Shown here: piece by piece, positions 1 to 64,000 of the stretch
Layout: the number at the start of each line of letters is the position of its first letter
How positions within the stretch are numbered: the stretch's first letter is position 1
IMG/VR virus record: IMGVR_UViG_3300020112_000942
Location: 32,001-96,000 of that record
Strand: one strand, 5' to 3'
Length of the DNA stretch: 64,000 nucleotides
Source: a virus
Lineage: Duplodnaviria > Caudoviricetes
Program-made: the position numbers and the translations under genes
The notes under the pieces: generated by a model
The model's input: only the letters and a program-made list of their open reading frames with translations
Told to the model about the DNA's origin: nothing
Database searches by the model: none

Positions 1-2
1 TT

Positions 3-3000
3 AAAAAATATCTTGAACTTGGCGGCATGGATGAAGAAACCTATAATAAAAATCGAAAAGATGCTAATGGAATTGAAACTATATATCAAGCTTATAGAGC
101 AGGATTGACAACTGAAGGTCTTTAGGCATACGGCGAAAAAATAAATTTATCTGATGAGGAGATAAAAGCTGTTGAGAATTTTGCTTCTGGCAAAGGAGAT
201 ATGTCAAAGAAAGAACTCGACAGATATGCCGACAACTTTAGTAGTGGAACAGAATAGGCTGTCGCTCAGCAACAAGCAGACGAGCAGGCGGCAATTTGGC
301 AAAGCGCTGTCGATAATATTTCAGGTGTTCTCAATAAAAACGCAGAAGACTTTGAAGATTGGAGTTCAAATTAGGTTACAGCATATCAGAATGCCGTTAA
401 CTCAGTTATTAGTACTGCAGGGGAAGATAATGTTGAATCTGCAAAAGAGTATCTGAATGAATTATAGGGATTGTTTGATAAAGAAGGCTTAAGTCCAGAA
501 AAGGCAACTGAATTTATCCAGTCAATTGATTGGTCTAAAGCAAATGCTCTTAATGCCTCCCAATTTAAAGAAGATACTATAAAAACAATTGAAGAAATTT
601 TTGGTATATCAGAAGAAAAAGCAACAGAATATTATGATTTACTTGAATAGAAAGCTGAAGCCGCAAACTTATTCTCACTTGAAGGCGTTGACCTCACTTC
701 TGTAATTGAATATGGAGAAACTATTGATAAGATTTCTAAGGTATTCTCTCAGAGCGGTGATAAATTAGCAGACTATTTTGCACAAGGAACTGAGTATGCG
801 TCTGTATTAGCAGAAAACTATGAAGATGTTGATAAAGTTTTGAGAGACCTCGAAAAGGCAGGCATGAAAAATCTTGAGAATGTGCTGCAATATAATGAGG
901 CTACTGGAGAATATGAGTTACATACAACAGAACTTTAGAAGATAATGAACAGATATTCTTCAGAGGCACTGGAGAATCTGAAAAGAGAAAAGAAGGCAAA
1001 TGAAGAACTTATTAGACAAAAAGAAGAAGAAATTTCTAAACTTGATAAAGCCAAAGATGAAGATGCTGAAACAATTGAAAAATTAAGACAAGAAGTTGCT
1101 CAATATGAGGCGGCAAATGATGCTCTCGATTCTACAATCAATAACGTTTCTAATTTGAATGGTTTACTTGACCACACAGTAAACAATTGTAAAAATGCTG
1201 CTTACTGGCTTGGTAAAATGGGCGATTATTCAGGGTCATTCTCTAAAGCTCTTAGTGATATGACATCTGATGGTTTCTTAAAAGCGAATACACTTAAGGA
1301 ATTACAATCAACATTCAAATATAGTGGTATTGATATTAGCTCAATGCTTGGTAATGACTTAAGCATTAATGCAGGCGAGTTTTATAATAGTTTATTGAAT
1401 GAAATAGATAAGCAAATTGCAGATGGTAGATATGCTAATGCAACCAAGGAAGAGCGATTGTAGCTTGCTGCTTGGCGTAGAGAGATACAAATGACATATA
1501 ATGAGTATCTTGATAAACAGGCAGAATTTAAAGATGAAGCAGGCAAAAAACAAGAAGAGTTAAGAAAGGCTAATGAGGCTTATGCTAAGCAGTTAGAGAC
1601 CGTAGCAGAAAAACAGAAGAAGTTAAATGATACTATTGATAAATATAATGACCTTGTTTATGGAAAAGATAATCGTGAGTCTGGTCTTGATATGCTTTAT
1701 AACTACGATACTGCAATTGAGGCATTTACAGATGAACTCACCAGAGCAAAGGATGCGTTAAGTGATGTAAAAACAATAGACGAGGCTACCGAAGCTATCC
1801 AGAAATATACTGGAGCAACTCATGCATTGCTTGCTGAACAAAGAGCTAAAAAAGCTACCATTCAGGCTGGTCTTGATAACTATGCTAATCAAATTGAAAA
1901 CGGTAGCGTTTCATATTATGATAGTTATAATGGAAAACAGGTTAGTGCTAATTTTGGTGATTACGCTCGCCTTGATGAAAGAACTGGAAGATATGTACTT
2001 AATTAGCAGTTATTAAATAGAGCTAAATTTAATGATGACTTCAAGAACTTAATTGAAAAGAACATTGAAACATACAATAAGTACAAAACAGAAATGGAAA
2101 AAATTGATGATGAAATTCTTAAACAAGAAAAAGAACTTGAAGAATATCGTAAACAAAGCCTTGCTAACTATGTTAAAATGGAGCAAGAGATTGCTGAGGC
2201 ATTGAAAGCTGCATATGAAGAATAGATAGATGATTTAAAAGATAAGTATGACTCAATGAAAGACGCTGACGATGATTACCTTGATGCTTTATAGGATGCA
2301 ATTGAAAAACAGAGAAAATTAAGAGAAAAAGAAAATAAATATGAAGAACTGGCACAAAAAGAAAAGAAACTTTCTTTGATGCAAAGAGATACATCTGGTG
2401 CTAATGCACTTGAAACTCGTCAACTTGAAAAGGAAGTTCAAGACGACAGACAATCATTGCTTGACTCTGCAATTGATGATGTTATTGATGGTCTTTCTAA
2501 GTTATATGAATCACAACAAGAACTTAGAGACGAAGAGATAGAATTGAAAGAAGCACTCCTCGAAAATACTATCTACTGGAATTCTCAAGCAGAAGGACTT
2601 GCAGCATCATTCACTTCTACAGAAGAATATATGAATTATATGGCTGGTCTTTCAACAGAGTTTGCTGAAATGACTTTAGCTTAGCAAGAACAAAAACTCA
2701 ACGAATATGGAGAAACCTATTCACAAGCAAGTGCTTATATGGCAATGGTTGCTATGGATAATGCAAGTGAAACTGGCGACTTTATAGTTGACGTAACAAC
2801 AGTATCTGGTGAAGAAGTTTCAACAATCGTTGCTACAACAGCAGAGACATTTACTTCAGAAGTAACTCGTGCATATGACGAGACAACTGAAAACTTCAAG
2901 AAGAATTTGTAGGACGCTGAAGCAGAAATTCAAAGTGCTCAGGCTGATTTACAAGAAGCTGTTAATAAACTTGCTGAATGTGCGACAGCAGCTAATGCAG

Positions 3001-3752
3001 CGGCCGAGGCTTATAGAAGAGCAAAAGAGGCTAAGGAAGATGCAGAAGGATGGAATCCAGATTTTGGTGGCTCTCCTGAAGTGCAAAAGGACGCTGCGGC
3101 TTCACAAGTCGCATCCTCAATTTATTCAAGACTTACTGAGGCTGGTGTAAATCACAATGCCCTTGATGATATTAGTCATAAAACAAGTGGTGCTGAAGAA
3201 CTTGCTACTATGGTTAGACAATTAAATGTAGACAAAAAAGGAACTGTATTTAATTTTGAATCCGAAGAGGAAGCAAAGATTGTAGCAGATGCATTTAAGA
3301 ATAATGGCAATGATAGATTTATTGGTAGAGTCGGAGATGAATATAGAATATTCAAAGATGAAAGCGAGAGAAATAGATGGATTGATTCTAATGCTTATTC
3401 AATGAAGGGTAACGTTAAGAAATATTTAGGCGGTGGACTTGTAGACTACACTGGTCCTGCTTGGGTAGACGGTACCCCAGAAAGACCTGAATCATTCCTT
3501 AATGCCGAAGACACAGCTCGTATCGGTAGTGCCGCAAAAATCTTATCAGACATTCCACTTCTTGCTGACTCTGACAGAGCAGAAAGAATAGTTAACAACT
3601 CAGTTGGTGACACAAATATTGAAATTCATATGAACATTGACCATATTGATTCTGACGTAGACCTTGAAGAAGTTGTTGAAAGAGTTAAGGACGAAGTTGT
3701 TGCAGTCGCAAGACCTGCTGGCACAAACGTCATTCTCAATCAACACGTATAA
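3..3752 (+). CDS. Tape measure protein, C-terminal part (5' truncated; read through about 11 in-frame TAG)
   Basis: Track ORFs 945, 1491, 2376 and 3081 share one frame, broken only by TAG (e.g. 123, 1461, 2004, 2682) and ending TAA 3750. Long helical K/E/A-rich product with a typical TMP C-terminal motif (GGGLVDYTGPAWVDGT..PE). Confidence 0.85.
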
Positions 3753-3803
3753 TATTTAATGGCGTCGCTCTGCGGCGCCACCCATGATAAGGAGGGATTA
3801 AAC

Positions 3804-4520
3804 ATGAATTTCGTTCCACGTTTAACCAAACCAGAGGCCGGCAATAAATATTATATCACCAAAGCGAAAGGCGGCTGGTCAACTGCAATCATCGGTAGTC
3901 CAACCGATGCCGACTGTAATGTTCTTGCCAATTGCGTGGGGTACGCTTTTGGAAGATTCAATGAGATTGCGGGTAATGAAAAGATGACATATCTTCTTCC
4001 CGTAAATGCAGAAAACTTTTTTAGTGTTGCTAAGTCACAAGGATTACAAACAGGTAGTGTTCCTAAACTTGGTGCCATTATGTGCTGGGCAAAGGGGCTC
4101 GCAGGCGTAAGTAGTGACGGAGCAGGTCATGTGGCAGTAGTCGAAAAAATTATTGATGATACTACTGTCCTTACATCAGAGTCTGGATATGGATGTGCAA
4201 ATCCATTTTGGACTTCAACTCGTAAAAAGGGAGATGGAAACTGGGGTTCTGGTGGTTCATATACCTTCTTAGGTTTTATTTATTAGCCAGAAGACATTCC
4301 AACACCAATTCCTACTCGTACAATTGTTAAGGGGATGCAAGGAGAGGATGTAAAGTTGATGCAACAAAAACTTGCAGATAATGGATACCTAAGACAGAAT
4401 GAAGTTGATGGTGATTTCGGTAAAATTACACTCGGCGGTTTGCTTGCTTACCAATTTGAAAACGGATTGGAAGTAGATGGCAAATGCGGAAGAATGACTA
4501 AAAATTCATTAGGTATGTAA
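3804..4520 (+). CDS. CHAP-domain peptidoglycan hydrolase with C-terminal PG-binding domain (one in-frame TAG)
   Basis: NCVGYA, GHVAVVE and SES CHAP motifs. TAG 4284-4286 continues in frame to PG_binding_1-like GEDVKLMQQKL..VDGDFG..T. RBS AGGAGG; stop TAA. Confidence 0.85.
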
Positions 4521-4525
4521 GCAGA

Positions 4526-4558
4526 TAGGGGCTTAGCAAATTGCTAAGCCCTTTATTT
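4526..4558 (+). terminator. Intrinsic terminator
   Basis: GGGCTTAGCA-aat-TGCTAAGCCC followed by TTTATTT. Confidence 0.8.
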
Positions 4559-4559
4559 G

Positions 4560-4595
4560 TTAGAGAAAAATATATCTTTTCCTACATTATTATAG
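4560..4595 (+). promoter_or_regulatory. Candidate phage-specific bipartite promoter, copy 1
   Basis: TTAGA-N19-ACATTATTATAG; 27/36 identical to the copy at 43405-43440 (-). Confidence 0.55.
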
Positions 4596-4603
4596 ACAAG
4601 AGC

Positions 4604-4632
4604 TTGACTTTGTCAGCAAAATGGTGTATAAT
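4604..4632 (+). promoter_or_regulatory. sigmaA/sigma70-type promoter
   Basis: TTGACT-17-TATAAT. Confidence 0.85.
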
Positions 4633-4656
4633 AAAAGAAAAAGCGAGGTGAAGTTT

Positions 4657-7600
4657 ATGAAAGCCATTGACTTTAGAGGATTTCGCTTTGGTAAGATTCA
4701 TACCAGCGACCTTCACTTAGAAGTCGTAAGTACATCAGATAGATATGAGGCGAGAGTGTTGCCGAATCCAACTGATGTAACAACGGATGTTCCTGGCAGT
4801 GATGGACAATATTATTTTGGTTCTGTTTATAAAAACAGAGAAATCACTTGTAATGTTGCTTTTAATAACGTGTCTGAAAAAGACTATCGTAGAATTAGAT
4901 AGTTGTTTGCAACAGATAAACTTCAAGATTTGGTTTTTGATGAAGAACCATATAAGACTTGGAGAGCAAAATTAAAATCAAAACCAGAATTTAAGTCGCT
5001 TTGTTTTACAGACAAAGAGACGGGAGAAAGGGTGTATAAAGGTGACGGTAAACTTCAATTCATTTGTTATTATCCTTATGCTTTTGGATTTGATAAATAT
5101 GTCGTTAGGGCGGCAGATTATTACACTCTAAATCCGCCAGAGTGTATTATTAAAGAAGCATATTCAGATGAAACTTTTGTAAAGAACAAAAAGAACAAGC
5201 CTGAATATCCAGATTTACCTGAGGATACAAAATATCATTACAACGTAAATCCAAGTGATTATGAAGGCGGAACCCATGAAGAGCAAATAGAACTTGGTTT
5301 TTATAGGGATAAGACTCATAGAAATAAACATAACAGAGGATGGGACCCCAACGACAACATCCCTTGGAAGACTGGATTCCCAACATATGACCAGGTTGCG
5401 GCAGGAGAATTGTTCTTTGATACTCCACAAGGAGAGAAGACAATTGTTGATGTTCGTACATACTGGGATAACGTACCAGAGTGGGAAGGGACAGCTAAGC
5501 TATTGACTACTCCAACTTTGGATTTTGAACAAGAACTTATGTATCTTCCTCAATATTCAAAAACAGACTATATCAACATGGAAACAGGATTCCAAAGTGG
5601 AAAGGCTATGATTGGTTCAAGACTGCTCGTTTATAATCCTGGCGACTTACCAGTTGAATGGGAGTTAAAGTTTAATGAGAACAAGCGTAGTTTCTGGTCC
5701 TGCCGTGGTGGTGCTAAATTTAGAATAAGACGTTTTAATGTTGAGCGTCTTTCAGTTGAATAGGCTGTCGATTGGTGTGGTTTAAAGACCTATGAAGTGG
5801 CAGACGATGATTATTGGAAATACGGATATAAATACTTTAAGAGAAGAATAATGCCAACTGAGGAGTTGGTCAGAGCACTTGAAGCAGAAAAGAATAGAGG
5901 AAAAGATGCTGAATATCCAAAAATAATGAAAAGTATAGATGATATACACGACAGTATTATTGGTTATTACTCAATAGACGAGTTAATTGAAAAAATTAAA
6001 CAAGGCATTTTACCATTTGATAAACAGTGGGAAAAATGGGATGGAGATAATTATGCAGCTTATGCAATGGATAAATTACCTAATGAATATACCTCAAGTA
6101 CTCATACTCGTGATTTATTAAAAACACAATCAATAGCATTTAATACACATTTGGATGAGTGGAATCGTTTATTGGAGAACAATGGCTTCAATACATTGAA
6201 AGAATTAGGAGACGCCCATCCAAGACATTGCTATTATGTTGAGCCGATTCCAAAAGAGAAATTAGGTCATTACATTAAACTGTTTTATTGGCAGACAATT
6301 CAATGGAGAGGTGACCAACTCCCAGATGGCAGTTGGACAGCAAACGAGAGATACAGAGAAATGATTAAGGATTGCCTGAACGAAGATGGAACAATCATTG
6401 ATGAAAAGAATCCGCTAATATAGATGGCGTTAATGTTTGCTCGAATTGAAGGCAATAAATTGCAAACATTGGCATCAAACACATACAGAAAAATCTATGC
6501 AAAACTTGATTTTGAAGAAGGCATTGCATTTGCCAATAGATATGAAGAAATGTATGAGCTTTGTATTGATGATGATGAACGTTATGAATTGTATTGGGAT
6601 ACATTGAAAAGATTGCTTGCTTTGTTCGCTCCAATAATAGAGCAAACATTACTTGAAGAAATGGATGTTTTGCCTGGTGCAACGGACGAGAGTAATGTAT
6701 CTTTATTCACTTCAGAAGAAGCAATTGAAAACTTTATTTATTCATATATCAATCAGCCGGCGGAATATATATCATCTGATATGAGAGACCTTGATTATGA
6801 CAATGAAGTGTTTAATGGCTATAAAATGCCACAATGGTTTACACAAGATTATATGGAGATAGACCAAATGTCACTATCAGGCGTTGAAACAGCAAAGGCT
6901 TTCTTAACAGCGGTCGGCGAAGGCTTTGATAAGGTATTCACAGGAAGTCTCAGAAAGTACGAGAAAAAGGACAGAGACTACTTGGAGGCACAAGGTAATT
7001 ATACAAAACTTATTCATACGCTTGATTCTACCATTGGATTAAATGGATACATCAATGATTTACTTGATGACGAATATTTCTTCAACACAGATAATCGTAT
7101 GTTGTATACAATGCAGAATCCTTATGGTGCAGAGTTTGTTTATAAGCCAAATAAGATTGTAATGAATGATGCCATTGTAAAGGGTAAATGGTTTAAACTG
7201 CCTCCTGGATGGTCATTGATTTGCATTGAGCCAGTTGTTGATGAATCTCTTTGGGGAGGAAAACGCTGGGAAGATGGTAGACCTTATGATTGGGGCTATG
7301 GCGGCGATGAGAACAGAAATCCAAGAGAAGTACAACAGTTATATAATTATGTATATAAATTATCAAGAGATGAGTTTTTCAAGATTCATCCTAAAGAAAC
7401 TATCTGGCAAGACGGCGGAAAAGAGACAGCCAATATAATTCCAACTGAAAATATGATGTACACAAGAATCAGCGAAGAGCCAGGTGATATTACCATAGAT
7501 GATGATGAATATATTAAATTCAATGTATGGTATGAACGCCTCTTCAATTTACACAATAAAGGAGCAAACTATTTTGCAAAGAGTTTTTATCATAAACTAA

Positions 7601-7896
7601 AAGCCGATGCAGAATATGAGTTCTTAAAAATCATACACAGCAACTGGACAGCAATATCTAAGTTCTGTAATTGGACTGCTTACAAAGGAGTATATGTTGA
7701 CCCAGATACCGGTAAGGCATTACAGCTTGATGATTTCGATATTACTGGTCGCCCACTTAGAACTATTAATGGCGATATAAGTGACTGGTGGTGGTATGCT
7801 TGTAACTACTTATGGGCAAACTTCCCTCCATTATATTGGGGCGTAGCTGATATGCTTAATGACATAAAGATTAAATACACACCTTTATTCTATTAA
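4657..7896 (+). CDS. Large distal-tail (Dit-like) protein, about 1079 aa with 3 TAG
   Basis: N-terminus resembles Siphovirus tail components (DVPGSDGQYYFG, LVFDEEPYK..RAK, F.CYYPYA); later YNPGDLP. TAG at 4900, 5761 and 6421; stop TAA. Confidence 0.75.
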
Positions 7897-7910
7897 TGCG
7901 AGGTGAGAGA

Positions 7911-10900
7911 ATGGCAATGAAAAAAAGACCATACGAATTAAGTGTATGGGTTGAGCAGCTCAATGGTAGCAACTCAAAGATTGAAAAAAAGGGTATCATT
8001 ATTGGTGCCCATGACATGTCATATCTCGGTAAAGCAACAAACCTTGTTCTTAAAAGGGAACTAAAGGGAACTAACACACTCACATTCCAGATGCCTGATA
8101 GATACTTTGATTCTCTATCAGGCGAGTATGTGAGAAACGAGTTCATTGATATGCTTTACAATGAAGCTAAACTTAAACTATTCTATAAAGATAGATGGTA
8201 TGAGTTCTTCATCAAGAAGATTGACGAAAAGAAACAACATAAAAGCTATATGAAAACATTTACTTGTACAGATGCTTTTATTGATGAATTATCAAGAAAT
8301 GGATATGGTATAACATATGATACTGATTTGTATAATAATGTTGAAGAAGTGGGTACGTTCTCGGAAAGAACATTAAAGGATAGTATTTGGAAATATCACC
8401 CAGAACATAACTGGGGCGATTTCACTGAATACAAAGAAGAAAAACTTTATAAGATTCCCGTATCCCAGTTCGGCGGCACAATTAATGGTTATAAACTCAG
8501 CTTTGCTCTTAGTCCAGAACAGATATATGACGTAAGAAAAAAGTGGAATACAGACCTCGTTACCAATGTGTTTAATGGAGATATTAGACAGGTAGAATTA
8601 AGTGACGATATGTGTCGAGGAGTTTTCTGGGATTAGTATGTACACGGTGCCGCAAAAGATAACTCTTTGAAGAAAGATATGCACACAAATATTCCTAATG
8701 ATGGATATATTTATGTTCCTTATTCATGCCTTGGATTTTGCTATGGCTCTAAAGATGAGCCTGACGAAACCCAACCATTGAAATATGATAGGGCGGCGAC
8801 AGAAACAGCAATTGATATTGATGGAAAGTTAATTCTTGCACCACAAAGCGTAGACCCAAGAACTATTATTCAATTCTATGCAATTCCAAAAGATACAATT
8901 CTTGAGATTGATGATGCCGGAGTAATCATGGATAAAGAATATAGTTTCTTCATGACGCTTGCCGATTGGAATAGAAATGTTCTCGGCAATAATTGGTATA
9001 TGTTTGAAGATACAAGATTGGTTCGTGCTGAATCTCTTGGCTCAGTAGATTAGAACCAACCTACTATTAGCCATACTTTTAAATATTTAAAAACTGCAAA
9101 TAAAAGCCTTTTGAATACAGACTGGGAATCAAGAGGAAACAAGGTAGTATTTTATGATGGATATTTAAGCGACATTAATGATATTGGTATTATTAAGGGC
9201 AAGAAGTTCTCCATCTCAAATAGAACAGAAGTTAATATCTCTGAGGACATTGACTCATATCCAACAATATATAATGCTCAGGCAAATGATTTTGCAGAGT
9301 CTTATACAAATGAAAAATGGGAATATGATAGCGAGAAAGATGGCCACTACAGAGTTTGTTCTAAATTAGCAACAAGACAGGTTATTCCACAGCTCGCAAG
9401 AAATTTGGTTCAGAATGGAACTAACATGGACTCCATAGACGGATGGGCGCCAATGGAATATCTCATTGAGGAAAGTACAATTACTACACCTTCTGTAGTC
9501 TTAAGGGGCGTAATAAATGAATAGAGTGACGAATCTATTTATACATCTGCTTTACATTACTTCCCATCTGTAGCAAGAGTTGGTTATAAAGTAAGATTAA
9601 AGGTATCATAGGAAGATGCAATTTATGGTGTTACTTTTTCATACAATGGCTCAAAAACCGTTTCATTGAATGATGGAGATTTTGTAAAGAATAATAAGGA
9701 TTATTGTGATAATGTATTGACACAATTAAATGATAAATGCAATGAAGCAATTGGCAATTACGTAGAAATTTATTATGTTGGTACTGAGGTATATTACAAA
9801 GAAATAATTGATGGCGTTCCAACATATAAAAAATTCTGTTCAAAAAATGATTTCTTCCATAATGCTCTTAAGAGGGCGACAACCGTAGAGATTGAAGAAA
9901 CCACTGATATTGAGCAAGTATCACCAAATAATGATGGTATTATTAAATATGTTTTGGTTAACCCAACGATTACACCATCTTCCACTGGTAACAGGTCAGA
10001 ACCTCCTACTATTGCTTGGGAAGAAGATAAGAACCCAAAGACAAAAACAGGTTCTATTACCAATGGTAGACAAATGGTAAACTTTGGTATTATCGGACAG
10101 GAAAAGAAAATCGAGAAGCAAAAGATTTATTGTCTTGGTGTTGCGGCAAAGATGAAAGCCGATACATCTTTCTCAATTAAAATAGGAAAGGGTACTTTGA
10201 TTTCAGAAGGTAAATATGAATTTGCAAATGATGATATCTTAACATTTGATGCTCAGAGCGACCTTGGCATTGAGTCAGGAGAATTACCAGAGGGCTATGA
10301 TGATGAAAAGAAGAATATTGTTGTGCCAAAAACTTCGATTAAATCAAACTTTATCTTATTTAAAACAGAAAAGGATATTGAGAACCCTTATTTCGTAATC
10401 GAATCTGAAGACGAAATGATATTGCTAAAGGCTTATTTATTTGAGGCTTATACAAAAGGTGTAGATAGTTTTGAAAACGATGGTTTAGTTTTCAGATACA
10501 GTGGAAGAGATTTATTCTGGCCGCCAACTAAGATTGCTCAATTAAAGGATGCAAAGCCTAATACTATATATACCTATACTTATCCTTTACCAGAGGAAGA
10601 AATGAGAAAGTATATCTTGTTTGAAGACGATATCATGCTTGGCTCAACTTATGGCTACCAACAGTATTTCATTTAGAGATTAAAAACAATTGAAGAAGAG
10701 CCAAAATATTATGATACAATGGGTAAAAAGAATTTTATTTCAACAGATAAACAAGAGTTTGTTGAGGGCGAATTACCTTTGGATGCAGCTCAATACACAG
10801 AGGATGATTATGAAATTCAAACCAATTATATCGACTTAAATAAATGTCCTTACTATGATTAGGAGGCAGATATTGAAAGTTGTGATTGTACCCATAGCGG

Positions 10901-13900
10901 CGGACATTCTTGTTATTATCAGAAGTTTGGCTATTGTCCTTACAGATTCGAGGCTGAAAAGCATCCTCGTAGAGTAAGAACATTGTCTGTTAGTAAATCT
11001 AACCGCTTCAATATTATTCAAGAAATCAGCAAGGTTTTTGAAATCTATCCTCAATTCTATATTCAACATAAATCAAATGGTAGTGTTGTAAGAGATAATA
11101 ATGAAGATTATTTAAAAGAATTATTCTTTATAACTGAAAAGGGCGTTGAAAATAAAATCGGATTTAGATATGAAAAGAACTTAAAAGACATTAGTAGAAA
11201 TGTAGTTAGTGATTAGATAGTTACAAAGCTATATGTTCTTGATGTTGATAGTGAGTTATCTAAAACTGGTATGTGTTCAATTAAAACAGCAGAAGACAAT
11301 CCATCAAAAGACAGTTACTTAGTTGACCTATCTTATTACATTCAGAAAGGTATGTTGGATGCGGATGAAGTTGAGTAGGATTTATATGGTAAGACTCCAA
11401 CAATAGGAGACTTAAAAGGCCTTGATACAATTCCTTCTGGTTTCTTGTATCAGCTTGGATATTACAATAAGCAGTATGATGATTTAAGTAATAAGATTAT
11501 TAATTTACAAGATGCGTCATTTACTGAACTTGAAGCAAACCTAACCGTTAACTACGAGGGTATCATTACTGCACAAGAGCAGATTTTAAAAATAAAAAGA
11601 CAATTGCAGAAATATAAAGATGCTTATGAAGTTGCAAAACCAGAAGACTATAAAGAACAATAGGCATATCAGAACTATCTAACAAAACTCTCAGAACAAG
11701 AGTCTATTTTAATTCAACTTATTTATTCCACATTCTATACTAATGGACTTTGTGACCCGGCGGCATTTGATGATAAGTATCCTTATCATAAGGAAGCTCC
11801 TGCGGCGGACGCAACAGCACTTGATTTCTTCAGTAGAATTACTGACTTAACCGAATCTAAAAAGTATTGGATAGATGCTCATAAATACTCTATGGGTATT
11901 CTTGGACAGTTCAATAGAGAATATACTCAAATTCAGCAATGGAAGAGAGAAAGGGCAAGTTATCTTAAATTGATTAACCAAATTTCTTCAGCCTTCTATA
12001 AGAAGTATGAACCATATTTGAAGGAAGGTACTTGGTCTGATAGTAACTATCTAACTGATAATGCATACTATTTCGGTGCACTTGATGTTCAAGCAGAGGG
12101 TGCAATTCCAAAGGTGTCATATACAATTAATGTTATCGACTTAGCTCCACTTGGAGAAGAGTATGAAGATGTATATGAGTTTGATATTGCAGATGTTAGT
12201 TATGTTGAAGATATTGGTATGTTTGGTATTAATAAACACACTGGTCTTCCAAATAGACTTAAAGTTCTCATCTCTGCTGTTAGTGAAACACTTGACGATG
12301 GCAGTAAAAACTCTATTACCGTATAGAACTTTACAACATCATTCCAGGATTTATTCCAGTAGGTGAGTGCATCAGTACAGTCATTAACATATAATGAAAA
12401 TATCTATAAGCGTTCTTCTAACTTCACTTCACTATAGGGTGTTAAAACTGAGAGTCTACAACAAACACTTGATGGTAATGATTTAACTCTTCTTGACACT
12501 GATGAGAACAACATTTAGGTTGATAATAGCGGTACAAGAGGTAGTGACATTAACAACCATGCAAACAAGTATAAACTTGATGGTCAAGGTTTATTCTTCT
12601 CTAATGATGGTGGACAACACTGGAGTGTTGGTGTTGGACCAAGTGGTATCAATGCTGATTACATTAAGGTTGGTACATTAGATGCCGGCAAGATAAGAAT
12701 TGCAGACGGTAATTATATTTATTTCTCTTGGGATAAAGATGGTATTGTTGCTTACAGAGACCCACAAGGTATAAATACAAATTCAAACAATCTCGATGAC
12801 TCAGCTATATTTAATAAGTATGGACTTAGTATTGTTCAAAATGGTAATATTAAATTAAGAGCTGGATATAATTTCAATGGTGAAGCTGGTAAGATTTTAT
12901 CAGAGAAAGAAATGGGAGAGAACGTTGGATTCTATTTATATAATAGTGCAGGTGAAATTATTTTTGCAACAGCAGATATTACAAATACAAATGATGAGCA
13001 ATCTATTGCCGCAGAAACAGCACAATTATATTTGAAAGGTGAAATGCTTGTCACAAACACAGCTCGTTCAAATGTCGTTAGTGGATATTCTTATAAAGGC
13101 CCGGCTGTTAAAGAAGAGAGTAGACAAACTCGTTAGATATTAACAAATAAAATGATTGCAACTTCAGATACCACAGATTATCAAAATATTGATGAAAGTG
13201 CAGATATAAATAAATTATTAAAACAATCTGGTGCTTATCTACTTCACGGATTAAATAATGGAGATAGTAGAAATGTTACTATTTCAATAACTAAAGAAAC
13301 AGAATAGGGGACTGAAACAGAAACTAAGACATATACACTTATTAGACAAAATTCATCAACGGGTAATGTTGGATTTGTTAATACTGGCGATGGAAATAAG
13401 TATACAATCTATGAAACATTTACAATAGAAGTAAAAGATAGTTAGGATAGATTTAATTGCGTTATGTTTACTGACGCAAAGAAGTATTATGGTGAACCAG
13501 AATGTTTGAGTACTGGTGGTACAATAAATGCTATATCATTCTATGATGTTTCCGTTTCTGGTTATGGGGAAAAAGCAGAAGAAAAAACAATAGAAACTTG
13601 TGTTAATATAGGTGATAGAAATAATACTGATAATACATTTGGTTATAAATATTGCTTTACAAAGTCATAGCATTATTTTATAAGAGAAGGCGATGAAATA
13701 AAATACACCAATGTTGGTGATGAACAAAAATCAGAAAAAGAAGGAAGAGTAGCTTTATATTTAAATAACAAGAAAGATTTAAACGACGTAAGCTCTTTAG
13801 AGGAGGGCACAAGGCGTTTATTTGTATGTTGTAATGACCAAAGAAATATTTTCTCAATACTCAAAAATGGTACTTTATATATCGGAGGAACAATCACAGG

Positions 13901-14330
13901 CGCACCAAATGCTGCAAGTCTTCCCGATGCAATTGAAATTAAAGATGCAGGTATTATAATTAATGACGTAGGAGAATTACGAATGGATTTTAAAAATATT
14001 CTCGGAAGAGATGGTCAAAGTCTTACTACATATATTACAGAACAAATTGTAGCAGAAAGTCAGGCACTAACAACGCTGGTTGAAGGTATGATTTCAAGTG
14101 CAACGTCAAATGTTTCACGAGAAGGACACACTCATCAATTGGAATTGGGTGTCAAAGGTCCACAATAGTATTATTACGATAACAACGATACCCCTCAACA
14201 ATCATTACCTGGTGATTGGGGAGACGCTACAGTTGCTTCATGGTCAAACCCTGGTCGATCATTTAGAATGACGCTTAAAGACTTATTAAATACAATACGT
14301 CAATGTTATGTAAGCGGTAATACATGGTAA
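7911..14330 (+). CDS. Giant tail/baseplate (Tal-like/host-specificity) protein, about 2139 aa with at least 15 TAG
   Basis: All same-frame track ORFs from 7896 to 14168 join through TAG; stop TAA 14328. Contains phage tail motifs GTNTLTFQMP and GINADYIKVGTLDA; follows Dit. Confidence 0.75.
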
Positions 14331-14341
14331 GAGGTGAATAT

Positions 14342-14719
14342 ATGATTTACAAATCACAAAATGTTGATGCCCTCTCTGGGTTAATCAATGAAATAAAAGG
14401 AAAAACTTTTGATATTAACACTCAATATAAATTCCTCAAAATATCAAAAGCATTACAAGAAGAAATAAGCATAATCACAGAGCAAAAGGAGTTTTTGTTA
14501 CAATCATATGCAGATAAAGATGCAAACGGAAACCTCATCTTTAGTTCGGATGGCGGCATAAAAATAAAAGAGGATTGTCTGTTAGCTTGTGCTGATAAAA
14601 TCAGTGAAATTAACAATAGACAAATCACTCTTCCCGACATCTATTTTTCTCTTGATGAACTTGAGCCGCTCGGTCTTACACTGGGCGAGCTTGAATTGCT
14701 CGAACCATTCATTAAATAA
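14342..14719 (+). CDS. Small tail-associated hypothetical protein
   Basis: RBS GAGGTG; follows the tail gene; no TAG. Confidence 0.6.
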   Translation: MIYKSQNVDALSGLINEIKGKTFDINTQYKFLKISKALQEEISIITEQKEFLLQSYADKDANGNLIFSSDGGIKIKEDCLLACADKISEINNRQITLPDIYFSLDELEPLGLTLGELELLEPFIK

Positions 14720-14756
14720 GAAAAACCCCTCTCAAATGAGAGGGGTTTTATTTTTT
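14720..14756. terminator. Bidirectional intrinsic terminator between convergent arms
   Basis: AAAAACCCCTCTCA-aa-TGAGAGGGGTTTTATTTTTT. Confidence 0.85.
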
Positions 14757-15492
14757 AGAATGTAATCATTTCATTACGCTTATTGTCATTAACAGCCCAA
14801 CGACCAATTAAAATCGCATCAGCCTCATCCTGCGTGACATTAATATCATACAGGCTCTTAATTAACAACTACGCATTTCTTTTCTGGTCAGTACGATGGA
14901 CGCCCTTAATCTTATTATAAGAACGCCAAGTCTATACTGGAACAACTTTAAATATATATCCATTATCAAAACAGAAATCTTGCAGTACGCCTTGAAGATG
15001 AGCAAGTTTCTTATAGGTAACTACGGCGTCCTCATTACTATAATTGCCTTGGGCATCTTTTCTTTTCTGCAACTATATATCCTCCAGTACAACAAGGTCT
15101 GGTTTCCATGTCTGTAACATATTTGCGAACCAATGTTTTGTCTTGGAAATTCTATCTGTGCTGTTATTTCCTTCGCTGGTCCAACTTCCGAATTTTATCA
15201 ACTCTTCTCCATCAAATGCAGACCAACCACTTGTAATACTCGCCTGGTCAAAAGCAAGGATTCTAAATCCTTTTCTTTTTGGAGCATTATCATTCATACG
15301 GAAATACTTATTGCTTTTGCAAATTGGGCACTCCTTATGGCGGCGCCAGTATTCCATTGTGAAATAATTCTCGTGTTGGTTCGGACATTCGAATATCATT
15401 TGAGTCTTTAAATTGGAATAAGAGTCAGAGATTAATTTCCAACCCGCTGACTCTACTTCCAATTTTATATCATCATACTTTAATCGTGCCAA
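14755..15492 (-). CDS. RuvC-like Holliday junction resolvase with N-terminal Zn-binding domain (3 TAG)
   Basis: LAFDQAS..SGW, VVLEDI*LQ and C-terminal DEADAILIG motifs are complete only when TAG at 15073, 14932 and 14869 are read through. Confidence 0.8.
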
Positions 15493-15497
15493 CCTTA

Positions 15498-16304
15498 TCA
15501 GCTCTTGGAGACTACTCCAGTTGAACCAAAACCGCCAGCACCACGGTCTGTACTTCCAAGTTCCTCAACGCTATCAACTTCCTCCCAAGTAATCATAGGA
15601 GTAGGAGCGATAAGGAGTTGAGCAATTTTCATGCCCTTATCAACAACATAGGGAGTATCTCCAGTGTTGTTAATAATAATACCAATTTCACCACGATAAT
15701 CAGTATCAATAGTTCCAGGTGCATTTGCAACTCTGAGCTTTGTCTTATAGCTAAGGCCGCTACGAGGTCTTACCTGAATCTCGTAACCAACAGGAATAGC
15801 AACTGCAAGACCTGTCTTAACAATCTTTGTTTCGCCGGCACCGATTGTTACTTCCTCAACTGCACATACATCACAGCCGGCATCTGTTACATGAGCATAT
15901 TCAGGAATAATTGCGTCTGGATTGAGCTTTGTAATCTTAACCTTAACTGTCTGTCTACCGCTGACAAGAAGTCTTGCATAAACATCAAGAACAGATTCCA
16001 TCATTGTATGGATAAACGCCTTCTTCTTATCAGAGATTGTCTCGTCTTCATCAAAAATCTGAAGGAAATCTTCGATTGCAGCTCTGCTCTCTTCAACAGA
16101 ACCGAGAGGAAGAACAGACATCTGCTTAAGCATATCCTTCTGGAACTCTTCGCTTTCATAAGTTTTTAAAAGGCTTTCTTTAAGGAACGGATACATGACA
16201 TCAAACTGTTCGTCCGGATAAGAAAGAATTTCAATGAACTTCTTAGCAACATCCTCTTCAATGCCAGGAGTTCCCATAAACATATCTTTTACTTCATTCT
16301 TCAT
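15498..16304 (-). CDS. dut: Trimeric dUTPase with about 120-aa N-terminal extension
   Basis: AGCD, RPRSG, GTIDTDYRGEI, IAQL and RGAGGFGSTG motifs. Confidence 0.92.
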   Translation of the reverse strand: MKNEVKDMFMGTPGIEEDVAKKFIEILSYPDEQFDVMYPFLKESLLKTYESEEFQKDMLKQMSVLPLGSVEESRAAIEDFLQIFDEDETISDKKKAFIHTMMESVLDVYARLLVSGRQTVKVKITKLNPDAIIPEYAHVTDAGCDVCAVEEVTIGAGETKIVKTGLAVAIPVGYEIQVRPRSGLSYKTKLRVANAPGTIDTDYRGEIGIIINNTGDTPYVVDKGMKIAQLLIAPTPMITWEEVDSVEELGSTDRGAGGFGSTGVVSKS

Positions 16305-17088
16305 CTTCGTATAAACCTCCATTTACATCGGTGCTGATTTTGTCAATGACGCCAAGTTTAAGAGCCTTTTCTGCATCAAAGAACCAGTCGTCCTTTTTAT
16401 GTTTGTCGTATGTTTCCACACTAATATTTGTACAACCAATTGTGTGACTCTTGAGTTTGCCAAGAAGCATTTCATAATACTTCATATTCTGTCTTGCTTT
16501 ATGAGCATCACCATGATATCCGCCGCTACCCTCATGGAACAAAAACGTAGCATTGGGAAAGGCATATCTTTTATGACCTGCAATTGCAATAAAGAAACCA
16601 CCGCTGAAAGCAGTACCAGTAACAATTGTGTACACAGGTGTTTTTGAGTTCTTAATTGCATCAACAATCTGGAATGTGGTTGTCAAATCGCCGCCAGGAG
16701 AATCAATATAAATCTGAATAGGAATCCTCTCTTCAACCGGTGTTTTATTAAACGCATCTTCTGCGTTCCAAAACTGAATACGTTCAAGAATATCATGTCC
16801 TGTATCAGTTGTCATATTGAGAATGGAAGGACCATCGCAAAGTGTGGCTCCAGAAGTAATTTCGCTGTTGATATACAACTTACGCTCAACAAACTGATAT
16901 TTGTCAAGTACATCACTTGGATTGAAATGCTCTTCTGGTGCTGTGAATAGTGTCATAAAGTCTGGAGATTCTTCTGAGGTATTAGCCTCCAGCTCCCCAT
17001 AAATCTCTTCCATCTGGGCAAAGAACTCTTCCTTTTTCTTTAGTGTTCCATCGGGATTCATAAAGTCGATTCTGATTTCGTCGCTCAT
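16294..17088 (-). CDS. clpP: ClpP-family protease
   Basis: IYIDSPGG, AFSGG (Ser), FLFHE (His), AEKALKLGVID. Confidence 0.85.
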   Translation of the reverse strand: MSDEIRIDFMNPDGTLKKKEEFFAQMEEIYGELEANTSEESPDFMTLFTAPEEHFNPSDVLDKYQFVERKLYINSEITSGATLCDGPSILNMTTDTGHDILERIQFWNAEDAFNKTPVEERIPIQIYIDSPGGDLTTTFQIVDAIKNSKTPVYTIVTGTAFSGGFFIAIAGHKRYAFPNATFLFHEGSGGYHGDAHKARQNMKYYEMLLGKLKSHTIGCTNISVETYDKHKKDDWFFDAEKALKLGVIDKISTDVNGGLYEDEE

Positions 17089-17249
17089 TGTTCCTCCTTG
17101 CCTTCAACAGCGTCAATCTGTTTACGAAGGTCTTCAAGTTCTTTAGTAAGTTCAGCTACTCTCGGATTAAGGGTAAAGATATTTACCGTTAAGGATTGCA
17201 GCTCTTTTGTTTTCTCTGCGTAAGAGAACTTTAGTGCTTCAATATCCAT
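17085..17249 (-). CDS. Small coiled-coil hypothetical protein (54 aa)
   Basis: RBS GGAGG, downstream of the promoter, ATGA overlap with clpP. Confidence 0.6.
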   Translation of the reverse strand: MDIEALKFSYAEKTKELQSLTVNIFTLNPRVAELTKELEDLRKQIDAVEGKEEQ

Positions 17250-17274
17250 TTCTATCCCTCCTCTTTATATTATA

Positions 17275-17303
17275 ATTATACCACAATTTACAAATTAAGT
17301 CAA
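17275..17303 (-). promoter_or_regulatory. sigmaA promoter
   Basis: TTGACT-17-TATAAT with extended TG. Confidence 0.85.
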
Positions 17304-18197
17304 CCATTCGGCTTTTAATTCTTTGTAAGTAATTTTTGACGGGTCTTGTCTTAATAAGAGTCGATATTTGAAATTGAGATAATCAGAAGGATTGAAATTA
17401 GCACCCATAAAGTCTTTAAAACTTCTGCGACTTGCAATTGCCCAGCTACGAAGGTTACTTTCAAAAGTAGATGTTGGTGTACCATAGAAACGTACTGGTT
17501 CATCACTTAATGTTTTTGCGGCGAGAGCATAGATGAATAAATCTTCCTTATTCTTTGCGTGAAATTCAATTCCATAATAGGGAGTTAAACTTAAATACTC
17601 TTCACCATAGAAATCTGTAGGTAAAACAATTGTTGATTTGCTTGTGTTAAGTTTAGAAAATTCAAGTGCAGTATTCAAATCATTTGTTTTTACAGGTCTA
17701 ACAAACTTAATGTTGTTATCAAACTCCTTAAACACATCTATCCAATCAGACTCCATAAGGAAATCTCTGTCATTGACATAAGTAATACCAGAGCCTTTTC
17801 TAAAGCCTGTAAAATCCTTTTCTCTCCAATCAATTAAACTATTAGTCTTTATTGACTGATACAAAGATTTATTCTTAATTCTATCGCTATTTATATCATA
17901 TGGAGCGAAAGAAGGTGCATATCCTTTAGTAGTATCAGAAAGACCAGATTCTTTTAAGAACCCATAACCGAAAAATTTACTCTTCTCTTGGTCTATTACC
18001 ACGCCTTTTGGAACTGGTAATTGTGGGCTATCTTTAAAGTAATAAATCTGATTATATCTTCCTGTTTTTTCATAAGGTTTCATTAAGACCACTTGATGTG
18101 ATGAAACCAATCTTTCGTAAACTTTCATGAGCGGGACACTCAAATTGAATGTCCCACCATGATTGAAGTCTACATCGTATAAACCGATTGTAGCCAT
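17295..18197 (-). CDS. Hypothetical protein coupled to dnaE
   Basis: 300-aa ORF with TAATG overlap; N-terminus IGLYDVD..NL..PLMK resembles a conserved phage family. Confidence 0.6.
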   Translation of the reverse strand: MATIGLYDVDFNHGGTFNLSVPLMKVYERLVSSHQVVLMKPYEKTGRYNQIYYFKDSPQLPVPKGVVIDQEKSKFFGYGFLKESGLSDTTKGYAPSFAPYDINSDRIKNKSLYQSIKTNSLIDWREKDFTGFRKGSGITYVNDRDFLMESDWIDVFKEFDNNIKFVRPVKTNDLNTALEFSKLNTSKSTIVLPTDFYGEEYLSLTPYYGIEFHAKNKEDLFIYALAAKTLSDEPVRFYGTPTSTFESNLRSWAIASRRSFKDFMGANFNPSDYLNFKYRLLLRQDPSKITYKELKAEWLT

Positions 18198-21100
18198 TAT
18201 TCTACCTCCGCACGTTCTGTCTGAGAGAGAGTGATGAATCCTTCATTATCCATTTCCTCAATCTTCTCAAATAATGGGTATGATGTACTCTTATATTTCT
18301 TTGGTACAAAATCATCGCCACGGCGGATACCTGTGATGATAAGTTTATTACCCCTTGCGAAGAAACTCTTTTCAACAACAGTCTTTGTACCATCGGGATT
18401 CTTGCGGCTAAGCTGTCTATCCCATTTTGCATACTGATTCTTCCAAACCTTTACGTTAACAACTTGCATTGTTGGAGTAAGGATTGTTACAGTACTCTTA
18501 TTCTTATCCTTGTCGATTACTGTACCGCAAACACGAGAAATCTCATACATACGGATTACGCCGCCATCCTTAGCAAAAAACTCACTGGAGATAACTGGCT
18601 CTTCATCCAAGTCTTCGAACTGAACAATATTATAAGCGTGGAACTTAAGGTCTTTTAATTCGTGGTCATGACAGTATGTTCCAAGAGAATCCATATCCCA
18701 CTTATCAATACTACCAAGAGCGTACTTCTCTCTTACTTCTTCGTATAAACTCTGATTAAGAGTATCAAGAATCTCTTGCTGATTTGACTTCATCCAAGCT
18801 CTGAGTGTGTCCATAGTTTTATCGTATGTCTTATCCCAGATTGTCTGTAAAATCTTACCATGACTGTATTCTTCATCAATTACTGCGTCTTCAAGTACAT
18901 CTGTATCATAATTGTCTACAAAGAATCTCATTGCAATTGCATCAAGTTTGTAATGCTTACCTTCCTTGAACTGTCTAATGTATTTTGTAAAGTTATATAC
19001 CTTAGTTTCAAACTCATATTCTTCAGGAATTAATCCCTTTCTTGATAACATTGCCATATTCTGAAGAGTAATTCTTTTCTTCTTATCTGCAATAATATCA
19101 AGATAATCAGCCATTGCCTGCATTCTATCGTTGTGAAGATTATCAAACGCACCAGACTTAATAAGTGAAATCATTTGAGTCTTATTAACCTTTACCTTTG
19201 ACATAAAATCTGAAATTGAAATGTAAGGTCTGTTATTGATAATTTCAAATACAAGATTTGTACCTACTCTATCAATACCCTTTAAACCATAGATGATAGC
19301 ACCTTCACCAACATCAGGCTTAAAAATCAAATCAGACTTGTTAATGTCTGGCGGCAAAACCAAAATACCATCTCTCTTGGACTTACCAAGAGCAACGCTG
19401 ATTTTACCATAGTTAACAGACTTGTTTTTCTTCTTTGTGTCATCCTCTTCTTCATCATTCTCTCTATCAACATCATCTGCTTCAAGCAAATCTGCACCAC
19501 CTGCATTTGTAATCAAGCAAGCACAGTTCCAATAAATATCGGGATAAGTAGTTGCCAATAACAAAGTTTGAATACCAACGAATGAATAAGCTAAAGCATG
19601 AGGCTTAGCAAAAGCGTAGCTCATCTGAGGCTCCATGACTGTTGTCCAAACATATGCTCCAAGTGCGGCAGTTGGACACTGAGAAATAAACTTCTCTCTT
19701 AATGCAGGTACTTCCGCAATCTTTTTCTTCGCAACAACTTTTCTTGCATAGTTTGCTTCACTCAATGTGAAATGAGCAATATTCTCATCAAGGCAAACTT
19801 CCATCAAGTCTTCCTGTGATGCTGGAACACCATAGTTAGGAAGATAATATGGTTCAAGTATCTTAACTTCTTCCTGTGTAAGACCGGCGGCATGAGTTTC
19901 ATCATACCAGATTTGCATATCAGCCTTAAGGCGGCAATATCTATCAATTGGTCTTTCCTTGCCAGGTTCACCCATAAGTCTCATAAGTGCATTTGCTGAA
20001 GTCATTTCAAGAGGAGTTCTTGGTTTAATCTGCTTAGCAGTTGTAAGTCCAACACCAGTACTGAACTGGAAAACATCAAGAACCTTACCTTCGCCAAGTG
20101 CGTCCCATAAAGCTGGATTCTTAATATCAATAACCTCTGGGTGAAGATATCTGTCATATGCCTGTCTCAAAGTAAGAGATGGGTCCATAAAGTTATCCTT
20201 TTGGAGAAGAGATACTGCAATCGTAATCTTATCACAAATTTCAGTTACAAGGAAGTCGTACTTAACGTCTCCGAGAGATTCAGCTTCGTGAAGTGAATAC
20301 TGAGTTGTTAAATCACCATTCGGACTTCTCATAATCGCATTTGTGTCATAAGGATTATCGTTATAAAGAATTACACCAGATGCGTGCTGACCTCTCTTAT
20401 TAACAAGTCCATCAATAGATTCGATAATTTCAAGAAGACCAGGATACTTGTTCAGCTCATTTACCAAAGCTAAGATAGGCTTTCTATCCTTTTCATCATT
20501 GCCATAAACAGCATCGTGAATTGACCATAAGAAACCTCTCTCCTGTGGAATTAATGAACTGAGATACTGAGAAATCTCAACATCAATACCATCTGGAAAT
20601 TCCTGTGAACGATAACCTCTGCAGGCTGCGGCGATTGCTGAACGAGTTCCTTCTGTACCATAAGTACAAACCTGAATAACGTTCAACTCGCCACGTTCTT
20701 TTCTGATTGCCTCAAAAATCTTCTTACGCTTTGAAGGAGTAAGGTCGATATCAATATCGGGCAACTCAATACGCTCTTCGTTAAGGAATCTCCAATGCTT
20801 TAATCCCCATTTGATTGGGTCAAGCTGTGTGATACCAAGAAGATAATTTGAAAGGAAACATACGGCAGAACCTCTTCCAGGTCCTACGATTGAACCGTTA
20901 TCCCAAAACAAGTTAATGAAGTGCTGGAATGTATTGAAGTATTCATAAAGACAGTTTCCGAGTTTATCACCAACTGTCTTAATTACCTTAGCCTCTGTTT
21001 CAAGACGCATAAGATATTCGCTCTGCCATAAATCCTTTTCAATGAGTCCGATAAGACATTCTGTTACCCAATACTTTTCTTGAACATTATCGCTACCAAG

Positions 21101-22126
21101 AAGAGCAGTAAGTGTTGGACATATATCCTTATAATCCCAATCAACCGAAACAGGAGCTTTCTTCAACTCTACATCTACTCTTGGAATGATTGGATTGTGG
21201 AAAATTTCATACTTACCAATCTTATCGTAGATTTCCATAGAGTTCGCACAGAATTTTACGAACTCTTCCTCTGTGAATGTATCTTTTAAATTCTCATATG
21301 CTTCTTCATTATCCATCATATGAGAATAAGCGTAGAACTCATCAACTTCTCTGTCTGCCTCTTTGGAGTTAAGATATGCTTTGTGAACTGGTCTTTCCTT
21401 TGCTGTAAGATAATGTGCGTCAGAACCAATTACCATTTTAACTTTATACCAAGCGGCGATTGATTTAACTCTTTCATTGAACTTAATCTGGTCTTTTGAA
21501 CAAGCTGCGGCAATTTCAATATAGAAATCTTCTCCGAACAAGTCAATATTAAACTTCATAAATTCATCAATCTTTGACTTCCACCAATAAATGTCCTGCT
21601 CATTCTGCGTCTTCTCTGCCTTAATAAGTTCAAATACAAAGTGTGGAAGTTCACCACCAATACAGGCGGTTGTTGCAATAAGTGAGCCAGGAAACTTCTC
21701 AACGATAGCTTTAAGTTCATCTTTCTGAGTTGGAACTCTCATCATACCACGAGAAATTCTTGCATTATACCATGCAATGGAGCTAAGCTCACGCAATGCC
21801 CTGTGCCCAACCGTATCCTTTGCAATGAGAATGTAGTGCCAATATTTTTCAACATTATCTCTGTCATCAACGAGATAAATCTCATTACCACAAGCACACT
21901 TGAAGTCTTCAGGAATCTTTCCTTCCTTCTTCAACTTCTTTTCACATTCCAACCACTGTACGTGTCCCGCAACAGTTTCGTGGTCTGTCAATGCAATTCC
22001 TGACATACCCAATTTATATGCTGTGAGAATCATATCCTTTGGTCTGTTTGTTGAGTCAATCAATCTAAAATTTGAAAACTCACTATGAGAATGAGTATCA
22101 AATCTTTTTTCCTTTGTGATGTCCAT
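18197..22126 (-). CDS. dnaE: DNA polymerase III alpha subunit (family C)
   Basis: PHP motifs HSHSEFS and ALTDHE; GPGRGSA; LPDIDID; KYDFL; SYAFAKPHA; C-terminal OB fold; no TAG. Confidence 0.96.
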   Translation of the reverse strand: MDITKEKRFDTHSHSEFSNFRLIDSTNRPKDMILTAYKLGMSGIALTDHETVAGHVQWLECEKKLKKEGKIPEDFKCACGNEIYLVDDRDNVEKYWHYILIAKDTVGHRALRELSSIAWYNARISRGMMRVPTQKDELKAIVEKFPGSLIATTACIGGELPHFVFELIKAEKTQNEQDIYWWKSKIDEFMKFNIDLFGEDFYIEIAAACSKDQIKFNERVKSIAAWYKVKMVIGSDAHYLTAKERPVHKAYLNSKEADREVDEFYAYSHMMDNEEAYENLKDTFTEEEFVKFCANSMEIYDKIGKYEIFHNPIIPRVDVELKKAPVSVDWDYKDICPTLTALLGSDNVQEKYWVTECLIGLIEKDLWQSEYLMRLETEAKVIKTVGDKLGNCLYEYFNTFQHFINLFWDNGSIVGPGRGSAVCFLSNYLLGITQLDPIKWGLKHWRFLNEERIELPDIDIDLTPSKRKKIFEAIRKERGELNVIQVCTYGTEGTRSAIAAACRGYRSQEFPDGIDVEISQYLSSLIPQERGFLWSIHDAVYGNDEKDRKPILALVNELNKYPGLLEIIESIDGLVNKRGQHASGVILYNDNPYDTNAIMRSPNGDLTTQYSLHEAESLGDVKYDFLVTEICDKITIAVSLLQKDNFMDPSLTLRQAYDRYLHPEVIDIKNPALWDALGEGKVLDVFQFSTGVGLTTAKQIKPRTPLEMTSANALMRLMGEPGKERPIDRYCRLKADMQIWYDETHAAGLTQEEVKILEPYYLPNYGVPASQEDLMEVCLDENIAHFTLSEANYARKVVAKKKIAEVPALREKFISQCPTAALGAYVWTTVMEPQMSYAFAKPHALAYSFVGIQTLLLATTYPDIYWNCACLITNAGGADLLEADDVDRENDEEEDDTKKKNKSVNYGKISVALGKSKRDGILVLPPDINKSDLIFKPDVGEGAIIYGLKGIDRVGTNLVFEIINNRPYISISDFMSKVKVNKTQMISLIKSGAFDNLHNDRMQAMADYLDIIADKKKRITLQNMAMLSRKGLIPEEYEFETKVYNFTKYIRQFKEGKHYKLDAIAMRFFVDNYDTDVLEDAVIDEEYSHGKILQTIWDKTYDKTMDTLRAWMKSNQQEILDTLNQSLYEEVREKYALGSIDKWDMDSLGTYCHDHELKDLKFHAYNIVQFEDLDEEPVISSEFFAKDGGVIRMYEISRVCGTVIDKDKNKSTVTILTPTMQVVNVKVWKNQYAKWDRQLSRKNPDGTKTVVEKSFFARGNKLIITGIRRGDDFVPKKYKSTSYPLFEKIEEMDNEGFITLSQTERAEVE

Positions 22127-22219
22127 ATCTTGTCCTCCTTCTTCAAGCCGCCGAGCCATTCAGCAGGGGCATTAAGTCGTTGTACATTTTATTTGTTTTT
22201 CTTAACCTTTTCTATATAT

Positions 22220-22248
22220 ATTATACCATAATTTTATAGAAAAGTCAA
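22220..22248 (-). promoter_or_regulatory. sigmaA promoter of dnaE
   Basis: TTGACT-17-TATAAT. Confidence 0.85.
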
Positions 22249-22255
22249 TAATTTA

Positions 22256-22792
22256 TTATTCAAAATTAACAGTATGCTCGTTTCCTTCTTCATCACGCCA
22301 AGTTAAGCTAAGAATCTTTGAAATAGTCCAACATGGAACAGATGGCGGAGTAGGCGCTTCGCCTGGGAATGCAGTTCCTCTTTGGAAAGTTTGAATATTG
22401 TTTTCACCTGTAAGTTCATTGCCAAACCAATGATTATTAGCGTATTGCTCACAATCTCTTGTATCAACGTGGCAGGCATTATTCATTATACCAATACCAC
22501 CAAATCCAACTCTTTCAGCTACCTCAGCGATATCATATCCTGTGTAATAAGAGCCGTCCTATTTCTAAACTGAGATATCTGCAGCGAGACCAAGAGTGTG
22601 AGCATCATTAGCAAAACCGCCAACAGCTACACTACAATTAGGACATCTATAGCCGCTATTAACGTATACGGCTTTTGCGCCCATAATACCGTGTAATTTC
22701 TCCAATCTCTACACGAGAATCTAACTCACGTCAGGATTGTTTCCGCAATTGCACTTAAACTCTGTGCTGTCAAAATGTTCTGTAAGTTTCAT
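22256..22792 (-). CDS. Peptidase M15A-family peptidoglycan peptidase (178 aa, 4 TAG)
   Basis: Read-through gives MKLTEHFDSTEFKCNCG...NSGYRCP...AHTLGLAADI...GGIG...CHVDTR. TAG at 22721, 22709, 22565 and 22559; RBS AGGAGG. Confidence 0.85.
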
Positions 22793-22810
22793 TAAAACCC
22801 CTCCTAATAT

Positions 22811-22836
22811 AAAAGGGTCAAGTAAAACTTGACCCC
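22811..22836 (-). terminator. Intrinsic terminator upstream of the M15 gene
   Basis: GGGTCAAG-tttta-CTTGACCC followed by TTTTAT on the minus strand. Confidence 0.7.
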
Positions 22837-22841
22837 AAGAA

Positions 22842-22961
22842 TTACTTCTTGTTTTTCTCTTTATTTTTCTTCTGAATCTCACGATTCATACGAGCAATAT
22901 CTTCCTTGTTCTTTTCAATACGACGCTTGAAGTCTTCTTTTTCGTCTCTATGGAACTTCAT
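22842..22961 (-). CDS. Small basic peptide (39 aa)
   Basis: RBS GGGAGG, ATG..TAA, K/R/E-rich. Confidence 0.5.
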   Translation of the reverse strand: MKFHRDEKEDFKRRIEKNKEDIARMNREIQKKNKEKNKK

Positions 22962-22975
22962 TCTATCTCCTCCCT

Positions 22976-23080
22976 TTATTCATCTCTGTTGTTTAACAAA
23001 TCGCCTATGTCTGTCCAGAAAAGACCATTGACTGCGTTACCAACAAATATGATACCAAGTATTATTAAAAAAGTTTTCAC
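22976..23080 (-). CDS. Small membrane peptide (34 aa)
   Basis: GTG start; hydrophobic FLIILGIIFVG. Confidence 0.4.
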   Translation of the reverse strand: MKTFLIILGIIFVGNAVNGLFWTDIGDLLNNRDE

Positions 23081-23085
23081 TTATA

Positions 23086-23286
23086 TCACCATTGTTTCAC
23101 AAGGGTTACAATAACCCATTCATCAATGATTTCACCTTTAGACTTCTTGTCCTTCTTTACCATTTTATAAGATTTGAGTTCATATCCCTCAACATTCTCA
23201 TCCGCCTTAGCCTGCTCAATAAGAGCTTTAGCCTCAGTCTCATCGTTTACTCTCCACTCTTCAGTTCTTTTACAAAGTTCACCCAT
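23086..23286 (-). CDS. Hypothetical protein
   Basis: RBS GGAGG; in the operon. Confidence 0.6.
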   Translation of the reverse strand: MGELCKRTEEWRVNDETEAKALIEQAKADENVEGYELKSYKMVKKDKKSKGEIIDEWVIVTLVKQW

Positions 23287-23322
23287 TATTATTTCCTCCC
23301 TTATTCTTATAAATTTCATCTC

Positions 23323-23655
23323 TCATTTTGTGAAATGTTCTACTCCACGTGTACTTAGTGCTTCACTAATTGCTACAAGAACTTCATCAGTAGCAATTTC
23401 AGCACTTATGCGACCAATCCTAATATCATTTAATATTCTCTCTTTATAAGCTTGTATTGCTAATTCAACTGGAACGAGTCTTTTTCCACAGCAAGGACAA
23501 AATTGCATTATTGTTTCTATGGCATACATTTTATCTGTATTTGGTATTTCTGCGGTACTACTAAGGGGTTCCGCTTTTCCATGAAATTTTTTACAATAAT
23601 AACATTCTCCATCAAGACCCTCAGGAGAGAAATATGTTACACTGATTCCGCTCAT
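23323..23655 (-). CDS. Zn-ribbon hypothetical protein
   Basis: CYYC ... FCPCCG. Confidence 0.6.
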   Translation of the reverse strand: MSGISVTYFSPEGLDGECYYCKKFHGKAEPLSSTAEIPNTDKMYAIETIMQFCPCCGKRLVPVELAIQAYKERILNDIRIGRISAEIATDEVLVAISEALSTRGVEHFTK

Positions 23656-23669
23656 TTATCATCTCCTCC

Positions 23670-25475
23670 TCAAAAATCGTAAATAGTTCCAGTTTTAATA
23701 TCAATTTCATCAACGTAAATCTGTGGTGTGATTTTTCCACCCCAATGATTTAGGTTGGCTCTGCCGGCACAGGTAACAGTTATGCTCTGTGTCTTGTCAA
23801 TCATATCAAGCTGCTCAAGAACGTCAGCGCCCTTAAAAATCATATAAGTCATACCATTGAAGATAAACTTAATAGTATCTTTCTTTGAACCGATGACCTG
23901 GATTGCGGCCTTTGGAATTGTAATATTCTCAACAACAATAACAGGCTCATCGTTTGCTTGACCCCAGAGGTCAGCATGACCACCAACATCAAGTACCAAA
24001 TCAACAAGACCAGAATAGTTGCCTGAGACAACGAAATCTGCTTCGTAGTAACCTTCGTTGAAATTGATGTCTGCAAGTTTCTCATTTGCATAATCCTGAA
24101 GTTTATCTACATCAGATGCCTTAATACTGAAACCTGCGGCATTTGCGTGTCCTTCAACGAAATCCATGTAGTAGCTGTCCTTGAGAAATCCCTTGAAGTC
24201 CTTTAAGGCACTCTCTTCTCTTCCTCTGATAGAACCCTTGAGGTATCCATCTGGACTTGTTCTACCAAGCATTGTTGGCTTTTTATACTTAGCAGCGATA
24301 CCCATTGCAATCAAACCTGTGAGGTTATTTGATACATCGAGTTCATCTGCGTTAAGAATAAGAATCTTGTTATCATCGAGACAATCATTGCTGATTTGAA
24401 TATCAAGTAACTCAATAGCCTTATCCTTTTCTCTGTTCTGTCTACTACGAGCATTAACGCAGTTTCTTGTTGCCTGCTCTGCAATAGTTTCTTTCTCGCC
24501 CTTACATCCACGCTTTGTAGAATCAACCATTTCAGTGCCGTTGATAAATCCAAGGAATAACATTTCCTTTTCTTTCTGAGTGCCGACACGAATAAGAGCA
24601 TTGATAAGAGGGGTTACATAGAAAGCAACCTTAATCTGAGTTACGGAGCCGTCTCTGTAATAACTGTCATTCCAATCATCAGCAGAAATACCAAACATTG
24701 AATAGCACTGTTTCTTTACAATCTCTGCAAATAAAGTGTTATTGATATGGGACAAGCCTTCAACACAGATGTATCTGTTTTCGGGTGTCTGCATATTCAT
24801 CATATCACTGATTTCTCCAAGTGCAACAAGGTCAATGAAATATTCTGAACCCATTTCAATACCGAACATTACGTCACAATACTGAAGGAACTTATATACA
24901 ATACCAACACCACTTGCGGCTTTATTCTGATAATCCTGAGACAACTGGTTATTAATGACAACAGCATTTTCACTGTACTTCTCAGCCTCATGATGGTCGA
25001 GAACAAGAATGTCATATCCCAATGACTTCAGTGTTGCGTGTTCCTCATAATCATTTGAAGAACTATCTGGAAGGATGATTAAATCACAAATCCTCTCTCC
25101 TGTGAGTTCTTTCATTACAGTACGAAGACCATGTTCCTTACCCTCTGGAATGTGATAGGAGATTTCAACATCTGGATATCTGTCCTTCAAACACGCATTG
25201 AAATAATTGATGAACAATGCAGATGAGGTAAAACCATCAACGTCACAGTCAACATAAAATCTGATTCTACTGCCGTTCTGGAGATGCTTTCTGAATAACT
25301 CAAAGCCCTCTTCCATATGGTCAAGACTCAATGGGTCACAATAGTTATCCCAAGTAGGGTTACTAAACCAATCTGGCCACTCTTGTGCATCGGCAGGGAG
25401 AATATTTCTGTCTTTGAGCAAAGATAAAGTGTAATTACTTCTTATATCTTCGCTTGTCTTTCTTACATACTTCAC
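23670..25475 (-). CDS. recJ: RecJ-like DHH ssDNA exonuclease
   Basis: DCDVDG, LDHHE, DLVALG..SD, GHANAAG. Confidence 0.9.
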   Translation of the reverse strand: MKYVRKTSEDIRSNYTLSLLKDRNILPADAQEWPDWFSNPTWDNYCDPLSLDHMEEGFELFRKHLQNGSRIRFYVDCDVDGFTSSALFINYFNACLKDRYPDVEISYHIPEGKEHGLRTVMKELTGERICDLIILPDSSSNDYEEHATLKSLGYDILVLDHHEAEKYSENAVVINNQLSQDYQNKAASGVGIVYKFLQYCDVMFGIEMGSEYFIDLVALGEISDMMNMQTPENRYICVEGLSHINNTLFAEIVKKQCYSMFGISADDWNDSYYRDGSVTQIKVAFYVTPLINALIRVGTQKEKEMLFLGFINGTEMVDSTKRGCKGEKETIAEQATRNCVNARSRQNREKDKAIELLDIQISNDCLDDNKILILNADELDVSNNLTGLIAMGIAAKYKKPTMLGRTSPDGYLKGSIRGREESALKDFKGFLKDSYYMDFVEGHANAAGFSIKASDVDKLQDYANEKLADINFNEGYYEADFVVSGNYSGLVDLVLDVGGHADLWGQANDEPVIVVENITIPKAAIQVIGSKKDTIKFIFNGMTYMIFKGADVLEQLDMIDKTQSITVTCAGRANLNHWGGKITPQIYVDEIDIKTGTIYDF

Positions 25476-26531
25476 TTACAACCATACTCCTTTTGATATT
25501 AGTTTTGCGGCAACGTCAGGTCCTTTGTCAAATGGGGATTGCTTTAGACCTAATAAGCCACCTGTATCATATATAAAACCCATTGAGCAGTAGTTTTTAT
25601 ACTTCTCACAGATAGATTTTAACTTATAAAAATATTTTTCTTGCTCTGCCCAGGTCTCACCTTCTTTATCAAAAGCGAGCAGGACTCTTTCTGCTCCACA
25701 TTCCAGTAATAAATCCAACTGATATTTATGGAAACTACTACCACAAGATGCAACAACAATGTTTCTATCTTGTCCAAACATGGTGCTATATTGTAAACAG
25801 CTCTTTTCTGCTTCTGCAACAATTGCTGTTTTATATTTCCTTATATTTTCTCTGACAAAGTTTAGTCCATATAGATTATAGCCAAGAGGGTGGTTATATA
25901 ACTTACCTTCTATTTTTACTGGCATATACTTTCCATATACGATATCTTCATCATTTAACGCTCTACCACGAATACCAATAAGATTTCCATTCATATCATA
26001 GTGAGGAATAATAATCTTATTCTCCAATATGGAATAACGAATGTTATAAATCTTCATAGCCTCTTCACTAATTCCATCCGCTAACCATTCTGCGGTAGGA
26101 TGGAATGTATATGCATTAAGCAAACCTTTGTTGAGGATTGGTATATTAACTTCTACATCATGGTTATGTTTCTCATACAGAGTTTCATACGGAACATAGA
26201 AGGTTTCTTTCTGTCGTCTTGAGGCACGGCCGCCAATCTTTAGAACAATATCCTTATAGAAATCATACTGAATATTTAACAGCTCATATCTCTTCTTGAA
26301 CATTTCAATGATATTAAATGTGCAGCCACAATCGGTATAACAATGAAATGTCTTTGTCTTTGAGTAATAATATAATTTCATACTCGCCTCAGACGCATCG
26401 TGGTTGTGACAGATAGTTGGAAAGATAATTGAATTACCGCTCCTTGTATACCTATCTGCACCGAGCTGAGTCATTATATCAATAACCTCAGAATCAGACA
26501 AACTATTCATTAGGTCTTTTAACTCACTCAT
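25476..26531 (-). CDS. DNA primase (Zn finger plus TOPRIM)
   Basis: CHN...HCYTDC zinc motif, IIIPH..GIRGR, VAEAEKS, LAFD. Confidence 0.85.
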   Translation of the reverse strand: MSELKDLMNSLSDSEVIDIMTQLGADRYTRSGNSIIFPTICHNHDASEASMKLYYYSKTKTFHCYTDCGCTFNIIEMFKKRYELLNIQYDFYKDIVLKIGGRASRRQKETFYVPYETLYEKHNHDVEVNIPILNKGLLNAYTFHPTAEWLADGISEEAMKIYNIRYSILENKIIIPHYDMNGNLIGIRGRALNDEDIVYGKYMPVKIEGKLYNHPLGYNLYGLNFVRENIRKYKTAIVAEAEKSCLQYSTMFGQDRNIVVASCGSSFHKYQLDLLLECGAERVLLAFDKEGETWAEQEKYFYKLKSICEKYKNYCSMGFIYDTGGLLGLKQSPFDKGPDVAAKLISKGVWL

Positions 26532-26542
26532 TTAACCACTCC

Positions 26543-28246
26543 TTAAAGAAAATCTGCGAATGACTTCTCTTTCAAACGTCTCTTGTTATCTTCCACATCT
26601 TGGAAGGCTTCTGCAACAGATGTACCAGAAATCAAATCTTCTGGCTTTATATCAGAAACTTGATAGAACTCTTCATATATTTCATCTGAAACAACTCCTG
26701 TATTATACAGCTCACACAAGTCCTCAAAATTCTGAAAACGAATTGAGTCAAACTGAACGACTTGAAAATCTTTAATAGGTTTCATATCGGCTGTTGTTAC
26801 AAACAAATCTTCTCTGCGGCAACAACCCAAGTCATTACATGACCATATACGAATCATATTCCATCGACCACGTCTATTCTTATAAATATCGGTTACAAGA
26901 TTAGGCGTGAATGAGAATGAACTCTGAAAACCTTGCAGCTCTTGTAGTTCAGCCTTTGTTGGTCTTGACATAATACAAGCAAAGTCACAAAGGTTAACAA
27001 TCGCTTTAGAACCTTGTACATTACGGAAATCTCTGAATCCGCCCTTTTCATCATCATCATTACTAACCTGAGTTGATGTGAGAATAAATACATTAAGTTC
27101 TACCGCAAGATTTTTTAACGCTGTTGTAAACAATCTTAAACAAACATCTTCTCTTAATTTCAAATCTCTATACTCATTAAGCATAGCAGGTGAAGAGAAA
27201 ATATAATCATAAAAGAAGTTTTCAACACCGTGCTGGCTATTATATTTTCTGAACAAAATCTTAACCGCTGAAGCACAAGGGTCTGGGATTCTTGCGAATA
27301 ACATATTATCCTTATACTTCTGCATAATATCAATAGCCTGTTGGATTCTTGGCATTTCTTTATCACCATATGTTCCATACAAGAACATTTCTTCATTATA
27401 GCCAGTGAGATATGCAAGAATCATTGTCTGAATTTCTGCCGGGTCTTGCTCTGTCATTACATACAAAACCTTTTCCGCACTACCAGTAGAAATCCATCTG
27501 CCTTTCTTTCTATCGAAACGAATTGGATAAGCAATAGAACACGCATCGCCAACCATTGAACGAGTTTTACCAACACCTGAGCCGGCGGAACGAAGATAAA
27601 GTTTTCCTTTTCTTCCTCCTCGACAAACTGTATTAACAATATCACCTTGAAGTTTACAACCAACTTCTGGCTTAACCTTCAATTCTGTGATTAACTCCTG
27701 AATGCCATCGACGGCACAGCTCTCTTCCATTACTGTATTAAGAATATACTTACTTTCATATGCATCAACCTCAACTCTTAATGCATTGAGAATATCTTCA
27801 AGAGTCATTCTTTCAAACTTCTCATTGATTTCTGTATATCTTGGATTAAGAATATCCTCACAGTAAAACTTATCAATACTATGACCAGTTGACTGAATAT
27901 CACGAAGAAAATTTATCTTCTTCATCTTATTATAATAATAATTGAAGTTTGCTGGCTCACTCGCCGTTTCACAATCTTGTAAATATACCTCTCCATTCTC
28001 CTTTTCGAGATAAACCTTAGCAGTAGCATTGTCTCTTAAATAATTAACAATATCAACCGCTCTGATAATGGAGGCTCCATCGCCCATATTATAAAGATTG
28101 TTAATCGCAGAAAATATAAACTTATCAAGTGATGTGGAGAAATCTGAAATCTCCAAACGATACTTGTCAACATCATTTAGCAACTCTGGCTTATTCATTA
28201 AGCCACCAAGAATCTGGATAATAGTATGACGGTCAACCTTAATCAT
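26543..28246 (-). CDS. DnaB-like replicative helicase
   Basis: Walker A AGSGVGKT, FFYDYI, KNRRG. Confidence 0.88.
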   Translation of the reverse strand: MIKVDRHTIIQILGGLMNKPELLNDVDKYRLEISDFSTSLDKFIFSAINNLYNMGDGASIIRAVDIVNYLRDNATAKVYLEKENGEVYLQDCETASEPANFNYYYNKMKKINFLRDIQSTGHSIDKFYCEDILNPRYTEINEKFERMTLEDILNALRVEVDAYESKYILNTVMEESCAVDGIQELITELKVKPEVGCKLQGDIVNTVCRGGRKGKLYLRSAGSGVGKTRSMVGDACSIAYPIRFDRKKGRWISTGSAEKVLYVMTEQDPAEIQTMILAYLTGYNEEMFLYGTYGDKEMPRIQQAIDIMQKYKDNMLFARIPDPCASAVKILFRKYNSQHGVENFFYDYIFSSPAMLNEYRDLKLREDVCLRLFTTALKNLAVELNVFILTSTQVSNDDDEKGGFRDFRNVQGSKAIVNLCDFACIMSRPTKAELQELQGFQSSFSFTPNLVTDIYKNRRGRWNMIRIWSCNDLGCCRREDLFVTTADMKPIKDFQVVQFDSIRFQNFEDLCELYNTGVVSDEIYEEFYQVSDIKPEDLISGTSVAEAFQDVEDNKRRLKEKSFADFL

Positions 28247-28962
28247 GCTTCATCCTCCACGATAGAGTTGAGGTCTATCATCTTCTTCTTTTTCTTTGTG
28301 CCGATATAATCATTAGGATTGTACTTAATCTCAATTCTATCCTGCTCCAACTGCTGTTCAATTGCTTGTTCAATTTCTTTCTGTCTCTTTAACTGTGACT
28401 GATAATACGCCGATGCTTCCTCATAAATATAAGGAATAATACCTATTGTCTTATATTCTTTCTTAATTGGATTTTTCTTGACTTCGTAAAAATACTTCAA
28501 TGTCAATAGCTGGGCACGATAATTCATCCCCATTCGATTGAATTTCTGCATCTGTGTTACATTCCATTTACTTACTGGTTCTCCATCATCCTCTGGTCCA
28601 AACAGACGGAAGATGTAATACCAAAGAGCGTCTCTATCGTCGTTGAGTTTTTCTTTCAGTTTTAGATTTTCCTCACTCAAATGGTTCTTAACAGTTACAG
28701 GTGATATACCCAACGCCTTAGCGACCTGAGCCATATTCTTACATTCACGATACATCTCATTCATTTTCTGTATCAGTTCTTCATCCACCTTAACTCTTTT
28801 CTTTGCAACCACTTCCGCCGGTCCGCTCTGATAAATAGCAAGATATTTGTTTACGGTAGCGACACTAACTCCAAGCTGTTTTGCAACAGCAGTTTTATTT
28901 CCAATCTCTTCATATAAAACGGGAATCTTGTCGATTACCTCTTGTTCAATTTTTCTTCCCAT
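28243..28962 (-). CDS. HTH-containing protein upstream of the helicase (possible initiator/loader)
   Basis: Two HTH-like repeats (AVAKQLGVS..TV, QVAKALGIS..TV); coupled to the helicase. Confidence 0.55.
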   Translation of the reverse strand: MGRKIEQEVIDKIPVLYEEIGNKTAVAKQLGVSVATVNKYLAIYQSGPAEVVAKKRVKVDEELIQKMNEMYRECKNMAQVAKALGISPVTVKNHLSEENLKLKEKLNDDRDALWYYIFRLFGPEDDGEPVSKWNVTQMQKFNRMGMNYRAQLLTLKYFYEVKKNPIKKEYKTIGIIPYIYEEASAYYQSQLKRQKEIEQAIEQQLEQDRIEIKYNPNDYIGTKKKKKMIDLNSIVEDEA

Positions 28963-28994
28963 TTCATCACCCTTTTCTCTTAATTTCTATAATA

Positions 28995-29023
28995 ATTATA
29001 ACACATTTTACAATAAAAGTCAA
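28995..29023 (-). promoter_or_regulatory. sigmaA promoter of the replisome operon
   Basis: TTGACT-17-TATAAT. Confidence 0.85.
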
Positions 29024-29066
29024 TATTTTTACTATAAAGCAAGGCGGCATAAAATGCCGCCCATTC

Positions 29067-30317
29067 TTAGATATTATCGAGATAGTCTGCCGCAGAAGCA
29101 ACAATACTACGTTCAATTATATGAAGCTGAATAGTAGCAAATAATGGAGCATGGATGGCACTTTCATGTAGGTTCAACAATAGTTTCAAACCGTTTCTAT
29201 CTTTGAAGATAGCACTATCCGCCTGGTGAATATCGCCATCGAAATAAATCTTTGTGTTATCACCACAACGGCCAAGTAATAGCTTAGCGTGTTCTTCTGT
29301 TAAGTTCTCTGCCTCGCTGACGAGCAGAATGCAGTCATCAAAACTACGTCCTCTGATATAAGCAACAGGAACAATTTCCAGTTTCTCTTCAGATATCCAT
29401 CTCTGAATCTGGTCAATACCAACCAGGTCAATAAGTGGACCAATAGAAGGCATAATCTTTTCCATAAGGTCGCCCGGCAAAGCACCGAGGTCCATAGTGT
29501 TCTGAGTATAAGCATTGTTTGGAATATAAACAATCTTCTTAATTCTGTCTGCCTCCAGCTCTCTTATTGCATAATTATGTGTTAAAAAGGTTTTACCAGT
29601 ACCGTATTTACCGCCGGCATAGATAATTGGAATATTAGATACTAATGCATCTACAAGACAAATCTGTTCTGGGTTTCTTGGATAGATAGAGCCAGTCCAA
29701 TTGTTCTTAATTTCTTTGCCCCTGACATAATGGAATCGGCACTTATTATATCTGTATACAGAATAATCACCAAGAGAAGCGTCATTGTTTGGCGGCGGAA
29801 TAATGAGATATTCATTCTCACTAAATTCATAGTCAGGAATTGCATCTTCAATAAGAATACCCTCATTGATAAGTTTGCTGAGAATATCATTATAAGTATC
29901 AATACTCATATTTTCAACATCAAGAGTAACCGCACCTACATAATCTTCATCCCAGCTGTATCCCTCTGTCTTAATGCCGCTCTGGATACAAAATACTTTT
30001 AAGGCAATATCATTTGTTACAAGCACGCCATTACGCTCACTTGCAATATCCATTAGCTTTGAATCAATTGATTTGTGAGTATATTCATCAAGTACACTAA
30101 TCTTCTGATAAAACTCAATATTGTCCATATTCTTAGAAATATAGACTGCCGCCTTTCTTGCCTTATGTGCTGTTTCTGGATTATTATGTCTCTTTAATCC
30201 ATCAATCTCTTCAAGAACACAAATAGGAATAATCCAATACTCATCATCTTTAGTTACAATCTGAGGATAATCCAATAATACATTTGTGTCAAGAATCTTT
30301 ACATTTTTATCTTCCAT
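29067..30317 (-). CDS. phoH: PIN-PhoH fusion protein
   Basis: PIN motifs LDTNVLL and LVTND; Walker A GKYGTGKT; YIRGRSF; GDIHQAD. Confidence 0.9.
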   Translation of the reverse strand: MEDKNVKILDTNVLLDYPQIVTKDDEYWIIPICVLEEIDGLKRHNNPETAHKARKAAVYISKNMDNIEFYQKISVLDEYTHKSIDSKLMDIASERNGVLVTNDIALKVFCIQSGIKTEGYSWDEDYVGAVTLDVENMSIDTYNDILSKLINEGILIEDAIPDYEFSENEYLIIPPPNNDASLGDYSVYRYNKCRFHYVRGKEIKNNWTGSIYPRNPEQICLVDALVSNIPIIYAGGKYGTGKTFLTHNYAIRELEADRIKKIVYIPNNAYTQNTMDLGALPGDLMEKIMPSIGPLIDLVGIDQIQRWISEEKLEIVPVAYIRGRSFDDCILLVSEAENLTEEHAKLLLGRCGDNTKIYFDGDIHQADSAIFKDRNGLKLLLNLHESAIHAPLFATIQLHIIERSIVASAADYLDNI

Positions 30318-30338
30318 GTTCAACCTCTCTCATAAAAA

Positions 30339-30368
30339 CAAAAAACGGGGAAGAACAAGTCTTCCCCG
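30339..30368 (-). terminator. Intrinsic terminator
   Basis: CGGGGAAGA-loop-TCTTCCCCG followed by a T tract on the minus strand. Confidence 0.75.
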
Positions 30369-30374
30369 CAGATG

Positions 30375-31355
30375 TTAAAGTATTTCCTTAATTCTATCCA
30401 TAGCAACCTTGAGTTCATCAATTTGCTCTGGGAGAATTTCAGAGAACCTTGTGGGTTTTCCAAATACTTCCGCAAGGATTTTCGTAGCATTTTCTGCTTT
30501 CTCTTTTTGTACAACCGAACCCCATAAAGAGCGAGCCTCTTCCATAAGGTCATCAAAAGTCTGAACCAAATATGGATTCTCAGCTTCTGAAGCGGTTGTG
30601 ATTGCGTCGCCGCCAGAGTGCTTAATTTCTTCGTCAATAGCCTCGTAAATTGCATCAACAATATTTTCATAGCTGAACTTTACATAAGGCTTGATATACT
30701 TAAATCTGGACTTGGCGAAGAAACGCCTATCGCCACGGAAGAAAATATATCTTTCAAGATGATGGTCTTCAGCCTCTGGGTCTTCAACTTCTCTGATATA
30801 ACCAATAAGGTCAACCATCTTATTGACGATGTCATAAGGTCTTGCGGGTAACGCTGGTGCAACCTGCACGTATTCCTGTCCAGTTTCATCTTTAAGTGTT
30901 TTCTCAACAGAGTGAGAAATAAAGATTACGCTGTAGCCGGCGAAGGTTAATTCTCTAAAGCCGTTCTGATATTCCTTTTTAGCAATATCATAACCACGGC
31001 CCCATGGAATATCACCAAGATTTTCAACGCTGTTCTGAGCACAAACCCACTTAACACACAAGTCCCAAGCGGAATCGGCAGTATCAATTACGATAGTTTC
31101 AAACTTGTTTTTCAAGTCCTGTTTCTTAGTAAGCTGACTTACAAAGGACTTCCAATCTTGCCAACCCTTTACAGGAGCAACGTGAATATTATTCAAAGCA
31201 TTGGTACCCATCTCAAATCCCATAATAAGAGGACTTGGGAAGAGAGCACCAAGACTTGTTTTACCAATGCCAGGCAATCCATAGAACATAGAGAACTTAC
31301 CTCTTAAGTTTCTACTAATTATCTGTGGTTCGAGTGTTAATAAATCAAGAGCCAT
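30375..31355 (-). CDS. AAA_24/Sak4-like recombination ATPase
   Basis: YGLPGIGKT, IVIDT, IFISH; adjacent to SSB. Confidence 0.75.
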   Translation of the reverse strand: MALDLLTLEPQIISRNLRGKFSMFYGLPGIGKTSLGALFPSPLIMGFEMGTNALNNIHVAPVKGWQDWKSFVSQLTKKQDLKNKFETIVIDTADSAWDLCVKWVCAQNSVENLGDIPWGRGYDIAKKEYQNGFRELTFAGYSVIFISHSVEKTLKDETGQEYVQVAPALPARPYDIVNKMVDLIGYIREVEDPEAEDHHLERYIFFRGDRRFFAKSRFKYIKPYVKFSYENIVDAIYEAIDEEIKHSGGDAITTASEAENPYLVQTFDDLMEEARSLWGSVVQKEKAENATKILAEVFGKPTRFSEILPEQIDELKVAMDRIKEIL

Positions 31356-31396
31356 TTACATTCACCTCCAAAGCATTTCCGAAACAGATTCGGTTA

Positions 31397-32305
31397 TTAG
31401 AAACCGAATCCGTTCTGATTAGGAGCCTGTGTCTTGCCCTTTACATTAGCCTTCTGCTTTGCCTCTTCAATTCTTACCTTACGCTCATCGAGTGCCTGCT
31501 TAACAGCATCATTGTCGTAAGAGTAATCTTCCTCAAGACCAGAAGCAGAACCACCAAGAATGATAAGCTCCTTACGAGAAACTGTCTTGGTTCTTACGAT
31601 TGGCTCACCGAAGCCCTGCTCTTCTGTCCAAGTCTTAGTAGACTGGTTGATGCTGATTGCGCCGTTAAGGTTAACTGTATCACCTTCAGACCAGTTCTGC
31701 TCAATGAAGTTTACTGCATTTGCAGACTCAGCAATGAGGTCAATAACATCAAGTCTGCCGCCGTATCTTACAACACCGAACTTAACCTTAAGTCTACCAG
31801 TGTCATCACCGTTGCCGTCAACTTCATTAGTCTTAGTAAGAATAATACCAGAAAGCTCGAATGTAGCACCCTCAGTGAAATCGCTTGTGTTACGAGGAGC
31901 GTTCATGAAGTTTGTAGAAATCTGGAATGTACTTCTCTCTTCACCAGAGTTAGGGTCAATCCAAATGTTCTCTTCAAGATGACCAGCATTGATAACAACC
32001 TTAGATGCAAGCTCTGGCTGATTCTCTGGGCAAGCCGCAAGAGAAGTAAACTGGTCCTTGTACTTTACGATGCTCTGATAAATCTTGTTGGCACCGCCGT
32101 CCTTCTTAAGAGCCATGGAGAACATTCTTACTGGAATCTCACACTCAACAGCCTTACCGTTGATTTCCTGGTCTACCTTTACTGTAGCCTTACAAGAAAC
32201 GTATCCTCTGCCGTCAGCGGTCTACTTTTCCTCAATATCGAGGTCCTTAAGGATACCTGCAATCTCAACAACGTTTGTACTTTCTCTCTCTTTAATATTC
32301 AACAT
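31397..32305 (-). CDS. Single-stranded DNA-binding protein (two OB-like halves; one TAG at codon 28)
   Basis: RBS GGAGG before ATG 32305; TAG at 32222-32224 in frame with track ORF 32125; C-terminus ends GFGF. Confidence 0.65.
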
Positions 32306-32415
32306 AACATTTTCCTCCGATAAATTAAAATAAAGTAAATCAGGAAATCAACGGGGACTTAATGTCCCCGGATTCCTTTTGGAACTTAATTGTTCCGTCC
32401 GCCGTGAAAGATAAA

Positions 32416-32712
32416 TTACTCAGCAATCTCTGCAGCTGCTGCATCTGGGTCAAATGCTGCACCAGCTTCTGTGAGGTAGAATACGGAAACTTCCTTCTCC
32501 TTGCCGTCAACCTCACGGATTTCCTTCTCACGAACTGCGTAACCCTTGTTTACAAGACCAGTAACAGAACCTGTAACAGAACCAGAATGCTCGAAACCGA
32601 GAGCTGTCTGAACTTCCTTAGTTGTAAACTTAACGCCTACGCCATTACCCTTGAGATAATCGAAAACCTTTCTTGAATTTGCTGTCATAGTACCCTTCTT
32701 TGCTGTTGCCAT
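32416..32712 (-). CDS. Small winged-helix DNA-binding protein
   Basis: VFDYLK...EVQTALG...LVNKGY...FYLTEAG pattern. Confidence 0.65.
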   Translation of the reverse strand: MATAKKGTMTANSRKVFDYLKGNGVGVKFTTKEVQTALGFEHSGSVTGSVTGLVNKGYAVREKEIREVDGKEKEVSVFYLTEAGAAFDPDAAAAEIAE

Positions 32713-32782
32713 TTTACATCACTCCTTTAATTAAATTAGTTTTATAAAAGATAGCTTGGCGTGCTATTCTTTTAACATATTT

Positions 32783-32811
32783 ATTATATCATATCCTGTT
32801 AAGAAAGTCAA
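32783..32811 (-). promoter_or_regulatory. sigmaA promoter
   Basis: TTGACT-17-TATAAT. Confidence 0.85.
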
Positions 32812-32829
32812 GTTTTTAACTTTCAAGGA

Positions 32830-33207
32830 TTATGAATCAAGTTTGGATTGCAATATCTCTTCCAACTCACTTAGCATTTCATTTGCTTTCATAAGTGATT
32901 CAATCTGCTTTTTCGCTCTGATTAAGCAAAAGCTGATAGCGGAGCCGATATATGCAATATCTTTTATAGTAAGGGGTTCATCACCCTTAACCTTTGCTAA
33001 AACCTTTTCATATTTTTCAGAATCGGTTTTAAGTCCTGCCGCAAATTTTTCTGCTTTTTGGTCTTTGAATAAAGATGTCATAACATTGTTCTTATTATTA
33101 GTTACTGGTGCAAGATAATTGTAATAAGTATCAAGCACAGCTTGTAACGCAGCCATGACAGGGTCTTTATTCTTAACAATGATTTCTTGTTTCTGTTCAA
33201 GTGTCAT
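32830..33207 (-). CDS. Hypothetical helical protein
   Basis: RBS GAGGGG before ATG 33207. The track's longer start lies within the promoter. Confidence 0.65.
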   Translation of the reverse strand: MTLEQKQEIIVKNKDPVMAALQAVLDTYYNYLAPVTNNKNNVMTSLFKDQKAEKFAAGLKTDSEKYEKVLAKVKGDEPLTIKDIAYIGSAISFCLIRAKKQIESLMKANEMLSELEEILQSKLDS

Positions 33208-33232
33208 TGGTATCCCCTCACTTTCTATATTT

Positions 33233-33261
33233 ATTATATCATAGATGTTGGTGAAAGTCAA
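33233..33261 (-). promoter_or_regulatory. sigmaA promoter
   Basis: TTGACT-17-TATAAT. Confidence 0.85.
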
Positions 33262-33272
33262 GTTTTTGACTT

Positions 33273-35633
33273 TCAGGCTTTCACCAAATCTACAACTCTT
33301 ATACCCTCAGGCAACTTCATAGCCATAACGCCAGTTGCATCTCTTGAAAGAGTTCTGAGTCCAGCGGTATCAAATCTTATTGTTCCTTTATTTGATATAA
33401 TAATTATATCACAATCTTTATCTAAAGTCAAGAATTTAACTATCTCATCGTTCCCACGAGTACCAGAAATCTTCTTGCCCTTGATACCACGGTTGCTTAC
33501 AGGGAAGTCACTCATAGAGGCTTTCTTTATAAGACCAGCGGCGGAAATAGTAATAAGATTATTACCCTTAACAATGCGAGAATCAATTACAGAGTCGCCT
33601 TCGGATAACTTAATACCCTTAACACCCATAGAAACTCGACCTATCGCATTTATATCTTCTGTATTTATTATAACAAAATTTCCGTTGGAAGTCAAGATTC
33701 CGACTTTTTCATTTTTGATAAAATGAACGGAAATTACTTCGTCATCATCTTTAAGGTTGATAGCCTTAAGAGACTTACCTCTCTTCTTTTCATACTCTGA
33801 TGCGGCAGTCTTCTTTACCATACCATTCTTTGTGACAAATACAAAGTAGTCAAAGTCATCCTTCTTGTATAAAGAAGTGAGAGTAGTTGTATGCTCACCG
33901 ACTTCAAACTCAAACAATTGATTTATATTGACCTTTGCATTGATAGGGAGGTCGTCCATTGCAATACTATACATCAATCCCTTGTTTGTAAATACAAGCA
34001 AAGAACCAAAGTTATCATTGGCAAATGTATGAGTAATTACCTCAGTATCTTTCAACTTAAGTGAAGTACCCTTGCCGCCACGCTTTGTCTTCATAAGTGT
34101 AGAAGACTCCTGTGTATAAATATTGCCGAGATTTGTGTAGTGAACAATAAGTTCCTTTCTCTCAATAGGTTCAGCCTTCTCTTCCTCACCAGAGAAATCA
34201 AAGTTCAACATAGTTGTTCTACGCTCATCACCATATTTTGCGGCAACAGAACGTAATCCTTCTTCAATCTCTTTGTTGAGAAGTTCTCTATTTTCAAGAA
34301 TATCAGTATGAGTCTTTCTATCAGCTTGAAGTTTCTTTAACTCTCCGTGGAAAGCCTCGATTTCAAGGTGTGCCAACTTAGCAAGTTTAATATCAAGAAT
34401 AGCCTTAACCTGCTCTTCGTTGAAGCCATACTTTTCCATAAGTTTTGTCTTAGCTAATGCAGTTGTTTCTGAACCTCTGATAATTGCAATAACATTATCT
34501 ACGTCTGCAAGAGCTTTAATGATACCCTCAACAATGTTGATACGCTCATCAATCTTACGGATTTCATACTTGTGAATTTTTGTTCTGACTACAACTTCAT
34601 GGTCAAGATGTGCCTGCAATGCCTCTTTCCAAGTGAATACCTTTGGTCTTGTACCCATATCAAGCATTGTGAAGTTAATAGGGTATACATAATCAAGGCT
34701 TGTTTCCTTATAAAGAGTCTTTACCATCTTAGATGGATTTACACCTTTTTCAAGAACAATCTTAAGGTTACATTCCATTGTAGAGAAATCTTTAATACCA
34801 TTCTGAGCAATACCCACAATGATACCATCATTCATCTTCTTTACAATTTGCTCAGTAATGGAGTCAATATAAACACCATATGGTGAGTCTGTAAAAGTAA
34901 GAGAATTATCCTCAGCATCATATGTAACCTGTGCCCTCATTCTTACGCCACCCTTACCAGTAAGCATAGCTTGCTTTACAGCGTCGGCATTAAGAACTGT
35001 GGTCTTAGTCGCAAAGTCAGGAGGACAATAGATTTCTTCAAAATCTACATCAGGATTGTTCAACAGCTTAATGAGAGCATTATTAACTTCTCTTAAATTA
35101 AACTGAGGAATTGAACTTGCCATACCAGTTGCAATACCCATTGTACCATTACAAATATTGTAATAGCCCAAAGATGGTAATACACTTGGATGTGGTACGT
35201 TTGGTGAATGTCCTTCAAACCAAACATCAATACAATCCTTTTTAATTCCTTCGTACAATGCTTCGCCGAGAACTCCAAGTCTCATATGTGTATATCTTGC
35301 GTGAGCCTGCTTACCAGAGGAAATAGTACCATACTGACCCTTAAACTCTACAAGTGGATAACGCATATTATAACATCTTGATAGTTGAGTTAAAAGGTCA
35401 TAACAAGCCGCATCACCGTGGTCATAGAATTTCTTCATGGATTCACCAGTGGATACAACTGATTTCTCAAATGGCTTTGAATGTACAAGTCCTTCAAGTT
35501 TCTGTGCATACATACACATTCTTGCCGCAGGCTTTAAACAGTCACGTGCATCTATGAGGGCACGCTTTTGAATAGTCATGCCCGCATAAATAGAGAAACT
35601 GTCGTCAACAATATCTTTTAAATTGTATTCCAT
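33273..35633 (-). CDS. gyrA: Type IIA topoisomerase (gyrase) subunit A
   Basis: DCLKPAAR, HGDAACY, catalytic ARYT, GIATG; GyrA-box-like KRGGKG and C-terminal pinwheel repeats. Confidence 0.92.
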   Translation of the reverse strand: MEYNLKDIVDDSFSIYAGMTIQKRALIDARDCLKPAARMCMYAQKLEGLVHSKPFEKSVVSTGESMKKFYDHGDAACYDLLTQLSRCYNMRYPLVEFKGQYGTISSGKQAHARYTHMRLGVLGEALYEGIKKDCIDVWFEGHSPNVPHPSVLPSLGYYNICNGTMGIATGMASSIPQFNLREVNNALIKLLNNPDVDFEEIYCPPDFATKTTVLNADAVKQAMLTGKGGVRMRAQVTYDAEDNSLTFTDSPYGVYIDSITEQIVKKMNDGIIVGIAQNGIKDFSTMECNLKIVLEKGVNPSKMVKTLYKETSLDYVYPINFTMLDMGTRPKVFTWKEALQAHLDHEVVVRTKIHKYEIRKIDERINIVEGIIKALADVDNVIAIIRGSETTALAKTKLMEKYGFNEEQVKAILDIKLAKLAHLEIEAFHGELKKLQADRKTHTDILENRELLNKEIEEGLRSVAAKYGDERRTTMLNFDFSGEEEKAEPIERKELIVHYTNLGNIYTQESSTLMKTKRGGKGTSLKLKDTEVITHTFANDNFGSLLVFTNKGLMYSIAMDDLPINAKVNINQLFEFEVGEHTTTLTSLYKKDDFDYFVFVTKNGMVKKTAASEYEKKRGKSLKAINLKDDDEVISVHFIKNEKVGILTSNGNFVIINTEDINAIGRVSMGVKGIKLSEGDSVIDSRIVKGNNLITISAAGLIKKASMSDFPVSNRGIKGKKISGTRGNDEIVKFLTLDKDCDIIIISNKGTIRFDTAGLRTLSRDATGVMAMKLPEGIRVVDLVKA
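33403..33431 (-). promoter_or_regulatory. Consensus sigmaA promoter inside the gyrA coding sequence
   Basis: TTGACT-17-TATAAT with TG, encoding LTLDKDCDII. Confidence 0.7.
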
Positions 35634-35657
35634 AACATCTCTCCTTTCTATAATATA

Positions 35658-35686
35658 ATTATATCACGATTTTCCTTAAAAGTCAA
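35658..35686 (-). promoter_or_regulatory. sigmaA promoter of gyrA
   Basis: TTGACT-17-TATAAT. Confidence 0.85.
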
Positions 35687-35690
35687 ATAA

Positions 35691-37553
35691 TTAGGAAACT
35701 CCACCATATTTAGAAAAGTCAATATTATTCATAATAAATTCTTTTCTATACTGAACTTCATCACCCATAAGATGACATAACTGTTCGATACCCTCTTCTG
35801 AGTACACAATCTGGTCAAGTCTCTGACCACCAGTTGTAGAGAACATAGTTGTAGCAATATCAATATTCTCCAACTGACCAAGACCTTTGATTCTCTCAAG
35901 GTGTCCCTTAATTGAACCCTTAGCTTTGGCGGCGATAAGTTCCTCATCAGTGTAGTACCATGATAATGGAGTCATATCCTTATCATATGCAATATGAAGA
36001 GGACAACGTAACCAATATAGTCTATTCTCTCTTAAGAATTGAGGACAGATTCTATGGAGATTTGCCATAATAAGTAAAGCAATATGTCCACCGTCATCAT
36101 CGGCGTCGACACAAATAGCAATACTACCATAACGAAGTTTCTTTGGGTCATAATGGTCAGGGTCAATTCCGAGAGCATAGATAAGAAGTTCAATCTCCTT
36201 ATTAGCAAAATACTCTTCATCGTCCTTTTCCTTAAGACCGTTCTTCATCTTACCTCTAAGTTTCAATACTCCATACTTCTTATAGTCACGACCAATGATA
36301 ATTGATTCACCCGCAGAATCACCCTCTACGATACAAAGAACAGAGTTTTCACCCAATACATCTGCGTCTTTTAACTTGTCGATGAAAGCAACTTTCTGCT
36401 TTCTTAGGTCATTCATCTTCTTTGTTCTATTAAGAGCAGCCTCTCTTGCTTTATCAGCAGCCTTCTCTGCAGCGGCGAACTTGTTCATCATTTCAATGAT
36501 TGGAGTAAAGTCTGGTGAATTAGCAAATTCCTCAAGACCTTCCTTAAATGCGGCAGATGCAAGTGTTCTTAAATTTGGGTTGTTAATCTTTGATTTTGTC
36601 TGGTTTGCAAAAGAAGGATTTGCAACCTTACAGTTAATTGCATATACTAATCCCTTACGGATAAGCTCTGGGTCAAAGTCCTTACCAGACAAACGCTTAA
36701 TTGAAGTGGTAATAGTTGTCTTCGCACCTGTTACTGGTGTACCGCCCTCTGGACAGAATAAACCATTAACAAATACATAAGACTGACCAGGGTCACCAGT
36801 CCACATAAAAGCAACTTCAATTTCATCAACACCATCTGTTTTAGAAATAATAATTGGAGCCTTCATAAGAGGTCTTTTGATATTGTCTTCAATGAAGTCT
36901 GCAATACCATTTTCAGAATAAAATTCTTTAGACTGTCCGCCCTTTTCGCTCACAACAAATTTAATACCCTTGTTAAGATAAGAAATATTCTTAATCTCTG
37001 AACAGATTCTGTCATAAGAGAAACACTTCTCTGCATTGACAAAAACCTCTTCATCAGGTCTGAAGACAATTTTAGTACCGTTTGGCTCCTTTGTCTTTGA
37101 TTCATTGTAGCTTTTCAAATTACCCTGCCAAAATTCAGCACGAGCCATTGTACCATCTCTGTAACTTTCAACAACAAAAGAAACAGAAGACATACATACG
37201 GCTGTACCACCAATACCATTAAGACCAGAACTGTTCTTATAAGCATTTTTATCAAACTTACCACCAGTATGGCTTTCAGTATAAATGGCTACAAGAATGT
37301 TCTTTCCATCCTTTACGCCGAATGGAACACCACGTCCATAGTCTCTTACCGTGACAGTAGTATTATCTTCTACGGTAATCTCAATCTTATTACCATAACC
37401 AGCAAGAGCCTCGTCAGTGGAGTTATTGATGATTTCTTTCAAAGCTTGATAGATACCCTCGGTATCATCAGAGCCGAGATACATCTGGATACGAGTACGC
37501 ATAGCTTCTCGTGTTTCCAAATGTTCGATATTTTCAATACCGTAGTTGCCCAT
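35691..37553 (-). CDS. gyrB: Type IIA topoisomerase (gyrase) subunit B
   Basis: EIINNSTDE, DYGRGVP, HTGGKF, SSGLNGIG, VEGDSA, LRGK, DADDDG, IKGLG. Confidence 0.93.
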   Translation of the reverse strand: MGNYGIENIEHLETREAMRTRIQMYLGSDDTEGIYQALKEIINNSTDEALAGYGNKIEITVEDNTTVTVRDYGRGVPFGVKDGKNILVAIYTESHTGGKFDKNAYKNSSGLNGIGGTAVCMSSVSFVVESYRDGTMARAEFWQGNLKSYNESKTKEPNGTKIVFRPDEEVFVNAEKCFSYDRICSEIKNISYLNKGIKFVVSEKGGQSKEFYSENGIADFIEDNIKRPLMKAPIIISKTDGVDEIEVAFMWTGDPGQSYVFVNGLFCPEGGTPVTGAKTTITTSIKRLSGKDFDPELIRKGLVYAINCKVANPSFANQTKSKINNPNLRTLASAAFKEGLEEFANSPDFTPIIEMMNKFAAAEKAADKAREAALNRTKKMNDLRKQKVAFIDKLKDADVLGENSVLCIVEGDSAGESIIIGRDYKKYGVLKLRGKMKNGLKEKDDEEYFANKEIELLIYALGIDPDHYDPKKLRYGSIAICVDADDDGGHIALLIMANLHRICPQFLRENRLYWLRCPLHIAYDKDMTPLSWYYTDEELIAAKAKGSIKGHLERIKGLGQLENIDIATTMFSTTGGQRLDQIVYSEEGIEQLCHLMGDEVQYRKEFIMNNIDFSKYGGVS

Positions 37554-37585
37554 CGTATCACTCCTTTTCTTGATTTTCTATAATT

Positions 37586-37614
37586 AGTATAACACAAAAT
37601 AAAAAGAAAGTCAA
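37586..37614 (-). promoter_or_regulatory. sigmaA promoter of gyrB overlapping a terminator hairpin
   Basis: TTGACT-17-TATACT; the -35 is the 3' arm of AAGAAAGTCA...TGACTTTCTT. Confidence 0.8.
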
Positions 37615-37639
37615 GAAATTAATCCTGACTTTCTTCCTT

Positions 37640-37879
37640 TTAATCGCCAAATCCACCAGAAAGCATATCATCTTCCTCTCGACTTAGCTCATCAATAGCA
37701 TTTTGAATCGCCTTTTTATATGGCGGCATAGGATTATAGTATTCATTGCAACAATTTACTTGTCGCTGATTTGGCGTACCAAGGCAAAGTTCGCAATTTC
37801 CGCAACCTTCCGCTCCACCATTTGACTGAGCAAGGGCACAGGTCTTGCAAATACAAAAATTACATTTTGAAGCACCCAT
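37640..37879 (-). CDS. Cys-rich small protein (possible metal/Fe-S binder)
   Basis: CxxCxCxxC, CxxCxxC and CC; TAATG-coupled to the FTR gene. Confidence 0.55.
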   Translation of the reverse strand: MGASKCNFCICKTCALAQSNGGAEGCGNCELCLGTPNQRQVNCCNEYYNPMPPYKKAIQNAIDELSREEDDMLSGGFGD

Positions 37880-38106
37880 TACATTTCCTCCTTTACATAG
37901 AGGCCGCAATGACAAGTCTCTCCCACTTGCACCTCTTCACGAAACGCCTTGCAAGGACAAATAAAATCTTCGTGATTTTCTGCTGAATAGAAACCACAAG
38001 GAACACAAGGACAATACCTTTCTCCATATAGTTTTTTATTCTTTGCAAGTTTATCCTTGATTTCTCCAACAAGAACAATATCTTCTTTACTAACTGTAAA
38101 CTTCAA
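37879..38106 (-). CDS. Ferredoxin-thioredoxin reductase catalytic-subunit-like protein
   Basis: Signature YCPC...ICPC...CHCGLY; start approximate (TTG after GAGGTG). Confidence 0.85.
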   Translation of the reverse strand: MKFTVSKEDIVLVGEIKDKLAKNKKLYGERYCPCVPCGFYSAENHEDFICPCKAFREEVQVGETCHCGLYVKEEM

Positions 38107-38611
38107 TTCCAAGCACCTCTTCAATATTTTTAGCATATTGATTATCCGAAGCTAATCTTATACCAAGTAAATCATCATATCTTCCTTCATTATCTGGGAT
38201 AAATCTACCAAATTTGATAATAATATTGGCAAAACTATGACCATGAATATACAGCTCTCTATACTTGCAACGGTCAATCTCTGACTCATTATATCCAGTA
38301 TAGATAACTAAATCAACATTTTTAAGTTGCCACGCTTTTGAATCTTGAACGAACTTCATCAAATCATAGAAATCATCAAAAGGTTCAAGACCTCCAATAA
38401 CAATTGCTTTTATTACTGGATTGTCGGCTACTGTTTGCAATATATTTTTATTATCAAAATCAATAGTAGGTGAGGCGGCGAGCGGTGAATTTTGACACAC
38501 CGCTCTACCACACTCTTTATCACATTTGAAACTACAAGTATGTGTACCGATAAATACACACGGAGTCTTATAGTTTACCAAATCCAAAAAGTTTATGTCT
38601 TTTACTTTCAT
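38087..38611 (-). CDS. nrdG: Anaerobic RNR activase (radical SAM)
   Basis: CSFKCDKEC, GGLEPF, IYTGY, LASDNQ; ends TAG-TAA. Confidence 0.85.
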
Positions 38612-40557
38612 TTACTCTCCAATTTGTTAATGCTTGCCCAACGTCTCATACTGTATTCTGCTTTTCTTGGCTTAGACCAAGTTGTAATCTTTGTCATAAA
38701 TCCAACAACACGAGTATACTCACCAGACATTGGCTTACCGCAATGAGGACAAGTTGTACCATAGAATGCATGGTTATCCTCACAACACTGAATCTTTGTA
38801 TTAAATGCAAAATATGTTACGCCCTTATCAGCTACATATTCTGTCATTGAACGAGCCTTCTCATAAGAGTCAAATGGAGCATCAATGTTCGCATGAAGAA
38901 TTGAACCGCCGTTACAGAATCCATCAAACATAGCCTGAACTCTTACTCTCTCTTCAAGTGTAGCCTGAATACCAAGTGGCATAAACTGATTACCATAAAG
39001 AGGAAGGTCGTAAATCTTAGCTGTAGGATAGAAGAATCTGTCTTTCCTCATAAGTTTTGCGGCAGCATTTTCGCCAGGAATCTGCTCTGTGTTTATCTTA
39101 TAATCGCATTCGTTCTCTTCGATAAACTTATCTGCCACTTCACGAATTGTCTTGAAGATTCTTTCACCAAACTCGGCAGCCTCCTGTGTGTAGAATGTAT
39201 TGCCGAGCTTATCCTGATATGTACAACCGAATTTCTTCATTGTCTCATAAATGCCGATAAATCCAACTGTGTTATAAAGATGCTCAAAGTCAATAAGTCC
39301 ATAAGAGAAGTTTGGAAGAAGTCCTTTCTCAACATTTCTCTTGATGATATGACGAACAACATGGAGAGCACGAATAGCACAAAGAGTTCTTTCTTCCAGC
39401 TCTTTGATATACTCATCCTTTGTATTTGTATCAAGGGCAAGTCTTGCAAGATTAATTGTATTAACCTTTACAGAACCAACCTTGAGTGCAGTACCACCAA
39501 TAGAATTGAAATATCCGAGGTCACGAATATCACTCTTAAGGCGGCAACAATTGGAAAGGCTTGATACATTATCGTCAATAAACATATTACTGTCAGACCA
39601 AATCATATTGTGTCTGATTGCCCATTCAGCAAACTCTTCATCAAGGAACTTACCATCCTTACGAACAAGGGAAATGGTAGAAACAGGGAAAGTAAACATA
39701 TTTTCCTTTCTTACCTCTGCCATTTCTTCCATATAGAGTTTCTGGAAAGCAACAATTCCTTCAATATGGTCAACCATAAATTCACCATTAGGGAACTCTG
39801 CTCCGCCGAATAACGCCATAAGATATTCACGGTCAAATACAGAAGTATTTGTAAATGCAGACTGCTGTCCATCACGAACGCAAGGCTGATTTACCGCATA
39901 TATGAATCTCTGAACCTGCTGTCTTGAAAGAGTTTCAAAATCTGTCATACCGAGATACTTATTCTCAATATCCTTCTTACAGAAGTAATATAAATAAGGA
40001 ATAAGATTTGGTAATCCAACAGCACCAGAAGTTCTGTTACTTGCAAAATTGATATACTCCTTTACAAAATCAACAAAAGTCTCAGCGTGTTTTGGTGGCT
40101 TAGCATTGAAAGAATCACCGAGGAAGTATAGACCTCTTTCTGCAACGTCCTTTAAATCATAAGCGAAACAGTATGATTTGAATGTTGATGTGTCTGCGTC
40201 GTGAAGATACAGCTCTCCTACCCATTCACGTCTTAACCAGTCGTTGGCAGCGGAAAATCCATAAGCCTCCTGAAATTCCTGATAAATCTTATTGAAAGCA
40301 ATAAGTTTTCTGTGTGGCTTAGGCATTTCTGTAAGTAAAGTTACAATATCGCTACGACCAACATTACTGTTTGGGTCAATACTTGCATCAGCAACAACCT
40401 TGGTATCAACGAAATTATCCAAAAATTCAAGATGATTAAGTTGCTCATCTGCAAAACCGTTTAACTTGGCAAGCTCAGTACCATACTCATTCTGCATTTG
40501 GTTGTATCGAGTGGTAAAGTTCTTTCCGCATTTGATGTTAATTAGCATTTTGTTCAC
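38608..40557 (-). CDS. nrdD: Class III anaerobic ribonucleotide reductase
   Basis: LYLHD, YC, FTFPV, SNCCRL, EQIPGE, CPHCG and glycyl-radical loop TRVVGF. Confidence 0.93.
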   Translation of the reverse strand: MNKMLINIKCGKNFTTRYNQMQNEYGTELAKLNGFADEQLNHLEFLDNFVDTKVVADASIDPNSNVGRSDIVTLLTEMPKPHRKLIAFNKIYQEFQEAYGFSAANDWLRREWVGELYLHDADTSTFKSYCFAYDLKDVAERGLYFLGDSFNAKPPKHAETFVDFVKEYINFASNRTSGAVGLPNLIPYLYYFCKKDIENKYLGMTDFETLSRQQVQRFIYAVNQPCVRDGQQSAFTNTSVFDREYLMALFGGAEFPNGEFMVDHIEGIVAFQKLYMEEMAEVRKENMFTFPVSTISLVRKDGKFLDEEFAEWAIRHNMIWSDSNMFIDDNVSSLSNCCRLKSDIRDLGYFNSIGGTALKVGSVKVNTINLARLALDTNTKDEYIKELEERTLCAIRALHVVRHIIKRNVEKGLLPNFSYGLIDFEHLYNTVGFIGIYETMKKFGCTYQDKLGNTFYTQEAAEFGERIFKTIREVADKFIEENECDYKINTEQIPGENAAAKLMRKDRFFYPTAKIYDLPLYGNQFMPLGIQATLEERVRVQAMFDGFCNGGSILHANIDAPFDSYEKARSMTEYVADKGVTYFAFNTKIQCCEDNHAFYGTTCPHCGKPMSGEYTRVVGFMTKITTWSKPRKAEYSMRRWASINKLESK

Positions 40558-40756
40558 CTACCCATTTAATTGCATCGGCAAATTCAAAAGCGCCATGGTC
40601 TGTTACAAGAATCGGAACAGTTGTGTATCCCCATGCAGTACAGAACTCCATAATCTCTTGATTGTCGTCGCATAATTCATACTCAATTCCTGCGGCGTCA
40701 AGTTTCTTTTTCAAAACTTCACACTTAGGACAGTGAGTGGTATAAAGTTTAACCAT
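40538..40756 (-). CDS. NrdH/glutaredoxin-like redoxin
   Basis: CPKC and TVP motifs. Confidence 0.85.
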   Translation of the reverse strand: MVKLYTTHCPKCEVLKKKLDAAGIEYELCDDNQEIMEFCTAWGYTTVPILVTDHGAFEFADAIKWVGEQNAN

Positions 40757-40790
40757 AATCCTTCAACTCCTTTTTATTTTCTATAATATA

Positions 40791-40819
40791 ATTATACCAC
40801 GAAGTATAATTAAAGTCAA
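40791..40819 (-). promoter_or_regulatory. sigmaA promoter of the RNR operon
   Basis: TTGACT-17-TATAAT. Confidence 0.85.
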
Positions 40820-40826
40820 GATTTTG

Positions 40827-40862
40827 TATAGATAAAGTAAAAATCAGATGGTTTTCCTCTAA
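40827..40862 (-). promoter_or_regulatory. Candidate phage-specific bipartite promoter, copy 2
   Basis: TTAGA-N19-ACTTTATCTATA, 7 bp upstream of the sigmaA -35. Confidence 0.4.
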
Positions 40863-40903
40863 CGTTTTTGCGTCATTTTATGAAAATCATCTGATTTTTT
40901 GTT

Positions 40904-41428
40904 TTAATATAAACTTGTTTCTTTTGTTTCGTTTGCAGTCTCTTTACCCCAAACTGCAAGCTGGTCTACCATCTCATTGTACTTGTTGCCAGAGTGACCC
41001 TTTACCTTAACAAATTCGAGAACAGAGAAAGAGTTCTTGATATTCTTGAGCATATTCCAAGTCTCTTTGATAATTTCAAGGTTCTCAATCTTCTCGTGTT
41101 TCTTTCCTCTTGTCCAGCCGTTACGCTCCCAACCAGCAGCCCACTGTGTGTAAATGTTAAGTGCATAAGCAGAGTCGGTGTAAATAGTGCAGAGTCCTTC
41201 TTTGTCTTTTGTGGATTCAACGAAATTACGGACGGCGGCGTATATTGCATAAAGTTCCATAGCGTTATTTGTAGTCTCTGGAGAGCCACCATTTCTTGAT
41301 TCAACCTGCTCGCCATCAACCAACTTGATATAACCCCAGCCGCCTGCAACACGCACATACTCACCATCAATCTTCTTCATGGTTGCGGCACCATCTGTGT
41401 AGTATTCAAAGTTTGTATAATTTCCCAT
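40904..41428 (-). CDS. rnhA: Ribonuclease HI
   Basis: YTDGA, TTNNAMEL, YTDSAY, KVKGHSG..NEMVDQLA. Confidence 0.93.
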   Translation of the reverse strand: MGNYTNFEYYTDGAATMKKIDGEYVRVAGGWGYIKLVDGEQVESRNGGSPETTNNAMELYAIYAAVRNFVESTKDKEGLCTIYTDSAYALNIYTQWAAGWERNGWTRGKKHEKIENLEIIKETWNMLKNIKNSFSVLEFVKVKGHSGNKYNEMVDQLAVWGKETANETKETSLY

Positions 41429-41459
41429 AGAAATTCCTCCTTATCTTTAATGTAATTAT

Positions 41460-41488
41460 ATTATATCACAATAAAAATAAAAAGTCAA
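41460..41488 (-). promoter_or_regulatory. sigmaA promoter
   Basis: TTGACT-17-TATAAT. Confidence 0.85.
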
Positions 41489-41523
41489 ATAATTAAAGGG
41501 CAGATTGCTCTGCCCCTCAATTG

Positions 41524-41964
41524 TTATTCAGCTTCCCAAGTCATCATTTCATCATACAATTCATGCACATATGAGTTACCGCCAAGCTCCTCGTAAGCGG
41601 CAAACAAGAAACAAATGTCTTGCTTTACATTATGAGGGAATTTCTTTTCCCTACAATACTTATAATATACTTCTGTAATAGAATGTCGTATTGAAACTTC
41701 TTGGTTCTTTTGTGTTTTAACTAACATATCATTAAGTCCTTGATTGTCAGCATTGACTTTTTCAAAGCCTTTATCAACTTTTTCAACCAAAGATATTAAC
41801 GAATTTTTGAACTCCTCTTTCTACTGGTCTACCTCTTCTTTCAATCTTAAATCACTCTCATCCGGCTCTTTTTTCGCTTTAATAACATCAACAATAACCT
41901 TACCTAAAACACCTATTAAACCACCGACACCAGCAAAAACAGCAGCGATTAATGCTTCACTCAT
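41524..41964 (-). CDS. Holin-like membrane protein (one TAG)
   Basis: N-terminal TM segment, coiled coil and C-terminal Y..LGGNSYV motif; two track ORFs join through TAG 41821. Confidence 0.6.
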
Positions 41965-41968
41965 TAGT

Positions 41969-42361
41969 TCACCCCCTTTTGAGTAGGTCTGTATGGAACT
42001 TATTAGTGACACGATACTTAGGCTCAGTTAGGATTTTCTATAAAGTAAGATTATCATAATCCCAATAAGGGATGCGGATAAGAGGGATGCCTTTTCTTAA
42101 ACAGTAGGCATTCTTTCTTCTGTCCCATTCTTGTGTCTGCTTAAATTCCATTATTGTTTTTTGGAAATGGGGAACACGATGGAAATGTTGCTCTCCATCG
42201 TATTCAATTAAACAAACCAACTTCCCATTTTTATAAATAGCAAAATCGAATCGTAACAGATTGCCACGAAGACTTTTGAGGTCAGGAAAGCTTACCTCTC
42301 GTTTGAAGTAAATGTGACCAGCTCGGAGAAGTTTTTCCACCTTTTCTTCTCCTTTCGACAT
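41969..42361 (-). CDS. PD-(D/E)xK-type endonuclease-like protein (one TAG)
   Basis: RFDFAI...IEYDGEQH...K..YC..LIRIPYW; TAG 42038 reads on to TGA 41969. Confidence 0.7.
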
Positions 42362-43362
42362 TACATATCGCCTCTTCTCTTTGGCGGCAATGTCTTTCTC
42401 ATCGGCTGTGGAGGGATATAAGGTTTAATGCACTTATCTTTTTCGCCAAAGAATAGTGGTGCATATGGCACCTCGCCCTTTTCAATATGATAAGTAGCGA
42501 TATGATATAATGCCCTTCCACAATCATCAATTGGAATACCATATGGATACTTCTTAACCATAGCCTTTACAGCATCTTCATAAGAAGTTTTATTCCATTC
42601 GTACATATCACAATTAAGCATTGAAGAGAAATGAGTTGTATTGATAATATCTCTTCGTGGTGGTGGAGGCGGCATTTGAGCGTTAACAATTAGCTCTCTC
42701 CATTCAATAAGACCGAGTTGCATCTCTTCAAGAGTTTTCTCGTTCAATTCATACTCAACACCATAGAAGGCTTCGGCACAACGTTTTAGGTCATAAAGTT
42801 CAGTATCCTTATTATAGACAAGTTGAATAAGAATATAATTCTTCTTTACCATATAAACGACATTAACATAGTTAATACCATTAAATTTGGCAAGGAACAA
42901 ATGACCACGATGGTCTTCGTTATTAAACTTGGCATGATGTGGAAAATACTTATCTTGATTTACCAAAGGAAAACCTACGAAGTCTGGAATGATAATATAC
43001 TTATCTGTCAACTCGTAGTCCTGTTGTGGAGCGCCAAGACAATTCTGGATTAACTTGATGGTCTTCAAGTAATCTTTCTTGTATCCGCACATTTCGAAGT
43101 GTTTGCAGGTGAAACAGCGAGGTTGTACCTGCGTATGCTCCGGAGGAAGATGTGGAGGCAATGGTTCAAGAATCGGTCTCTATGGGTGATGTGGCATCGG
43201 CATTTTAGGGAATATTGGTTCCTGTGTATGCGGAGGAGCTGGAACTGGACCCAATGCCGGAGTTACCTTAATCTCTGTATGTGGCTGTTCACACATGGGT
43301 GGAGTAGGTACTGGGCCATCATACTCTGGATATGGGTAATCATAGTAATTCATTCTTTTCAC
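42361..43362 (-). CDS. Pro-rich hypothetical protein (333 aa, one TAG)
   Basis: Track ORFs 43180-43362 and 42361-43161 are in frame across TAG 43180; RBS GAGGTG. Confidence 0.7.
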
Positions 43363-43404
43363 CTCACTATAAAAAAATGAGGTAGAAAAACAATTCTACC
43401 TCTA

Positions 43405-43440
43405 CTATAATAATGTGAAAATTGTGCTATTTTTATCTAA
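43405..43440 (-). promoter_or_regulatory. Candidate phage-specific bipartite promoter, copy 3
   Basis: TTAGA-N19-ACATTATTATAG, followed by hairpin GAGGTAGAA..TTCTACCTC; no sigmaA promoter at this position. Confidence 0.55.
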
Positions 43441-43444
43441 TGAA

Positions 43445-44575
43445 TTACTTAGTGATTTGGTCGAAAGAGCAGTCTTCTGGAGCCTTGTCACTTCTCCAGT
43501 TCTCAATCCTACAGTGACGGAAACTGTAGTGACCATCAATATGCTCAAGCTCCATAGCATTGAGTTCAACAACTCTGTTAACCCACTTCTCAGGATTCTT
43601 AATGATACCTTCCTTAACTTCGTTAGGTACATTAGAAATCCAACCAATACAGTAAGGCTTTCCATCTTTCATAACAGAAAGGGAAATAGAACTTGCCCAG
43701 CCGAAGAAGTAAGGTTCTTTAACAGGTTCAACTGGTACTCCGTTTGTGTAGTCAGCGAACTGACAAGTATTGTACTTCTGTCCAGTCTTTGTGTTCTCCC
43801 AGTAAGGCCATGTTTCGATTTTCTTACCCGTATAAAGTCTGTTTGCAAGTTTGTAATCGCCATCAAGAAAAGCGTCAACAGTATCTCCGAGTTCCTTCTT
43901 CATCTTAAGAGTCATCCAAGCAGTACGCTTACCACAAAGATACTTGCAATCCTTTCTTGTGATAACAATACCTTCTCCGCCTGCGGCAAGAGTCTCTGCG
44001 AGCTTATCCCAGAGTTCTGTTCCTTCGTAGTACTGTGCAATGTCAATATGCTCAAGGTCTTTAAGAACATCAAGCAGCTCATAGTTAAGATAGTGATTGA
44101 TACGCTCTTCAAAGCCAGTGTTGATAAGTGATTTACCTCCGTAGGCAACTACATCAAAAATGTAATAATGAAGCCATTCGCCCTTCTTCTGTCTGTCGAT
44201 GCACTTGTCTTTAAGACAGTTGAGAACAGAAGTAATCTTTCTGCTACCTTCGTTATTAGGGAAATAAATTTCACCTACAAATACAGTACCATTTGGAACG
44301 TCATCAAGTTCCTTGCAGATATGAGGAATCCACTCTGCCTTATCAACAAATCCGCCATTTACACCAGCCTTACGACTTCTAAGGTGATAGTTACCTTCCA
44401 TATCTTTAATAAGAAGATTCCAAGCACCGTCCATCTTTCTGCTACCCATATAGTTGTTAGAAAGACAGAGTTCTCTTGCCTTAGCCTGCTTGTCGCCTTT
44501 GAATGCAGATGTAAAAGAGTAGTAATTCATTGCATCCATATTCCAAAAATCAAATCCATCAATAATATATTCCAT
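43445..44575 (-). CDS. ATP-dependent DNA ligase
   Basis: KMDG adenylation motif, FVGEIY, YIFD, EGIV, LKMK, SFRH...RSDK. Confidence 0.88.
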   Translation of the reverse strand: MEYIIDGFDFWNMDAMNYYSFTSAFKGDKQAKARELCLSNNYMGSRKMDGAWNLLIKDMEGNYHLRSRKAGVNGGFVDKAEWIPHICKELDDVPNGTVFVGEIYFPNNEGSRKITSVLNCLKDKCIDRQKKGEWLHYYIFDVVAYGGKSLINTGFEERINHYLNYELLDVLKDLEHIDIAQYYEGTELWDKLAETLAAGGEGIVITRKDCKYLCGKRTAWMTLKMKKELGDTVDAFLDGDYKLANRLYTGKKIETWPYWENTKTGQKYNTCQFADYTNGVPVEPVKEPYFFGWASSISLSVMKDGKPYCIGWISNVPNEVKEGIIKNPEKWVNRVVELNAMELEHIDGHYSFRHCRIENWRSDKAPEDCSFDQITK

Positions 44576-44580
44576 ATTAT

Positions 44581-44637
44581 TTCCTCCGTTTCATTTAATC
44601 TATATATAGTATATCATAAAATTTTATAAAAGTCAAG
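44581..44637. repeat. 57-bp direct repeat copy A (promoter plus RBS of the ligase gene)
   Basis: 55/57 identical to 44814-44870; contains TTGACT-17-TATACT on the minus strand. Confidence 0.9.
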
Positions 44638-44641
44638 TTTT

Positions 44642-44806
44642 TTATTCATTAACACATTTTCCTGTTATGTAATCAATATGACATCCGTTCTTTGCTTTAT
44701 ACTGGCATCTTTTGCAATACATATCATCGCAATGTATTTTCCAATATTTACCAAAATTATGCTATTTTAGCCATCTCATATAAAGTCTTTTTATATACTC
44801 AATCAT
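44642..44806 (-). CDS. Small Cys/His-rich protein (54 aa, one TAG) between the repeats
   Basis: RBS GGAGG; MIEYIKRLYMRWLK*HNFGKYWKIHCDDMYCKRCQ...; stop TAA. Confidence 0.55.
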
Positions 44807-44813
44807 TTATTGT

Positions 44814-44870
44814 TTCCTCCATTTCATTTAATCTATATATAGTATATCATAAAATTTTATAAAAGTAAAG
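44814..44870. repeat. 57-bp direct repeat copy B (-35 altered to TTTACT)
   Basis: See copy A. Confidence 0.9.
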
Positions 44871-44881
44871 ACTTTAACTGA

Positions 44882-45088
44882 TTACCACTCACTGTAATGC
44901 TCATAAGTAACGATTCGTGTGTCACAATCTGGACATGTGACGATAATTGATTCCTTCCACAAATTATATCCAATTCTGTTGCTCTCACGCTTTACATCTG
45001 TTTTAGTGTTGTATTCAAATTCACAACAACACTTAGGACACTTTATAGTTGCAAAAGCAGTTCCCGTACCGTGTTTAATTACTCTCAT
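44882..45088 (-). CDS. Zn-ribbon small protein
   Basis: CPKC...CPDC. Confidence 0.65.
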   Translation of the reverse strand: MRVIKHGTGTAFATIKCPKCCCEFEYNTKTDVKRESNRIGYNLWKESIIVTCPDCDTRIVTYEHYSEW

Positions 45089-45091
45089 ATC

Positions 45092-45607
45092 TCATTCCTC
45101 CGCAATAAAAGTTTCAACAAAGATTCGTGCTTCCTCTTCGAGTTCAGCGAGGCCGCGGCTATTGTCGATAATAATATCGTATTGATAATTGCTAACATTA
45201 TCATCAGCGTGGTTTCCAAAAATTACAACCTCAACGTCCCCACGCTGAACAAGGATAGTTGTCGCCTGGTAGTCGTCAACAAAACGCTGAATCTCTGCCG
45301 GCTCTCGACAGTCAATAAATACAGCATTTGTTCCGTTGATTTTGTGCCATTCCAATCTCTCTTGCATTTTCTTGTAAGGCACATCATTCCAACGAGTTAA
45401 CGCATCTTTGAGGTCGCTTAAGAATCTTCTGCTCTCTGGAGTTTTTGAACCATCCCATCCAGCTTTCTTCGCATACTGTTTAACCCAATCAATAGTTGAT
45501 TCAATAGCAACTGTTTTACCCTTTTCTTTCGCAATATTCTGCACCATAGTTTCAAATGTTGTCTTTCCGGCGGTGCCTCTGCCGTTTACAATAAAAATTT
45601 TACTCAT
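45092..45607 (-). CDS. P-loop deoxynucleoside monophosphate kinase-like protein
   Basis: GRGTAGKTT, RRFLSDLK, FIDCREP, YDIIIDN. Confidence 0.75.
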   Translation of the reverse strand: MSKIFIVNGRGTAGKTTFETMVQNIAKEKGKTVAIESTIDWVKQYAKKAGWDGSKTPESRRFLSDLKDALTRWNDVPYKKMQERLEWHKINGTNAVFIDCREPAEIQRFVDDYQATTILVQRGDVEVVIFGNHADDNVSNYQYDIIIDNSRGLAELEEEARIFVETFIAEE

Positions 45608-46544
45608 TGTTTTCTTCCTCCTCATCTGTATCCCAGTGGTAATCATCGGGATAGAAATAATTAAATTGTCCTTTTTCATCGGTGGATGGTGTATAGAAAT
45701 TAAGTCTCATTGGTTGATTTCTATAATCAATGTAAGGAGAAAGATTACATTTTAAAAATTCAATATTCTCTTCTGATAAGCCGCTTACATCATAAAGATG
45801 AAGATTACCTTCTTTTGAAGATTCAAGAATAAAATCAAAATACTTTGCATCTTCTTCGCCGAAGAACTCTTTGTTAAGATGTCTTGCGTCAAAGCTAAAG
45901 ACACAAACTGGGACATCATAATCAATATTTGGTAACACTTGTGGTAAATTATCTACTGATAATGGTAATGAAAAGAACTTATTCCATTCATCAATTGTAA
46001 ACCAGTCGCTTAACTTAACTCTCTTATCAAGCGATTCAGCAAATGCGACTTGAAGCCAATAACTTTGAGTCACTCTGAATGTATCAGGCACAAATCTTTC
46101 GAGTGGATTTGCAATTTCAATAAATTCCTTAGAGAGTTGAGCAAGGTTAATTACATTACAAATAGGATGAAAACCTGTAATTAGGATGGCTTTCTTAGCT
46201 TTCTTAGCCTTATGGTATGTAATGGTTTTTACTCTGTTAAAAAATTGTTTCTCTTCTGAGGTTTTGGGAGTTCCCATGAGGCGTATGTCAAGATTTCTCT
46301 TTACAATGCCACCGCAATTAGCAACAATAATATATGATAATGCAGAATAAATGTCATTATCATATTTAATTATAAATGTATAATTGCTCTTTAATTCTTT
46401 TGAATATTTAGAGCAAAATCGACCCATAGCTTTTGTAATTAAAAGGTCGGCATCTCTATCCTTGTCTTCAATGACAGGACCATCGAGATTAAAATGATTT
46501 ATTACTCGCAATGCGAGCATATCGTTCTTGGTCATGTGCATCAC
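45600..46544 (-). CDS. Hypothetical protein
   Basis: 314-aa ORF directly after the promoter and RBS AGGAG. Confidence 0.65.
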   Translation of the reverse strand: MMHMTKNDMLALRVINHFNLDGPVIEDKDRDADLLITKAMGRFCSKYSKELKSNYTFIIKYDNDIYSALSYIIVANCGGIVKRNLDIRLMGTPKTSEEKQFFNRVKTITYHKAKKAKKAILITGFHPICNVINLAQLSKEFIEIANPLERFVPDTFRVTQSYWLQVAFAESLDKRVKLSDWFTIDEWNKFFSLPLSVDNLPQVLPNIDYDVPVCVFSFDARHLNKEFFGEEDAKYFDFILESSKEGNLHLYDVSGLSEENIEFLKCNLSPYIDYRNQPMRLNFYTPSTDEKGQFNYFYPDDYHWDTDEEEENNE

Positions 46545-46567
46545 ACTCCTTTTCTTTTGATACTTTA

Positions 46568-46651
46568 ATTATATCATAGAAAGTTAGAAAAGTCAAGATT
46601 TTAGCAGAATTGATAAAACTGCTTGACTTAGCAGAAGAGAAATGCTATAAT
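46568..46651. promoter_or_regulatory. Back-to-back divergent sigmaA promoters at the strand switch
   Basis: (-) TTGACT 46596-46591, TATAAT 46573-46568; (+) TTGACT 46623-46628, TATAAT 46646-46651. Confidence 0.88.
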
Positions 46652-46668
46652 AATAATAGGAGATGACA

Positions 46669-46923
46669 ATGATGAAAACGAGATATTACTTAAAGGAAAA
46701 CTTACTTGAAAGAAATGCTATGAACTTTGTTGATGTAGTAGCAGATATGAAGTCTACCATTTCTTTCTATAGAGATAATGAGCGTAGAGTTAATGGTAAA
46801 TCCAGAATTGGAATTTTATCAGGACGCTTTATGTAGGGAGAGACCATTAATATTGAAGTGGAATCTTCTGAGGACATGAGTAGAGTAAAGGAGATATTAA
46901 ATACAATCGGAACTGAAGTATAA
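46669..46923 (+). CDS. HPr/Crh-like protein lacking His15 (84 aa, one TAG)
   Basis: LLERNAMNFV (cf. IHARPA), VNGKSRIGILS (cf. VNLKSIMGVMS), GETINI; TAG 46834; absent from the ORF track. Confidence 0.75.
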
Positions 46924-46944
46924 GTTCCCAAGGAGGCGATTTGA

Positions 46945-47232
46945 ATGGATTATCGTATGTATTCCGGCGGCGCAGAAGCTGGAGAAAATGTCGTTACTCT
47001 TATTAGAAATGAACTCTATAAGGATAGCGGCTTGAAAATCAAGGCTCCTTTGAAATTTGTTGGTTTTGAAGGAACAGCGGGCACAGAGTTTACACTCAAC
47101 AATCAGGCACAGAAAATGGCTATCCCCTCAACAGGACATTTCGTAACACCTTATAACGGTCAGCAATACTGTCAGGTTTACAGTCTTGTGTTTGACTCAG
47201 CATTTTTTGGCAACATTTATTATATTGTATAA
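46945..47232 (+). CDS. Hypothetical protein (probably virion-associated)
   Basis: RBS AGGAGG; precedes the collagen fibre gene. Confidence 0.6.
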   Translation: MDYRMYSGGAEAGENVVTLIRNELYKDSGLKIKAPLKFVGFEGTAGTEFTLNNQAQKMAIPSTGHFVTPYNGQQYCQVYSLVFDSAFFGNIYYIV

Positions 47233-47245
47233 GGAGGGGATATGA

Positions 47246-49726
<2,481 letters not shown>

Positions 49727-49739
49727 TGGAGGTGATTTG

Positions 49740-50390
49740 ATGTCAGGATTATTACACCTCCCATCTGGTATTGGTAGAGCGGCCGTATTAGACCAGATTC
49801 CTGAGATTCCAATTCCAGGACAAGATACTTCTGTTGATGATATCTTAGCTACTCTTGGTCAATACACGTGGGTTGCACTTCCAGATGGACAGATTAAAAC
49901 TGTTTCTACAATCTGGGACGAAACAGTTGACTGGAAGAAATCTCCTCAGCTTGGTGATATGTGTATTATCAACCAAGTAAAACATAATGGACTTAACTTT
50001 CAGCCAACTATGGATGATGTTATTACAGTTAAGTTTATGTATATGGATAGAGTGTTGAATTTTAATTCAAAAAGACTTATCACTCAGGTTAGAATGTCTG
50101 AGTCTGGCTGGACTACAACAAAAATTACTTTTTACTTTATTCCATATGAATCAAATCAAACATTAAACTCTGTTATTAACAAACTTAAGGCACACATTGA
50201 AGGAGCAAAAGACCCCTCAATTATTGAAATAAATTATCAGCACAGCGGTAGCGATGCAACTAATGATGAAGTTGGTACTATTGTTAGTGAGCTTCCAAAT
50301 ACAGGTAAGTATATGGTTGGAATGAGCGTTGAACCAAGCCAAGTAAATGCTTGTCCTTCTATATATGAATTAAATTTCAGAACTTATTGA
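49740..50390 (+). CDS. Hypothetical protein
   Basis: RBS GGAGGTG before ATG 49740; stop TGA; no TAG. Confidence 0.65.
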   Translation: MSGLLHLPSGIGRAAVLDQIPEIPIPGQDTSVDDILATLGQYTWVALPDGQIKTVSTIWDETVDWKKSPQLGDMCIINQVKHNGLNFQPTMDDVITVKFMYMDRVLNFNSKRLITQVRMSESGWTTTKITFYFIPYESNQTLNSVINKLKAHIEGAKDPSIIEINYQHSGSDATNDEVGTIVSELPNTGKYMVGMSVEPSQVNACPSIYELNFRTY

Positions 50391-50396
50391 TTCATC

Positions 50397-50447
50397 GAGC
50401 CGTCGCTTAGTCGGCGGCTTGACTTTTTATAAAAAATTTGTTATAAT
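50397..50447 (+). promoter_or_regulatory. Terminator hairpin fused to a sigmaA promoter
   Basis: AGCCGTCG-loop-CGGCGGCT running into TTGACT(50419)-17-TATAAT(50442). Confidence 0.8.
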
Positions 50448-50462
50448 AGAGGTGAAGAATAA

Positions 50463-50735
50463 ATGGGAAGTTATGTAAAACGTCCTTATGAAGCTACCGC
50501 CCAAGAGCGTCAGATAAGCGAAAATAAGGGTGATACTCCTATTCTTTATGAAAATCTTGGCAAAGACACGATAAAGGCCAGTGCCTCTGTTAGGATTATA
50601 GTTGGAACGAAGTATGTTGATATTGATGAGGAAACTTCAAAAGATATTAAGATTCTCGGTCCAAATTTTCAATCAAATGATGGATATTTTATCATATCGA
50701 ATGATAATAAAATATTAAGCATAAAGGAGGGATAA
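50463..50735 (+). CDS. Hypothetical protein
   Basis: RBS GAGGTG; first gene after the promoter. Confidence 0.6.
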   Translation: MGSYVKRPYEATAQERQISENKGDTPILYENLGKDTIKASASVRIIVGTKYVDIDEETSKDIKILGPNFQSNDGYFIISNDNKILSIKEG

Positions 50736-50737
50736 GA

Positions 50738-53700
50738 ATGGCAGATGAGCAGATTAAGTCAAGTCCTGCTGACCACTATTTTGAACCGGATGGTTTAAAC
50801 GCCAATGCAGAGAATATTAGTCATGTGTTAAATGATTTGACAGATATTGTGGCAGATGGCACTCCAGAAGAGGGTGTTGATACTGTTAAATGGAATGGCG
50901 AAAAATTTATTCTTGGAGAAGGCGGCGGAGACATTGATGCAGATGAAAAACAAGCCTTGATGGGCGATGGAGAAGGTGGTGCGAGAGGAGCGTCAGCCGG
51001 CAAAGCATCCTATATGAAAACAGGTAGACCAGATTCGAGTTTAGGTTATCCTGGTTTTTATTATAACGGAATTAATTTTGGATATTAGCTTGCTATTCCA
51101 GGTACTACTGACGGTGCCACAACTCAAAAGTTAACTTCTAACCCTTTGCTTAAAATGCAAGACGACGGAAAAACTGAAATACCACACCATCAGTTGACAC
51201 TTGGAGATGCTGCAAATGTCGATTTCAGTGGTAATTCTTTGGTTGGCATTAGTGGTCAAGACGTTCGTTTTACAATGCATGATAATGCAAAAATGGATTT
51301 AACTGGTGGAGTAAATAGACCAAATGCTGGCCCCGAAGTAATTGCACACGGAAATGCAAAAATCTATATTCAAGACGGATTTTATTATTATGATAGTAAA
51401 AATAAAACAATTCCAGAAAATTATATAGAAATAGGGGGAAGTCAATTAATTTTTACTATTACAAGAAGATGTACGAGTGCACAAAAAGCAATATATGAAG
51501 ACCAAAGTATATGGAGTCAGCCTGGTGCTATTAATGAATTTTTTAATATCGGAAAAGATTCACATCCATATCCATACGCATCAGAAGTAGAACTATTATC
51601 TGCTATGTATATTGATGGTACTAAAGATTATAGACAGCAATTAAAAAAACAAGCACTTAACGTAGATAAAAATATTGTTGGACATTATACTATCGGAGAC
51701 AGGCCATGGCTCATGGTCACAACCCAAAATTCCAATTTTGAATATAATATTGAAAACTTTTTCAATCAAACGGAAACCCTTGTGCACTATACCGGTAAAA
51801 CACAAATATCATCATATAGCTCAGATTTTAAAGTAACGGTAGTTTTTGTAAATAATGCGCCAATATATTTAAAACCTAAAGATGGAAGTGTAACTTATTA
51901 CCCAAATAGAGTATTCAGAAATAAATCTGAAGAATATAATAATCAACAAGGACCTCTTGTCGCCCTAAAAGACTCACCAAAGGTTGTCATTGAAGACGCA
52001 GCAGAGTTGTTTATGGGAGAAACATCAACGCTTTTGATGCAAAATAATAGCGAGATGATAATGGATGGTCAAGGCTGTAAATTGCACGTCCATAATGATT
52101 TTATCGGTATATTGAATTATGGACAATTATTATTTAACGAACCTTCTATTAAAGAATATGATACTAACGGAAGATTGAGTGTTCCACAATTCATAATGGA
52201 TGGTGGTAGAATTCATATCAGTGATGGTAGCGATAGTCCAATAAAATATAATATTGGAACACGTAATGATACAGATAAGCCAGCAACATTACTTGTCTAT
52301 GGACACAGCCGACTTTCAACACATGATTATAGTATTATTAGTACTTATGACTCTTCTCACTTTGAAATGTGTGGAACTTCTGATATTACAATGCATGACA
52401 ATAGCAGAATTTACATGAGTGATTATGCAATGATATCAATGGATGGTATTAAAGGACAATTGTCTCCTGCGATTTGGATGAATTAGCATCAAATTAAGAT
52501 GGGTATTTTTGCAAATAATCGCTTAGGAAATTCAACTGGTAATACAGATATGTATTATAAAAGACCTGCTCCGATGGATTAGAGCTTTATCAATGGACTA
52601 AGAAAAGGCACATCAATTACTGAAGAAGAATACAAGAAGATTTAGTCCTTCTTGAGCGATAGCGGAGGATTTGATAGTAGCCTTCCAATAAAGCAAGACA
52701 GATTTGATACAGAGGTTGAATTAAAAGCGGTATCAAATTGTTATTCATCAATGAGTTATATAGACCCAACAGATATAGATTCCAGTATAATTCAAGAAAT
52801 ACCCAGTTATTATATGGAATTATATTATATTTTTAATCCATCAAAAGATATGACTGACTATGTTAATTCATATCCAACCAATGAAAAAAATGTTTATGGT
52901 ATACCATCATCTACATATGGTGCATTACCATCTGAGCAGCAATCATATTTTAAACCAGTTTACAAAGTAAAGTATATTTCGAGTGTTAACGACATTTTAA
53001 AAAAATACAATAAACAAGATGCTATGAAACAAATGCTTATTGGAACATCCAATCTAGAAAGCAAAAGGATACTATCCACTTTTTTGGATAATCATTATAA
53101 TAAATGGAAATATTACAAAGATAACTATGGAAATAAGTTTTATGTATATCTAATGGAGATTGGCAGTTTTGAGGCAGATGTTTATCGCAGTTAGTATCAA
53201 GGAAATATGATGTTTTATAAAAACATTACAGAAAATGGCAATGAATATATTTTACAATGTGATTTATCCAAACTACTAAACGCAAGAAATGATTTAATTA
53301 AACACGCTCCTTTTGCGGTATTAGAGGGAGGAACATCAATTCAAATTGGTAGCGATGGACAGGGTATTATCATGATAGAGCCAGGAACTGATGAGAAACT
53401 TGGTATTTATGTCATGAATAATTCTTTTATTCAAACAACAGGTAATTCTCATATTGAGTCACATGGTGCAGATGTTATTTTAAGAGACGTTAATAATAAA
53501 GCTCCATGGTTAGATTAGTATGACCAAGGATGGCTTGGAGAACATTGGCGAAGAGATAAGGATGTTAAGACCAACGCTCCTCAATTATAGTTTTATGATA
53601 ATTGTAAGATAAGAATGAGGGGTGTTTGGGAAGAAGAATATCCAGAAAGTCTACCAGCGTTTACTATAACAGAAGACACAGGACTCTCTTTAAATACACC

Positions 53701-54079
53701 TACGGCATATGTTAATCTTACAGATGAACAACAAAAGATATTTACAGATGTAATTGAATCAGAAAAATCAGAACAAATAAAACAAGGTAGAAGATTTAAT
53801 ATAAAAAGTGTTAATAGGATTAGACAAAATTCTTATATTATTTAGATTACCGAAAGCACCCCAGAAGATTTTAATATGCATTTAACAAAAAATGAAAATC
53901 AACCATTGGTAGAAATCATTGAAAATGCAGAAATTCGTCAGCACGGTGATACAAAATTCATTCTTGTTGAAAAAGAGACAGAAATTGATGAAGTAACTTA
54001 TAAAGCAGGTCTTACTATTAAGATTGGTGATGAGCAAGTAACATTAACAATGGCAAAGTTAAAAGAATTATTTGAATAA
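50738..54079 (+). CDS. Large beta-helix-like structural protein, about 1113 aa with about 8 TAG
   Basis: Same-frame track ORFs join through TAG to TAA 54077; 8-residue repeats (TMHDNAKM, LMQNNSEM, TMHDNSRI). Confidence 0.7.
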
Positions 54080-54097
54080 TATAAAGGAGGGATTGGC

Positions 54098-55201
54098 ATG
54101 GAAGGATTCTATGGCGGCAGTGATGGTGGAGGATTCTTCCCTTCCCACTTCGCTCCATCTTCCACAATCGGATACACAGATGGCGTACCATTTTTTTGGG
54201 CGGGAAAGGAGGAAATTAAAATGACAGAGGATAAGAAGATTTGTGGCTATAACTATGGCTATATGGCAAATCGTAGTGAGTATCGAAACCCAAAAGCAAT
54301 TCAATCTCAAAACAAACTTTTTGCTCTTGGTTTAAACTGGGTATGTCTACCTGTTGTAAACTATCAAGACAAATACTATTCAACAAATATCTATGCAGAC
54401 CACTTGGCAACCCCAACAGACAGAGATGTGGCGGCATTTATTGAATCAGCCCATAGTCGTGGTGTGCATGTTTGTTTGAAACCTTTACTTGAAAGTAAAG
54501 ACCATATGTGGAGAGCACACATCGGTTTCCCAGATTTGAATATGCAGGATATGGATATGTACTGGGAAAAGTGGTTTATTAGTTATAAGAACTTTATTCT
54601 TCACTATGCAGAACTTGCACAGGAACTTAAAGTTGAAATGCTTTGTATCGGCTGTGAAATGCTTGGTACTGAGCATAGAAAGTATGACTGGTTATTCCTT
54701 ATTGGAGAAATCCGTAAGGTGTATAAAGGTAAACTCGTCTACAACACAAACCACGACCATGAGGATGATCAAGAGTGGTTTGACGTACTTGACTACATCG
54801 GAACTTCTGCTTATTATCCAGTCGGCGGCACAGACAGAACTTATGAGACAATGGTTAAGAATTGGACAGAAGTAAAGTATCGTCTCGATGCTATTGCAAA
54901 GGATAGAGGAAAGAAATTCATCTTTATGGAAATCGGCTGCCGCTCTGTTGAAGGTGCGACAGAACATCCTTGGGACTTCACAGAAGAGTTGCCTTGGAGT
55001 GAAGAGGAACAAGCAAACTTCTATAAGTCTTGTTTTGAAGTATTTATGGATGACCCATATTTCGCCGGCGTATTCTGGTGGGATTGGCCTACATTTATTT
55101 ACAATACTCGTGAAGAAGCAGAACAGAACAAGGACTTTGCAATTCATTTAAAGAAAGCAGAGGAAGTTGTTAAAGAGTATTACTCAAAGTATAGCAACTA
55201 A
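54098..55201 (+). CDS. GH113-like glycoside hydrolase (beta-mannanase family); second start at 54221
   Basis: LGLNWV, VCLKP, WRAHI, CIGCEM (acid/base Glu), SAYYP, FMEIGCRS (nucleophile Glu), FAGVFWWDW; no TAG. Confidence 0.8.
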   Translation: MEGFYGGSDGGGFFPSHFAPSSTIGYTDGVPFFWAGKEEIKMTEDKKICGYNYGYMANRSEYRNPKAIQSQNKLFALGLNWVCLPVVNYQDKYYSTNIYADHLATPTDRDVAAFIESAHSRGVHVCLKPLLESKDHMWRAHIGFPDLNMQDMDMYWEKWFISYKNFILHYAELAQELKVEMLCIGCEMLGTEHRKYDWLFLIGEIRKVYKGKLVYNTNHDHEDDQEWFDVLDYIGTSAYYPVGGTDRTYETMVKNWTEVKYRLDAIAKDRGKKFIFMEIGCRSVEGATEHPWDFTEELPWSEEEQANFYKSCFEVFMDDPYFAGVFWWDWPTFIYNTREEAEQNKDFAIHLKKAEEVVKEYYSKYSN

Positions 55202-55205
55202 ATCC

Positions 55206-55241
55206 TTATAGTAACAATTAAAGAAATCTACATAAATAGAG
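55206..55241 (+). promoter_or_regulatory. Candidate phage-specific bipartite promoter, copy 4 (lysis cassette)
   Basis: TTATA-N19-ACATAAATAGAG, overlapping hairpin AAATAGAGAG..CTCTCTATTT. Confidence 0.45.
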
Positions 55242-55286
55242 AGGAAAGATATTTTTCTCTCTATTTTTTATTATGAGGTGATTAAA

Positions 55287-55448
55287 ATGACAGAAGATAA
55301 GAAAAAGGAAATCCTTAAGGCTTGTCATTATGGATATACCCACGATGTAATCGCATCCATTTGCGGTATTACAGAGGATGAAGTCCGTAAGGTCATCGAA
55401 GAAAACCCCGATTATATGAAAGAATTGGAGGCGAGAAAGTATGACTAA
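55287..55448 (+). CDS. Small HTH-like protein preceding the endolysin (53 aa)
   Basis: RBS GAGGTG; MTEDKKKEILKACHYGYTHDVIASICGITEDEV; overlaps the lysin start. Confidence 0.7.
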   Translation: MTEDKKKEILKACHYGYTHDVIASICGITEDEVRKVIEENPDYMKELEARKYD

Positions 55449-56562
55449 AGGTATTGACGTTTCTGTTTGGAATGGAAACATAGATTGGAGCAAGGCGGCG
55501 AAGGAAGTAGATTTCGCAATTCTAAGAGCTGGCTTTGGTAAAGTAATGACTCAGAAGGATGGTAAGTTCGAGGCTAATTACAGCGGCTGTAAAGCAAATG
55601 GCGTAAAGGTTGGTATCTATTGGTACAGCTACGCAAAGACTGTTGACGAGGCAAAGATTGAAGCAAGAACTTGTCTTGCAGTACTCGGCGGTAAGAAACT
55701 TGATATGCCTATCTGGTATGACATTGAGGAGAACTCAACATTTGCAACTGGTAAAGCAAACGTTTCTGCAATTGCAGATGCTTTCTTAACTATCATTGCG
55801 GCTGCAGGATATAAAGTTGGTATCTATTCTTCCTATTCTGCTTTCCAAACTTATTACACAGATGAAATGAAAAACAAATATGACATATGGCTCGCTCATG
55901 TCGGTAATGGCGGTGCACCACTTACACAAACATCATATCCAGGAAAGAAGGATATGTGGCAGTATTCTTGGAAAGGAAGAGTAGCTGGTATTAATGGTGA
56001 CGTTGATATGGATTACTGCTATAAGGATTATTGGACAGCAGAGAAACCAGTTGAGCCTGCTAAGCCAGTAGAACCTGCTAAGCCAGTAGAGCCTGCTAAG
56101 CCAGTAACTCCTGCACCAGCAGAGACAAAAACAGACATTGATGTTATCTACGGTTCATTCATTGGTCGTTGGCTCGGTGAAATCAAGAACTGCAATGACA
56201 CCAACTCAAATGGATATTCTGGTATTGAGAATACTCCTATTAGTGGCTTTACAGCTTATGCGTCTAAGGGTACTCTTAAATATCGTGTCCATGTTCGTGG
56301 CGGCAAGTGGCTTGGTTGGATGGAAAAGTCCAATAGAAATGACTGGTCACACGGTATTGCAGGCATTAAAGGAAGAGCTATTGATGGTCTTCAGATGGAA
56401 CTTGTCGGTGCTCCAGGATATAAGGTGCAGTATAGAGTTTCTGTTGTAGGAAACAGTGCATATCTCCCATGGGTAAGTAATTGGGATAATTCAAATAACG
56501 GCTATGCTGGTATCTACGGAACTTTAATCGACAAGATTCAGGTTAAAATCGTAAAGGCATAA
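55441..56562 (+). CDS. GH25 muramidase endolysin with Pro linker and Trp-rich cell-wall-binding repeats
   Basis: GIDVSVWNG, ILRAG, WYDIEE, WQYS..G..GDVDMD; no TAG. Confidence 0.92.
   Translation: MTKGIDVSVWNGNIDWSKAAKEVDFAILRAGFGKVMTQKDGKFEANYSGCKANGVKVGIYWYSYAKTVDEAKIEARTCLAVLGGKKLDMPIWYDIEENSTFATGKANVSAIADAFLTIIAAAGYKVGIYSSYSAFQTYYTDEMKNKYDIWLAHVGNGGAPLTQTSYPGKKDMWQYSWKGRVAGINGDVDMDYCYKDYWTAEKPVEPAKPVEPAKPVEPAKPVTPAPAETKTDIDVIYGSFIGRWLGEIKNCNDTNSNGYSGIENTPISGFTAYASKGTLKYRVHVRGGKWLGWMEKSNRNDWSHGIAGIKGRAIDGLQMELVGAPGYKVQYRVSVVGNSAYLPWVSNWDNSNNGYAGIYGTLIDKIQVKIVKA
56044..56106 (+). repeat. 18-bp tandem repeat (KPVEPA, about 3.5 copies) in the lysin linker
   Basis: AAGCCAGTAGAGCCTGCT-like units. 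Confidence 0.85.
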
Positions 56563-56570
56563 TTTATTAC

Positions 56571-56606
56571 GCCGCCATTCGATTGACGGGTGGCGGCACA
56601 TTTTTT
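56571..56606 (+). terminator. Intrinsic terminator
   Basis: GCCGCCATTCG-loop-CGGGTGGCGGC followed by a T tract. Confidence 0.65.
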
Positions 56607-56621
56607 AAGTGAGGTGATAAT

Positions 56622-56927
56622 ATGGAAGTATTGTTACAACTTGTTGGAGCTTCTCCACTTGGTATCATTGTGGTTATGGCAGTGATTGTTTCAGTAATTA
56701 CTCAGGTGTTGAAGAATATCCTACCAGAGAAACTTCGTACAAGAGTGCTTGTATTGTTTGTTTCTATCTTTGTTGTATTTGGATATTCATTTGCTACACT
56801 ACCAATAACAGCTATGATGATTTTCAATAGTATTTGCTCCTCATTCATAGTTGCTTTCATCTCTATGTTCGGATTTGATTCATTGAAGGACGTTATTAAG
56901 AGATGCGGAGGTGGAAAGAGTGAGTAA
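56622..56927 (+). CDS. Holin-like protein (3 TM)
   Basis: Hydrophobic segments with VSVITQVLK and FISMFGFDSLK; follows the lysin. Confidence 0.75.
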   Translation: MEVLLQLVGASPLGIIVVMAVIVSVITQVLKNILPEKLRTRVLVLFVSIFVVFGYSFATLPITAMMIFNSICSSFIVAFISMFGFDSLKDVIKRCGGGKSE

Positions 56928-59910
56928 TGAAGAATACAAAAAGATTTTCTATGATGTAATTAGAGATATAATAACTGGAGATAACGGCACTTTGGCAAAT
57001 TGTTTTGATGGTACTACGCTGGGTATCCTTGCAAAAAACAAAGATTTAATGTGGCAAGTCTTTACTGAATTTATGTCAGATGAAGGAGACGAAACAAATT
57101 GTTTGGGACACTACGGAATTAGAGATAAAGATTTTAATGGTAAAGAAACTGTAGCTAAATATATCGGAGATAGAATTAGTCTTGAAGGTATGAGTAAAGC
57201 AATTGATAAATATGAGAAACATTGGAATGAATCTTTTGCTTCTTTAGTGTCTTTATATAAAGATTTATATTTAAGCGATGGTGCCGCATAGATAGGAGAT
57301 TCTGCATTTACCATAAAAGATGTTCTTAATTCCGATGCCGGATATTCTTTTTCTTCTGAAACAGAATGGACAAGACCAAATAAAAATATCAGTGGTCAAA
57401 CATATTCACAGGTTCGTGCAAACGATAAGATAAAAAGAATATTAAATAATAAAGCATTTATGCAATTTACACAAGGATAGAATATCAATGATGAAGTTGA
57501 ACTTGGCAAGATAAAAGAACGACTTTGTCGTCTATTGATGCCAGAATATCAAAGAACAGTTCAAATTGAAGACCTTGATAGAAACTTCTGGGTTATTGGC
57601 GGCATAATTGCAGGAATATGTGAATTCTTATTCGATGCAAATTCACCATTAAATAAAATTTTTGATGGATTATTAGATGAAATAACCCAAATTTGGGAGA
57701 ATTTATTCTATCTTTGGATGGGAGCAATAGTTTTAACTTGGAAGACTAATTCAAGAGAACAGGGCTTGTTTGTTCCACTAAACAATGATGTTTTAAGACC
57801 ATATAAAAAATTTGATAATTTCAATGATACTGATATAAGTAAGATGCTTTCTGATAATGAGTTGATATCATACGATGATACAGTGAATGTTTTAAAACGC
57901 TGTCATGAAAGATTATCTTACTTTGAAGATGTTTATAACGACAGCTCTCTTGCGATTATACCAGAAATTCGTTTGGGAAACTATCAGACAAATTATTATT
58001 CAAAAGCATATTACCCTGGAATTATAGTTGTATTAAGACAAACAAATATTGCATCTGAATAGGACTACTATTCTACTTTTGAAGATTTATATAAGGCGGC
58101 AACATCAAGAGTTGATTATTATTATATACCATTTTCAGTTAGTGATACGGCGGCCAAAGAAAATAAAGTTAGCCCAGTATTTGTTGATATGTGTTCAGAA
58201 AATAAATATGTAAGGATAGGTAAACATACCTCATCAAGATTTTGTGGTGTATATGAATTAGATAATAATTATTATTTATCTTGCCCATATAATAAATCAA
58301 CAAGTGGTAAAGTAGCAAATGGATGTTATGTTGCTGGAGTCCGTACGGATATTGAAAAGTTTAGTTTTAAAACATCAACCGCATTTGATAATAGATTTTC
58401 ATTTGACTTGAAAATTAATTTTTATGATGTTGGTAGCGTATTGACAGATAGTCATGCTGATGTAGTAACCAGCGTAGAAGGGGCATGGCATCAGTATAAT
58501 GGTCAGATATTTGTTTTAGAATAGGAACAAATGAAACCCCATGTAGCCACTGACACATTAGTAAAAATAACACGAGGAAATTATAGAGGCGAATATGCTT
58601 CATGGCAGTACATTGAAGAACCAGTTTTTGATATTACTATTAAAAAGATATGGGCTGATGTTAATCCAGATGTTATGACGGATAAAGATAAGAAAATAAC
58701 AATTTAGCTCATGGGGTCAAACGGTGTATCACAGGAACAAACTGTAGAATATAAAAATAAAAATAGTGAAACTCTTTATTTCCAAAATCTTCGTGCATAT
58801 ACAGACAACGGTGAAGTCATTAAATATACGGTAAAAGAAACCGATACCATTGGAACTGATTGGGTTGATACCTATGAAAACAGAGTAATCTCCTATGAAT
58901 CTGCGGATAAAACAGCAAAAATTACAAATACATGGACAAAAATTAATTATAATAGTGAAGTTGAAATAATAAACATGACGGATACATCTGCAAGTATTGA
59001 TGCATTTGTTGCAAAAATTAATAGCGACGATGGGACTGGTTATAAACATATTTGGAGAGACAAAGTTAAGACTGCCGCATCAAAATTATCAGATAATAGT
59101 GCAAAAGTATATTTTTCACATTTTAATCATCTTGATAATCTAAATCGTTCTATTTTTGAATGTACGCCATATGTTTCCTTAGCTATAAAATTAAAAAATA
59201 AAAACATTCGCTATTATCATTATGATGTAAAAGTGAGTGAAGGAGATAGTATTCACGGTAAGAGCGGTAATTTGGCGGCAATTCCATTTCCTTATATTAG
59301 TTCCGTGTTAGCTCGAAGCACGGATATAAGAGCTACTTATGATATGAAGTCTGCACAGCGTTCTACACTAAAACTTGCTCCTTATGACCCACGTGATAAT
59401 TTTGATAAAAACCCAGCGATTCCACCGGCTACTTATGACGATGCCAAAAAGAAATATTATGTAGGCCCATTAGTTAATAATCCGGACTCTTGGAACCCTA
59501 ACGCATACCCACTTGGCAATATAGTTGTTCGACCAAATAAATTAGATTTTACTGGTGGCACACCATATTTATATAACTTTATTATTTATGCGATAGACAG
59601 GGCATGTGCAGGAATTTCTATAAATGAATCTCCAGAGCGTTTGTTCCCTTATTATTATAAATGTGAAATAAAAACAGGCGGTGAGGCTACTGAAAATAAA
59701 TTTGGAACAATAACAGCTACATATCAAGAGTTTAATAAAGAGGGAAATAAGATATACTGGGCAGACAACAGGAAGGAGACATATTTGGTCGACTCAAAAG
59801 ATGGAGCAATTCCTCTAATTTCTACTAATGCATATACAAAATTTGAGAATGGAGATAAAGTTCGTGATTTTTGTGCATTAAGCCATATAATGATAAAGGA
59901 GGGAGAATGA
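56920..59910 (+). CDS. Giant protein paralog 1 (about 996 aa, several TAG) with a Cna-B-like domain
   Basis: Joins through TAG (57289, 57478, 58060, 58522, 58705) to TGA; motif RLLMP...EDLDRNFWVIG. Confidence 0.75.
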
Positions 59911-59911
59911 T

Positions 59912-62900
59912 ATGGATAAAGACAATGAAATTCTTACTTCTGCTGTTAATGAAAAAGCCGCTGAAGACAGTGGCCTTCAACGAGATGACATTGTTTATTT
60001 AAGCAAAGGATATGTTCTCAGTCATCAAGATGAGTTTAATGATTTTAATAATGATTTACTAAAACTTATCCACGAACAAAACGAACCCTATAAGGCTGAA
60101 GAGCTTAGTGCCCAAGATAGAATAGCTGGATTTTTAAGCAAAACTATTGATTGGGAAACACTTGAAAATGCTACTTCTGGTGAAGACGTATTCTTTGATG
60201 GAGAAAAAGGTTTATATACATCAATGAAAGAATCTTTCCGTGACCTTTATAGCGGCGCAAATAATGATTATAAGGCTTTTGATACAATGCCATATAATTG
60301 GGATGATGCGTATTGGAATAAAGCAATCTCAAAAATGATTCAAGACTTTTACCAAAAGATAGATATTGCTTAGGTGAAGGACTATGAAAAGTCAGGACTA
60401 TTAATTGAGAACATTGATGAGGATGGTACGATTGATGTTGACCATCTTAGAGCATCAATAAAAACTTCTACTGGTATTGCATCATTAAGAATTATTGATA
60501 TTTTTGATGCAGATGCAGGTAATAGTTTTGAAAGTGAGAATTATCTTTATGAATACAATCCTTTTTATGAAAACGTAACATTTTCAATAGAAGGATAGCA
60601 GAAAGAAGATAAGGGGAAACAAAAAACATATACAATTAAAAATGGTTTATTCACATAGGCTGCATCAAAAGTGTTATCATTAATTGACAACGGAGAACTA
60701 ATCAAGGGTTTAGAGATTAAGAGAATTACAAGTTTACATGCAACACAAGAAGATAATTATTTAATTGGTGGAGGAGTAAGCAGCGAAGGAGACTTGGATA
60801 TTGAAGATGATGTAAGCTACTATGTTTCTATTGAAAAAGATAGTAGCCAGCGTAAAATATTTAAAGTCGTTACCAATCCATGGGTTATACCTTGGTATAA
60901 TGTTGATGCAGACACATATCGAAAAGTGAGAGGAGAAGACCTCGCTGTTAGTGCCGCCACAAATGATAAACAAATTGACTTCACAAAAGATGCAGATACA
61001 AAATGGATAAGACTATTAATGCCACGCAATAAACGCAAGGTTGAAGTAGAAGATTTGAATAGAAATTTTTGGGTAATTGGTCAATGTTTAAGTGGAATAA
61101 CATCATATCTATTTGACCGAGAAAGTCCTCTTTCTCAGTTTATAAAAAGTGCTCTTGATGAGCTTGCAAAACTATGGGAAAATATATTATTCCTTTGGGC
61201 GGCGAATATGATATTATCACAAGATAAAACATATAATTATATACACAAAGAAATTATTATGTTGTCTCCTACTGATTACGGTTTTGATATGAAATATGAT
61301 AATATTCAATCAATAGTTGCGTATAATTATTCCGAGATTTGGGATATAGATGATTCTAATCAAATCTGGAATGATTTTGTTGCTCAAATCAGTCAGCGTC
61401 TTGATTTTATGATAAATAAATATGCTGATAGTAGTTTGCTTATAGTGCCATGCATTAGAGGTAAAAACTATTAGAATAATTATTATGGAGAGCTTTGTAT
61501 TCCAGGCGTATGGCATTATGATAAGAATGAAAAAAATCCACAATGGAAAGTGTATCCACTTGTCACTCAAAATGGTGGAGTATTTACTATTTCTGCGGAA
61601 CAGTATATGGATAGAACTTATGGAATAAACGAACAAGAAGAGAACTATAAATATATCTATCCGCTTTCAAATGCAGAAAGCGTAGGTTCATTAATTGATT
61701 CACGCTTCTATTGTCTTATTAGAGATAATATTTCTCTGACTTGGACTGACGCAGAAAAAGAAATAAATATTTCTCTGCATGATGAAGGATATAGTCTTGT
61801 TAATGGAAAATAGGCAAGAAAAATTGATGAGATTAAATTTAAGTATAATGACGCCGATAAAACATTTGAGTATGTCAATTCAAATTTTTCTTTCGATGAC
61901 TCCACTCCAAAAAATGGTGCGGTACCTATAAAGAGTGGATTTTATCAGGGAGAGCTATTAAGCGATTACAAGAATGTATCAAGGGTACATTATAATATGC
62001 ATATTCTCAGGACTGCTCCATTACATCCAACAGAATTGTCGGCGTCTGAGTATAAAGAGAAATATGTAACCCCAGAATATGCTACAGTTAGACAGCAGGA
62101 CAAGGATATACTTAGTAAAATTATTGAGACATATCTTGAATACAATCGTACTGATAATTTCTGGGATGGAAGAGAACAATATTTTAATGAAGAGAGTTCA
62201 GCTTTTGGTGCTTCATATACTCATGATAACGGACGTATTAATGATGAATGGAAATAGGGTCTTAGAAAAGATACACCTGTTAATGCTCAAGCTGGAGCGG
62301 CATTATCTTTTCCAACTATTGATGATTGGAAAAATAAAACCATAGAATATTACAATACTGTTAATAAAGATGGTCCACTAAATGAAGCTACATTAATTTT
62401 TATTGAAGGCACAAGGACATGTGCTTATTCATCATCACAAAGTGTTGACAGACAAGGTACTGTTTATTATTTTCCATATTAGGAATCAAAAGATGATTCA
62501 AACGAAATGTCTTTGCCATTCCCTGTATCGGATACGACTTCGATTGAACATACAAGTACCGGAGCAGTATTATCTGTTCCAAAGAAAAATGGTTCAAGAG
62601 TCTATTCATATTATGATAAACATGTTGATATAAATAAAGCAGACCCATATTATAATGATAAGTATGCAGCAGCATGCGTAATTAGTAGAACTGATGATGG
62701 CCTACATTATAAAGTTGCAAATGGAGTTGAAAAAAATCCACCGCTTGTAACAGATTTAGATACAATAAAGAATTTTAAAGTTAATGAACTCGTTACTTAG
62801 GGTAATCGTGGAGGACTTGGCTCAACACAATGGCTTGTTATGTTAAAAAATGGCGAAGACGAATTAACTGATGATAACTGGCGAATTGTAAAAGTTGATT

Positions 62901-63709
62901 ATTCTTATCTTAGCGGAATGCATTTTACCAAGAGCGAGGATAGTTATGAACCAAATGGTAACTGGCAAGAAACAATGGGATATCACGCATACGCTCCGGT
63001 GGATCAAAGTGGCGTAGATGCATAGTTAGCTCGACTATATGGACATAATTTAATAAAAGATTCACAAGATTTAACTTATGGTGAAATAGCAGAAAAGATA
63101 GCGGAAAAAATAACAGGATATGACGAAAACTGGTACTTACAGCAAGCTATAAGGGCACAGAGTAATAGCTGTTGTGATTCTTGGTTCACAGAACAAAATA
63201 AATTATATAGCAATCTAAGTGCAAAATGGAAAGAGAAAGTTGAAACAGCAGTAGTTTCAGACTGGAATTAGCAGATATATGAAAACAGCGGAACTGGTAG
63301 CCATGGTCTTGAAGATACAGAAGGTAATTCTTTTACGGGTCGTGTATATCTAAATTGGCTAACTATTACAATAGTAAGAGTATATGTATTTGGACCAAAT
63401 GGTTTATATGCAAGAGGTTGTTATTTAAGAGGTTTCGATACGGAGACACGAGATTTGTATTTTGATGGCTTTTCTGATGACAATGTTGGCGGAGTAACTG
63501 TTGATTCAACAAGAGAAGGATATTATGTAATATCAAATTCAATGCCAAATTATAACTATGAAAAGTATAAAGTAAAAGGATGGCATAATGGAACTGCGGC
63601 ATACTTTGATGAATTTATCAAGCATAGTGACAAACAATTTGATAAATATAATGTTACTTGGGACCCAGAGTTAATAAAATGGGAAGACCCAGCTGAAAAG
63701 GAGGTGTAA
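59912..63709 (+). CDS. Giant protein paralog 2 (about 1265 aa, about 10 TAG)
   Basis: Joins through TAG to TAA 63707; motif RLLMP...EDLNRNFWVIG. Confidence 0.75.
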
Positions 63710-63712
63710 TGA

Positions 63713-64000
63713 ATGAGCTTACAAGAGGCTTTACAAAAACTTGTTGACGATTATAAATTTGATGCAAGTACAGAGTATAAATTTTGGAAGACATTCCTTG
63801 ATTTCTTTAACGAAATAAAAGCACCATTTTCTTTTAGTAGTGATGACAAAGAACTGGATGTAGTATTAAACTACATCCAGGAGCTTTGCGACATTAAGGA
63901 TGAGGATTTTAAGTCTTAGCTTTATACTGCACTAAAGGATATGACTGAAGCTCCTCTCACTGATGAAACAATTTATTGGAATTAGTCTTTATAGGATTTA
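63713..64000 (+). CDS. Hypothetical protein, 3' truncated (TAG read-through)
   Basis: RBS AGGAGGTG; the frame continues past TAG 63917. Confidence 0.6.

Follow-up and report, generated by a model that had tools for sequence, protein, structure and literature searches.

The stretch of DNA analyzed here, referred to as the window, comprises 64,000 nucleotides and corresponds to bases 32001-96000 of a 116,948-bp IMG/VR phage contig with a completeness of 74% (CheckV). The phage identity is marked by genes for the tape measure, Sipho_tail, CHAP, portal, terminase, DNA polymerase III alpha, gyrase and NrdD proteins and the gene content of the window is characteristic of phages that infect Gram-positive hosts of the Firmicutes type. 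Tail genes on the plus strand are followed by a minus-strand region with the replication core and by a further group of plus-strand genes (Table 1), one of which, coding for the 1113-aa protein, had no family match in Pfam or PHROG. The true start of the M15 peptidase, which is inserted into the replication region, is Met31 of a longer ORF.

Table 1. Features of the window with TAG read as a sense codon; positions refer to the window unless the contig is named.
Feature	Position	Strand	Basis
Tail tape measure protein, C-terminal 1249 of 2640 aa; whole gene at contig 27830-35752 with 30 in-frame TAGs, 12 of them inside the window	1..3752	+	PHROG tape-measure families, E = 7e-54
CHAP + PG_binding_1 cell-wall hydrolase, 1 TAG	3759..4520	+	Pfam PF05257 5e-13, PF01471 5e-12
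Distal tail protein (Sipho_tail domain), 1091 aa, 3 TAGs	4621..7896	+	Pfam PF05709 8e-13
Tail-associated protein, 2144 aa, 18 TAGs, TAA end	7896..14330	+	ORF joined only by TAG; colinear homologs in relatives G001 and G003
RuvC-like Holliday junction resolvase, 245 aa, TAGs at aa 140, 187 and 208	14755..15492	-	PHROG 827 and 159
Replication core without TAG: DNA polymerase III alpha, RecJ, primase, DnaB, PhoH, gyrase A and B	15498..37915	-	Pfam
Peptidase M15/endolysin-type, between polymerase III alpha and RecJ	22256..22792	-	Pfam PF08291 8e-12; PHROG 894 endolysin 1e-22
NrdG-like radical-SAM activase	38087..38611	-	Pfam Fer4_12
Anaerobic ribonucleotide reductase NrdD	38608..40596	-	Pfam PF13597 4e-89
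Three genes, 162/130/434 aa with 1/1/4 TAGs	41524..43665	-	DUF2726 in one; homologs in G001 and G003
1113-aa protein, 8 TAGs	50738..54079	+	ORF joined across TAGs
Cna_B-domain protein (paralog 1), 999 aa, 5 TAGs	56911..59910	+	Pfam PF05738 6e-10
Paralog 2, 1265 aa, 10 TAGs including 61472	59912..63709	+	
Paralog 3, start; whole protein 992 aa, contig 95713-98691, 14 TAGs, 3 in the window	63713..64000	+	

It could be confirmed that TAG is a sense codon in this phage. A first-pass annotation had claimed that same-frame ORFs are split by TAG only, never by TAA or TGA, and that the joined genes end in TAA or TGA. Both statements hold: the window contains 79 in-frame TAGs in 18 genes (166 in 39 genes contig-wide), each joined ORF is terminated by TAA or TGA, and the terminators of all 99 contig genes are TAA in 78 and TGA in 21 cases. 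The comparison of codes 11 and 15, which had been suggested as a check, raised the coding density of the contig from 84.9% to 95.0%, while the number of genes fell from 163 to 99 and the number of genes with at least 500 aa rose from 10 to 22. In the window, reading TAG as sense reduced 86 genes to 48, increased the density from 86.7% to 95.3% and the number of genes with at least 500 aa from 7 to 13. Controls in the window with TGA (83 genes, 7 long) or TAA (79 genes, 8 long) as sense codon gave no comparable gain. Furthermore, TAG is the sole interruption of ORFs of 2640, 2144, 1265 and 1113 aa, which is far beyond chance, as off-frame stops occur at about 85 per 1000 codons. The base 3' of the in-frame TAGs (G 0.42, A 0.30) matches the base after CAA/CAG (chi-square p = 0.24) and is unlike the base after true stop codons, where T makes up 0.45-0.48.

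The assignment of TAG to Gln in this phage is supported by three independent tests, namely a profile likelihood, codon alignments with the closest large relative (G001) and residue columns of database homologs, all of them pointing to Gln as the meaning of the codon. When likelihoods were computed with substitution profiles derived from the same alignments, Gln was the best-fitting residue at TAG, with a margin of 42 nats over Glu against G001 and of 171 nats over Lys against 15 IMG/VR loci. In the alignments with G001, the TAGs of the contig are found opposite TAG 19 times, CAA 16 times and CAG 5 times; because CAA dominates, a one-step mutation between TAG and CAG is not the explanation of this codon pattern. 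Seen from the other side, the in-frame TAGs of G001 face Gln codons of the contig in 46 cases and TAG in 19. An alignment of TAG columns to homologs, also suggested in the first-pass annotation, revealed Gln as the commonest residue at 8 of 12 columns (three proteins, 120 database homologs each), the other four reading K, E, K and A/S. The M15 peptidase, which has four TAGs in 178 codons and no CAG, contributes columns with Q 68, Q 71, K 42 (Q 20) and E 48 (Q 5). Residue tallies from tblastn were too scattered to name the residue, both for phAss-1 and for E3, a distant phage with the standard code, and neither the RuvC-like protein nor the Cna_B region retrieved anything usable in sequence searches of the PDB.

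Three single examples had originally been put forward for Gln, and they turned out to be of different value. The strongest one is the EDI-TAG-LQ motif at aa 140 of the RuvC-like gene, as 119 of 120 homologs have Q in this column; the remaining two TAG columns of this protein show A 79/S 31/Q 4 and Q 120/120. The comparison of two paralogs, in which CAG 57985 in N-Y-Q-T-N-Y-Y corresponds to TAG 61472 in N-Y-TAG-N-N-Y-Y, is right with regard to the coordinates, both codons are in frame, and one paralog has Gln; however, the third paralog has Lys, the paralogs are only 25-33% identical to each other, and mixed residues are found at other TAG sites. The idea that TAG falls at the usual Gln of the Cna-B motif (ITI-TAG-LMGSNG, aa 599 of the gene at 56911-59910) had to be rejected, since this column is variable across 587 domains and both K (102) and N (84) outnumber Q (75), followed by E (59).

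TAG accounts for about 15% of the Gln-type codons in virion and tail genes, for 12% in the second plus-strand block and for none in the core replication genes. In detail, 0 of 179 such codons are TAG in 14 replication-core genes versus 95 of 626 in the virion module (Fisher p = 1e-11), and between 15498 and 37915 the only TAG-bearing ORFs are the M15 peptidase and one doubtful ORF. The per-gene TAG density correlates with that of the relative G003 (rho 0.53, p = 1e-6). Upstream of the packaging genes lies a gene for a sigma-factor-like regulator, with four TAGs in the contig and 11 and 13 in-frame stops in relatives; its label comes from PHROG 5767 alone, and a search of Pfam gave no confirmation of it. 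RecJ and some other replication genes of G001 and G003 have one or two in-frame stops, counted irrespective of the type of stop codon, so that a strict rule of standard-code early genes may not hold across the clade.

Neither ARAGORN nor Rfam identified a tRNA on the contig, whereby Rfam was used at E up to 1 for the contig ends (1-20000 and 95001-116948) and at the gathering threshold for the rest including the window. A relaxed ARAGORN run on the contig produced only noise, and BLAST of the tRNA(CUA) of relatives against the contig gave no match. Genes for GlnRS or release factors are absent from the 74%-complete contig, and RF2 was found neither on the contig nor in four relatives. The relative G003, a genome of 100% completeness that is colinear with the contig, has 47 of its 48 tRNAs, including two tRNA(CUA), in the segment that is missing from the contig, and the nearest tRNAs of this array are located about 900 nt beyond the right end of the contig. 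A tRNA(CUA) is also present in G001, G002 and G004. The combination of U1-A72 and A73 occurs in 4/4 tRNA(CUA) of G001 and G003 and in 3/3 tRNA-Gln, and in only 1 of about 50 other tRNAs. An extension of the contig, whose left end carries an AT repeat, was attempted with an exact 39-mer from the right end, which was unmatched in viral or metagenome contigs, and an exact-protein look-up was likewise empty.

It could be argued that the in-frame TAGs are real stops, whether the phage is decayed or defective, the assembly contains errors or the stops are leaky with a low level of readthrough, as code 11 simply fragments the genes and a public protein collection contains such fragments, for example the gene at 56911-59910 in the form of two code-11 pieces (P0242 and P0254) meeting at its last TAG, the one at aa 599. 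We consider the chance of this negligible, because TAG is the only type of interruption in frames of up to 2640 codons, the 19 TAG positions shared with a relative are kept at a protein identity of only about 50-80%, and 30 leaky stops in one gene would leave essentially no full-length product. It is also extremely unlikely that TAG is a sense codon for another amino acid, e.g., Lys, Glu or pyrrolysine. Three of the 12 homolog columns have Lys or Glu as their most frequent residue, and both residues rank next after Gln in alignments with relatives, but Gln is usually replaced by K and E, and the spectrum at true Gln codons is identical. Moreover, the lead of Gln over Glu and Lys amounts to 42 to 192 nats, the two RuvC-like columns with 119 and 120 Gln among 120 homologs speak against another residue, and the tRNA(CUA) and tRNA-Gln of relatives have the acceptor-end features described above in common. 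The label "Pyl" is assigned by ARAGORN to any CUA anticodon.

If TAG already stood for Gln in the host, and the phage followed the host code and had no suppressor of its own, this would agree with the lack of a tRNA(CUA) on the contig and with the study of Borges et al. (bioRxiv 10.1101/2021.08.26.457843), in which a TAG suppressor tRNA was detected in just 40% of the TAG-recoded genomes of phages. Nevertheless, this appears very unlikely to us: the complete avoidance of TAG in the 14 replication-core genes would be needless in a code-15 host, four relatives have their own tRNA(CUA), the incomplete contig breaks just before the tRNA array of the relatives, and standard-code hosts are predicted for TAG-recoded phages in the same study.

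Instead, we think that the contig with high probability represents a large siphovirus-type phage that reads TAG as Gln (NCBI code 15) and terminates only at TAA and TGA, and that is likely to carry the suppressor tRNA on the missing segment and to use the recoding for early/late timing. Judging from the relatives, the decoder is likely to be a phage-encoded tRNA with the anticodon CUA, derived from tRNA-Gln, which would belong to a tRNA array in the ~26% of the genome that the contig does not cover and presumably be charged with Gln. Early genes would be translatable under the standard code of the host, and completion of the virion proteins and at least one cell-wall peptidase would probably only be possible after expression of the suppressor tRNA, early and late genes being assigned here from gene function and strand only.

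The recoding is real but ordinary, as the reassignment of TAG to Gln (code 15) is well described in gut phages, which had been recognized from the beginning and is documented by Borges et al. (2021), Peters et al. (2022) and phAss-1. For code-15 phages, Borges et al. proposed a gating of late genes by suppressor tRNA, and the enrichment of recoding in structural genes and the M15 peptidase together with its absence from the replication core fits this model. Their clades are similar to the contig in the alignment of TAG with Gln, the recoding of structural and lysis genes with replication in standard code, the large genomes, the predicted Firmicutes hosts and a heavily recoded lysis-type gene, and the relatives of the contig have a tRNA(CUA). 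In contrast to these clades, the contig has no suppressor tRNA, and GH25 and GH113, two other cell-wall hydrolases (glycoside hydrolases) in the window, are free of TAG.

The long tailed phage phAss-1 (OQ749652; NCBI "Caudoviricetes code 15 clade"; PMC10607447) has a genome of about 136 kb with TAG as Gln. As in the contig, code 11 interrupts the genes for terminase, tape measure, portal and tail fibre, and NrdD/NrdG and a replication module of the polymerase III alpha type are present without an aminoacyl-tRNA synthetase. The tRNA-Sup-CTA genes of phAss-1 adjoin nrdD, whereas the matching space of the window (40597-40903) is without tRNA. Furthermore, phAss-1 is a distant relative with a terminase only 32% identical and no nucleotide match. 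A megablast search with an 8-kb stretch against GenBank phages had no match, and proposed species of the proposed genus Phassvirus share 82.7-86.4% nucleotide identity; we rejected a membership in this genus, as there was no megablast match to phAss-1 in addition to the low terminase identity. The identical reassignment is known from crAss-like phages and Lak megaphages (code 15), and for the crAss-like phages metaproteomics has confirmed that TAG is read as Gln (Peters et al. 2022, PMC9523058). Both groups are unlike the contig in that they are unrelated lineages with Bacteroidetes hosts and that some Lak phages encode RF2. The closest cultured phages by terminase, Geobacillus virus E3 (KP144388, 39% identity) and Alicyclobacillus phage KKP_3916 (37%), are likewise large Firmicutes siphoviruses with similar virion gene order, but they are annotated with unbroken genes in the standard code and are too distant to name the TAG residue.

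With more reservation, we propose a timed TAG lock with two layers, in which a host-type promoter at the right end of the contig would drive the tRNA array with the tRNA(CUA), which in turn would permit synthesis of the sigma-factor-like regulator, the M15 peptidase and the virion proteins. This sequence of events is possible, albeit somewhat doubtful, and amounts to the hypothesis of Borges et al. in an unusually clean natural layout. The very clean split between TAG-free replication genes and TAG-bearing virion genes could be suitable for testing late-gene gating if a host is found.

With the contig, the known code-15 phages gain a further lineage of large siphoviruses of the Firmicutes type. 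About 40% of its genes, including those for the tape measure, tail proteins, resolvase and peptidase, are shattered by code-11 calls, and therefore annotation, protein clustering and host-range inference are wrong for the contig and its relatives unless code 15 is used. At the level of single genes, the ORF of the NrdG-like gene ends with AGT TAG TAA and its terminator could be TAG, which is the sole ambiguous case. The only TAG of NrdD is at codon 13 and may be upstream of the real start, a GTG at 40557. Within genes, 46 of 166 TAGs are located in the first fifth, which may be a slight excess.

Gene calling on the contig (greedy, non-overlapping) confirmed that in-frame TAG is a sense codon. 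Table 11 yielded 163 genes at a coding density of 84.9%, 66 of them terminated by TAG, whereas TAG-as-sense yielded 99 genes at 95.0%, which end in TAA (78) or TGA (21). The number of genes of at least 500 aa increased from 10 to 22 by this change, and the corresponding controls with TGA or TAA as sense codon gave only 10 and 12. In total, the contig contains 166 in-frame TAGs in 39 genes and the window 79 in 18 genes, and the distribution of the base 3' of these TAGs is like that after CAA/CAG and unlike that after real TAA/TGA stops. The coordinates and motifs in the first-pass annotation, which had proposed this reassignment with Gln as the inserted residue, were all exact when the sequence was re-checked.

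To assign the amino acid, all proteins were aligned with TAG masked as X against G001, the contig of a related phage (122.7 kb), and 15 further IMG/VR loci (terminase identity to these relatives 66-84%), and the TAG columns were scored with per-amino-acid substitution profiles drawn from these same alignments. Gln gave the best fit, with +42 nats over Glu for G001 and +171 nats over Lys for the IMG/VR loci. The G001 codons opposite the TAGs of the contig are TAG (19), CAA (16), AAA (8), GAA (8) and CAG (5), and in the reverse direction in-frame TAGs of G001 face Gln (46), TAG (19) and Lys (13). As CAA is two changes away from TAG, mutational proximity does not explain the Gln signal. In addition, three proteins were compared with 120 homologs each from a large protein collection. 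The three TAG columns of the RuvC-like resolvase hold Q in 119 and 120 of 120 homologs and A 79, S 31, Q 4; the five columns of a PHROG-4051-like virion-module protein hold Q 97, Q 81, Q 86, Q 118 and K 80; and the four columns of the M15 peptidase Q 68, Q 71, K 42 with Q 20, and E 48 with Q 5. Gln is therefore the commonest residue at 8 of 12 columns, with no second residue recurring as majority, and together with the likelihoods and codon tallies this makes it very probable that TAG is read as Gln. Of the three sites originally put forward for Gln, the one in the resolvase (EDI-TAG-LQ) is strong. The Cna-B position (ITI-TAG-LMGSNG), regarded as a usual Gln, shows varied polar residues (K 102, N 84, Q 75, E 59 in 587 Cna_B domains of 148 representative proteins) and is compatible with Gln but not diagnostic. 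At the third site, paralog 1 carries Gln and paralog 3 carries Lys, with only 25-33% identity between paralogs.

The source of the contig, a single linear IMG/VR virus record of 116,948 bp (G+C 36.6%; window, bases 32001-96000), is a tailed phage. It encodes terminase and portal, a tape measure protein of 2640 aa, a distal tail protein with a Sipho_tail domain and a hydrolase of the CHAP/PG_binding_1 type. DNA pol III alpha, RecJ, primase, DnaB, PhoH, both gyrase subunits (A and B) and NrdD/NrdG are encoded as well, along with hydrolases of the GH25 and GH113 families, a protein with collagen repeats and one with a Cna_B domain. Among cultured phages, Geobacillus virus E3 (39%) and Alicyclobacillus phage KKP_3916 (37%) come closest in terminase identity, and phAss-1, assigned to the NCBI 'Caudoviricetes code 15 clade', reaches 32%. 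TAG is unevenly used, with 6.6 per 1000 codons in the virion/tail block (15% of Gln-type codons), 4.2 in the second plus-strand block (12%) and 1.6 in the minus-strand replication/nucleotide block (5%). Within the last of these blocks, TAG is absent from the 179 Gln-type codons of the 14 core replication genes (6300 codons), whereas it makes up 95 of the 626 Gln-type codons of the virion block (Fisher p = 1e-11). TAG density per gene correlates with that in G003, a second related phage (rho 0.53, p = 1e-6). Several genes of abundant-virion type with strong CAG preference contain 0-1 TAG each. CAG exceeds CAA in the replication genes without TAG and in some virion genes with few TAGs (e.g., 31:8, 23:4) and CAA exceeds CAG in TAG-rich tail genes (83:43, 48:25), so that Gln codon choice varies with gene class.

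Recoding of TAG to Gln is known from a number of gut phage clades, among them clades of large phages that infect Firmicutes; structural and lysis genes are enriched in it there, and replication genes keep the standard code (Borges et al., bioRxiv 10.1101/2021.08.26.457843); phAss-1 has the same features (Babkin et al., PMC10607447), and for crAss-like phages Gln at TAG is reported from metaproteomics (Peters et al., PMC9523058). As had been stated beforehand, the code itself is thus not new, and the contig adds to the described code-15 phages. It resembles the clades of Borges et al. in the concentration of TAG in virion genes, and a role of recoding in timing is inferred.

The suggested decoder genes (tRNA-CUA, GlnRS, release factor) were not found on the contig, which is 74% complete (CheckV): ARAGORN and Rfam detected no tRNA, and searches of the contig and of four relatives revealed neither an RF-1-domain release factor nor a class Ic synthetase. 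All five large relatives carry 9-48 tRNAs each, including tRNA(CUA) in four of them. G003 (186,457 bp, end overlap of roughly 200 bp, rated 100% complete) is colinear with the contig (2549-116713 corresponds to G003 170479-52668), and the segment missing from the contig holds 47 of the 48 tRNAs of G003, both tRNA(CUA) included, the nearest about 900 nt past the right end. The right end carries an outward-facing TTGACT-17-TATAAT with an extended -10 TG (11/12 sigma-70 match), a putative promoter directed at the site of the tRNA array in relatives, and the left end an AT-rich tandem repeat, ATATATAGATATATACAT, in about three copies. Both are more consistent with a break in the assembly than with a genuine terminus of the genome, and at the left end the repeat is a likely cause of the break. 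U1-A72, an identity feature of tRNA-Gln for the bacterial GatCAB amidotransferase, occurs together with A73 in 4/4 tRNA(CUA) of G001 and G003, 3/3 tRNA-Gln of G003 and 1 of roughly 50 other tRNAs. These acceptor features would fit a Gln-derived suppressor, and we infer a suppressor tRNA for the phage of the contig as well.

Coordinates of individual genes and contig ends
Feature	Position	Strand	Remarks
DNA pol III alpha	window 18197-22159		
M15 peptidase, endolysin type	window 22256-22792	(-)	4 TAGs in 178 codons, no CAG
NrdG-like gene	window 38087-38611	(-)	tandem TAG-TAA at 3' end
Collagen-repeat protein, 826 aa	window 47246-49726	(+)	61 Gln codons, 0 TAG
Cna_B protein	window 58588-59910	(+)	two code-11 fragments in public protein collection; whole gene 56911-59910
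Putative 'sigma factor' gene	contig 2549-3757 (beyond window)		PHROG match E = 2e-23, no Pfam match
Left-end repeat	contig 1-60 (left-end stretch L001 1-60)		
Right-end putative promoter	contig 116920-116948 (right-end stretch L004 16920-16948)		last 29 bases

The M15 peptidase gene, flanked by pol III alpha and RecJ in a replication operon otherwise free of TAG, is the only clearly real TAG-bearing gene within the replication core; its database homologs all begin at Met31 of the longer ORF. The fragments of the Cna_B protein, P0254 (58 aa) and P0242 (399 aa), join at the TAG of its ITI-TAG-LMGSNG motif. The NrdG-like gene would terminate at nearly the same point under code 11 or code 15. The neighbours of the collagen-repeat gene are heavily TAG-bearing, and its G003 homolog has 9 in-frame stops. 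In G001 (stretches L053-L054), the match to pol III alpha is split into segments at about 41.2-42.6, 38.3-38.7 and 33.4-34.9 kb, which suggests insertions (possibly introns, inteins or homing elements) absent from the contig. The putative 'sigma factor' gene lies directly upstream of terminase and contains 4 TAGs; its homologs have 11 (G001) and 13 (G003) in-frame stops.
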